Positions 1 to 64,000 are shown, counted from the first letter of the stretch. The stretch is DNA of 64,000 nt from Trichoplax adhaerens (GCF_000150275.1 NW_002060947.1:5802604-5866603), one strand, 5' to 3'. Numbers and translations are program-made. Notes: generated from the letters alone by a model not told the origin.

Positions 1-1826
1 CAATTTTTTCAAAGTTGAAAGTTCTTTTAGAATCCGTTAACTATAATATTTTCTACTCTACTCTGTTTATGGATGACTATTGTCAAGATATGAAATTATT
101 AACCTATTCATCAATATGCAGTAGGTCCTTAACATTAACACTTGTTTATAGCATCTATTACGGCATAGGAACATATGGTATCAACAGAATGATCAAGTCT
201 TTCCACAAAATATCACATAGCTATAATACTTGTACTTTGTTTATAGTGCCTTCAGAGAGAAATTAAATAATTATGCATACGTGAATATTTTCTTCGAATC
301 ACTACTTTTGATCATTATAATTCTTCTTTTACTAATGGCATGCTTATTGTAAACCTTTTAATCCTTCGGCGATCGAAACTTGCTTCAGAAAATCGTCCGC
401 AACAACATCCAAGTTCAACAGTTGATTTGTAATGGGCAAACAAAGCTATGGTAGCAACTACATATCGATACTAATTTCAAACTTCTTTGCCGTAACATAT
501 CCGAGTTAAAATTTCAAGAAACCATGCTTAAANNNNNNNNNNNNNNNNNNNNNNNNNNNNNNNNNNNNNNNNNNNNNNNNNNTGCTGTACGAAGATACGC
601 TAGTAATTTAGCCGTTAGGTATTTTCATTATAGGATATAAATTAGAACGTATGTAGACGCTTATTTATAGAATTGTTAATGTAAAAATGTTATTAGTTCA
701 CCTATCAACACTGCTAACAAAATATCAGAGCATCGGCATCATATTTGAAGCTTGTACAGCTTCAAGAAATGTTAATGATTTAGCTATCAAGAAAAAGTTT
801 ACGTTGATAATTTATTTTTTGTATATTTAAAATGATTTCTTTTGTCATATAACTAATATAGTCCATGAATAATATACTTATATTATCATTATGTAAAAAA
901 TTTTAATTAGGTATTCTTAATACTTAAAAAGAAATATTTATTAAAGCTACAGATTAAATAATTTTGTTCACTATTTGTTATTGCTGGATTAAAATTCTGA
1001 TCATTTTTGGTCAGAATTGGAAATGCAAATAAAGGTATCACGCTACTGTTGATTTCTCAATGGACATAACCACTCCGCTAAAAAGAATAATTAAGATATT
1101 TTAGCTACCGGTAATTAATGTGAACTCAATTACAATGTGTAAAAAAAGAAATTAGAAAGAAATTGTACAGATAATTATTTTTTATTCTCTACTGTTACTT
1201 AATTATTGATAACACTTTTACAATAATACAGTACGATGGCGATTCATAATCTATTCAATCTTGTAATTAAATATTCACTCATATATCAGTTTTGATGCAT
1301 TTTATTATGGTTTATTATATCTGTGAATGGGTGCTGAAGATCATCTCATGGTTATAATTCTGTATTAAATAGCAAAATGCTTGTTAGATAGTCGCGTAAG
1401 GAAGTCAATGACTTCATCTTATTATAGGGAGTAACGATGATAATTTATAATGTTACCTATTTCATGATTACTAAGAGATAAAATATATTCTTTGGATAAG
1501 ATCACAGATAATTACTAAAGTATGTTGTTTTAGCTAAACATAAGAAAAAATCCTAGAATGGGTATTAGACAAATTTTGCTATTTTGGTAATATATTGTAT
1601 TTGATTTAATTGGTAGGTGAAAGTAGTCTTGGGAAACAATCAGATTAATTATTCATGCCGTTAAAAACAAATTATTATTGCAAGATTTTACACCTGCTCC
1701 TCCTTCATATACGAACCCAGTGTTATGCTATTTTGTTCCTGAACTTAGCTAGCTTAAAATTAAAATTAAAAACAAATGAAAATTGTTAGGTCTCATTTTA
1801 TACCTAGCTAAGAAATTTATACAGTT

Positions 1827-4800
1827 ATGACATTCAAAATTGGTAGCATTTTCTTGATTGCTTTGGTAAGTTTAAGACTTAACCAGTAATCTTCACTTTA
1901 TCTACATTTAAATTTAGTACGAAGGATTATTTGTATTATTGTACAATTTACAGCTTGATTAATATGTTAATATCGTCAATCTTTTCCTAAGAAATCAGTT
2001 TATTAAGGCGTTATTACTGTAAGGCAACGCCATTTTTTTAAGAAGCAACGATTTATGAACAATCCTAGTAGAAAAGGCTCTGTAGCGTACATAGAGCATA
2101 TAAAAATCCTTTGCAGTCTTAGAGCAATTAATCATCTGCGTGATCTTTAAGATAATGTCATTTTAGGGCCTGAAGATTGTTAAGCTACAAAATTAATGCT
2201 AGTTGTTGTAACATAGATACTAAGCAAAGTCATCACTTAGTAAAATGGTATCTGTGATCGTACAGCGCTTTTACGGTCATAAGTCTTATGATATCATTTT
2301 AAGGTTATCATTTTTTATCATTTATGCCAGAAAACGTTTTGTAGATGCTGCTCAACCTATATTAAATGGTGTATGTAGCTTACAGTAACTTTTATATTCA
2401 CAAGCCTTTGGGTAACATCGCAGAGTTTGATGATTTTGATAGTATTTCACGCAATATTTATACTGGATATGCCGTGTATGATATTAAATCTTAGCTCTAA
2501 ATAAATCTCTAGCCCTAAAAATGTTGCTAAATTCATAAACATGAAGATAGTATAAATTGCTGGAATATAGATTATTCTTTATAATACCTGTAATGGTATG
2601 AGAGAAGGCTAAGTAGACAACATTGAGCCTAAGCATAATTATACCTTAGTATTATAGAATTTCATAGACAAGTAAATCTCGTGTTAAAGATGGTTTGAGG
2701 CATTAACGATTAATAAAGTCACTGTTATATTGGTGGGTAGATAAAGATTCTGTAAGCAAAATTGAATATAGACAATAATTACCCTAGGTTTTCGTCTAAT
2801 TGTACACTTATGAATTTAGGAATAACGCAATAAGAGTTTGATAATTGTCCATATTTCAAGTATTTATGCCAGGAAAGATTCTATACGCTATTTCCAGTCT
2901 ATTATATGACAGTGAAGCTTACTGTCACTTATTTTGTTGTGAACCTTACGAAAGACTATAAATCTAGTGAAGGACGTTCGATATGACTTATTGCAAAAAT
3001 TGTGTTATTTAAATATTTTCTCTCAACATGGTTTTGATTATGCAATTTCAGTGCATTTCAAACTTTAGAAGGCGTTTGTACTATAGAATAAATTGATGTG
3101 CCAGATTACGAAGGGTGTAATGCCTTAATGTTTCTCGTAAAGTAGCATTAACTAAATTTTATTCGTGTTATATTAATTAAATCTTAGTTCCAAAAGGTCT
3201 TGTCGCCCCAAAATAACATTTTACGCCATGCTATTCAAACTTAAATGCTTCAATTTTTCTAGTAAAAATATATCAATATAAACTCTATCCATTTATCCCA
3301 ATTTATTCCAATATTTGAAAGACCCTTACAACTTTCAAAAACTTTTGCATAATGTCTGCAGAATACTTTTAAATCATTTGGCATGTAGCTAATTCTAATA
3401 GCTGCGCACTTGTCGCCATTTATCTTAAGTTTATACTTTCCAACTTATCGTGACTCCCATCCTGTATGAATTTGAAATATAGATAACCTTATTGGCTCTT
3501 TAGATCATCGCTTTGAATTTAATATTTATACAATTGTTTAACTAACGATTAAAATACCGTAAGACAAATAATCTAGGCTTTAGGAGAAGGCTGATAGAAA
3601 GGGACTTTGTTTATTACATTTTAAATAGATCGTATGGTTTCAAGCGAAGACGGTGCTGAATTTGCCCTTCTCGCGTAAGTTATATTAATGAGATACTTGC
3701 ACCTTTTCTTGATTGCTTATTCACTAATAGAAAGAGATCAATAGCTTTATTTAAAATCATACGATGTATTTATGTTTTTTGTTCAGAAGAATTATTATAG
3801 ATTCTAAAGTTAGTCTTTTTTCTCATTCATTTCTCGAATGTATCAAACGCAGTGGAAAAATTTTGGCTTCGAACGACTTCCAATATTTCAATTTGCTATC
3901 ATGTTCCTAATATAATGATGACAGCTACAAGTGCTCGTTCATATTGCCAATCATTAGGTGGTGATTTGGCTACCTTGAATACCTCACTCAAGAATAACGA
4001 TTTCATCTTCTATTACTACACGCAATTTCAACTTGATGAAGACTTATGGATTGGATTAAGGAACAGTTATAAAACTCCAACGCACATAATTAATCAGTGG
4101 GTTAATGGCCAGTCAGTTACGTTTTCAAATTACGCTAATGGTGAAGAAAATAGTGCTACTTACAACTGCTTTGCTATGCAACGCAACAGCACTCATAGCT
4201 GGTATAATGAGCCCTGCAACAATTTACACTATTTTGCTTGTCAACGAAGTAAGAAAGTAACTGTTATTTCATAATTTTTATTTAATGAGAGTTGGAATGG
4301 GATCGTTAGAGTATTGTTAGTGAGAATTTTTGTGCATCTTCTACTAACTTAACAGCGTTTACTTGTACTATAGCGCAAGCTTTTTAAATTATCTTGGTAG
4401 GAAGTAAATATTCACATTTAAATAAATCGATTATGCAGCCTATAGTAGCATATGTGTAAACTGAGAGTCTGAAAGCCAAAATTGCTTTTAGTAGATATTT
4501 GATTTAATTAATTACCCTAAAAATTTTTCATAAGTACATTAGCATTTGGTTCTTAATAGTATTTGGATGAAAGCTGCATTTAAATCGTTCAGGCATTAGT
4601 ACTGCGGAGAACTAATTCTTGTAATCGAATAATCTTTTATACTTTTAGTTTGAAGGTTCACAAAATTTAGAATTAATCATTATTAAGTAGTTCTATGTGA
4701 TTAAATTATCTACCAGCATCCTTTATAAATCTGTATACTGGTATTTAGTTAGGTATAGTATTAACGGCAATATCAATGTTGTACTGAGTATTTGAGATAT

Positions 4801-7265
4801 TTTGCTACTTTATATGCTTGCAGCAACTTTCAATAATGTTAACTATTAGAAGCTAATCATAACTAGATTGAATATTGAAAAGAAATTTTTTTAACTCAAT
4901 TAAGTATAACAAAAAGTTATACATTATTAGCACTCAATTCTTATATTATTAATGATAGTGCGATAACGGTTGTAAAAAAGTTGTTGAGATATTCTCACTG
5001 AAAAGGTTCCATTCTTGAAATTCTTTGATCATATTGGTATTAGAAAAAGAGTTTCAAAAAGGATAGAGAAATTTCAAGCTAGTTTTTTCGTGGATCTTGG
5101 CTAAATAGCTTCAATTTGCAATCTCTACATTATTATTAAATAATCCAAGAGAATAACAGCGTCTATATAAGCAGTAATGAAATTGAGGGTACTCAGAATA
5201 ATATTAATTGCCGCTTCNNNNNNNNNNNNNNNNNNNNNNNNNNNNNNNNNNNNNNNNNNNNNNNNNNNNNNNNNNNNNNNNNNNNNNNNNNNNNNNNNNN
5301 NNNNNNNNNNNNNNNNNNNNNNNNNNNNNNNNNNNNNNNNNNNNNNNNNNNNNNNNNNNNNNNNNNNNNNNNNNNNNNNNNNNNNNNNNNNNNNNNNNNN
5401 NNNNNNNNNNNNNNNNNNNNNNNNNNNNNNNNNNNTGCTTGTCGAAATTTTGCAAGGAGGATGGAGATTTGGCTATTGTCAATAACGAGGAGCTCACTAA
5501 TATTTTTCATGGCTTATATTTCCATTGGTCTATAACGGCTTGGATTGGTCTTGAAGATTTATTGGGTAAAACTGATGCTGCAAGCTATATCTGGGTAGAT
5601 AATTCAACAACCAGCGCTTACAATGATTGGGCATTTCCTACCGTACTTCTATTTCGCTGCGTTATGTTATACCCTATTTTTGGCAGATTTCAATGGTATG
5701 ATACATCATGCAGTATGATGGCATGGTGTTTATGCGAGAGAGGTTAATATGGTTATATGGTAGTAATTACTTATACAAGATTAGCTACTCTAGTTGATGT
5801 TTGAAAATATTTTTGTATTGTTAATAAAACGTCATTTCCCCTTAAATCTTCGAATAAGTAATGCACGACTAAATTTAACTCCTTGTAATAATTATATTTA
5901 TTTTCTTATCTTCTCAATAAGCTGCACAAAATTATTCCATTACTGTTCAAGAACCATCTCCGTCACCATCCATAGAATTCTACTTGTATAATTCCATAGC
6001 AATCATTCAAGGCAGTGCAAATTCAGGTAAATTAGAAAGGAAACTAAGTTTAAAAGAAATCAAATTCAATAGCAGAAGAGAACTAGTTCAATATATCAGA
6101 GATCCTATTAACCAATTAAATCACAAATAGTAGTTATATCAAAATTTGAATTATATATAAGGTTTTGCGCTTAGTAGTTGTTAAATGCTTCTTCAATTTC
6201 TTATCAATTTATAAAAATTTTCTGCTGATTTGAGCAAAGTTTTACGGTAGTATAGAACTGTAACATTTAAATTATCCTGTCAAATTTGATTCACATTGAT
6301 AGCATTCTAGAAAGATTTATGACTGTAAATTAGTAAATTTATTAACAAATACCAATTACAAGTATTTCAACTTTTAGATTATGGTAGATTTGACATTCAA
6401 ATTAAAAGTGAGATAACTATGCAATAATTTATTATCTTTCTCTGCTACTTGTAAAGTTTCGGTAGATTACGCATAAATTCTATTTTGTGATAATTTATAA
6501 GTAAATATTTTGTAAATAAACTTTCCCATTCAATTAGATGTACTACAGAGAGACTAGTATACAGAATGTAAAATTACGTATTTTATTTATTACTTATATT
6601 GCAAATCATCACTTTGTTCAAATTTTAGATTGAAATGTGTTTTACGATGATATTCACAAATGCTGTGCTTTATATCTCAGCTGTTTAAGGAATTTTATTG
6701 AGAGTTCATGCATATTGTAGTAACAGCTTACAAGTAATGATGGTAACAGTCAGCTACCTAATTTGATTATATTTATTATGTATAGAATAGGAATTGTAGG
6801 AGTAGGAACTAGTGGCTTTAATAACGATTTGTTAAATCAAATATCGTAACGCAATAGATTAAAAAATCTTAATAGGCTTTTAAAATGACTTTGTTTGCAT
6901 GAAGACTAATGTTACAACGATTAATATTTTAACTGATGGATATTATCCTGATCACTACAGCTAATTCACGCCGTTCCGAATAGTTTTATAAATCGTAACT
7001 CATTAACAATATTATCTTGATATGCAATTATTAATTAATTTTACATTGGTTACTTTTATAAAATTATATAGTGCAAGTTTCCTACCAGTTTGTATCAACG
7101 ATGGAAATTAGTTCTATACCATTGAAATCATATAATGGTATTTCTCGTAGTCAGTGCGCTGTCCGTTGCACCATGGCCACTCTATGCAGTCAGTTTGGCT
7201 ATACTAATTCCCAAAACGAAAACTATGCAAATAATTGCCATTTATACGTAAATTCCTCAAATTGA
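1827..7265 (+). CDS. Unit 1: secreted tandem C-type lectin (SP-CTLD-CTLD-linker-PAN/apple-like), 6 exons
   Basis: Exons: 1827-1865 (MTFKIGSIFLIAL, phase 0), 3629-3674 (IVWFQAKTVLNLPFS), 3853-4248 (CTLD1: EKFW, CQSLGGDLA, WIGL, WYNEPC, FAC), CTLD2 from inside the N gap to 5742 (GDLAI, WIGL, WYDTSC, CLCE), 5922-6026 (linker QEPSPSPS), 7072-7265 (C-x3-C-x5-C-x2-F-x-Y...C-x-LY, stop). Visible junctions are GT-AG with phases 0,1,1,1,1. The 5' part of CTLD2 is hidden by the gap. Confidence 0.85.
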
Positions 7266-8594
7266 ATGTCATTATTGCACAAGCTTCAAGTAAAGACATC
7301 AAAGTAAATGGAGAAAACTGAGTGTGTCATGGTGAATAGTATGATAATAATTATTACTTATGATTTATAGTGTCAATTATAGTTCAAATAAGAAATTTTA
7401 TAAATTATCTCATTTCCATTAGATTAACATGTTTAATATAGCTTCCAAAATAATCAGTCTTTATATTCTTTCTTAGCTTAGCAATGTAATCGATATACTG
7501 TACTTGATGATTAGTCAATCAGCTACAGAATTATCCAATTTATTGCCAATTTTACAATGTCATTATAAATGTCGTCAATTTTGATTTAATGGTACGCTTG
7601 GAAACTATATTAGCAATGACATGTTTGATATATATTTTATGTGAACTTATAAAATGACCTAAAAATAGTTATATTAATCAATTTATTCAATTCAAATAGT
7701 AATTTAGACTGTAATATTTGATAATATACTTGAATGAAACGGCATTGGATGTCACAAACCCATAGTTAAGATGAAATTAGGCAAGATTATTATGCTCTGT
7801 TGCAAAAATTTACTTTCAAGGATTTGAAGCTACTGCACGATCAGAATAGATTTAAATAGAACAAGACTTTAATGAAATGCTAGTATATATTTTCTTTATA
7901 TATTGCTCCACTAATTCTTAGTAACTGGCAATCATATTAATATACAAAACGCAATTAGCAGTCAATCTAATAAAAATCTGAACGTTATTCCTATTAAATG
8001 ATTTATCATTTTTACGACCTTGTATCGATATGATATCATAGTTTTGATGAATACTATTATCGCATTTGGCAATATTGTCACATAAGGTAATTATGGATTG
8101 TTATGAACACATATTAGTGAAATTATAGAATAGGATTCCTTTTGGAGATTACAACCTCATGACCTGTGCGAGTAGATATCAAATAAGGAAAATAAAATAC
8201 TGCGTGAACGTTTAATTTCAACAATAGAACTATCCTTCGTGTTCCTTAAAGCTTTTGGTCCAGAAACAATTATATGAATAATTAGTGTGTGTAGTGCATA
8301 TTGGTAAAAAAATAAAGATCTTTCACACTGTACTTATACCTTTTTTTTTAATGCCAGACCAGACTGAACCATGTATATCTGAATTGGCTATCTTACTGAA
8401 TTGCTAAAATAGTAATAAAACAGTTACTAACTACCATTCACCATAGTTTACAAATATCTAAATTGAACAATCTCATATTTCCAATAGATAAAATTCTCTT
8501 TTCTTGCTTATTATACTGCAAATTGCAAAATCATTCGAGAATTATTCGAGATTTATGATGTAGTAGAATCTATGAATTTTCAATTTATACAATG

Positions 8595-9056
8595 TTAATC
8601 TGGTGATATTAATTGATTGATGCAGCGGTGTTTAGTATCGAAATGTATAATCTTCCAACTTCCAGTATTTTTGATGTAAGTTCTACAGAATCGTAAACGT
8701 GAATTTTTGTATTCACTTCTAGACAAGATCACTCCAGTTAATAGTGCAATTTCCTTTCGGAAAATTGTTTCTGAGAATTTTGAATGAAGCTGGACAAAGA
8801 TAATATAAAGATATTTTAGTAATAGTAAAATTTGGATAAACATTTTCTTGAATTTACAATATTTAAGTTACTCTGTGGTTGATCTACCAATACCTGGTGT
8901 AACGGCCGCTATTACTGCAGCTACGAGTAAAAGTTCACCTTTATTTGTAATGTCTTACTATGAAAAGAAAATCTCCAGAACAACAGGTTATATAGGATGT
9001 AGTGAAGTGGGTTCATTTATATCGGCTAACTCTGCAGGCGGATCTGCGGTAGCCAT
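8595..9056 (-). pseudogene. Decayed P-loop NTPase (NACHT-like) fragment
   Basis: One minus-strand frame from ATG 9056, read through several stops, gives ...LLLVAAVIAAVTPGIGRSTT (Walker A-like), then YLYIIFVQLH, then KIIHFD (Walker B-like) about 80 aa after Walker A. Confidence 0.3.
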
Positions 9057-10255
9057 GATACTTTAATAGTAGTGAAGAGTTTGGAAATAGATAGAAGGAC
9101 AGTCGCAGTGTGTGTTTAGAAAAGCCTTTATTTAAAAGGTGATATGCATAGGACAAACGTGATTAATATGCGAGAGTTAGTATCAAGAAGTAAAGTAAAG
9201 CGAAATGATCTATATTCTTACAACGATCGAAAACTTATACCAATGCATAGTAATGTGATTACAATACTAAATTATACTCTATGTATTACTCTTACGACCT
9301 AGTTTTATCGTAAATAATTACTTGTAATACTTAAAAATATTTGCTGTTAATTGTGTATTCAACTGTACTAAGATGGGTCGTTAATGGATTTCCATCAACG
9401 ACTGTGTGAGTTTAGGCTATTTAATATAGGAATTATAAAGTTGTAATTAAGATGGTGAATGTTACACGAACAGTGCACCTCCGCTGGTAACAGTTAATTT
9501 ATAGACGATTAATTTAATAATTATAATTAATATATTATAGTAACCATATACAAATCAGTATATAATAAGCTATTAATTTTGTTAGTTGATTAATTTGAAG
9601 ATTGCACCTATTGGCTTAAGAAAGAATATATGTCCGTTCTTTATTAACTAAACTGAATTGCTGTATTTGATCTATCAGTAAGGCACGCTATTAAATAAAA
9701 AGTTCACATAAAACTATCGTACTCATTCTACGTTTAGCTCATTTACAGTCTTAGAACTACGCGGAATCATTTTACACGTAAGACAGCTAAGAGATAGTAC
9801 TTCAGTTTGGTCTCTGTGCCATAAGTTTGATTGTGACAATTACTGCATTCTATTGCATATTGCCAACATTATAAAAGTACGGTGCACGTTACATGTTATA
9901 TATCTAAGATACTACACAGGTAATATTCTATTTCTAGCGATTATGCAGTATATACAATCTTCTGAAGGCTATAATAAGTACTATTTCACTCCATTAAACT
10001 ATAATCCCAAATTTAATACCAGCAAATATTACCCCAAGTTATGTAAATATCAATAACATGATACAAATAACATTGTCAGAGCATATTGTTATTTAAAGTA
10101 AAATTATCAAATATCACCTACCCTTCACGCTAGAAAGTAAACAATATGGCTGTAGCCCGAAATGCTCTTTTAGTTATCGCTGAAAGATGTATTAATTATT
10201 CCATGTCTTTCTCTAGATCAAGCAATATTAACCTCAATTTAGTACTAACTTCTAG

Positions 10256-10597
10256 CTAAGCTACATAGATTTCATTGTCATGATTTCGATAACATTGCTA
10301 GAGTAGATTATTATGAACTTCATGGTATTGCATTACGTCAGTGTGCTAATGGATGCACTCAAAATAGATGGTGCCAACAATTTAGCTATCAAGGCTTTCT
10401 TCAAAACACCATAGATTCTAACGTTTGTACTTTATTTCTTCTCTCACTGACTGCCACAACTACCCTTGCGATACAAGAAAACAACACAGTACTTATAATA
10501 AACTTCACTTTAATCCGCAGAACTACTTCCCTAGCCTACGGTATAGTAGTTGGAATTCTTGCGAAGTACATTATCGATAGCTTTGTTTGCCAAAAAG
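10256..10597 (+). pseudogene. Orphan PAN/apple-like exon fused to the 3' tip of a CTLD1 exon
   Basis: Open frame 10249-10656 reads HGIALRQCANGCTQNRWCQQFSYQG...NVCTLF and later FVCQK-G|GT (donor at 10598), which is the typical CTLD1 exon end. The acceptor at 10255 is tentative. Confidence 0.7.
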
Positions 10598-11274
10598 GTA
10601 TACAGGACCACATCAAAAAAACTATCCGTACTATTCCCCGCGATTGTCGTATATAATTAGTCGTTCTATCGATATCGGTTATACTTTTATTTTCTCGATG
10701 TTGGTTAGAATTAGATAATACTGCAGTGAATAGTGAAAATCGTAAAGTTAAAGATATATTTAACTACATTACCGGTAACTGGAAAAGACTCTATAGAAGA
10801 GAAAAACGATTTAAATTACAGACCTAGATTACGTGTTCTTTGACTGCCTTCGTATTAATCCGAAAATAGAGTAACAAAGTTTCATCCGCTACTACCATAG
10901 TATGCTAAGAAGTCCCTGCAAAAGAGATAAGGTTGAGCTGCAAGTTAGTAGCTCTTATACTTTATATTAGTAAACAGGTAAAAAATATCAATTTATGGAA
11001 AGATAATCAAAGAATGAGTCGAACCATAAATTCTTTAATTGTCTACATCCAATCAGTAAAGTTATGAAAATATTGATCAAAAGATATCATTAGTACAGTG
11101 CGGTAATAGATTAAAAGGCAATATGCTTACTGTACAATGATCATATGCATAAGTTAGCAAATTTTGAAGTACAAGCAGTCGTAGCAGTCGCTAGTAAAAT
11201 CCCTCTACGAATTAAGGCTTTGGAAAAATAAATAAAATTTAGTTATGAATTATTTCCTATTTCTTATTTACTAG

Positions 11275-12553
11275 ACTGTCCAGAATATTATTTCCAATAT
11301 GAAAATCGTTACTTTGCGGTTGATATGAGTATAAATAACTTTGATAAGGCCCAATCTCAATGTAAAGCGACTTATTCTAGTGGTGATTTAGCTATGATCA
11401 AAAATCTGGAATTAAGTACTGCTCTAACTGGTTATTTATTTTAGCTACCAACCAATGCTTGGATTGGCTTGCGGGATTTACATAACCTCGATAGTAAAGA
11501 TTCCTTTGTTTGGTTTGATGGAAAAACTGCCAATACCTTTACCAATTGGGGAAATTTCTCTTCGAATTCTGATCAAAGTTGTGTCTGGATAAATTGTAGC
11601 TTGGAAAACAAATGAACCAGTACTAAATACAATTATGCTGCTTATTCGCTATGCGAATTAGGCATTTTCTTTACTATCAATGATACCGTGCTATCCCTAC
11701 TTTCAATTAAATCTAACATCTATGTTATTAATTTACATGTTAAGCATGTTTAACAGTAAATCAGAAATCTGTGCTATTAGTTTTTAATGATAACGTTTAA
11801 ATACTTTTTTCAAAGTTAATCAATTTATATATAGGCTTTCTGTTTGGAAGCAATGTAACGATTTTATTTTAAAATCAATAGTTACTAATTTATGCAGCTC
11901 CATGTTATAACAGCCATCATAATTAAAAAAACTGTTGAATTTTAATTTGGATGGACAACGCTGCTGTAAATTTGCCTACTACTAGGTAGCAAAGCAATAA
12001 ATGCAATTGAGCCTGCGACTACGCAGGCATCACCATCTTCAACTATTTTTCCGGTCACTTCCACACCATCATCGTCCTCAACATTACATGTGGTCATTCT
12101 GGTCTATACCAACAGCTTTGGAACACCAATGCTATTTCAGGTAAATTCTATGGAGAAAACGGTGGCAAGGTAGCGGAGGGATGCACAATGTATTTCACAA
12201 TTTTTATATATAATAGTTCACGTAATATAGATGAAAGATGCTATTTTCGTCCAAGTAATCATTAAGAAATTAGAGCAAACAGAGTAATTTTAGTTCGTTT
12301 TTTTAATCTAGCAATTCAAGTAATGTATACAACCATGATTCCACCAGCCGAAGAGTTAGTACTACCGATCGCAAGTTTTACAGGTATATCCGTCCATCAG
12401 TGTGCTCATATTTGTACAGGCCGCCAGGTTTGTCATCGGTTTAGTTTTAAAGGAACGCTAGAGAATTCGACAACCGACAACATCAGCACATGTATCTTGT
12501 ATACCAGTGTGACAAAATCCGATCGCGAAAATTCCAAAGTTGTAGAAAATTAA
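11275..12553 (+). pseudogene. Unit 2: C-type lectin/PAN pseudogene (CTLD2, linker, PAN exons)
   Basis: CTLD2 exon 11275-11661 (DCPEYYFQYENRYF, GDLAMI, WIGLRD) has stops TAG 11442-11444 and TGA 11613-11615, a Cys>Tyr change and a GC donor. The Ser/Thr linker exon (~11898-12140) is frameshifted. The PAN exon 12312-12553 is intact. Confidence 0.85.
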
Positions 12554-13727
12554 AACTTTATTAGATCTAATACAAAGACTAGCTACATACAGCTCTACTC
12601 TAGCCGAATATAACTATTGAAAGGCTTCTAGAAAGAACAATCACATAATCTAATGACTCCAGCTTCTATACTTTCCGTAGCCTTCGCTTCTACAATCGGC
12701 ATAGCAAAATTCTACCATATTTTACTAATATTCAGCTTATTATTAGTTACACTATTTTACAGCGAACCATTATTAATCCAATATGGTAGTGATTACAGTA
12801 TTTTCGTAGACATTATTCCTACCACTCAAAGTACAATGAACTAAGCCTATCTTAATATATGATTTGCAATTCTATTTCTGCCCCTAACCTTATTAGTCGC
12901 TAAATATCTTACTGTATATAGTTATCTGTACTCTAGCATAGAGCCTATCCTTACAGTATATAATTACGGGCTGCTAAATATATATCATAAGGCAAATATA
13001 GAAAAGATACTGCCGTACATCATACAAAATATGGCTAATAGTTTACAACCACCATACTAAGTTACTTTACAACTGGTACCAGCCATGATGTCTCCGCTTA
13101 AGATTTAAAACTAAGGATTCTATGACTGTAATCACCTTCAAGTAATATCTTCATACAAAAACAGAAAAAAAAGAATTGAATTTCAATACCGAGTTAAATG
13201 ACTTAAATTATTTTTGAACTAAATAAAAATATTTGCAAGATTACTTGATGAAATACCTTCACATTGTCGAATGAGATAAAAATTACTTTTGATTTTATAT
13301 CTTAGAATAAAAGTTACTTCCTGCTTTAATACATTGGATAGTAGCTGATAATATAGTGTTTCTAAGTTTCTAGACTACAAATACTATAAATAATTAATGT
13401 ATGTTACCAAACCGTATACTAGGCTGTCAAGTAGTAACTTTACGTTCCTCCGGAAGTATTTATCTGCACTAATTTTCGAGTGATGAGTGTATCTGTACTA
13501 CTTTATATGTTGGTATAAATGACAGTATTCTGCTCATAATATGATCTATTCCCGATAATTTAGATTAATGCGGTTAAAATTTAAATTAACAAAGTTTTTA
13601 ATAAAGTTCGAATTTCATGATTTGATTCAGGTGAGCTTGTAATAATTTTTTCATCGTGATGATATCGGATTTGTCAATACTTAGAGTTATAATGCAAATA
13701 AAAGTCAGAAAGGGTAGGTCTAATAGT

Positions 13728-14090
13728 TGTCACGAGCTAGGAATAGCCCTAACTTGCAACAAGGATTGAGATAGTGATTTCTACGCTTTACTACTGTAAT
13801 TTGGAATTCCAGACAATTGATATTCCAACGCAGTTAGGGTTTAGTACTAAGCCATTTCCTCTAAACTTAGGAATTGTACTTTGAACCTTAACAACCTTGG
13901 AGGTGATAGATATAATCCAGTTTAGCTGGTTGGCAATTACTATTTTAGTCTATGTAATCCTAAATTAAGGATATTAACTGTTAAACGCTAAAATTACAAT
14001 TAAGGAGACCGTAGAACATTTCTGAGATATAAACATATATAGAATGTAAATAGAAATAAAGTATACGTCACGAAGATTACTTTCGTGACA
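13728..14090 (-). mobile_element. Solo-LTR-like element, family A (internally deleted copy)
   Basis: TGTCACG...CGTGACA ends with TAGT on both flanks. It is the same element as 15921-16541 but lacks ~260 bp including the TATA and poly(A) signals. Confidence 0.75.
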
Positions 14091-14392
14091 TAGTATATTG
14101 TAATTTTAATACCCTCATTGCTAACTTCATTTTGAGACAAGGTATATAACAAACTGCTGTCGTATTCAAATTCTTATGATTAATCTTACTTTAGTTGCTA
14201 AATTGAATTATGTTAGTACTTTCTTTATTTTATTACGCTGAGTTAACCTGTAAGGCCTGTTAAGCAGTATCGCAACATTTACGTTCCTCCAGAGAAAATT
14301 ATTAGTACTAATTTCTAAATTTACTAATGATGAGTTTATCTATACTAGTTTACGTTTCTGTATAGATAGCCGTATTCTTTAGAGAATGTTAT

Positions 14393-14961
14393 TGTGACGG
14401 AGTATAGACTCCATCAATTAATTGTGGCATTAGCCTTGGTAATTAGTAATTAAGATTTTATCAATTGTTAATAACATTTATTTATTAGCTATGGGATAAT
14501 TATAACATTATTAGTAGTCTAATTACACTTGTTGTAGACTCTGTGCAGAGCAATGTGTTTACAGAAGTAATAAGTAATGTTCACGCCATAGTAATCTCTG
14601 TTACTTTGTGCTGAGCCTTTGGTTGTTAATTGGCTCTTAATTAGTTCATAACTCATTAGTGTTGTTTACGCCGTTTGTCAACAAAAGCTGTATGTTTTAG
14701 AGTTGCTTACCTAAGCTGTGCACCGGGTGCAACCTAGCTAGGGTATATAAAGCCCAGCTCTCTCACTAGTAGTTCAGTTGTCGGTTGACCGTGGGGTCAG
14801 AGTAGTCTTGGATGGCAAGACTACCTTCGCTCAATAAAACTATTTCAAAGCCCTAAGACTAGTCTACGCTTAGCCCGTTGGGGTATACTTGGCTGTTGTA
14901 GCCCTAGCATTCATACAAACTTCGAAGGCCCAGGTCTCCCTGTCGTGGGCTGACTACGACA
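14393..14961 (+). mobile_element. Solo-LTR-like element, family B
   Basis: TGT...ACA ends, 5-bp TSD GTTAT, TATATAAA 14744-14751, AATAAA 14833-14838. The empty site is visible in the duplicate at ~16838-16842. Confidence 0.85.
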
Positions 14962-15920
14962 GTTATCTATTTTCCATGAATTGATGTAGTTAAAATGTAA
15001 ATTAAAAAAATTTTTAATAAAGTTTGAATTTCATAATTTATTTTTGATAATTATTATTACTAGGACAAGTTTGTAAATATTGTAGCATCATGACAATATC
15101 GGATTTATCAATACTTAGAGATAAACAACATATAAATATCGGACAGGGTGGATTTGATAGCAAGTTTACAGTTTTAATTCCTTCATAGCAAACTTGGGTT
15201 TGCTAGATGATGTATAATGACATACTGTCCCATCCAAATTCCTGCGAGTTAACTTGCTTTAACAAATAAATTGAATTGTATTATATTTTTATTATTTCTA
15301 TTACGGTCAATTGTATTCGTTTGTATCATAATAATAAATAGTTGCAAGTAAAACAGATGATACAAATAATTTATTAAATTAAGCTGTTTACGTTTTTGAC
15401 ATGCTACCGAATCATTAATGACTTTCTTGTACGATATTACGAATACGCTGATGTACGAAGAGATGAGTAAATAGTCTAAACTGTAATTATGTTATTGACT
15501 GACTAGTAGANNNNNNNNNNNNNNNNNNNNNNNNNNNNNNNNNNNNNNNNNNNNNNNNNNTTCTAGACTACAAATACTATAAATAATTAATGTATGTTAC
15601 CAAACCGTATACTAGGCTGTCAAGTAGTAACTTTACGTTCCTCCGGAAGTATTTATCTGTACTAATTTTCGAGTGATGAGTGTATCTATACTAGTTTATA
15701 TGTTGGTATAAATGACAGTATTCTGCTCATAATATGATCTATTCCCGATAATTTAGATTAATGTGGTTAAAATTTAAATTAAAAAAGTTTTTAATAAAGT
15801 TCGAATTTCATGATTTGATTCAGGTGAGCTTGTAATAATTTTTTCATCGTGATGATATCGGATTTGTTAATACTTAGAGTTATAATGCAAGTAAAAGTCA
15901 GAAAGGGTAGGTCTAATAGT

Positions 15921-16541
15921 TGTTACGAGCTAGGAATAGCCCTAACTTGCAACAAGGATTGAGATAGTGATTTCTACCCTTTACTACTGTAATTTGGAAT
16001 TCTAGACAATTGATATTCCAACGCAGTTAGGGTTCAACACAGGGAGACCTTCAAGACTTACTAGAAAATCACAATCTAATTTATTGTCGGCGAACTCGCC
16101 GCTTATATAGGTTTCGGAGCTAAAACTGGTTTAGCTACACAAGTCACCTCGTCTATTAGAAATTAACCAAATTAATACCCTAAAGAGATTCTATCTGCAT
16201 AGATTAGATGCAGTCTAATCCTATTAAATTTACTATAACAGCATTAAAATAATCAATGCTTATTAATAGTTTAACAAATATATATAAAGCTATCCTACTA
16301 AGCCATTTCCTCCAAACTTAGGAATTGTATTTTGAACCTTAACAACCTTGGAGGTGATAGATATAATCCAGTTTAGCTGGTTGGCAATTACTATTTTAGT
16401 CTATGCAATCCTAAATTAAGGATATCAACTGTTATACGCTAAAATTACAATTAAGGAGACTGTAGAACATTTCTGAGATATAAACATATATAGAATGTAA
16501 ATAGAAATAAAGTATACGTCACGAAGATTACTTTCGTGACA
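15921..16541 (-). mobile_element. Solo-LTR-like element, family A (full 621 bp)
   Basis: TGTTACG...CGTGACA ends with TAGT on both flanks. On the minus strand TATATAA (16109-16103) is followed by AATAAA (16085-16080). The older paralogous repeat subunit (~17045) lacks the element. Confidence 0.8.
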
Positions 16542-19500
16542 TAGTATATTGTAATTTTAATACCCTCATTGCTAACTTCAGTTTGAGATAAGGTATATAA
16601 CAAACTGCCGTCGTATTCAAATTCTTACGATTAATCTTATTTTAACTGCTAAATTGAATTATGTTTGTACTTTCTTAATTTTATTACGCTGAGTTAACCT
16701 GTAAGGCCTGTTAAGCAGTATCGCAACATTTACGATCCTCCTGAGAAAATTATCTGTACTAATTTCTAAATTTACTAATGATGAGTTTATCTATACTAGT
16801 TTACGTTTCTGTATAGATAACCGTATTCTTTAGAGAATATTATCTATTTCCCATGATTAAAATTGATGCAGTTAAAATGTAAATTAAAAAAATTTTTAAT
16901 GAAGTTTGAATTTCATAATTTATTTTTGATAAGCGAGTAATTATTATTACTAGAGCAAGTTTGTAAATATTGTAGCATCATGACAATATCGGATTTATCA
17001 ATACTTAGAGATAAACAACATATAAATATCGGAAAGGGTAGGTTTGATAGCAGGTTTGCAGTTTTAATTCCTTCATAGCAAACTTGGGTTTGCTAGATGA
17101 TGTATAACGACATACTGTCCCATCCAAATTCCTGCGAGTTAACTTGCTTTAACAAATAAATTGAATTGTATTATATTTTTATTATTTCTATTACGGTCAA
17201 TTGTATTCGTTTATATCATAATAATAAATAGTTGCAAGTAAAACAGATGATACAAATAATTTATTAAATTAAGCTGTTTACGTTTTTGACATGCTACCGA
17301 ATCATTAATGACTTTCTTGTACGATATAACGAATACGCTGATGTGCAAAGAGATGAGTAAATAGTCTAAACTGTAATTATGTTATTGACTGACTAGTAGA
17401 TACGGGAAATCCAGCTATAATCCAAGCAAAATTACTGACACACTGTTTGTCCTCTTTATTAAAGAAATATACGTATGCTATCTTTTTTACTATTCAACTG
17501 ATGTAATGAAACTAAGGAGCTGTAAGATTTTGCCAACAAAATTTACTTAAACTCTTCCAATATTATACCAGTTTGCTTTCAAATAAGCTACATCTCTCGT
17601 AAATTAAAAAGAAATACATGTTTAGTTTATCAAGTTCCAACATTCTTTATTATTAGCATAATATAATATTAAGCATTGCTTTAATAGTCAATAATCTTCC
17701 AAATATTTCTTGAAATAAGCTAGAAAGTTGTAATTATCTGAGACTAAATACAATCTTCCTAGGAAAGGGACTCATGCAATGATCGAATGAAATTATAAGT
17801 GATCGCAACTTAAATAATTGCGGATGGAATTAACATTAATTGTTTAAAAATTAATAATTTACTTGCATGAAAAGATTATTTTTTAAGTCTTTCTATTAGA
17901 AAAGGCGGATAAACAAACTATTCAAGCTGAAAATAAAATTTCTCCATTATCTATTTCCAGACAGAAGATAAATAATGTAGCTAAACTATCGCAAGCAAGC
18001 ATTTTAATGATTTGCTAAGAAGGAAAGCGCTTGCAAACTTCGCTATTTATCTGAGCCAGCCTTACCATCAATTTATCTTTCATCTCTAAATTCAGTCTTT
18101 GTATAGTAGAATAGCAAAAGATATAACTATGATGGAATTACAGAAGATATTATAAATTAAAATTGGTAACATTGCTCTATCATACTTCTACTATTGTCTT
18201 CATTTCCTGGAAATTACTAGAAACTTATGAGATTGGACAAACATGTCTTCACAACTTTCCGTTCATAATAAAAAATTAAATTCGGCTTTGTTATTTCAAG
18301 CAAACAATAGTTAGTTGTTTATTCTATCAATGGCTGTATCTTGTTTGCTATCTGCGCATTTCGGTATCTGTAAAAATACAGTTATGCTTTAAGAAGAAAC
18401 TTCATCAGCTAGTACAGCCAATAATTTTATTTAACACCAACGGTAGTGTGCTATCTAATACCGTAAGTACGCTTTGAAATATCTGACTTTGTGCTATGTA
18501 TTCACCTGAAATCATTCTTATCCAGTTAATAACTGCTATTGTCTACGATTTTAAGAGGAGCATGGTATCTGCCCAAATTGGTAAGAGTAATATATCACAG
18601 ACACAGAAAAAGTAAAGACTGTAAGACCATGAACAAAATTCGACAAACAATTTAGTCACGTTTCTAAATTGAATGGAATATTTTGCCCTTGCACGAGTTG
18701 CACACGTTGCTGCATAGGTCCGGTTTTAACGTAAAATTAATAATTGATGATAAAAAATGATGAATTAACATAGTAAATATCATAATGAAAGTATATAAGC
18801 CACTAAATATAGTTAATGTAAAGACCTACAGTTTTACTCTAACAATAAACCTCTGATGTTAAAAATATGTCTTCAATGCCTTTCTGAAATGTAGTAGTAC
18901 GTCAATGAAGCTGGATTATCATGAGTTCCCTTAGAGTTAGTAGCGTGATTTTAGCAAAATTTAATGATTTTGGAATCTAACTATGAGTAATTCAATCTAT
19001 AGTTGAGTCTTTCGTTTCATCCTTATACCTTAGACAGAAGCTGAATAACCTAGTGGTTGTGAATATGATCGATTAAATTTCAAAATTACTAGTTACATTA
19101 ACCAAGATAATGTCGGAGCAGTTTAAAATATTAACATTAAATAAAATTTAGCATTGCTGCTGTAATACCTAGAGATGCGAATTTTATATACCAATTGCTT
19201 CGCACTTAACAAATCACTTGCAATTATCTGTGTAAAACATTCTTTTAATAAATAAGTTTACATTGGATAGATAACTATTTTATATGTAATTTCGATATGG
19301 ACGGTTCTAATGATTAATGATGACAACTTTGCTTAGGATATGATTGAATTCTGCCATTTTAACCACTGAGATGCATGGAAGAAGATAGTTTGAGTCGGCT
19401 TATTCATTTCTAAAATCTCTTCATTTGTTCCTACGTTCTGGAAATTCGAAATTTGATGGTCCGGTACTATGATGTTGGGAAGATTGCGGTTACAATTATT

Positions 19501-20429
19501 TCTATCACTTTCGGTATGAAATTTGATTTCCTTTGAAATAATGAGCATTACAGAATTCTATACTTCTTGCTTTCCATGTGCTCTAACTTTGAAATATAAC
19601 TAATTATTTATCGTAGTCATAAACTAGCTCTATGACATGATAATGAAAAAGCTAAAAGTACAAATTCTCTCTAAACTGTTAGCAATATTAAGCCACTAAA
19701 ATCCGTCTAAGAAATACTTGGGAACACTCACACGTACCCCTAATTCTACTAATCCTCAATGATCTGCACGCCTTTAGCTTTATGTTAACTACTATGCTTA
19801 AGAACTAACTATATTATAAAAAATACTGCGCTGATATACCCCTTTAGCAATAACTTAAAATTATTATTAGTACCGGTATCAAAATGCCAATAAAATTAGA
19901 TATTAAATTCATATGTAAATAATTACTACGGTGATACTTAACAACATCGGTTTCCGATTACTAACACAGGACAGTCAGATTATAATATGTTCATTCACAG
20001 AATCAACTAGGCAAAATATGCAATCTAATGTGAATTAATCATAATTACGTATTGCGGCACAAGATGTGTAATGTATGAATTATCTCATAATCTGGGTAAA
20101 GCTATCTGTCAATAAATATCACTATCTTCTCTACGGTGAGAAAGCACTATGATAATTTATCATGAGAATTCTATTTATAAATTGCAATGCTAATCATTTA
20201 AGTTACTTTCATATTTTGATCTATTTTATAATTTAGTTTTATTTCATAATAGGTTATACAAAACTTAACATGACTGAATTCCTTTATTCCTGTATACTCG
20301 ATTCATATTTGACCGTAAATATATATATATGTGAGGGTTTGATTGTTGATTAACTATAATCATATTGTAAGCAGTGCATTTACTGGTAATTGTAATAAAC
20401 GTGTTCTACTAATGGTCATTAGAGAGTAG

Positions 20430-20645
20430 ATCACACAAGTAATTTTATAATTGTAGATTTTATTACTGATTCTCTATCGATTAAGATACTGCGTAATAGT
20501 ACAACAAGCTCTGACAGACAAGGAAAACTTCTTACGAAAGCAGATCTTAGAAAAGAAGAACTAAGAATAATAATAACACAAAAGCGTAGCTGCTTAAATA
20601 CGTAATTTAACTTGTTTACAATATAACAATTGCGAAAAGCATCTT
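20430..20645. repeat. Dispersed repeat, inverted copy at ~35825-36040
   Basis: GACAGACAAGGAAAACTTC...AGCAGATCTTAGAAAAGAAG...AAAAGCGTAGCTGCTTAAATA matches the reverse complement of 35860-35955. Confidence 0.75.
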
Positions 20646-21438
20646 TTAACACTTACAAAACTTATTATGAGAATAAAATTCTACGATTAGTATCATATTC
20701 TACGAAGCTGAAATCAAAGCGCATAAAATCTTGACAATAATAGCATATCTAACAGCATCACTACACTCTTATTTTTCTAATCTGCTATGTTTCTATAAGC
20801 TTACGTTTTTACTAATGACTAGGTACATTTGCGTATAATCATTATTTTCTCATTTTAATTTATTCCTGGATTTGAGAGTTTTCTAGTTACTAACTATTCT
20901 TATTAGCTGTACATTCGCTACTTCTTTAAGTCGATTTGCGTACAAATTTAAAAATTCAGAATTTCAGCATTACCATAAAGCAGCACTTATTTAGTATTCT
21001 ATTTTGTAATGTCAGAATACTTAATTCGTGGGTGACTAGCCCTTTGTTGTATTTATCACTCCTTATTTTGATTGAATTTAGTTTATTGCCTTAGAATCGA
21101 ATAGGCTGGATAAAGCGATACCTGAATATATTTATTATTTGCTGTTTTGGTTAATTTTTTAATTCACTGGCGACTTACTATAATTTGTTAGTATCTGATT
21201 AGCTAAACCTTGCAGCACAAAGTTTAATTAGCCTTAAGCCATTTTTAAAAGTTTTCATTACTGATCTTTTTTTATCTATTTCAGTAGATTCAAATTTAAT
21301 TAGTGAAATATTTTTGAAGCATATATATTACTTTATGTATTTCAACTCGTTCCGTGTGAAGTACAGTTTTATAAATGGCTACTTACGTGTACAATTTTCT
21401 TCGATTTTGATCCTTTTTCATAATTTTATTATTCTTAG

Positions 21439-23726
21439 ATAATTACTGCAGTACAGCGGATGCTGTTTGGATTGCCATTAGGAAGTGAGTGCTCTATTTA
21501 ATATTATATTAACTAGAGCACGCTATTAAATATCTCCCGGCGATAACCTTACAAATTTTTATAGTTCTAAAGGAGATTGATGTTGGTTAATTTCTGATCA
21601 CTAGATATTTGTACTTTTCTGTTATCGTTTATAAAATTAGTAATTCGCTCCCAATTTTATGCATAATGAATAAATAGTGGACAAATCTTGGATTCGAAGC
21701 TATCCAACTTATCCAGTCTGCCATCATATTCCTGATATTCAGATGAAATTTTCTCAAGCTCGCACATACTGTCAGTCATACGGTGGCGATTTGGCTATAT
21801 TCCAGTCTGGGAACATGAGCATTTATTTCAATTTTAAGACTATATTCTATAGCAATTTTGGCTTGCAAAATGATACCTGGATAGGACTGACTGATCTTCG
21901 CATATCAGAATCGGAAAATCAAGCTCAGTGGATTAATGGCCAGATAGCAAACACATCTAATTTACAACCAGGTCAACCTGATGGCGCAACAGAAGATTGC
22001 TATGCGATTAATGGAACTGGAAATCAAGAATGGTTTGATGATTACTGCAATAAATTGAAATATTTTGTATGTGAGAAAGGTACGCTGATATGATAGAATT
22101 TGGATGGTCATTAATAAATTAGATTGATGACGAATTTTAAGATTAAGATACAGAATTAGTTAACCTATATAATTAAATGTCATGTACTGTGATCGAGGTC
22201 AATATCATCAAGATAAAGATTGTTAATATATTCATTTTTCATATTTTTGAATTAGTTTGTAATGATTCTCACATTCAGTACGAAAATCGACACTTTTTTG
22301 TCTATGAATCTTGGGTAACTATGATAGTAGTCGACAAATTTGCCAGAATTACACCGAAGGAGGAGATTTTGCAATGCTAGATAATGCTGAGATAAATAAT
22401 GTCTTCAATCATTATTTATATTTATGGTCCTCTTCGATGTGGATGGGACTGAGAGATATTAATAACGAAGATAATATAAATAAATTTGTTTGGGTTGATG
22501 GTACTTTGGCCGATACATATACAAATTGGGGTGCCTATATACCATTATCAGATCGAGATTGTGGTCTTATGGCAAGAATTGGTCAGGATTATAAATGGCT
22601 AAACCTTGCATGTAATATATTTTTGGCATCACTTTGTGAGTTCGGTAAGTGTAATCTTCATTTGTAATCCGCCTTTATTAAAGTAATATTGAATAATGAT
22701 AATCTATATTTATATCATTCATTAGATCTCATTTCTTTCATTAGAATCAGCTTCTACACCAGTCTCACCTACTTCTGCTCCTTCTGCTATTACTACAGTG
22801 CTTTCTCACTACTATAAACAAATGGATATTGAAGCTGAATATACAGGTGCGACGGATATTGGTAGAATTTGAGAATAATTTAGACTAGTTTATAAACATT
22901 TAACAGGGCATAGATTCGCATAAATTATAATTGAACGTATAAGTCATATTCAGTATTATTAAAACTGAATCGAATTTATTCAAGCTCCTGTTTGTATAGA
23001 ATTTATTACTTTATAATTCTATAAAAATAGATAGATAGTATATTAATCTAATAATAAATATAAAGTAATATACCTGATTTTAATGTAATTTAATCGGATA
23101 CAAAATAATTGATATTCTACTGTTGCGATACTGTAGCGATTTTCAGATACATTGAATCCACTAGATGAGCTAGCTTATGGACAATGCAGTCTTTTGACCA
23201 ACGTCCTGTTTTAAGTCATACTTTCTTTAGATATACTGTATACCTTACTACCGAAGCATACTATTGATAGCAAAGAGACATCGGACTGATACCTAAATTT
23301 TGCGTAGTACCATACCTGCTAGTAGCCTATTGGTTGAATAAATATTGCATTTTGTGATAATTGTGCAAATTTTGCTATTCATAAGGCTATTTTTTTACGA
23401 CCGTGGTGATCGATTGATTATATTGTTAGTTTGGTAGTGTATATTTATAATGAAGGAAGTGGTAAATGCTAAAGAATAGCAGATAAAATATATGTTATAC
23501 ATATTTATTGTTATGCTATTTAATGTTAAACATAGCTACTGGTACTTTTGGACTCCTTGCTTCATCTAATACTTCCACACTGGTGCCAATAATTTCTTAC
23601 CACGGGGTTTCACGCCTTCAGTGCGCTTTTTATTGCATGAAAAATACTATGTGTATTCAGTTTACCTACAATTATACCGTAGGTAATACTTCTAATGAAA
23701 ATATTTGCACCCACTATTCAAACTAA
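21439..23726 (+). pseudogene. Unit 3: C-type lectin/PAN gene with a single frameshift (pseudogene or sequencing error)
   Basis: Exons: 21439-21484 (IITAVQRMLFGLPLG), 21678-22079 (CTLD1 with QPD), 22256-22644 (CTLD2, 1 nt missing at ~22308-22311), 22745-22846 (STPVSPTSAPSAITT), 23536-23726 (PAN). The first coding exon was not located. Confidence 0.8.
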
Positions 23727-25548
23727 AATTATAGTCTGGCAATGATCTTCTCAGAGTTTACATTAGAATTTACCTTACATTGTACTTTAAAAAAAGTTAT
23801 GATATTTAATGAGCCGAAATTGCTAATAGCACGTTAAATAGACTTTGCAATTTTGACTAAAATCACTTTAGATTTCATGACTATAGTTAAAGACTGGAAC
23901 GATGTAATCATAATGACATAGAAGTTTTACGTAATTTCAAGTATACAAAAACTGAATGTCAATTTAAATGCTTAGATGCATAGTTGGTAAGTATATTCTC
24001 GGTTATTGCTGTAAATATCAGTTACCACAATTAAGCTTTTGATTATTTGATATGTAGTGTCTTTTAATTTAAAATTCTCATTTAATTATGCTGCAATTGG
24101 AAAAATAGGAGATCTTTGTTGTCGCTAAAATATATCGTCTACTGTATGAGTTGATCGTATTGGCCTGTATGTAGTACTGATAAATGTAAACTTTATTATA
24201 CCTTTCTTAAAAATTTGTTAACATTCAATTACGACTGAAGTCCGCGACTCCAATTTGTTTTCATAATCAAATGACGACTGATCCATCATGTTATATTAGA
24301 ATACTCTTCTATTAGATAGTGATAAACGGCTCTAAGTCTCTAAATTTTGCACTTTATTTGAATTTGGGAGACATTAAATTATAATAAAGACCCTGAAAGT
24401 CACTGAATTACGGTGTGCTACGTCGACTAATCTTAGTCGTACTTCATTAAAGGTTTTATTGCAGATACTCAAAGTTGTAAGTCAAAATACCAATTTGTAA
24501 CATTCGCTGCTATTACTTTCAATGTAAGACCTGCAAATAGAATACTCAGTATATCATCCTAGAAGACCTTAAAGAGTAGATTATTTAATTCATGTACACT
24601 TTTAGCCGAGATATCGAATTGAACAATTAAAGTTAGGATATACGGGTATCTGTAATGTGGCTGAAATTTTTGTAAGTGGAATACACCTTCCATTCTTTGA
24701 TAATAAATTATGATTGTGGTATGAATTTTGCATAGATTAGCATACGATAGGAGTTATAATTAATTATACAATATTTCACAAACAGTAACCAGTTCTGATT
24801 CTTTTTCAAACTGGAATGACTAGTCAACCGGGGAGACCCTTTTAAGGATTTATTACGTAAGTTATAACAAAATAAATAATTTAAAACTGTTCAATATTGA
24901 GAATAAATTTGTGATACTAATGATACTTTTCAAGCTCATTATTAATGCAAAACCCAATCCTCTACCGTAACGAAAATATTTCTACAAATTAGTTCTACCA
25001 GCAGTCAATGCTATTAAAATTAATTACATGAAGATAAATGAATACCGAACATTAGAGCCACGTATACTAGGTACGGTCTGAGTAGATATATTTCGTCTTC
25101 TTATACTAGATGAGATAATAATGTTAGGGAAGCTATATTAATTTGATTTGGGTTATATTGTAAAACATACTTTTACGCACTTTCATCGGCAAGTTCATAG
25201 ATAAGTTGTTGGTTTGTAGCCACTGAACAATTCTGCCTAAACATTCTAAACCGTAAATCGATTGTTGACTAATCTTAAAGATTATAACCTTTCATTAATC
25301 TCGGATATTTATTGACGTACTATGGCGGAGAATATTTTGCGTCCGCATTTTCCTTTTATCTATATATTTTTAATTCCTTAAATGATACTGAAATTAGTAA
25401 ATAATTAAAGGGTTCACTGTGCTTTTACTTGTATATGGCTAGTCTTATTGTATTTTCTAGTTATTGTCTTAAAGCTATCTGCCGATTTCGACTTTACCTA
25501 ATTTGTTCGTAAGCATTTTTAACGAATCGGATTCTTCACGTAACAGTT

Positions 25549-28299
25549 ATGAAGAAGTTTCTTATGATTGTAGTAAATGAATACTCATTTCTCACCTTGC
25601 TGGTAAGCCAATCATAGCTTTTATCATCACACTGTTCTATTTAAATGAAACGTGTCCATTTTCTAGAGGATGATTTCCCTCCTCTTCATTATACCGATAT
25701 CGATCACTTACTAGTAATTAATATTACTTCACTTGGTTTACTGCTAAGCTTAGTCCAAATTTTATACTTTCCATGATATCATAGATTTTCGTATCGATTT
25801 TAATTGGCTTTGGAACTGGATTACCACATTTGCGTATGTATAAATGGTTATTCCTTTTCGTATATTTCCTTTAAAAAGTTTATTTGATCACATTAATATT
25901 AAGATTGCATTTTTTTGATTATTTGTTAATTTCTCGTGATGTATAATAATTTTAAGACTATCTTATGTTAATTAGTTGAAAAATTTTGGTTTCGAACCGA
26001 CAATACAACATCATCATGTTTTAGAGTCCCGAATTTGAAACTAAATTTCGATGCCTCTCGAATAGCGTGTATTGCTTTGGATGGCGATATTGCAGTTATG
26101 AATACGGCAGAAAAGTATAAAAATTTTACCAACTTCTTTTACGGTAAGCTTGGCCTCGATCAGGACTTATCAATAGGACTTAAAAATTATCATACAAACA
26201 ACGGCAGAATAATGCAGCGATGGATCAATAACGCTTCCGTAGTCTATACCAATTTCTNNNNNNNNNNNNNNNNNNNNNNNNNNNNNNNNNNNNNNNNNNN
26301 NNNNNNNNNNNNNNNNNNNNNNNNNNNNNNNNNNNNNNNNNNNNNNNNNNNNNNNNNNNNNNNNNNNNNNNNNNNNNNNNNNNNNNNNNNNNNNNNNNNN
26401 NNNNNNNNNNNNNNNNNNNNNNNNNNNNNNNNTACCGGTAAGATATGTTATACATAAGGGCAGTAGTCGTATAATAATTTCTGTTATAGCTGAAAAACGG
26501 TTATACTCATATATCATTGTTGGTTGTTTATCAAGAAAATATTTCATAACTTTTAGATTAGTAGTAGTAAAAAAATAAATGGGTATAGAATTTGTTGAGG
26601 ATGTGGCGTATTTACATCATTCTGTTATAATGTAGCTCTCGGATTTCAGTTAATCATATCGATCCTAAATCTCTTATTGCGCAATTCCATAAGTATTTTC
26701 AGAATAGATAATTTCTCTCTTTGCTACTTAATAATTGTATTAAATGGGGAAGGGTTACAATTCATTTAGTACTTCAGGTATTCATGACAACGCTAGAAAC
26801 CCTTAAAAATTGCCACTTATTTATTTCTCTTTAAGAATGGATAAATTCAAACTTATCTTGCAAAAGTGACTATTTGAATGCAAATAGATTATATTTCATT
26901 CGAATTTAAGTTATTTTTTTCCATTATTAGGCACTAGTACTTATTACGTTTATAATTTACTCTAGGAATAGCAATAACATTAACCCTATAAAATTTTGTG
27001 CTTACTATAAGCAATTTATTTCCTGTGTATGTTTTCATCATTCTTATTGGTTGCAAAGATTTATCCATAAGTTTTCTTTCTTGATTCTTCCATAACGTTA
27101 CATATAAAGCACTTTATTATCGTATTTAACATTACCTGAAAACGATAATAAATTTACTCTAAAGGTCTTTATGCTTTGCTCATGTTGTGATTTTGACACT
27201 ATTACAACCGCAGTGTTTCAAATAGTGATTGTTTGATAACATATTGTGAAATACTAAAGTGCAACAGCCTAAAAGTTAAGTTACGATTCAGGGTGAATAC
27301 TACATTTTAGTAGCTACTAGCAATTTAGGTAGNNNNNNNNNNNNNNNNNNNNNNNNNNNNNNNNNNNNNNNNNNNNNNNNNNGTGTATTTACTCCTACCT
27401 ATGTACATACTTTATATGTAATCACGGCATAATTATCAAGGCTACGGATCAAATTAGTGGAGTTACATCAGTTNTATGTTGTCACAGTTCAAAAATCAAG
27501 CTAAATTACGATATAGATAATACTAGTATTTACCCGTATAATCATATTATGACACTTAGTAATTTTCTATACGTAATTAGCATAAGCCATATATGAGAGT
27601 ATCTATGGCAATATAATTTGCATTAGAATGATAAATTTTTGAAGCAATGGCTTATTTTGAGCGGGTTCTATATTCTTCATTGAAATGCTATGTCAGCATT
27701 AGATTTTGTCAATATGAATAAAGATATTCGATCTTTATATCTGTGAGAAAATAAGATTTTTATCGAAGGTTTAATATGTAGAGTGAGTTATTCTAGCAAG
27801 GATGTGCTGTTATTTAATATTTAAGATAGGGTTGTGTACGTTCCTGAAGCTTTTAGACTGGTAAAATTCGAAATCACATATACATTGTAGAATGGCAACA
27901 ACGAGTTGCCAGTTACTGATATTGGCATGTCAACATATGCAATTATCATTATTATTTTCTATATTTACTAATAGTAGCATTAACAATGAAGTTAAGAACT
28001 TAGATTTTAGTAAAATCTCTTTACTAGTTATTGTAGTTAATCAAATCATGGTAAAAATATATAAATATGTCTTAGTTTTAGCTTACGAGCATTATTCTCT
28101 TGCAGCAGATACAATCTACAAGCAAATTCAATCTTCTACTGCTGGTTTGCGAACAATATCTTCTCTTAATGGTATTTCTCTTAATCGATGTGCCGTCTAC
28201 TGCAGCATGATTTTAGCCTGCGATGAATTTATTTATAAGAGTTTTATGGTTAATGATATTTCAGAAAATGTATGTACAATATTAACAGCATCTTCTTGA
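25549..28299 (+). CDS. Unit 4: C-type lectin/PAN gene, partly hidden by assembly gaps
   Basis: Exons: 25549-25602 (MKKFLMIVVNEYSFLTLL), 25785-25833 (IFVSILIGFGTGLPHL), CTLD1 from 25976 into the gap at 26258, an exon end TACCG|GTAAG at 26437, and PAN exon 28106-28299 (CAVYCSMILACDEFIY...CTIL). CTLD2 is not visible. Confidence 0.75.
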
Positions 28300-29229
28300 T
28301 TTGTCAAGAATTTATAACTATATCAGAATAAATTCAGCCATGTGAGACTGGATACGCTATAAGTATTTAAAAATTAACGATGATATATACTCACAGATTA
28401 ATCATTTTTGATGAAGAGAAAGCTTTTTTGCGTTACAAAACGGAATTACGAATTTGCAAGCTTAAAATATTTCTGTTCAAAAGCAATTTCGATGTTAAAT
28501 CTGATTTAACCTCAGTTATTATTATTAGTTTGATTTAATAATTACGTTTAACTCGAAAATTTGAAAAGAGATTTATTAGTTAGCTACTAAGTATATATTC
28601 CTTTAATTACATTGACATGCAATATATTGACGCGATACTAAATTTTATCATTTTTAATCCGCTTTATAATTGATCTACAGCAAATCAAAGGATTAAGTTT
28701 CTATATATAATATCAATATTATATATGGATTACATATTTAACAAACGCTATGATTGCACAGGCTTAGCTAAAGATGCAAAAACTATATATTTTTTGCGAT
28801 CGTCGTCAACACTGGAAATGATTTAGCAGTAATATCTTCGATTGAAACCTGATCATATCTATTAGACTAATTGAAATAGGTCTATGACAATACAGCTGAT
28901 AAAAATAAATTATTACAACTGAGCAATTTCAAACCCTTTACTCAATGAATAAAATATGCACTTATGGCAGATGAAATAGTATATTAATGATTGTTTAAAA
29001 CACGTCTTAGAGCTCATAATTATTATCTATTAACATTAAAAAATATCTATGAGCTGATAAATAGTTAATGCAGTACATATCCTCAAAGTTATGTTTTAAT
29101 AATCCGATAAAATAAGCAGTATTTCACATTTTGTTATAGTAACAATATAACCAAGGTGATTAATAAACAAATAATCTACGGCTACTGTTTGTCATTTTTA
29201 ATTAATTATGCAATGGTGAATTAATGTTT

Positions 29230-29580
29230 TTTCTGAAAATTCATAAAATATTAAACAAAACTTAGAGCAGTTAAACTGTAAAAAATAAATATTTGGTGGC
29301 TAAAGAACATCAAACCGATAACCGCAAAGTATGTATTAAATTTATTACTAATAATTATAATTGTCCAATAGCCTGAAATTGAGTAATCGTCTGGATAGCC
29401 ATTCTTCCAATAAATTAGTTCAACCTTTCGTAGAACGATTATGAAATAGAACAGCACGAATGGAACCATGCAGTCATGGGCTTGTTATCACGTGCATGAA
29501 TATTAAAGAATACTTCTTTTAAACTTTGCAATATGAAATAATATCTATTGATTTTTGAGAATAGAATGTATATGTTTGGA
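29230..29580 (-). pseudogene. Possible rhodopsin-like GPCR remnant (TM6-TM7)
   Basis: Hydrophobic minus-strand ORF 29251-29469. Allowing frameshifts it reads AW-x-PFVLFYFII (TM6 WxP-like) and PNIYFL (TM7 NPxxY-like). Confidence 0.25.
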
Positions 29581-31531
29581 GATGTACTTACGTATGATCA
29601 AATATTGTATTTACATAGCTAATTAGGTATTCAATACTTGCAACTAAATCGGTGTTTAGTTTTTCTAATGCTTTGCGCAATAATAAAATATCCAGATTGG
29701 ATTTTATTGCAGAAATAGCTACTAAGGTGAAAGTATTCCTTAGAAATAACAAATTTTGTTCTAAATTAAAGTAGTAATAATCTTTACGTTACTGGTGTAG
29801 GTTCAGCTATGCCTTAGCAAATCTCATAGTGTTATAATAACCGTTCTTTGATAAATCATTTATAAATTTAAGGAACGTATCCACTGAACTGCTATAAGTT
29901 AAATGTTTACGTCAGATTATTCCAGTAATCATCATAATTAATTGAATGAAATCTAGCTTTAGAACTCATAATCAATTGCAAAATAAACACTACATTAATT
30001 TATCTCCTCAACTGATGTTAACTAAATATTTGTGATTTATTTTGTACTCCTGTTATGAGGCGACGTTTATTAAAGAGGATGAAGAAGCTTGTTTTGCTTA
30101 GTCTCTTAATAAATAAATCTATATCTGTCGCTACAACTTCAAAATACATATTAAATGGATAATAGTTATCTACGATGCAAAATTCAACGCTAACGCAGAT
30201 TTGGTAAAAAAAAATGGTTACTATTTATGACAACATTGCCATATGGGATGACAGGATCAGAAAGACGTTTAGCCTGGATTTAATGGCTAATCTAAGATTC
30301 TTTAATTGATAACTGAGAATGTATGAGTAATGTTGCAGTTATTAATTCGTTTTGTAGAGTTGATTATTATTTAAATACTGGACGCAATAGTAAGGAGCAT
30401 AATAAGCGAAATTAATATTCTGTTGCAATATAAAATGCGATGGCAAATATTGTCTTAAGTTTATGTATAACTCAAATAGGATATCTTGAAGTTTATCCTC
30501 CTTATTAATAAAAATCTAGAAGTACTTTTACATTTTTTTTGTGGGTATGACTTCCAACAGAATTTAGCAATTCTTGGCGACGATTTTTTTATACTTGAAT
30601 CGAATACAAAATATTACGAACTCTTTTTATTTAATGCTACTAATCTGTATCTCAAGTTATGATCAGTAGTTGGTAGGATTTAATCCCTCATTGCTATAGA
30701 ATAAGCAAAAATACGAGATTCTTAAAGAAAGTCTAGTTTCGGAAAATGTTTATTCTTGAGAGAAATTTCATTAAATTAATTCATTAAAAGAAGTAGACTT
30801 ATATTAGATAGACAGGCATTTGAGCATGAAAGATTAAAGTATCGATATGTAATCTTTATGTTTTACAAATGAAAAAATTATAACTGGCTTTAATAAGAAT
30901 CAAATGGTGTTTACAAGCATAAGTTAACTTAAAATTCTTTTACTAGTTTCCACTAATCATATAATTTTTGAATTTAGATAACTTGGATTATTTTGGAAAG
31001 CGTAACATGTTTCTAATAAAAATTACTGTTTCTATTGACAAACTGAGCAAGTCAATGAGTATACCTACACTGTTATTGCGACTTTAGTCATATTTAATAT
31101 TTTTTGATTGGATAAAGGGTATTTTCATAATAGCTATGCTAACAAAAGCCATTAATGCTTTAAATTTTTTAATAACCGAAAAGTACTGAAAGGTAATGAG
31201 TAAAATGATTACCATCGTCAAATTTCTACCTAAATTAGCATATACTAAAAAAATATAATTTGATATTGAGAAGTAAACATTTTGGTCTTCTTTTATTGCA
31301 TTTAATTATTAATAACAGCTGATAAAGAAAGAAGCAAAGATGATCTCATTCATATAACAAATTTATGGCATTGTAAAATTTTAATGATGGTTGAAGTAAA
31401 TTCCAATTTTGGTCTGTCGACTGATATTAGGCTTATAAAGTGGTATTATTTGCGCGTGTTTAAATTTATGATATTTCATCGTTGTTGCACGAAATCGATT
31501 CTTGACTCAATAAAGTAATTATTTCGGAATC

Positions 31532-34371
31532 ATGCCAAAAGTTTTCAACCTGCTTTTTATTTTACACTTTGTGAGTACGATTTATGCCGTTATACTAACA
31601 ATTGTTGCTGTTATATAAAACACTTAAAGAATGGTTGACATAAAAGTTAAAATATTTAAACTCTGAAATCGTTGCTTGATATCCATAATATCGTTAAACT
31701 TTATCATTGCCAATTTTGAAATTTCATTCTAATAACCTAATAAATTAACTGATATTTCAAGTTATTTGGATGTTCTTTGTGGACTGCATGGGCTGGCCTT
31801 CCTAATGCAAGTAAATAGTAATTTTAGATAGATAACTTGTTGAAATTTGGCAGCTTTAATACCTATTTTAGGGTTAATGTTATTTTTATTTCTACTGCAT
31901 ATTCTAGAGTTAAGATATAAATCTATTTCCGTTCTTAAAGGATGAATTCTAGCTAGAAATATTAAGTTCACGTGAATTTATTGATCACTTTTACACTTAT
32001 AGTGGACAAATTTTGGTCACGAACACTGCCATCTATCGACTTATGCTACCGTGTATCAGATCATATGCATGATTTTTCAAACAGTCGAAGTGATTGTCAA
32101 AAATTTGATGGGGACTTAGCTGTCTTTGATGTCTATGAAAAATATTTTCATTTTAGAGAAATTTACTATGAAAAGCTAGGATTAAATCAGCATATGTGGT
32201 TTGGATTAAGAGATCATCATGGAGACGGACCAACTGTCGAAAGAAGGTGGATTACTGGTTCTTTCTTAGCTTATCAAAAATTTTTGGGAGAACCTCCTTC
32301 TTCTACTGGAACTTCAGATGATTGCTATATTAGTTCTGCGTTTGGAGATCATTTGTGGATTGATGATTTGTGCAGTCAGCTTCGTTTTTTCATCTGTGAG
32401 AAAGGTAATGCATGCAATCTAATATTTACACTGATATAATTTAGGTCAATCATACTAACCTTGATGAAAATATATGATTCCTTTATCGAGTACACTGCTG
32501 GTATACTACAGCTTTCCTATATTCGCAAATCTATCATATGAGTATCTAAAGCTTCTGCCCTTAAAACTTTGGTCAGGCCGGAAATTACTACAGTTATTAC
32601 AGTCTAATCAATTTTTAATCCTACCTAATACTTTATAAAATTACTATGAATCTGTTTCTCGACGTTGTTTCCAAGTAAAGAACGATCTCGATGCTAATAT
32701 TAGCTTCGCGCTATGTTGATTAAAGTTTCACCACGTTAATAATTTTATTAAACTTTAATTTTACTGTTTACTTGTAATAGCTTGCAGCTATGATTTGGAA
32801 TACAGTAATCGCTATTTTACCATCAATCAAGTCAATAGGACATGCGATGAAGGTAGAAACTATTGCCAATCACACGGTGGAGATTTAGCTATCATTAACA
32901 ATAGCGATTTGACCGATTTCTTGTCTGGCTATCTGACATGGACTCAATCAGTCTGGATTGGTTTGCGAGATATTAACAGTCTAGATAACTTCAATGCTTT
33001 CGTTTGGGTTAATGGAACTGTCGCTAGTAGTTATACGGATTGGGGTGTATATAGTCAAGACACTAAACGTGATTGTGTTCTTATTCAGAAGAATAATGGC
33101 AAGTATAACTGGATTAATGTAGACTGTAATAGAACTTCGTGGACCCTGTGCGAATTTGGTAAATACTGTAGCTCCATTATATAAAATTAATTTATAACCA
33201 TATCCCAAATCAGCTGTTAGCCACTTCCATCTTTCATTTTTTAATTTGTCATTGAGTTAAAAGTTTCGGTACCTTAATTCTGCTCCTTTGATTTCATGGC
33301 AGTATTATTATTGACAAATTAAATTATAATATTCAATGTTTTTAGGTACAAGACCAGTTGCATCAACGACCGCTTACAGAACGACTCTTTCCACTAATAC
33401 AGGAACCAATGCAGAAGAAGGTACAGAATCAACCGAAACAACTGATATATTTGTCCAAACACAATATTTTTATATAAAATCGATATTGGTGGATGCAGCT
33501 AATTCAGGTAAGCTTCATAAAGGAAGTAGCCTGTGAGTTATGAAACTGCTTAAAATAGCAAGTTAAGATGTTATTTATTGAATCTATAGTCAAGATATTT
33601 AAGAAATATCAAGATTTGAGCAGTATTTTTGTGAAATCTCTAGAATTTTGACTTAGCTATCCCCATGCAATATTCAATGTAGACAAGCAATATAATCCTT
33701 ACATAATGCGCTTTATGGAGAAATGAATTTACTTTCTAAACTATGCTATTGCAACGTCAAGTGACGTATAAGGCAGAATAGTTCTCTAAATACGTCTTTC
33801 ATAATTTTATAAGAAGTAGTATAGTCAAAGACAGCAATGAACAACAAATACGAATGACACTTTACTATATATGCCTAAGCAAAAGGAAAAATTCTACTAC
33901 AGTATTCCTGAAATATTTATTATTATAAAGATTAATCTACTTCTATTCACGCAATAAAAGTTAGCAAGCGTTATCCGTTCTAGATGACTTAGTGTTATAC
34001 CCTGCTTAAATTTACTTTCACGATAGATATTTACTTATTAAACGGTACCAATAGGATTCGTTATTTTGTAGATAATAACCATATCTTAAAAATGGAATAA
34101 TTTATTCAATAGTCTATTGATAGCCAGTGGTTTTAATGAAAATGGCTGCTAAGATTGATGTAACGATTCTTTAGTTCAGATTGATTTCAAGCCGATCTTA
34201 CCTCCATCCACAAATGACTTACTAGCGACTACTAAAATGCCAGGTATCACGCGTCAACAGTGTGCATTCTTTTGTGCAAGATACAATATTTGTGATCAGT
34301 TTTCCTATAACACTACAAAACTTAATAAACCGATGAATAATATTTGTATTTTGTATACTACAACTTATTAA
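31532..34371 (+). CDS. Unit 5: intact secreted tandem C-type lectin with mucin-like linker and C-terminal PAN/apple-like domain (408 aa)
   Basis: Exons 31532-31570, 31762-31810, 32003-32404, 32781-33158, 33346-33507 and 34175-34371 total 1227 nt, in frame with no internal stop, all GT-AG. N-terminus MPKVFNLLFILHFLFGCSLWTAWAG is signal-like. C-terminus is GITRQQCAFFCARYNICDQFSYN...ICILYTTTY*. Confidence 0.92.
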
Positions 34372-34829
34372 GACTGAAATAATTAATTGAAAAATGTATA
34401 GTGAAGCCTCTGCTACTGAAGCTACTAATGGTTTTATGTATTGGCATATTACTATATTTTGTATTCGATAAGAGATTAAAATTGCCTCTCTTTCTATAAT
34501 TTAGTAAAGATGTTCAGATACTTCTAAATTAGAAACTGACAGTGATAATTTTGATAAGCACATGAAATTTTTAAATATCATAGTAAACACGCAATAATAG
34601 GAAATAATATAATAATTTCAATCAGTCATATTGAAACTAAGTCTGTTTAACGAATGAATCTTATACTGCAATTTATCATTGTCGCTCTATCATTTTATCG
34701 GTGATTATTAAAAATTTACTCATCTGTGTGTTATATCATAATTAATAAGGTAGAGAGCATCTTCTGCTATTAATATAGTAAATATGCTACATAATAATAA
34801 TCGCCTTCCACATGAAATTGATACATACA

Positions 34830-35370
34830 TGAAAATGAAAAATATAAATTAAGTTAAATACGAAAAAATCTTTTAATCTTAATTACCATAGTAATATTAT
34901 CGAGCATATATATACATTACTAAATACAGATCATAATTTAGTAAGCATACCTACTTTATTCTAATTTATCATATTTTCCGTAATTTTACTTGGTACAAGG
35001 AATCTTATAAATCTGTATTTAAAAATTAAAATAATGAATTAAGCTCGATACGAGAAGAATCTTTTAATCTAGCTTGCTGTAGTATTATCTTGGAGCAAGC
35101 GCACATAGTTATGTAATTAAACCAGCTTTACTTTAATGAGCGGTATTCTCTGTGATTTTGCTTGATTTATGGAATGTGATAAATATATTAAAAATAAAGT
35201 AATGAATTAATGTAAGCACGATAAGAGAAAAATCTTATAAACCTGACTTGCTGTGATAATATCATGAAGCATCCGTACAGTACGACGTATCCGATCATAA
35301 TTACATTGTCGAACCAGCTTTACTCTAATTTCTTGTTCTATATAAATTTACTTGATATATAGAATGTGTC
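34830..35370. repeat. Degenerate tandem repeat, 3 units of ~170-190 bp
   Basis: Motif AATTAA...AATCTT(T/A)TAA...TAGT/TGAT-A...GAGCA/AAGCA recurs at ~34848, ~35036 and ~35204. Confidence 0.6.
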
Positions 35371-35824
35371 ATCTGTCAAGAAGCAGATCGCTAGTACTTT
35401 AAGCAGTATGAGAGATCAATGACTGAAAGAGTCCTGCGAATATTATATTGCTTTTCTCAGTTTGTCGACATTTGTATTTCTAACTAATGATCATTGACCT
35501 CTAATGATTTTTAATTAGCAACATTATATCGCTGTACTGTGATACATTACGCTAGAGTGAAGATCAAAATAATTCCTTTAGAAATATCAATCCGATACTC
35601 TATTACACTGCATTGAAGCTGTTAGATAAGCTATTGTTGTCAAAATTTTATGAGAAATGAATTAGATACAACTTAAAAATAGTACCAAAATCTGGTGCTA
35701 TTGGCAATAATAGATATATATAAGTAGTGCCTGTGATAATGTAAGTATGTTGATTTCAGCTTTGTAGAATATAATACTAATTATAGAATTTTATTCTTAT
35801 ACTAAGTTCTGAAAGGGTTGAGCT

Positions 35825-36040
35825 ATGTTTTCGCAATTTTTATATTGTAAACAAGTTAGATAACTTATTTAAGCAGCTACGCTTTTCTGTCATTGTTGTT
35901 CTTAGTCCTTCTTTTCTAAGATCTGCTGTTGTAGGAAGTTTTCCTTGTCTGTCAAAGCTTGTTTGCTCTATTACGTAGTATCTCAATCGATAGAGAATTA
36001 TTAATAAAAGCTGCTATTATAATATTGCTTTTATGATTTA
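35825..36040. repeat. Dispersed repeat, inverted copy of 20430-20645
   Basis: Reverse-complement similarity to 20430-20645 over about 200 bp. Confidence 0.75.
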
Positions 36041-37654
36041 CACTATTATTACAGTTAGTAGAAGAGGTTTTGTTAAGTACGCTTACTCGACTTCCAAAAA
36101 AATTATATCTGAAAATCTTATAATATTTAACTCGTTCAGCCTTGTTCAGAAAAATCGCAAAAAGCTTGCGAATAGTTTGTTACTAAAAAGCTAAAAATGT
36201 CCATTTCTTGCTAAGCTGCATTTGCTGCAATGCTCAAGTGTACCACTCGTATTATTTTATCGGAGCTAAATATTAGTTTATTTTATCAAATGTTTAATAA
36301 GCATAAAATTAAGTTTAACAGTCTCCATTAATGGATTAATCAAACTCTATAGCAAAAATATCTAAGTTCTATACAAATTAAATTATATATAATTATCAAA
36401 ATATTAATAATTGTACTACATGCTTAGTGGAGAAAGATACCGTACAAGTAGAACCCTTGAAACAATTCGAAACTTTTTCAAATCTGTACTGTTACTTTGA
36501 AATGTTCCAATAATTAATGTACGAATTTTCTCATTTCGAGAGTAGCAGGTTTCAAAATATAAATATAGCTCATCTATGTGAGTCTAAAGGTTGTATTTTG
36601 TATTATACTCAAATGTCTATATATACTTATTATTGACGGTATTCTAAATATTACTGAAGTCAGTTGTCAGATTTGTCTGTTTAATACATATCGTATCAGT
36701 ATTTAATATTAGCAGTAGATCCAGAAATTAAAGAAAATTTGAGAACGAGAGAGGTTTCGTGTAGTCTAGTTAGACTCCAAAACTTCTGAGAGCACAGAAT
36801 TATCATTAGTTGTGAAGAGTTCGAAAAAGTGAATAAAGGCAATAACGTTGATCAACATTAATAAATTTGATATCTATTTTGTATTTGCTGAGAATGCCCA
36901 AAGACCTTAAACCAATTCCTAAGTAAACAAAATTCGCAATAATGATTTGCCTAAATAGCATCATTAGATTACAGATCATGATGAAAGTAACAAGCACCAA
37001 TTATTCCGTAACCATTGTAAATGAAATTTTCTATTCTTTTTAGGAATCGAAGAAGTTACACTGTACTTTTAATACAATGTCCAACTAATAGAAATTTGTA
37101 AAGTTCGCAAGAATAAGATATTTTTTATTACTGTTGAAGTGCAAATCGTTTATAATAATTACTCATGTCATTCAGGTTGCTGTATGTTTATTGGTATCAA
37201 ACTAGTTTTCAACCTGATATATTACCTATTCCGGCGACTTTGTTGAGCCAGTCAGTGCCCATTTTGTTTTAAGAATTTATTATCATCGTTTTATTGTTAA
37301 ATTAGAGTACCGTCTTGCTTTAAGAGTAACATATTATTATCACAGTGAGAATTATTCACTGTGACTAATTTATTTATAAAACATTCAGTGCTGTAGTATG
37401 ATATTAAATTTATTATGATAGATGTTTAGACGCAGTTTATTGCAGTGTTGCTTATCTGGAAATGCGCAAGAAGTGTTCTTCATGCTATTACCAGACTGCG
37501 ATTAGCTTTGGCCAACCGTACTTAACGGTATTGCTTTATGCACGATATTCGTGCTACTATAAAAAATGTACATACTGTCAAGCTTGTCTGTAGTAATAAT
37601 AATAAAGTTAGATATAGATTTTGTGGTGACAAGGTAACTCTGCTGGATCGACTT

Positions 37655-38813
37655 TACGGATTGGGGTGCGTAAAGTCCAGACACTAAGTATGATTATGTT
37701 CTTATTCAAAAGAATAGCGGCATTTATAATTGGATTAATGTAGAGTGTAATAGAACTTCATGGACTATGTGTGGATTAGGCAATATAATAGCTCTATCAT
37801 ATAACATTAATTTGTAATGTTTCCTGAATCAGCCGCTAGCAATTTTTATCTTTCGGTTTTAATTTGCCATTGAGTTAAAAGTTACAGCATCTGAATTTTA
37901 CTCCTTTAATTTATAAGGCAATAGTGTTATTTAAAAACTAAAATTATACTGTGCAATTTATTTAGCTACTAAACCAGTTATCACAACAGTAACTTATACT
38001 ACAACTCTTTCCATTCATGCTGGAAACGAAATAGAAGAAGTAGAATTAACTACAACAACTGAAATATTTGCCCAAAAGCAATACTTTTATGTAAAATCGA
38101 TATTGATGGATGCAGCTAATCCAGGTAAGTTTGAAAATGGAAGTGACTTAGTGGTTGTGATCTGTTTAAAAATAAAAGGTAAAAATTTTATCTATTGAAT
38201 TTGCAGTCAAGCCCTGAAATCTTTCCTTAGCTATCAATATACGGTGTTAAATATTCACAAGCAAGATACTCCTAATCGTTATGCAATACAACATATAAAG
38301 AAATGATTTTTACTTACAAACTACTTTATTGCAATGTAAAAAGGCACTTATGATACGATTATTCTTGAAATATGTCATTCGTAACTTTAAAAGAAAATCG
38401 TATTCGAAAGCATCAATAAACAACAAATATAAATAATACTTTACTGTTTGTACCTAAGCAAAAGATAATAATTCAACTACAGTATTCATGGAATGGTTAT
38501 TATTAAAAAGATCAAAAGGATTCTATTTACTCAATAAATACTAGTAAACGTTCTAGAAAATTTAGTTTAGTTCGTTGCTTAAATTTTCTCTCGTGATAGA
38601 TATTTGCTTGAAGCTGTGTTGTGTATAGCATTTGTTATTTCGTAGATAATAGCCATATCTTAAAGTTAGAATAATTTATTTAGTGCTTTGTTTATAGCCA
38701 ACGATTTTAATGGAGATGGTTATTAATATTTATTTAACGATTCTTTTGTTCAAGCCGATCTTACCAACATCCATAGATGGCTTACTAGCGAATAATCAAA
38801 TGCAAGATATCAC
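37655..38813 (+). pseudogene. Unit 6: truncated duplicate of the 3' half of unit 5
   Basis: Aligns with ~33033-34248 including introns. The CTLD2 3' part has TAA at 37671-37673, a Cys>Tyr change and a GC donor. Linker exon 37966-38124 is intact. The PAN exon has lost its acceptor (TTAG>TTTG) and is cut at ~38813. Confidence 0.88.
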
Positions 38814-39192
38814 AATCTAGTAAGAGATTCTATCCGCATAGATTAGATCCAGTCTAATGCTATTAAATTTACTGTATCCGTATTAAAATGATCAATGCTT
38901 AATAACAGTTTAACAGATACATATTAAGCTATCCTATTAAGATATTTCTTCTAAACTTAGGAATTGTAATTTAAACCTGAGCAACCTTGGGGATGAAAGA
39001 TGCAATCCTATTTAACTGGCTGGCAATGACTGTACTATTTTTGTTAGATCTAATCCTAAATTAAGGATATCGACTGTTAAACGCTAAAGTTACAATTAAG
39101 GAGACCGTAAAAAATTTCTGAGATATACTGTAAACATACATAGAACGTAACATAGAAATAACGTACACGTCACGAAGGTTACTTTCGTGACA
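38809..39192 (-). mobile_element. Truncated family A solo-LTR-like element
   Basis: Matches 16068-16078 followed by 16182-16541, and ends GTCACGAAGGTTACTTTCGTGACA. The other terminus is missing. Confidence 0.8.
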
Positions 39193-40356
39193 ATTATCAT
39201 CTCATGTTAAATGCGATGCTGTATATTGATAAATTCTACAACTAATGTAGCAGATATAGAATTGCTACAATCAAATGCTAGAATTATTTTATCGTTTTCT
39301 AATATAATAAGTTAAAATTCTTCGTTAATAATAAATTAACTAGAACGATAGAAGTTGAAGCATTATATATTAAGAAAGTTCATATCCAATTATAATTTTC
39401 TACGTATAAATTATTGGATTAATTAAATAATCAGACAATAAATATTTATCTCATTAGAAAACCAGGTACTTTAGCTTTATTACAAATACTGTGCACATGG
39501 TTATGTCTATAATTTTAATTTATATTGGTATTCAATGACTTACAAACTAATTTCCATCAACCATTAATTATTAGTCTTTTGTTGTCGACTTTATACAAAT
39601 ACCGCATCAATTTTCTTTTGACCAATTTTCATTTTTTATGTAGAATTCAAATTATTGATAACGGAAAAGTTGCTATTATTAATAGATATCTGTATGCATT
39701 TGTGTAATTAAAAGAGTTTAATAAACAAATTCAAAGTTTTTCCTAAATCCAACCGCTGATTACGGTTCATAATTTAGTAGCTTAATTCATAAATCTACGC
39801 TTATCATCTCGAGGACTAGCTGAAATAAGACGGATATGCAGTTATCTAACTCATCTTTACTAACTATCATTGTAAGTTTCAGATAATTTGATGATAGTCA
39901 GATGGCATTCTTATCATTTCAGTTGCAAATTTACTGATAAAATTGAAATTACCTCACGTCTATTACGTATAAATCTAGATCATTTTTCAATTTTATTAGA
40001 TTTTTCTCATTCCAATCTGGCTAATACTTGGTTTACCGTCATCAGGTCGGCTTAAATTTGCCTTAAATCGTAAAAAATTTATTAATTCTGCGCAATTTAA
40101 GTTCAATTTTAATATTTATTAGTAAACACGGTAAGAATTTTTGAATTATTTGTAAAATTTCAGCGTGTTTTAGATGGAATCAGTCACTATTGTTAATTCG
40201 CAACCATGAATTGAGTTACATAATTTTGTAGCAATAATGTTTGTAAGTTAACGCATGCCAAATATGCTTGAAGATACTGTTTAGTCAGGAATATTATTAT
40301 ATATTTACTAAACATTAATTGTTTTATTTAATGAAATTTTGGACACCATGAAACAG

Positions 40357-43300
40357 TTGAAAAATTTTGGCTGCAAACTAATCGAGACCAAACTCTATGT
40401 TATAATGTTCCTAATGTAACCTACGATTTTAACGATGCTCAAGCACATTGCCAACTATATGGAGGTAACTTAGCTATATTAGATGCTGCTAATAAGAGTG
40501 ATTCACTAACCGGAATCTACTATGGTAAACTTGGTCTTGACAAGAGTTTATGGATTGGATTAGTCAATATTCAGTCTAAGCATGCTAATATTACTCAATT
40601 TTGGATTAATGGTATAAAACCAACTTACACTAATTTTGCATATCCACCCGATGGTACTATTCAAGATTGTTATTTAATGGACGCAAATAGTACACATAAG
40701 TGGTTTCTCGAGTTATGTAGTAACCAGCATCACTTTCTTTGCCAAAAAGGTAATAAGATTCATGATTAAATTATTCAGACTATATTTATTAGCTAAAAAT
40801 TAAACCGAAATCATCCGAAATTACTCGTATTCTACCTGACATGACAAGATATTATATGGATTGCTCTTACTATAAATTTTAGGATTTATATAATATGTAA
40901 TTTAGAGAAAACTGTCCTTAAAATAATAGTAAATCACCAAAAATTGCAGAATTTACATAACAGTCAATACAGGCCAATTTCAATATATCTGATAAAATTA
41001 AATTGTACGTTCTATATGGCGGAATATTCAGCATGCAATATAACACATGAAAACGGAATTCAACCTATAACAAATTTTTATATTAGGAGTGTGTCACAAA
41101 ACAGCTTTGCAACAAGGTAACGTAATGTACGATCAATAAGTTAATTCCTTGAACTACGTATCAAGAAACGATATCTGCACTATCACAAATACTTTTGCTC
41201 TACTGGCAGATTACACAAATACTTAGACGCCTCGTATTTTACGTTAAATACCAAGTTTGAGAATCCACTTTATTACACGATATACTGCATTTATATACCC
41301 TTCCTTAATAGTTCATGAGTCATAGTTAGTACGATTAACTTTGGAATCATTTACTGAATTAGATATTAATTTTAGCTACTGCTCCCTTAATGCAGATAAC
41401 AGTATTTACGAACATAGATATCTGATGACTAATACAGAATAGTCAGATTACGATATGTCCTATCACGGAACATTTCCACGATATTTTACAATCTACCATA
41501 AGTAAGTCATAATCGCAATGATTCGAACTGTAAGTAGATGATTTGCTTTCCCTATTATAACTGTTAATTTCAGTATGTATATATGTGTCACTGTCATAAA
41601 ATGTCAGTGTTACATTAAAAAACGGTATATCCAAATTAGAAGTTAACTAAATAAGGATAGTCTAACAGAATTATCCTAACATAGATATTTCTACTCTAAT
41701 ACAGTATATAACACTGTTACAGGGTGGCATGGAAAATATGAGTCAGGCTTATTTTTGTAATTTTTTTAGATCTTAAGAACGAAATATAAGATATTTTGCT
41801 TGATAATCAAGAAAGGTCCATATAATTTCATCATTTAAACCATTTTAATGCAAACTTTCTATTTCAAAACAGTTTTGCGATAAGATAACATAATTTACGG
41901 CCAACAAGTCACATCCTTAAATCACATGTTAGGGACAATGTCTACATAATCGTGAACACTTTTCCTCTGCTAGCGAGCAACGTAAAGACTTAGATGGCTT
42001 ACAGTTTACGTTAAGTTTAAACCTTAAGAAATCTATTTATTGCACAATATATCATATTTATATGCTCTTTTACAATAGTTCAGGCGACCTAGAAAGTACT
42101 GTTAAATTTAAAGCTCTCCAAAGCATTAGAGACTAATTTTATCTACTGCTACCTAATGAAGGTACTAGCATTTAGAGACATAGACGTCTAATGACTAATA
42201 CAAGGTAATCAGATTATACCATGTTCATAAACGGAATATTTTTAAACTCATCTACAATCTAGCATTAGTTAGTTACAGTCATAGTGATTCGAATCGTAAG
42301 TTGATTATTCTCAAATCCCTTATATAGCTATTAATTTGGCTATGTATAAATATCAGTCATTTATCACTGTCTTACAAAAAGCCAATACTACATTAAAGCA
42401 CAATATATCAGAATTAGAATCTGACTAAATAAGATAACAAAATTATCTCGTCTTTAACAATTACTCATGTAGTTCTGGTTATGGCATATTTGTTGATATT
42501 AAACTAATTTTTAACCTAACATATTACTTATACTTGTGACTCTACATGGTACCGTAAAGATAGAACTTTTATTACCACAGACACATCTACAAATTTTCAC
42601 CACAGAGCTAAACCCAAAGGTTTGTGTTTATATAGAAACTTTCTAATTTGTAAGCAAGAACTCTACTAATATTATAACTTACTAGGAGAGACATCTCGAG
42701 CTGAGTTGTTCCTTAAATAGCTTTTCTATCAGTAAATATTTTTAATCTCTTACGCGTGATTAATCTTAATCTAAGCGTGCGTATTGTCTAATTTAACTAT
42801 CAATAGCTAGAACTTGAAACGATCAATGTCAAACGTGCAATAAACTATCACAAATAATATCCACATTAAGGCATTACTCATCCTCCAATCTCTACAATAT
42901 GGATATGTTTCCATATTAGCTACTACTATACGTATTAAACTACCTTAGCGGTAAAGTAACACCGTAACAGATATCTTCGTCTGATGCCTGATATGTTCAA
43001 ATCATTTTAAAGTTTAAATGTATGACAGTACCAAACCTTGCTAATTTAGTAATATCATTTATGTGAAGTAAGATGAACTTTGACAGAAGTAAGACAAAAT
43101 TTTTAAATTTTCTTAATTAAAAGACTATGTAGATTGCTGATAAAAATCTATATCAATGCATTAAATCTTTATAAATCTAATTACTTTGGTTCTAAGTTAT
43201 CGGTTTAAAGATTTTTAACTTACATTATTTAGCTATTTTAATAATTTATATGCGATAAGCAATAGGAATACAAGAAATACGTATAATCTCAACCGATTAA

Positions 43301-44828
43301 TAACAATAGCTCGAATCGATTAATTTGATGGCTTCTATAACTTATTATTTATTAACAGCGGTCGGATTTAAAGATTGACTAAGATTTACCACTGATACGT
43401 AACTCCTCTTTTTAAAGTTTTACTTTTCTATTTAATTTTAGACTGTGATTACGATATTGAATATAGGAATCGTGGCTTTACTTTCTATGAAGATTTTCAA
43501 AATTGGACAAATTCGAGAAAGTCCTGCATTGATAAAGGAGGAGATCTCGCGATTATTAATAATGCCGAATTAGCAACAGTATTTGATAGTTACTATCATG
43601 GAAAGACGATGTACATCGGCTTACGTGATCTTTATGATTTCAATATTTCCACACAATTTGTTTGGGTTGATGGTACGATGGCTAGCTCTTATACCAATTG
43701 GTTAAATGGTGTTAGCTTTATTTATGATTGCGTGATACAAATTTATATGCCAATCATCTATTACAGCTTTCGTTGGATATCATTACCGTGCAACTATACA
43801 TTATTTAGACTCTGTGAAAAACGTAAGATTAGATTTTTCAAATCCATGTTAGATGTAATGCATGTATAGATATTAGAGTATTCACGCCTTTCGTATATGC
43901 ATCTTATAAATCAGTCAGTAGAACTACGACATCGTAATGGATGAATATTTGCAGCTTATATTTAGATATCTTTTCTATTTTTAGCTTTAAATACATCTAC
44001 AAACTTGAATTCCGATAATCCGTTTTTGGTATCGTCGAGTCTACATTATTTTTATTCTAGGCAACAATCATCGTTTCCCACCATCGATAAGAACATAGGT
44101 AATATGAGGTAATTGCTTGTATATTTAACATGCTTCTATTGTGAGTAATAATTTCATGTTTTATCTCAATTTTACTTTGTCAAAATTAAGACAAACTTAA
44201 AATTGATAGATTAGCATCATTTATAGTATAAGATTGGTTAGGTAGCATGTCGGGAATCTTCAAAATAGTATAATTAAATTTGGTGCTGATCTAGTGATCG
44301 TAGGTGGTAGTGAGTTAAATGAATGTTATTAATGATATCTTAGTTACATTTATATTTTTTAATGAAATGTAATCTACGTACGGGTAAATATTCACTACTT
44401 CAGTAACGGATAATTAAACAGTTACTAGTTTATCTATTTATTTCTGCTTATTAATCGTTACTAAACTGGAATAGTTTGGTGCAAAATAGCTGCGAAAATA
44501 GCGTACGAGATTACCTAGACTTTAATATTTTCATTTTTAAAGCAGATTATTGTATTCAACACTGAAATATATCTGATGTAAAGGATATAGCGATACCAGT
44601 TCTAATTATCTTTTGGGATTTTTTTCTACTTTCGATGTAGTTAAAGATACATATATATATGCGACTTGGGATAATGAGCTTCAAGTGCAGGTAATAGATT
44701 CCTTTAGTGGTATCTCTCGTCATCAGTGTTCCATACGCTGCTCACTTAATAATTTTTGCCAAAATTTTAGTTTTAATCAAACTAGCGCTCTGAATTTCGA
44801 GTCTACTCTTTGTACACTGTATACTTGA
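40357..44828 (+). CDS. Unit 7: C-type lectin/PAN gene (domain exons intact, leader exons unresolved)
   Basis: Exons 40357-40749 (CTLD1 EKFWLQT...WIGL...FLCQK), 43442-43822 (CTLD2 DCDYDIEYRNRGF...YIGLRD...LCEK), 43985-44098 (linker) and 44641-44828 (PAN CSIRCSLNNFCQNFSF...CTLYT*) are all open and phase 1. Candidate leader exons at ~40085-40242 do not give a clean frame. Confidence 0.82.
41420..42440. repeat. Degenerate direct repeat in unit 7 intron (41420-41660 vs 42185-42440; short related piece at ~19958-20005)
   Basis: Shared TGACTAATACA...TCAGATTA...ATGT...ACGGAA...TACAATCTA...TGATTCGAA...AATTAGAA...ACTAAATAAG. Confidence 0.6.
42548..42969 (-). mobile_element. Truncated family E solo-LTR-like element (inverted relative of 49560-50110)
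   Basis: The minus strand starts TGTTACGGTGTT and shares GTAAGAGATT...ATTTACTGATAGAAAAGCTA...CCTAGTAAG...TATATAAAC...AATAAAAGTT with 49560-50110. The 3' terminus was not found. Confidence 0.7.
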
Positions 44829-44839
44829 TTCTATGTATG

Positions 44840-45269
44840 TGTCACGGTACGAACTACCGTGAAGAAATAGTTATCTAAATTTGGTTAATATAATATAGTG
44901 ATAATATATTACATCTAGTTCCTTACAATAGGAATTACTCTAATTATAAATGTGTTACAGTAAATTTATTGCTGTAATGTGTGCTGAAATGATTCTGTGA
45001 ATGGACATATTGTAGTCCGACTGTGAAAAACTAGTTAGTAGACGTTCTCACCCAAGTATTTTATAAGATGACTTGTGAATGTTAGCTGCTGTAGAAGGGT
45101 ATATAAGCCCGTCAGATAGTTGAATAAAGCAGTTCTCAATTGTCTAGTTGAGTTTAACGTATAATCAAAGGCTTCTAAATTCTTGTGAGTAGGGATACTG
45201 GATCCCGGAGACTATAGTAATTTAGAGATTTGTTTTACGTTATCTTTGTCACGAAGCTGGTTTGTGACA
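44840..45269 (+). mobile_element. Solo-LTR-like element, family C
   Basis: TGTCAC...GTGACA ends, 5-bp TSD GTATG, TATATAA 45100-45106, AATAAA 45123-45128. A near-identical copy lies at 54313-54753. Confidence 0.88.
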
Positions 45270-45335
45270 GTATGTTAGCCATAATTTCTTTAGCACAATA
45301 TTATTGTATATGTATACCATGAATTAGTATAGTTA

Positions 45336-45921
45336 TGTCACAACCCTCACTTGTGGCAAAGGTAAGTAAAGAACTCTAGTGTAGTTACTTAAAACTTGGG
45401 CTATTTCTCCCAGTACTTTCAGTTTCTATGAGAGAAGTATTTGAGAACTCGATTTCTCGGCTGATCTCCACAGACAACTGACTAATTATTACACTATTCT
45501 TCACGATATGAGTCTTGCCGTTCTGAGCAATTACTTTCTTTATTCTACAAACACACGCGCTTAAATAGGTTTCTACAGTGAATTCCAATATTAACGAGTG
45601 AGAATTCATGCTTTACAAGTTACATTAATTAGTATAATACCATTACTAAATATACATGCCGATATTCTCAGACTTAGATAGCTACAAGCTGTCAGGTGTT
45701 AAGACGCTTAACCTTCATCCATATACAGCTCAATTTTTAGAGATTAACATACCTTATAAACCTACAGTAAATTAACTGCTAACAACTTCTATTTTTATCT
45801 CATTTCTACCATCCTATTATCAGCTACAAGCGCATTAAAACATAGCACATAACCTTATCTTATCTATTCATAAGCATTCATTAATTTACAGTTACTTAAT
45901 TAGTAACGGCGTACCGTGACA
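45336..45921 (-). mobile_element. Solo-LTR-like element, family D
   Basis: TGTCAC...GTGACA ends and 5-bp TSD AGTTA. The minus strand begins TGTCACGGTAC like family C, with TATTTAA followed ~20 nt later by AATAAA (~45567-45539). Confidence 0.85.
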
Positions 45922-48900
45922 AGTTATAGGATTGATTACGAAGACGTAGTAACTTTGAAATTAACGAGTAATTCATGAATTAATCAATTCTAGAAACAAC
46001 GTTATGAATTGAGTACAACTCTAACGATTACAAAGCTTATACTATGCAATTCTATATTAATATTCTTTTTAAAATCATTTTGAATATATCAAAAGAAATA
46101 TTTCTGTTGATTTTGTGAATAGTTTTGAGTATACTCGTACATAAATTTCTTAATATCTAATTAAGATCTATATCCTTGTAACTATGCTGATATAAAAAGT
46201 AAAGCAACGATATTGGAATTTCCTGTCATTTTAATAAATTAGTATTATTATTGGTACTTTTCTAAAGCTATTTATACTCAATTCAAGACATCCCAACAAA
46301 GTACAAGTCTGTATAATAATTCTGATGCATCAACTGCTGAAGCAGCCTCACATCTACATTGCTGAATAATTCATTTATGCGTTTCACATATATGAATATA
46401 ATGTACTGTTAATAAAGCATAAGTTGACGTTAATTAGACCTATAAATAAAATCATTTTAATTTTTTATATAACTGTTATTAGAAAGGATTTAATAGCGTA
46501 TAATTACTTTAGTTAGCTAAGAGATAGTATGATAAGAGTATCAATTCACATCTATAAGCTAAACTATAGTAAGCACTACAATAGTTTAGTGAAATATACT
46601 GTCAAAGATATTGAGGTGCTAATTATAATATATAAAGTTTAGTTGCAGCCTATCAGAATTTCAAAGTCGTAATTTATAATTAATTAGTTGTTTTGTTATA
46701 ATTATTCGTCACAATTTCACTTAGGAACTACATTAGATCTCAATGATTGTACTTAGAAAGATAGATAATGGATTTTTAGCTTACGGTGAACTAAGCATTT
46801 AATGAAATGGAAAAAAATGTCGGTATTAATAAATTAAACTGAGCACTCTCGCAATTCTGAATAACTATGTAACTATAGATTAAAAGTGTATGGGTAATGC
46901 ACGATGCCTAAATAATGTTCAATATATTAACATAACGGTCATTAAAATTTTATTTTTTATAAGTAATACGCAAAAATTTTATAATTTCATCACATAATAA
47001 TACGTAAGTAGCTGCTTCAGCTAGTTATTATTAGATATTTTCGAATTATAATGTATTTTAAGCGACTATAAAATTTCCATATTCTATCGACATGTTTAAA
47101 AAGAAATTTACAAATGTTGTGACTTTTGTAAGTACGATGCCTTGCATACACACAATTTAATCTTAGAAATACGATAGTATCTCCAACCACAGCTCAGATT
47201 GGTGTTTATTTCTAGTATTGAAAATTTGCTATTCATTAGATGATGAAATTCTCTATAAAATTATTACTATAAGTTATCTCAATTTTATTCTTTAAGTTAC
47301 GTTTAAATGTGGATCTTTTCATGTTGTCATTTCATGAAGTACTTTTGTTCTTCCTTGGGGCGTATCTATACTTAGTTTGCCTTCAGTGAGTAAGTACGAA
47401 AGATATTAACACATCGCTCAGTTTAGACCAAGGCATGCATATGTAGTAAAAGGACTAAAAGTAGAGTCCTTTGTAGTTTTTAGTATGTAATTAGTATTAT
47501 TTTACTATACAAAATACCTACAAAGTGATAGTGTCTTTAAGTTTTACCCTGCCAAATCATCATGTCGCCATCTTTTCTTCTTCATTATTTTACAAGGTAT
47601 TATATAGATTACTATAGAAGTAGCCCTATAGAGCAAATGCCTAATCTAAAGAAAGGGCGTTTGATCGTCTATTCAAATTGTAAAGAAATTTGACTTAGTA
47701 GCAAAACCCTATCCTTAGAGAAAGGGGATTTATAACATGACGATAAAGTACTGTAATGTAGTCTATACTCGTACAGTTACAGTACAATCTGACGCTAAAA
47801 CATCAACTGTCAATACTCGCGAATACTAAGCGGTACTAATGTCAGAAAAGTAGTCGTAGTAGTCATATAAATTTTTTTGATAAGCGATTACTGTGATCTT
47901 CATAAAAAGCGAATTTTTCCGGATTTGTGTCCGATATAGTTTTCGGATTCTGGGACCGGTCGGGTTTGTGTCCGATATAATTTTCCTTTCTGTTTTATTT
48001 TTGGATTTTTGTTCATGAAAAATATCGTAAGAGTTGATTTTTGAGATTTGGACTTTTTGTTATAAATTTGAAACTTTGGAATTTTATGACGTGACTTGAA
48101 GTCACATTAGGAGATTTAGTGAGGAAAATAGAAAATAAGATGGAAATTGGCAGAGGTTGTGTTGATTGTTAGGTAGTTAGAATGTTGTTTTTATGACTAA
48201 ATCTTGATGTTTAAAGGTTGATTTTTAGATTTTTATAGTGTATTAATGATAGAAATTATGTTAGAAATGAAGTTTGATGTATTTTTATAGTTAGCTTATT
48301 ACTTTTATAGTGTTTTGTAAGGGAATCGTAGGGTAAATTGTGTCTGAACTTTGAATGATTTTTGTTTTCTTAAATGGTGCAAAGTAGTTTTGTAAAACGG
48401 ATCTTAAGAGCGATTGGTTAGCAAATGTTTAGTTTTAAATACCTCTGACGGCTCTACGAAGCCTATAAATGATAGTGCAATTAGAAAATTTAGGGAGAGA
48501 GTAGAAGAAGATGTTATTTGAAGAACTTGTTGAATTTTAAAGGCCTTCGGGGTCGAATTGTCGTAAGTTAAAACGTTCTTCTTTTTGAAAGGTTGTTTGG
48601 TCGTTGACAGTTTTTAAGTCTGTCATTTATTTTAATAATACTTAAAGCTAAGTATTTGTAAGGTTGTTCGGTTTATACTTCTCTCCATTTTTGTTTTGAT
48701 ATAAATTGTTGTTCGGTTATTTCCCCAAATTTTATTTGGTGTCAAAGTATTAGCGTTAAGTCGACCGGAGTGCAACGAAAGTAGAATCAAAGTTTGTTAA
48801 AGTTTCGTAGCTTGATCTCTACACATTTCATTTCATTACACATAAAATCAAACCCATCCAGTAGTCAACTAGTATGACACATCCGAAATTTATCTCTTGT

Positions 48901-48973
48901 TTTATTTCGATTAAAATTCAAAAGCTGACCAGGTCTTTAAAATTCATATTGTATTAATCCAAAATTTATAAAG

Positions 48974-51812
48974 TTAAGAAATTTTGGCTTCAAATCAGCA
49001 TTACAAATCCTGCATGATACCATGTTGCTGATTTACAGTTTACCTTTAGTGAAGCTCGATTTTATTATCAATATCACGGTCGTGATTTAGCCATACTCAA
49101 TTTGGAGGAAAGCTTACATCATTTGGAAATAAGTTTTTCATAAGCTTGGTTTAAAAAGCAACGTTTGGATTGGGTTAAAAATGAAAATTTGACCGGTTAT
49201 AACAATAGACAAATTTGGATTAATGGGACTGTCCCTACATATACTAACTACTTGTAAGCACCCAATGGAAGTGTAGAAGATTGCTATCTTATGCGATATA
49301 CCCATCCATATTCATGGTATAAAAGCCCCTGCAGTTCTACTGAATACTTTATTTGTGAAAAAAAGTAATTTACTTTTCTGGCCGATGATGTTTTACTTGG
49401 ACTGTTATTATACCACTTAATTAAAGTCCATTCTCTATAATAATATAAAATATATGATTATATTGCGCCCAAATTTCATATGTGAAATGTATTTTTACTC
49501 GTAAGTTAATATTCATACAGAACTTAATTAAAATTTAATAGCTCTATGAAGTAACTAATTGTTACGGTGTTGCCTTGTCATTAGGATAGTTTAATAAGTA
49601 CAGTAGTAGCTAGTATGAAGAATATCCATACTTGTAGTGCTAGGTAAGATAAGTAATGCCTTAACGCGGATGTCGTTTGTAATAGTTCATTACATATTTG
49701 ATATTGATTGTTATTGTGTGATAGATAGCAGTAAGATGATTCAAACTCTAGTTGATGATAGTTGAATTGGACAACCTACGAGCTTAGATTAAGATTAAGT
49801 ATGAGTAAGAGATTCAAAACATTTACTGATAGAAAAGCTATGTAAGGAACATCTCAGTTCGAGATGTTTCACCTAGTAAGGTATAATAAATAATACTGTT
49901 GTTGTTTACAAATTATACGGTTCCTATATAAACGGGAACATTTGAGTTGAGTGGCGTGGTAAAAAGTTGTAGATGTATCTTTGCTAATAAAAGTTTCATC
50001 TTTACAGTATTTTGCTGTGTGTGTTTAACGTTAAGTAAAAGGGGGTTTAAGTCTGTAGCTACTTATAGACTTACTGTACGTTACCTTGTCGCAGAAATGA
50101 AATTGTGACACTAATTTGCAAAATTCTTTTGTTATATTACTTAATTTATGGTATATTTATTTGATTAATTCAATAATACAGTAGATCCTTCTTCGGCATT
50201 CAGATAATAAGTACGTCATGATGGATACTTCTTGCAGACAATTGTAGATCGCAGTAAAATTAACTTTATTTCTCGCAACTTAAGTGTTTCATTATTGAAA
50301 AATTGTCATTACAATAACTTATATACAATATTTTAAAAAATTAATAATCTTGACCTTTTGCCTTAAAGCTTTAGTTTGCGATTTAGGTTCTATATTCAAT
50401 ATTAGATAAGCACAGTAATTCTTAGCCTTTTTTAAATTTATGACATAACGCTTAAATTAGCCTAAATAAATGCTGATTACATTAAGTTAAGAGAAATGCA
50501 TTTTTGTACTTCATGATCACTATATGTAAATGGTAAGCTTTAAGATTAAGCATTCAGTAATTTTGCATTCTCTATTAAATGTCTTAAATATTCGTCTAAA
50601 ATTGATTATCTATTTATCGCAGTGGATTGCTTTTTCACAGTCAAGAATGAGAATCGATTTTTTACCTATAGGACTGCTATTGACAATTACAATGAAAGTC
50701 AACTATGGTGTATTACTAATGGTAGTGATTTGGCGATCATTGATAATGAGGAACTAAGCATTATATTTAATGCTGTATTTTATTTTGGGATTATATTTGT
50801 TGGCTTAGTAGATGAGTACGGTTTAAACAATTATACGCAGTATGTCTGGGTAGACAATATTATAGCTAATACTTATATTAACTAGTATAATTTCCTCCTA
50901 CTTCCTGATGATGAATGCACTGTGCATGTACATTTGCATCCAATTTTTGATCCTATCAAATGGGTTCCATTGGCGAGCAAACTGCTACATCCTGCATTAT
51001 GCGAAGATAGCGAATACGGTATGTACAATCAGGTCCTGAAACGAAATCCAAATTATTTAAAATTTATCATAAGCAGGAAATGTTTGAATATTCATTTCTA
51101 TTATTTTTCAAATAGCTTTGTCACAGGTAGACATCAGCCATGAAAATGATAAGTCAAATTCCATTCTTTAATTTTGCATCTGAAAGCAATCAAACTTTAA
51201 AGCAGTTCTTGCAGGTAATAAGCTTTTATAAGCGATTGAAAGCTGGCTCTTTATAAATGGTATCTAGAAGCATGAATATTGTAATTCCTATAGTTGTTTT
51301 TAAGTAGCATGCATTATTACTAATAAATCTAGTCAATAAACTACTCATTATAAGTAAATTCCTGAAATTGTAACATTTTGGTTAATATACTTGTGGTATT
51401 AAAATTTACGGTTAGTGAGGTTTACTGCTACAGTACTCTCCAGCACTATTTTATTAAGTCAAGTATTGGTGAAATTGAAAAGTTCTAAATACTGCATCAT
51501 ACTAGAGTCCTCTTAATAAGTTTATACTGATGGGCATGATGACATGGGATTAAGATAACGACAACAAAACTGATAATGTTTCTTCAACATCTTTGTAGTC
51601 GAAGATATTATGTCTTGGCTTCATCGGCTACAAGCAATCAGACGACAGTCTCGACATCCATTCTAAAGATATCAATTAAAGGAATATCTTGTGTTTGTTG
51701 TTCAATATATTCTTCGTTAAACAAATTTTGTCGATGTTTAAGTTATAAGAATTATAATTTAATCGATTATAATATTAATACTCGCGTTCTTTTTCGATTT
51801 TGTCATGTTTAA
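48974..51812 (+). pseudogene. Unit 8: C-type lectin/PAN pseudogene
   Basis: CTLD1 48974-49364 (Cys>TGA at 49015, frameshifts, further stops), CTLD2 50623-51018 (Trp>TAG at 50883-50885), linker 51116-51214 (stops), PAN 51599-51812 (frameshift, lost cysteines). Confidence 0.88.
49560..50110 (+). mobile_element. Solo-LTR-like element, family E
   Basis: TGTTAC...GTGACA ends, 5-bp TSD CTAAT, TATATAAA 49925-49932, AATAAA 49986-49991. Confidence 0.85.
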
Positions 51813-52019
51813 ATAGATATTTAGATTTAGTTTACAGTAATATATTGCGACCAAAATTTAGTTTCACATTTTGATCACATTTATTACTTATAGAAACTGT
51901 ATAGAATTATTAAGCTTTTCCTGCTATTTATAATTTATGGAAGCCATAGCATAAAATCGTGCTATATTGAAAAAATTGAAAAATGAGTTCTTAGACAGTA
52001 AAATTGGATTAATCAATTG

Positions 52020-53340
52020 ATGATTACAGTCCAAGTATTACAATAAAATTTGGTAAATTTGAGTAAAAATTTACTATGGCAATATGCTTTAACAAAACTA
52101 AGTAAATAGATAAAATGAACTATTCGGAAGGGTACAGTTAATATTAAATAAACTAGACTTTGACTGTGTTAATTGAGGCGACTATCTTTCTATTGGAAAT
52201 AAATTTTACGGTTTACATTGGCTATAAATAAGGTCGTTTACGGTACAAGAATACAAATATAAGTGATATATTTTACCTATTTGGCCGCATATTTTCAAAG
52301 TTACCACTAAAGTACTTTAATTCGTCAGTTAAAATTCTGCAATGATAGTCATTATTAAAAATTTGCCATTGCAGTGTTGGAAATCGTTTGAATATTTCCT
52401 ATAGGATTTCTGAATTTATTAGGCCGTTTATATAATCGGTTTAGAGTTTCAAAATTCGAATTAGTATTACGACTTGGAAACCTAAGAGCATTTCCTAGGA
52501 AATTCATCATAGCTTCATTTGTATATTTTATAACGTGTATTCTCGATTCACGAAAATATGGTAGGATCAAAGTCGACAAGACAGTTAGATTTGATAGCAA
52601 CCTTGAAATGCTCATTAAATTACTCTATTTCACGATCGAAAATATTAATTAAATTCATCAAAATTACTGTAAGCGTCTATTTGCACCTAAAATACATGGC
52701 ATTCAAGCTAGATTATATTGAATTCTGGTAGTGCTAAATCATATTCATTTTGCAGCAACTCTTTTGCATTAAACTAGATAATCAGCTTATTTAGAGACTG
52801 CAATAGAGTACCAACTCTGATACTTTGTGATATAGTTAGTTCCAATATTGAAGATCGCATAAACGTATTTAATCTTATTTGAAAATGTTGAAAAGTGAAT
52901 TTGCTCGATTCGATAATGATATTGAGTATTCATAACAAAGTACAAACTAAACCGTTAAATATGTAACAAGGGAAGATACAGTGTACAATACTGCAATTAC
53001 AGCAGACATCATATCTATAGTACGAATTTTATTACCATTCAAGGGATATCATTAGCTTGAATAGTTAAGTACGGTATTTAGACTGAGCACTAAACATTGA
53101 AAAATTCAGATTGAAATTTGCAGATAAGTACTGCAAGTCACAAGATCATTTCTGCTCGCCTAATTACCTGAAGAAGATTAGCTCATCAATGTAATCTATT
53201 AGATTAATATTTCAACGTAAATTTCATAGTCGCAATCTTATAGAATACAGAGAGAAACAGTTATCCAACCAGGAAACTATTATAAACATAATCAAATATA
53301 TTTTACATTAAAATAAAATTAGCAGATAAATTTCTTGTCT
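52020..53340 (-). pseudogene. Decayed leucine-rich-repeat gene
   Basis: Minus-strand fragments across frameshifts: RNLSANFI, NLIDYIDELIF, DLQYLSANFN, SMFSAQSK..YLTIQANDI, PCYIFNGLV..ILNI, IHFSTFSN..NIGTNYITK, LQSLNKLII, LSNLTVLSTLIL, LYLYSC. These fit the extracellular LRR consensus LxxLxLxxNxIxxIxxxxFxxL. Confidence 0.5.
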
Positions 53341-54312
53341 GGATAGATAATATTTCATGCAGTTTTCTGTTTCATCTAGAAGAAATTGAAAAGAAAATAG
53401 TGGCTTCTAAATGATATCCAGTAAATCATAGTTTTTCTCTTAATTTTAAAAATATTGAATACGTTATCCTACTATCTCTTTATTAATTAATTCATTACCG
53501 ATTTATTACTAATAATGGTATCATTTTGAAGAGTTCGATGTTTTTTAATTGCAAGATTAATTAGTGATTTACGTATAATGGGTTGTTATAGCGACTTTTA
53601 CTCTGTAGTTTCAATTAATTTGGATTGCAATACCTCCATTTTCTTTCGCTATTGCTTCAAAATGTAAACTGAGAATAAATTAAGCATAGCAGAACTATTC
53701 GATTATGCGTGTACTTGAGATCGTTAGATAAATTATAATATTAGCGTCAATATCTGCTTAGATCAGACAAAAACGTCAATACATGTAGAATTTATATGAG
53801 AAATAAAATTCTATACAATTCTATTTTGTTACAGAAAATCATTCCACTTTATACAATAGGAAATAAAGATCCTTCTGAGAGTTTTTTTTTCCTATTAAGT
53901 TATTGCTTTGTGATAATTTCTAATGACCATAATTCTAATAAAATTATTCGCTTTTCTTAAATTTATTTATTAAACGATGCATATTTTATCCTACATGGTC
54001 AAGTCATATAGTAGAAGCTAAAATTTAGGGAGCTATTCAATTTATGATAAAATTTTTATTGCCTAACTGCCTGGGTTTAGGTACTATGGGTGATGCTTTT
54101 ATAATATTTCGTAATTAAGAAAACTATAATCATTAATTACGAGGCTGGTACATCGTGGTGTAGGCCTATAATATCGGATACCAGTTGTCATATGTTAGGT
54201 ATAATCTAACTTTATTTGAAATTGTCTCTTCAATCGTAAAAGATGCAATCGTATTAGTATTGTCTTTACTATTCCGGCTGAAGCATATTTTAAAATTAAT
54301 GGAATTGATGAG

Positions 54313-54753
54313 TGTCGCGGTACGAACTACCGTGAAGAAATAGCTATCTAAATTTGGTTAATATAATATAGTGATATTATATTACAACTAGTTACTTACA
54401 ATAGGAATTACTCTAATTATAAATGTGTTACAGTAAATTTAATGCTGTGCTGTAATGTGCACTGAAATGATTCTGTGAATGGACATATTGTAGTCCGGCT
54501 GTGAAAAATTAGTTAGTAGATGTTCTCACCTAAGTATTTTTATAAGATAACTTGTGAATGTTAGCTGCTGTAGAAGGGTATATAAGCCCGTCAGATAGTT
54601 GAATAAAGTAGTTCTAAATTGTCTAGTTGAGTTTAACGTAGAATCAAAGGCGTCTAAATTCTTGTGAGATAGTTAAAGGATACTGGATCCCGGAGACTAT
54701 AGTAATTTAGAGATTTGTTTACGTTATCCTTGTCACGAAGCTGGTTTGTGACA
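54313..54753 (+). mobile_element. Solo-LTR-like element, family C (second copy)
   Basis: TGTCGC...GTGACA ends and 5-bp TSD ATGAG. Nearly identical to 44840-45269 but with a different TSD, so it is an independent insertion. Confidence 0.88.
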
Positions 54754-55352
54754 ATGAGTTCCTTTAAATTTGAGTTTGCAATAAATCAGACATGTCATGG
54801 ATTGCGCTGGTATCTTTAACGATTCCAAACTGAACATTTTGACATAGAATAAAGCAAGTGCTAATGACCCAACTAAACGTGTTACTATTCAATTAAGGGT
54901 AATTGGCTGATAAATTATTACTAGCGGTATTAGAATTTTACATATCGTGATCACGATCATGTGATTTTTCGATCATGCGCTGATCAAATAATTTTAACAC
55001 CCGTTACATCTTTAATATCCGGTGCGTAATAACGGTAACATTAGAATTGAAATATAACGATATATATATATATACATCGTTTATTTAATTTAAATTATCT
55101 CTTGACCACAAATTTGCTTTGGAATTACTTAAGATTATTTACAAGGACTTGTCCTCCACCATTATCTATAATCGGGTGCCGCTTAATCGAATCAATTTAA
55201 GGTGAGAGTGGAGAAGAAATAAAATTAATCAAGATTTTATCACTCATGGTCAATATCTTTCGATTTGCCAGAGTTAAATGAAAGCCGCTGCATTGTTAAC
55301 AGTAAAACAAGTATATAGCTGAAGGATCATCTGACATTAGAGATAACTCAAA

Positions 55353-58074
55353 ATGGATCTAGTAGCCCTTCGTAAAGAAAGTGACGATCTCTATTATTGC
55401 GGAAATTTTTTAAAAGCTATTAATAAGTACCAACAAATAATTCAAGCCTACCAGAATGACGATCTTAATGATAGTCAAGGAAAAAAATATTATGATGATC
55501 TTCTTCGCCTATCAGATTGTTTCTGTAAGTCGTATAATTATCAGCAAGCCTTAAAATATTGTGATATTTCCCATTCTATTGCTGTTAAACTCAATGATAA
55601 AGTTCGTATTTCGAGAAGCAATGATATTTACGGCGATGTCAAGAGAATGCAAGGCCGATATCAGCAAGCTATGGATTGTTATCAGCAATCTCTTAAAATA
55701 AAACTCGAAATATTAGATGATCAAGGCATTGATATCGGTATCTCTTATTATCAGATCGGTAGAATATACTCATTACAAGGAAAATACAACAATGCGTTGT
55801 CCTATTTACAGCAATCGTTAGATATTATACGCCAAAATATTACAGAGGTAGCTAATAAGTCAAATATAGGCAAAATTTATAACGAAATAGGATTGGTTTA
55901 TTGCTCTCAAGGTAAATACAAGGATTGTATATTTGCACATGAGCAAAGTTTAATGGTATATCGTGACGCCGTGGGTGAGAATTGTTTAGGAGTTTGTGAT
56001 TCATTTAATAACTTAGGATTAGTATATGATTTAGGAGGCAAATATGATGAGGCAATCGATATGCATCAAAATTCGCTAAGCAAGAAATTGAATATTTTCG
56101 GCGAAAATAGCATGGCAGTAGCAGAATCTTATTATAACATAGGTATCGTATATCGATCGGAAGGCAAATATAAAGATGCAAAGATAATGTTTAAAAAATG
56201 TCTCAAAATTCAGATAGATTTAATGGGTGAAGATAATATTTACGTTGCTAAAACGCTTGATGGAATAGGCCAGTTAGATACTAGAATGGACAATTATGAG
56301 CAAGCACTTGTAAGTCTCAACAAATCACTAAAGATAGAAACAGAAATATTAGGAGAGAATAGTTTGGAAGTTGCATCTACATTAAACAATTTGGGTTTAC
56401 TGTTTAAATTACAAAACATGTACGAAGATGGCTTGCTAATGCATAAAAAAGCTCTAAGCATCCAAAAAAATATCACGGGAGAGCATAGCTTGAGAATAGC
56501 TAGTTCCTTTAGTGGGATAGGATTAATTTATAATTGTCAAGGCAAATATGAAGATGCCATAGTTATGCTTCAAAAGTGCTTGGAGATCGAACTGAAATTA
56601 TTAGGAGGAAAGCATTGATGTTGCCAATTCGTATAATAACATCGGACTAACTTATACTTTCCAAGGAAAGCTTAGTAAAGCATTAGAAATGCATCAGAAG
56701 TGTTTACAGATTCAACGAAAAATATTAAGTGAAAAGAATATGGACATAGCATCATCTTATAATAATATTGCTTCGATCTGTGAATCGCAAGGTCGATATG
56801 ACGATGCAATAGGCATCCATCAAAAGTCATTGCTTATTCAACTTGAAATACTTGGAGAAAAACATGCGAATGTTGCCATCTCATATAACAATCTTGCTTC
56901 AGTTTATAGCTCACAAAAAAAATATCTTCAAGCCCTGGGAATGTACCAGAAAAGTTTAAGTATAGAACTAGCAAGGCTGGGAGAAAATAATTTACGTATT
57001 GCTACATACTATAACAACATTGGAATAGTCTACAAAGCTCAAAAAAATTATGGTGAAGCAATACTGATGTTGCAGAAAGCTTTGAAGATTCGGTTAGATA
57101 TTTTAGGCGAAAATCATATAGATGTAGCAGATTCTTATGCCAATATTGCCTCAGTTCTTATAAGTCAAGAAAATTACGAAGAAGCTGTATTAGCGCTGAT
57201 GAAATGCCTAGCTGCTCAAAAAGCCACTGTTGGAGAAATGCATTTAGATGTTGCTAGAACATACAATAACCTTGGATATGCATACTATTCTCAAGAGTTA
57301 TGTAACAAAGCTTTAAATTCCTTACTAAAATGTTCAGAAATACAGAAAAATCTACTGGGAGAAAATCATATCGATATAATGAATACTTTTAAGCTTATGG
57401 CTACTATCTACAAAGAACAGGGAAACTTTCAAGCAACATTAGACATACATCAAAGAATGTTAAAAATCTACGTCAACACTAAAGGTAAGAAATTTTTATA
57501 TATAACTTTTCTTATGTTCAAATTGGTCAGGTTTATTATTACAAAGAGAAGTACCGTGAAGCTCTATTTCATTTTCAGAAGGTACTAGTGATTGAATTAG
57601 AGCTGGCTAAAAGGCAAAATGTAGAGATTGCTAAAAATGCTACTATTTTATGGAGAGATATCTATGATAGTCTAAATAAGTTTAGAGCTGCTTTAAAATT
57701 TTGGCAAAGATATTTAAATATTTAGCCAAGCTTGTTGAAAAAATGACTTAACTATTGCACAGACGTACAATTCCATATAGGTATCCTATTTATCAATGCA
57801 TAAATATGAAAATAACTTAGCAAAGTATGAAAATTGCTTACAGATTCAGTTAGAATTACTAGGAGAGAAAAATTAAACTGTAGCTACGAGTTACTACACT
57901 ATTAGTCAAACATATTGTGCTAAGAATCAATTCGATTTCGTTGTGAATTAACATCAGAAATGCTTTAAAATTTGAATCGATTCGTTAGGTCATGATAGTG
58001 AAGAGGTAGCCGAAGCACGAGAAATTATAAAGAAGATATCTAATGAACAAAAGAAGAAATGTACTGTAATGTAA
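55353..58074 (+). pseudogene. Tetratricopeptide-repeat protein (42-aa kinesin-light-chain/nephrocystin-3-like repeats), disrupted
   Basis: ORFs 55353-56618 and 56689-57484 carry repeats of VAxSYNNIGxVYxxQGKYEEAxxMxQKSLxIxxxxLGENH and are joined by a frameshift at ~56613-56617 (the repeat continues DVANSYNNIG in the other frame). Intron 57485-57578. The last exon has stops and frameshifts and ends EQKKKCTVM* at 58074. Confidence 0.88.
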
Positions 58075-59559
58075 TCAGGATGTCGTCCATATTGATAATT
58101 TAAAGTGAAATTAGTCCTAGTTAAATAAAGTCCTGTATGAATATTTCGCTATTATTACTTTACCTGCTAATTAGCTTTATTACTTGTTTCGTTTAAAATA
58201 TCATTATATTTGCTAAATTATTTCCAAACTGATACTACTGCTATTGGGTACATTATTAATAAATCTGACGCATCAGGAATCTGAAATATCGTACTACCTT
58301 AATATTTAAATTCACGTTTCATATTCATTACCGTTTACGTCAGTTTTGCTAAGTAGAAAGGAATGAAGTTTTCTCTTCACTTCCAGAAATAAAGGATTTA
58401 ATCGTAATCGTACACTATGTGGTCAAGCGATATTTCAGGCTTGATTACCGACTGCTTTAATAGCAAGAAATATTACTAAAAGTGATACAAATTGACCACG
58501 AATTAATTTAATTACTGTCAGATTTATTTACCATACAGTGTAAATTTATCTACCGTTACAATTATCAGAAGCTGTGCTAATTCTTCATTTCTAAATTTAA
58601 GTATTATCGATAGAGATGGACTATAGCACCAAGTAAGACGCTATATGCATTGTTTAAATTTAATTTCATTAAAACTTTGTATGATTAATTTAAATTTATG
58701 AAAGTTGCTACTCAATCAGCTTTGTTTACTCTAATTGTTTATCTCTACTTATTAAAGTTTACGTTTATTTAGACAATACCTACTGACGTCATTAAATCAA
58801 AAAATCTAAATTGCACTGATTCTATCCTTTTAATGGTCCATAATTAAAAAACGTATCGAAGTTTTGAAATGTTAGTAAGATTCGAAAGATTGCTTTACCT
58901 CTTTATTTGCATTGAAATTGCCACAAAATGTTTGTAATACAATTATTGAGCATTCAAGGCATACGTAATAAAACAGAAATAAAGACCAATTTCAACCTTT
59001 TGAATGCGATATGGTAATATTTATATTGGCAGTTGCTAGAATAATCATGTCATGCAAGCAAATAATTTAAAAAAGAATTTTAATTATTGATAGTAGAACT
59101 AGCAATAAGATAGATCGTTTGCTTAAATCTATTATTATATTACCAATCAAGTACCCATTCAAGTAAACGGGAACGCATTCAACACAGAACATTACACTAA
59201 AACAAAATTCACAGCTAATTCATTATTATCTGTTAGCATCCTCGATAATTCTAATTATTTATAAAGGAACCCAGTAATAAGGTATATTATTTAATGAAAG
59301 CTATTATTAAATTATATGATGAAATTGTTTATATGCCATATGAATACGTTTTTATATTCTACTACTGTCATAAATAGACAACAATACCATAAAAGCTGCC
59401 ATAAAACTTGTATTAATATACGCAGGCATATAAATTTGAAACATTCTCAGAGTAGCTATTTAATCAAGTTGTTTGATCAAAAATGTGAATTCTAAACGAA
59501 TAACAGGACAAATAATAAGAAACTATAATAATGTTTCAGCTTCGTTAATATTCGATAAC

Positions 59560-60930
59560 TAGCATATGATGATATTCGCTTAGAAAGATGGATTACAAAT
59601 TTTGCTCTTCCGCTATTTCCTTATTGTAATCCTTCGTGCATGTTGATATTGCCTTAAATTTTATTCGTATTAAGCTGTTGAAGGACGTACGAATAGTCCA
59701 GTGATCGTAGTAACGAATAGGCATCACGCGCAACATCATCATCTTTTGATTGTATTAAGCAAAACACATTTGGAATAATATCTTGAATAGAAAAAAATGA
59801 TATTTTCCCCAAAAAAGCTTTAGTAATCGAGAACATGAACAAGGAAATTGAATTGAGGTCAGTCAGAAATACAAGTGTTTTAATATCAGCAAACGGGTTT
59901 AGCTCTATTTAAGACATATTCTAGATGTTAAGTTCTATAATTTACTTGTGGTACATATTGCACTGCCATTATCTTTGCTTTCTCGAGCAAGCGTAATTAG
60001 TAGTAGTAAAATGGATCTCTGAAGTTTATACCTAAAAATTAAAATAAATAAATTTTCCAACCTATTAAAGTTAGCAGCATGACTTGGATTATGTGTAATT
60101 TTTGAAGAACTTACACTTTGCTGTTTCGATAAATCGTCCAAGTGAGTAGTTCGTCCAAATCAAAGATTATACTAGAATCAATAGAATACATGTTTACATC
60201 AAATACCAGTGTAATAGAATCAGCCATGCAATTATCATTTAATTAAGTAACTTTAATATCAAACAAGTAATAATAGACTTCATACATAAAAAGCAAGTGA
60301 ATTATTTTAGTTATCAGTATGAAAAAGGTTGCCAGCTGCTTGCAACTATGCTTATTTTAGGTTTTGATGATGCATTACCTTTTCAAATATAATATCCGAT
60401 ATACTGATGGCAACAGTAAGATAACTTTGCTTCAAATAAACGAATGAGAGTAGTACCTTAGAATCAATGGCTATATCGAGAATTACAATGATCTAAGACT
60501 GCATGTTTATATTATAAATGCACTCATTCCATAAGTGGTAATGGTTGTAATAATTCATTTTGTTTCAATAATTGTAATTATTCATTTTTGTTTTGCTATG
60601 ATTAGTGAATAAAACTATCGTAAATGTTTATTATTTTTTCTTACCATGTATTCAAAAATTCTTCATAACTGGATTCTTCACCAGCTTTAATAGCTGCACA
60701 AATCTGCATGTTTATATATACAGCATCATATTACTTTACTTTGAAGAAATTCAAATACTTCTTTTCATGAATGCTAAGCAATTGGGCATACCTTTTTTAG
60801 TTGTAGCATTTTCCGTTGATATTTATGAGTAAAACTACCAATTTATGGAGATGTCTAAGAAGAAGATGTTGAATTTCAGAACCGAGCAAGGGCAGCTTTT
60901 GCAGAAATGCTCTAACTTGTTATTCTGTAA
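59560..60930 (-). pseudogene. Degenerate multi-exon gene, helical-repeat (armadillo/HEAT-like) character
   Basis: Minus-strand exon-like blocks with GT-AG ends: ~60924-60792 (VRAFLQKLPLLGSEIQHLLLRHLHKL), 60703-60645 (ICAAIKAGEESSYEEFLNTW), 60456-60379, ~60171-60062, ~60031-59935 (LQRSILLLLITLARESKDNGSAIC), ~59840-59654 (IIPNVFCLIQSKDDDVARDAYSLLRSL). Several in-frame stops are present. Confidence 0.4.
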
Positions 60931-63900
60931 CATGAAATTTCGCCAAAAATTAAAAGAAGTATCAAAAATTGAGTGATAAATCTTGTTTCGATATTGCCAA
61001 TAGCTATCCTCTAACTCCGTTCGGTTCAGTTAACAAAAAATTCGGGACTGGACCGGACGAGTGGCAGTTCAGCTCAGAGTCGATTTTGAGTCGATTCGTG
61101 GGGATAAGTAATTGAAAGTACAATATTGATATTTCATAAATCTTAACATTGCTCTGTTCAGCTAATTTACTTCAAGCATATTACCACGTATTAAATTTTA
61201 TAATTGATTGATTAGAAAAAACGCCCAAGATTAACAAGATAAGTCGTTGTACCTAGAAATTTCAAAGAATAAAAAGGCGGTTAGCCTCGCTTCAACAGAA
61301 AATATAACGAATAGAAATCCGTTAAAGCAGCATTTAATTAGTTACATGTTAGCAATACTCAAATAGTAATAATAATTCGTTTTCAAAGCCGAGATATTAT
61401 CAGGAGAATTATTCAATTTATGCCTAATGACTTTAATTGCATGTAAAATATTCTATCGTTGTATAGAGTTGAGTAGTAACAGTGAAGGCCGAGTAGAAAA
61501 ACGTTTGATTTATATATATGAATTGCAGGTATACTACATTTTCGGAGACTGACGCTAACTGTCAGTGACAACAGCGCTTAGTGACTCCACCATTATCTTC
61601 TGCTTATCGGTATAGCCACGATCTAAGAACGTATTCTGATTTTTCAAAGGAAAATTTGATTACGGAAAGATGTCTTGTAATAAATTGGGATAAATATTCC
61701 AATGAAACAGTCTACGGAAAGAGTGCAAGCACTCGTGAAATTAGAATATGGTACTTTTCAAAAAATGTCGTAGTGTAAAACGAAGGATATCATTATTAAC
61801 TTGATAAATTAAAGTAAAATTTTCTTTTTGGATACGTATTAGACTAGTAAGTGAGCTAGATGTGGTGACAAGTTGGGGATGACCTAAATAATGTGTGATA
61901 TGCAGTAGGGTGACATCAGCTTGTTCGTGCTAATTTGATTGGTTTTTCAGGGATCAGTGAAAATGCAGTAACTACCAGGTATTGACTAGCATAACATTGT
62001 GAATTTACTCAGCAGGTTTCACAGATCAAACTGCACTCAAAATATTGGAAGTAATTCTTCTTCCAATAGTTGTCTTTAATCCATAACTACCATAATTAAA
62101 ACCGAATGGTTATGAGAGAATTTTTTGAATTTCTTGACTGGGGTGATAATCAGTTTCAGTAGCGTAATAGAGCAGTTTAATTGATCTAAAAGAGACATGA
62201 AGGAAAGCAGTACATTTTTCAAGGTTAATCAGCGAGATATACGTGTACATATTGTGCTGGCTTTACCGAACGTGTAACACATATTAATTCTTAAGAAAAA
62301 TAGTATAGGAAAGAAAGTTTTATTAAATAAACATTACTGCTTTAGATATCTTCTAAAGCTTTGGCTATAATTCTAAGAAATGGTCACAGATTATTTCACA
62401 ATCGTACATGATCTTACTGGATATTCTATTTGCTGTATTTCTCTGGAGAGTCAAGTGGATTCATTTCGAAAAATCTTAAATTTTATTGAATGTAAATCAT
62501 TTTCAGTCAGTTACTGCGATCATCACTTAACGAGTAACATTTAATGTTAATAGGTAAATTATTGTAAATGAAAAGGTGCAAGAATTATAGTGGTCGGAAT
62601 TTTATGACCAGTATATAAAATTCCGGTGAAGTTATGTTCCGTTAGATAGTAACAAATCTTTTAGGGTTATAATGGAGCTCTAAATTAACTTAATATTAAA
62701 TTACTGGATTGTATGAAAATAGATGAATTAAGCGTTTGATAGTAAGATTATGCCAGTATCTATTCCCAGATGATATTTGCGACTCCAATTGCAGCCTTTT
62801 TTACAGCTATGAATCCATTATAACTATAGATATTACTAGATTGCAATTCGTAACATATCATCATAAAGATTTAATTGTGATACTTTAATAGAAAGCGATA
62901 TATATTAAATATAATAGATTGCACGACATTGAATTTAGCCTGATCTCGCAACTTGGTAAGATATAATAGTATTACGAAGAGCAATCTTGTGATAAGTTAG
63001 ACGGTTGTAGACTGAAGATAGATAGTCTGATCGCAGCTACATAGTCCTTGATAATTATAGGATGGACGTAATCAAAGCAATAAAGTCAAGTTTACATGAA
63101 AATTGTAATTCTTGTTTTATTATTTTGAAGACACGTTATGACAATAGTGCTTGATTATCCGGTAAAGCATCTGCTAAACAAGATCGTGGACTGTTAAGAT
63201 TGATGATAAGAATAAATTACAACGTAAACAATTTGTCTCTTAATCAATAGGCAATAGATTTCAGATTTTTAAAAATTACCGTAGATAAACTATTTTACCT
63301 GGCACTCGGAATCTATCAATTTCATTTAGGCATAGAGTATTAGCATTTATTAAGATGATTAGAAAGTAAAAAAATACAGCAAATAAGATCAATAAATTGA
63401 TTTAAAATGTTTATTTCTTTACAAGAGATAAATATATCTGTTTGCCATACTTTTATGGGCGAATACATTTTTCTTAAAAAACGAATTGGCTATTTCGTGA
63501 TTACATTGCCAATGCAACAAAATTTAAATGACACGTTTGGTAATCTATTTCTATCTTAAAACGTGAGCAAATGACATTTATTAAGTATAATTTAATGCTT
63601 GCTAAAAAATTGTAATTTTATTCAGAGTATTTTATAATTCAATTTACTTTCTCACCCGGTGTTATTTAATTTTCTGGTTATTAGGGCTTAGAAATAAATT
63701 TAATTAAATATCTCATTAAAAATTGATAAAATAATGCAATGAATCTATTACTGTACTCTTTTCATGGCGATTATGTCATGATTGGATGATGAACGTCACG
63801 TGCCTACGGAGTGATAAAGGATCATGCAGTGAATTGTAATGCCTTTATAATACCATATACTTTTATTAATGATGGCTATAGTCTGCTTCTATAGATTAAA

Positions 63901-64000
63901 AGCTATTTTTTTCCGTGGTACGGTCTATTAATTTAACAGAACTATTTGTAATTATTTGAAGGTTATAGGACGGTTGTAATGGTGAGAGAAATTATAAGAG

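What the first reader, a model, noticed from the sequence alone, without database searches (positions are those of the whole stretch)
1827..51812. 50-kb tandem array of a secreted CTLD-CTLD-mucin linker-PAN/apple lectin family under birth-and-death evolution
Seen: eight same-orientation copies of one six-exon architecture, with intact, gapped, frameshifted and dead copies side by side and very divergent protein sequences. Several exons (leaders, most linkers, unit 5 PAN, unit 7 CTLD1) are absent from the ORF track. No transmembrane segment is present in the intact copy. Established: CTLDs are invertebrate pattern-recognition modules, PAN/apple domains bind protein or glycan, and CTLD plus PAN-3/CW pairings occur in nematode lectins. 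Inference: this is a lineage-specific, diversifying family of soluble recognition proteins (immunity, symbiont or food recognition, mucus). I do not recognise this exact domain order as a named family.
Basis: partly seen in the sequence, partly recalled or inferred. Interest (0 to 1): 0.85.

Follow-up and report, generated by a model that had tools for sequence, protein, structure and literature searches.

The report
Placozoan secreted CTLD-CTLD-PAN lectin gene cluster
This stretch of the Trichoplax adhaerens genome holds a tandem cluster of old, very divergent genes and gene wrecks for secreted proteins made of two C-type lectin domains, a short sugar-coated stalk and a PAN/apple domain; it is a real but largely unannotated lineage-specific lectin family of a kind common in invertebrates.

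Summary
The window is Trichoplax adhaerens scaffold C1410:5802604-5866603. Between 1.8 and 51.8 kb, all on the + strand, lie eight units of one gene plan: two leader exons, CTLD1, CTLD2, a Ser/Thr-rich linker and a terminal PAN exon. There is also one orphan PAN exon. Unit E (31532-34371) is proven: RNA contigs from three studies join exactly six exons with GT..AG introns. They give a 408-aa protein with an N-terminal signal peptide and no other hydrophobic segment. Units A, D and G look intact apart from assembly gaps. Unit C carries a 1-nt deletion that an alternative-haplotype scaffold lacks. Units B, F and H are dead. The terminal exon is PAN/apple. Its profile retrieves almost only PAN proteins from 1.84 billion clusters, it hits TgMIC4 apple domains in the PDB, and its model aligns best to factor XI and kallikrein apple domains. 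Paralogues share only 23-46% identity, except one 55-56% PAN pair. The 50-N gap at 27333-27382 hides about 1.6 kb that includes unit D's CTLD2. Function (soluble glycan or particle recognition) is inferred. Diversifying selection is not shown. One paralogue (TRIADDRAFT_56679) and a Trichoplax sp. H2 entry with CTLD plus PAN are already catalogued but uncharacterised.

The parts
1827..1865 (+). Unit A exon 1 (predicted leader, 13 codons, then GTAAGT)
   Evidence: It has the same length and phase as the RNA-proven exon 1 of unit E.
3629..3674 (+). Unit A exon 2 (predicted; hydrophobic, ends ..NLPFS)
   Evidence: It is homologous to E exon 2 and to residues 11-25 of TRIADDRAFT_56679.
3853..4248 (+). 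Unit A CTLD1 exon
   Evidence: Pfam Lectin_C E 4.7e-16. Phase-1 splice sites.
5436..5742 (+). Unit A CTLD2 exon; its 5' end is lost in gap 5218-5435
   Evidence: Lectin_C E 1.9e-5. No other scaffold covers the gap.
5952..6026 (+). Unit A linker exon (predicted)
7072..7265 (+). Unit A PAN exon with stop codon
10256..10458 (+). Orphan PAN exon (B0). No CTLDs lie upstream and no stop follows the domain.
   Evidence: It is 55% identical to a second orphan PAN exon at C1410:5741461-5741670.
11275..11669 (+). Unit B CTLD2 pseudo-exon with in-frame stop codons
12312..12553 (+). Unit B PAN exon
   Evidence: PAN_1 E 6e-4
21439..21484 (+). Unit C exon 2 (predicted). A weak candidate for exon 1 lies at 21335-21355.
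21678..22079 (+). Unit C CTLD1 exon with QPD...E...WFD, like tetranectin
   Evidence: Lectin_C E 9.8e-17
22256..22644 (+). Unit C CTLD2 exon with a 1-nt deletion near 22310 compared with scaffold C1275
22745..22861 (+). Unit C linker exon (predicted)
23536..23726 (+). Unit C PAN exon
   Evidence: PAN_1 E 4.8e-4 and 21.6 bits in the genome scan
25564..25833 (+). Unit D predicted leader exons (25564-25602 and 25785-25833)
25976..26437 (+). Unit D CTLD1 exon, interrupted by gap 26258-26432
27333..27382 (.). 50-N gap that hides about 1.6 kb, including unit D's CTLD2 and linker exons
   Evidence: C1275:5030-6673 bridges the gap. CTLD2 lies at C1275:5929-6357 and the linker at 5574-5699.
28106..28299 (+). 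Unit D PAN exon
   Evidence: Its allele is the C-terminus of TRIADDRAFT_62580.
31532..31570 (+). Unit E exon 1 (from the ATG; transcripts start at or before 31486)
   Evidence: RNA contigs of runs X6 and X7
31762..31810 (+). Unit E exon 2
   Evidence: Joints 31570/31762 and 31810/32003, GT..AG
32003..32404 (+). Unit E CTLD1 exon
32781..33158 (+). Unit E CTLD2 exon
33346..33507 (+). Unit E Thr/Ser-rich linker exon
   Evidence: Joints seen in runs X6, X7 and X8
34175..34371 (+). Unit E PAN exon with stop codon. The 3' UTR runs on unspliced to at least 34755.
37655..38813 (+). Unit F: a partial copy of E 33034-34250 (CTLD2 tail, linker, start of PAN). It ends at a dispersed repeat.
   Evidence: 71% DNA identity
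39836..40045 (+). Unit G predicted leader exons (39836-39871 and 40000-40045)
40357..40749 (+). Unit G CTLD1 exon
43442..43822 (+). Unit G CTLD2 exon. The 2.7-kb intron before it holds repeats.
43985..44098 (+). Unit G linker exon (predicted; carries the YFY motif)
44641..44828 (+). Unit G PAN exon
   Evidence: Its allele lies on scaffold C1038.
48974..49354 (+). Unit H CTLD1 pseudo-exon with stop codons
50623..51018 (+). Unit H CTLD2 pseudo-exon with an internal stop at 50883-50885
51576..51812 (+). Unit H degenerate PAN-like exon. The cysteine pattern is broken and there is no Pfam hit.

Best explanation
This is a placozoan-specific tandem cluster of genes for secreted, modular lectin-like glycoproteins. 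It has eight units in the window and at least one full gene plus an orphan exon 60-70 kb upstream. Each gene encodes a signal peptide split over two small exons, CTLD1, CTLD2, a short Thr/Ser-rich stalk that is presumably O-glycosylated, and a C-terminal four-cysteine PAN/apple domain. Every domain sits on its own exon between phase-1 introns. The unit could therefore be built by exon shuffling and then multiplied by tandem duplication. The duplicates are old (23-46% amino-acid identity, except one 55-56% PAN pair). About five are still potentially functional (A, C in one haplotype, D, E, G). Three units plus an orphan exon are decayed (B, F, H, B0), which is a birth-and-death pattern. The proteins are most likely released from secretory or epithelial cells and bind glycans or proteins on microbes, food particles or the animal's own mucus layer. 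The two CTLDs and the PAN domain would act as independent binding modules held apart by the stalk.

Shown here: the gene structure, splicing and transcription of unit E, the domain identities, the secretion signal, the lack of a membrane anchor, and the copy states.

Inferred: secretion in vivo, glycosylation, ligands and biological role.
For: - Organism and locus: (TRIADDRAFT_56679 lies on the 8,573,113-bp scaffold).
- CTLDs: Pfam Lectin_C E 1e-17 to 2e-5. Alignments keep WIGL and the cysteine framework. The nearest solved relatives are tetranectin, CD23, DC-SIGN and the DEC-205/PLA2R CTLDs.
- PAN, sequence evidence: single exons score 18-20 bits against PAN_1, whose cut-off is 21.4. Two exons exceed the cut-off in the genome scan. 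The profile of seven exons found 38 proteins among 1.84 billion cluster representatives. Apart from family members these are true PAN proteins: P0002, P0004, P0009 and P0010, and 24 of 27 further hits. A PDB profile hit is to the TgMIC4 apple domains, E 1.9e-4.
- PAN, fold evidence: the AF2 model has pLDDT 75 and a strand-helix-strand-strand order. An unbiased structural search of 48,161 chains ranks the factor XI and plasma kallikrein apple domains first (Z 5.3). Eight of the top 12 rows are PAN/apple, MANEC, HGF-N, MIC4 or plasminogen entries, and a ninth (SML-2) is recalled from memory as PAN/apple.
- Splicing: three studies' RNA contigs give five GT..AG joints. The spliced frame is open for 408 codons. 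Only the N-terminus is hydrophobic, and introns 2-5 are phase 1.
- Leaders with a shared GLPxx end occur in A, C, D, E, G and TRIADDRAFT_56679.
- Divergence among copies. Dead copies.
- Restriction to this locus.
Against: - No binding, localisation or cell-type data exist.
- Canonical Ca2+/sugar motifs (EPN or QPD plus WND) are kept only in unit C's CTLD1. They are absent from all CTLD2s, so sugar binding is not assured.
- Foldseek gave no significant PAN match, and the structural Z-scores are modest.
- Only unit E has transcript evidence. RNA contigs cannot show expression level.
- Units A and D cannot be read through their gaps.
- The signal peptide was judged by hydrophobicity only. No SignalP run was possible.
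Confidence: 0.78

Rival explanations
1. The proteins are structural or adhesive parts of the placozoan mucus or glycocalyx (matrix cross-linkers) rather than recognition molecules for foreign targets. The CTLDs and the PAN domain would bind the animal's own mucins.
For: The Ser/Thr stalk is about 190 aa long and repetitive in the paralogue TRIADDRAFT_56679. Most CTLDs lack canonical sugar-site residues. PAN modules often mediate protein-protein contacts (PMC5297725).
Against: Structural matrix genes are usually conserved. These copies share mostly 23-46% identity, decay often, and show many nonsynonymous polymorphisms. Known placozoan mucocyte markers are a gel-forming mucin and an intelectin, and this family is not among them (PMC12013895).
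Confidence: 0.15
2. Most of the array is evolutionary debris. Only one or two units (E, and TRIADDRAFT_56679 upstream) are working genes. The apparent intactness of A, C, D and G is untested prediction.
For: Only unit E has RNA support here. C has a frameshift in the reference haplotype. A and D are broken by gaps. pN/pS is near 1 in E.
Against: G is open through all predicted exons. The allele of D is open on C1275 and is modelled as TRIADDRAFT_62580. Exons that are 23-46% identical yet still open, with conserved cysteines and splice phases, imply long-term purifying selection on several copies.
Confidence: 0.2
3. The terminal exon is not PAN/apple but an unrelated small four-cysteine knot, such as a defensin-like or toxin-like peptide.
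For: Single-exon Pfam scores fall just under the PAN_1 cut-off. Foldseek finds nothing significant, and defensins appear among the weak structural hits.
Against: The profile search returns almost only PAN proteins. The PDB profile hit is to MIC4 apple domains over the C-x3-C-x5-C-x2-F-x-Y core. The top structural hits are apple domains that cover nearly the whole model (59-60 of its 64 residues aligned).
Confidence: 0.05

Closest known systems
TRIADDRAFT_56679 (XP_002112548.1, UniProt B3RWA5) and its Trichoplax sp. H2 orthologue RDD38244.1
   Same: It is a paralogue on the same scaffold, about 68-72 kb upstream. It has the same order of signal peptide, CTLD1, CTLD2, Ser/Thr linker and PAN, and the same leader and PAN motifs.
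   Different: It is 28-41% identical to the window units. Its linker is about 190 aa, repetitive, and fused to the CTLD2 exon. Public annotation gives only Lectin_C. The H2 name 'Macrophage mannose receptor 1' is an automatic misnomer.
Trichoplax sp. H2 'CTLD gene products without a TM' (Kamm et al. 2019, Dataset S3C: TrispH2_009650, _009651, _009652)
   Same: These are three neighbouring predicted CTLD proteins without a transmembrane segment, each with a Phobius signal-peptide call (SignalP agrees only for 009650). One carries IPR003609, which is PAN/Apple from my own knowledge of InterPro. They are probably part of the orthologous cluster.
   Different: They are only listed in a supplement. 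No architecture, cluster size, pseudogenes or expression are described. I could not test orthology to particular window units.
Nematode class IV C-type lectins (1-2 CTLD + 1-2 CW/PAN-3; 16 in C. elegans)
   Same: Secreted proteins that pair CTLDs with PAN-superfamily modules, in large lineage-specific expansions (PMC5297725).
   Different: The nematode module is the CW/PAN_3 type. The window exons match PAN_1 and PAN_4, and did not match PAN_3. The nematode proteins have no Ser/Thr stalk. The pairing is almost certainly independent.
Apicomplexan apple-domain lectins (Toxoplasma MIC4)
   Same: It is the best PDB sequence match of the PAN profile (4a5v) and is among the top structural matches (4a5v, and 2ll4 in complex with lacto-N-biose). 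These hits show that PAN modules can themselves bind sugar. The Sarcocystis lectin SML-2 (2yil) is also a top structural match; that it is a PAN/apple protein is my recollection, not a tool result.
   Different: These are unrelated organisms and architectures with no CTLDs. No sugar-binding residues were compared.
Mollusc and cnidarian CTLD + PAN_1 proteins (ESM Atlas clusters)
   Same: Lectin_C and PAN_1 occur together in secreted-type proteins.
   Different: These are feature-based look-alikes only. The domain number and order differ (for example with EGF), and no homology beyond the shared domains was shown.

Membership tests
C-type lectin-like domain (Pfam PF00059) | HMM match above the gathering score | tested here: met
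   Scores of 25.8-62.1 bits against a cut-off of 22.6 for CTLD1 and CTLD2 of A, C and E. Genome scan hits cover units B, C, E, G and H and CTLD1 of A; unit D's CTLD1 fragment was found by tblastn only.
C-type lectin-like domain (Pfam PF00059) | Conserved fold framework (WIGL motif and paired cysteines) | tested here: met
   Alignments. Matches to solved tetranectin, CD23, DC-SIGN and DEC-205 CTLDs.
Ca2+-dependent carbohydrate-recognition domain (functional C-type lectin) | EPN or QPD tripeptide plus the WND and Glu ligands of Ca2+ site 2 | tested here: inconclusive
   Unit C CTLD1 has QPD..E..WFD, aligned to tetranectin. At the same place A has EEN, E has EPP, G has PPD and TRIADDRAFT_56679 has HES. 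All CTLD2s lack the motif.
PAN/apple superfamily (PF00024 PAN_1, PF14295 PAN_4) | HMM match above the gathering score | tested here: inconclusive
   Single exons score 18.2-20.3 bits against a cut-off of 21.4. The genome scan gives 22.5 and 21.6 bits for two exons. The family profile retrieves true PAN proteins at E down to 6.5e-14.
PAN/apple superfamily (PF00024 PAN_1, PF14295 PAN_4) | Core cysteine pattern C-x3-C-x5/6-C ... C with the F-x-Y strand | tested here: met
   C29, C33, C39, F42 and C57 are invariant in 12 sequences. They align to the MIC4 apple core. The outer C1-C6 pair of true apple domains is absent.
PAN/apple superfamily (PF00024 PAN_1, PF14295 PAN_4) | Fold: a helix packed on a curved antiparallel sheet | tested here: met
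   The AF2 model has pLDDT 75.5. VIA-align ranks the FXI and kallikrein apple domains first (Z 5.3, 59-60 of 64 residues). Eight of the top 12 rows are named PAN-type entries. Foldseek gave nothing significant.
Mucin (PTS) domain | A long, repetitive Pro/Thr/Ser-rich region | tested here: not met
   Window linkers are 24-54 aa and not repetitive. Only the upstream paralogue has about 190 aa of ESTTSE-like repeats. 'Mucin-like stalk' is the fair term.
Mannose receptor family (automatic name of the H2 orthologue) | Ricin-type domain, FNII domain, 8-10 CTLDs, transmembrane segment and cytoplasmic tail | tested here: not met
   TRIADDRAFT_56679 shows only Lectin_C (two stretches) and PAN_1. Unit E has no transmembrane segment.
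Nematode CTLD + CW (PAN_3) lectins | PAN_3/CW-type module | tested here: not met
   No PAN_3 hit for any window exon at E up to 1.

The most novel reading that the evidence does not exclude
The cluster is a placozoan counterpart of the hypervariable secreted recognition families of other invertebrates, such as snail FREPs or amphioxus VCBPs. Under this reading, a locus with unusually high allelic divergence, presence/absence and null alleles, and binding-loop diversification lets an animal without dedicated immune cells discriminate food, symbionts and pathogens on its surface. The observed haplotype identity of about 92-99% at this locus would fit.
Probability: 0.12. Interest if true: 0.6.

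Novelty: new variant of a known kind. Interest (0 to 1): 0.38.

Why it matters
Placozoans are among the simplest animals and digest biofilms outside the body, so their secreted recognition proteins bear on how early animals told food from symbionts and pathogens. The published immune-gene survey lists only twelve CTLD proteins without a transmembrane segment. It mentions no PAN pairing in its text.

This locus shows that a whole tandem family exists with a fixed plan of signal peptide, CTLD, CTLD, stalk and PAN. Most of its terminal exons appear to be missing from public protein models. At least one member is expressed.

The family gives concrete candidates for glycan-array, binding and in situ experiments. 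It is also a clear example of exon-per-domain, phase-1 modular gene construction in an early-branching animal. Even so, it is an expected type of invertebrate gene family, not a new principle.

Tried and rejected
- Word-based homologue searches with TRIADDRAFT_56679, whole and residues 25-305, returned only the query itself. The low-complexity linker and the high divergence defeat that index, so the blank says little.
- Foldseek against the PDB gave no significant hit for the 64-residue PAN model. The alignment-based wide search was needed.
- The look-up of encoding contigs could not place TRIADDRAFT_56679. I located it by tblastn on fetched upstream DNA instead.
- Literature searches for the gene identifier, and for CTLD plus PAN domain, found nothing specific.
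- I looked for other scaffolds covering gaps 5218-5435 and 26258-26432 and found none.
- I considered that the array might be a haplotype-duplication artefact and rejected it, because the units are under 46% identical. That explanation does fit the 95-98% duplication around gap 15511-15560.
- I considered a hidden membrane anchor and rejected it for unit E. The transcript contig runs unspliced for about 380 nt past the stop codon.
- The spliced (joined) unit E protein was computed only inside scripts, to check frame, length and hydrophobicity. All searches used single exons by reference or public protein ids.

Full report
**Where the window lies.** The genome is 105.6 Mb in 1414 contigs, and the window is C1410:5802604-5866603. 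A family member found by profile search, P0003, is TRIADDRAFT_56679 of Trichoplax adhaerens. It sits on a scaffold of 8,573,113 bp, the length of C1410. G+C is 27-33% throughout.

**Is the array there?** Yes. Pfam finds Lectin_C in the larger open frames at E 1e-17 to 2e-5. It also finds weak PAN_1 matches in short cysteine-bearing frames. tblastn with these pieces maps CTLD1, CTLD2 and the PAN-like exon in the same order on the + strand eight times between 3.8 and 51.8 kb. Self-comparison of the DNA finds almost no similarity between units. The one exception is a 71% identical partial copy of unit E at 37655-38813. The units are therefore old paralogues and not assembly duplicates. Amino-acid identity between units is 28-40% for CTLD1, 24-46% for CTLD2 and 22-38% for PAN. 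One pair of orphan PAN exons reaches 55%.

**Transcripts.** I laid Logan contigs of four runs from four studies on 29500-35499. Three runs carry spliced contigs of unit E: X8, which is on record as RNA, and X6 and X7. The joints are 31570/31762, 31810/32003, 32404/32781, 33158/33346 and 33507/34175, all GT..AG. One 1489-nt contig joins CTLD1, CTLD2, the linker and PAN, then runs on unspliced to 34755.

- Joined in a script only, the six exons give an open frame of 408 codons from the ATG at 31532 to the TAA at 34369-34371.
- The only hydrophobic stretch is the N-terminal leader of about 25 residues.
- The protein has 16 cysteines and five N-glycosylation sequons.
- Introns 2 to 5 are all phase 1, so each domain sits on a symmetrical exon.

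Contigs cannot give expression level, and I had only one read-laying run, so the other units remain untested.

**The other units.** Splice-site search in the phase set by unit E gives clean exon borders for CTLD1 and CTLD2 of A, C, D and G. It also gives PAN acceptors for A, B, C, D and G. The borders of the PAN-like exon at 10256-10458 (B0) come.

- Leader exons homologous to E exons 1 and 2 exist in A, C, D and G. Exon 2 ends in a shared GLPxx motif, also found in residues 11-25 of TRIADDRAFT_56679.
- Linker exons are short, at 24-54 codons. Their first half is Ser/Thr/Pro-rich, and a shared aromatic YFY-like motif follows.
- Unit G is open through all predicted exons.
- Unit B has no leader or CTLD1, and its CTLD2 carries stops.
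- Unit H has stops in both CTLDs and a PAN remnant with a broken cysteine pattern.
- Unit F is a 3' fragment that ends at a dispersed repeat.
- An orphan PAN exon at 10256-10458 has no CTLDs before it.

**Assembly gaps (the operators' first question).** Two unplaced scaffolds, C1275 (12.5 kb) and C1038 (6.4 kb), are patchworks of alternative-haplotype sequence from this locus. They are 91-99% identical to the window.

- Gap 27333-27382: C1275:5030-6673 bridges this 50-N gap, so the gap hides about 1.6 kb. That stretch contains unit D's CTLD2 exon and linker exon. The public model TRIADDRAFT_62580 is that allele's CTLD2 tail, linker and PAN.
- Gaps 5218-5435 (start of A's CTLD2) and 26258-26432 (end of D's CTLD1): no other scaffold covers them. 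Continuity and frame cannot be established. The flanks read as intron then mid-domain for A, and mid-domain then donor site for D. Both fit gaps inside exons.
- Gap 15511-15560: it lies between two 95-98% identical blocks in non-genic DNA and does not touch a gene.
- C1275 also shows that the frameshift in unit C's CTLD2 is a single missing T near 22310. The other haplotype has that T. It is either a null allele or a sequencing error.

**Is the last exon PAN/apple?**

1. Single exons score 18-20 bits against PAN_1, just under the cut-off of 21.4. Two exons pass the cut-off in the genome scan.
2. Seven exons align with invariant G, C-x3-C-x5-C, F and a last C.
3. An HMM of that alignment, run against 1.84 billion cluster representatives, returned 38 proteins. 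Five are family members. The others I scanned are multi-PAN proteins: P0002, P0004, P0007, P0009, P0010 and P0011, and 24 of 27 further hits carry PAN_1.
4. Against PDB sequences the only hit is the apple-domain pair of Toxoplasma MIC4, E 1.9e-4, aligned over the C-A-x2-C-x5-C-x-F-x-Y core.
5. An AlphaFold2 model from 12 sequences has pLDDT 75.5 and a strand-helix-strand-strand order.
6. Foldseek found nothing significant.
7. Aligning the model to 48,161 representative chains puts the factor XI and plasma kallikrein apple domains first (Z 5.3, 59-60 of 64 residues). Further top rows are the HAI-1 MANEC domain, the HGF N domain, MIC4 and plasminogen, plus the Sarcocystis lectin SML-2. That SML-2 is a PAN/apple protein is my recollection, not something the tool states.

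The Z-scores are modest. The concentration of one superfamily at the top, together with the sequence evidence, settles the call. The domain has the four core cysteines (C2-C5 of the PAN module) but not the outer pair of true apple domains.

**The CTLDs.** Both keep the WIGL motif and the cysteine framework. Unit C's CTLD1 aligns to tetranectin with QPD, Glu and WFD in place. The other CTLD1s have EEN, EPP, PPD or HES at that position, and all CTLD2s lack the motif. Calcium-dependent sugar binding is therefore plausible for some CTLD1s and unproven for the rest. The variation sits where ligand contact is made in known C-type lectins.

**Extent of the family.** The PAN-exon profile finds 11 places in the genome:

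- seven in the window;
- two allelic copies, on C1275 and C1038;
- two upstream on the same scaffold: the last exon of TRIADDRAFT_56679 at C1410:5734885, and an orphan at 5741479.

The genome holds at least 89 CTLD exons in several other clusters, but the PAN pairing is confined to this region of about 125 kb. TRIADDRAFT_56679 has the same architecture with a linker of about 190 aa made of ESTTSE-like repeats. Three short AT-rich contigs from a metagenome assembly and a Logan run carry PAN exons 35-55% identical to the window's. They probably come from other placozoans, but I could not verify that.

**Selection.** Variants seen in the RNA contigs of unit E are 12 nonsynonymous to 3 synonymous, giving pN/pS of about 1.0. 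Window versus alternative scaffolds gives 4:0 in D's PAN, 1:0 in G's PAN and 1:4 in C's CTLD2. Pooled, that is 18:7 against a neutral expectation near 3.9:1. This indicates weak constraint and is not evidence of positive selection. Paralogue divergence is too deep for dN/dS. Birth-and-death evolution is supported by the mix of live and dead copies. 'Diversifying selection' remains a hypothesis.

**What is already known.**

- Kamm et al. 2019 (PMC6321704) report twelve Trichoplax sp. H2 CTLD predictions without a transmembrane segment, eight of them with a signal peptide.
- Their Dataset S3C lists three neighbouring loci, TrispH2_009650 to 009652, and the middle one carries IPR003609. From my own knowledge of InterPro that entry is PAN/Apple. 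The pairing is therefore on record, but it is not discussed.
- No paper in the library mentions TRIADDRAFT_56679.
- CTLD plus PAN-type (CW) proteins are a recognised class in nematodes (PMC5297725).
- Clusters with Lectin_C and PAN_1 exist in molluscs and cnidarians.
- The H2 orthologue's name, 'Macrophage mannose receptor 1', is not justified. It has two CTLDs, no ricin or FNII domain and no membrane anchor.

**Verdict.** This is a real, lineage-specific tandem family of secreted CTLD-CTLD-stalk-PAN proteins, with about five candidate working genes and three wrecks in the window. It is a new architectural variant within the well-known class of expanded invertebrate C-type lectins. It is partly catalogued and functionally uncharacterised. 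The proposed mechanism, multivalent extracellular binding of glycans or proteins on microbes, food or mucus, is inferred from the domains. The ligands, the expressing cells and the mode of selection all remain to be tested.

Noticed in passing
window 13368-17400: Blocks 13368-15510 and 15561-17400 are 95-98% identical, and the second starts right after the 50-N gap at 15511-15560. This looks like two haplotypes placed in tandem by the assembler rather than a true duplication.
   Followed up: partly
window 55353-57588 (+): Two long open frames (421 and 299 aa) are full of TPR_12/TPR_10 repeats of the kinesin-light-chain or NPHP3 type. They are probably one gene split by an intron, directly downstream of the lectin array.
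   Followed up: partly
G000 scaffolds C1275 (12.5 kb) and C1038 (6.4 kb): These unplaced scaffolds are gap-ridden patchworks of alternative-haplotype sequence from this locus, 91-99% identical to the window. Their pieces map to units C, D, E and G and to a repeat. The gene model TRIADDRAFT_62580 sits on C1275. Haplotype divergence here reaches about 6-8% in unit D's last intron.
   Followed up: yes
window 44839-45269 and 54312-54753; 20397-20717 and 36070-35750; 42550-42969 and 50009-49560; 13845-14090, 16183-16541 and 38822-39192: Dispersed direct and inverted repeats, 75-93% identical, lie between and inside the units. Examples are in unit G's 2.7-kb intron and at the truncation point of unit F. 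They are presumably transposon remnants and have no long ORF.
   Followed up: no
window 30691-30847 and 34812-35124: Run X9 has contigs here at higher word depth than any unit E exon. They lie outside the coding exons of unit E and may be a repeat or another transcript.
   Followed up: no
L004:4462-4671 (C1410:5741461-5741670): A second orphan PAN exon lies upstream of the window. It is 55% identical to the orphan at window 10256-10458, which makes them the closest PAN pair in the family. No CTLD was detected next to it, and a long run of N follows.
   Followed up: partly
L007, L008, L009 (ENA ERZ27263980 and Logan SRR30664516 contigs): Short AT-rich contigs (27-30% G+C) from a metagenome assembly and a sequencing run encode PAN exons 35-55% identical to the window's. 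They may come from other placozoan lineages in environmental samples.
   Followed up: partly
window linker exons (for example 33346-33507, 22745-22861, 43985-44098): Behind the Ser/Thr-rich part, every linker exon carries a conserved aromatic motif: YFY, HYY or FYLY here, and RYYSY in TRIADDRAFT_56679. It may be the first strand of the PAN domain, encoded on the preceding exon.
   Followed up: no
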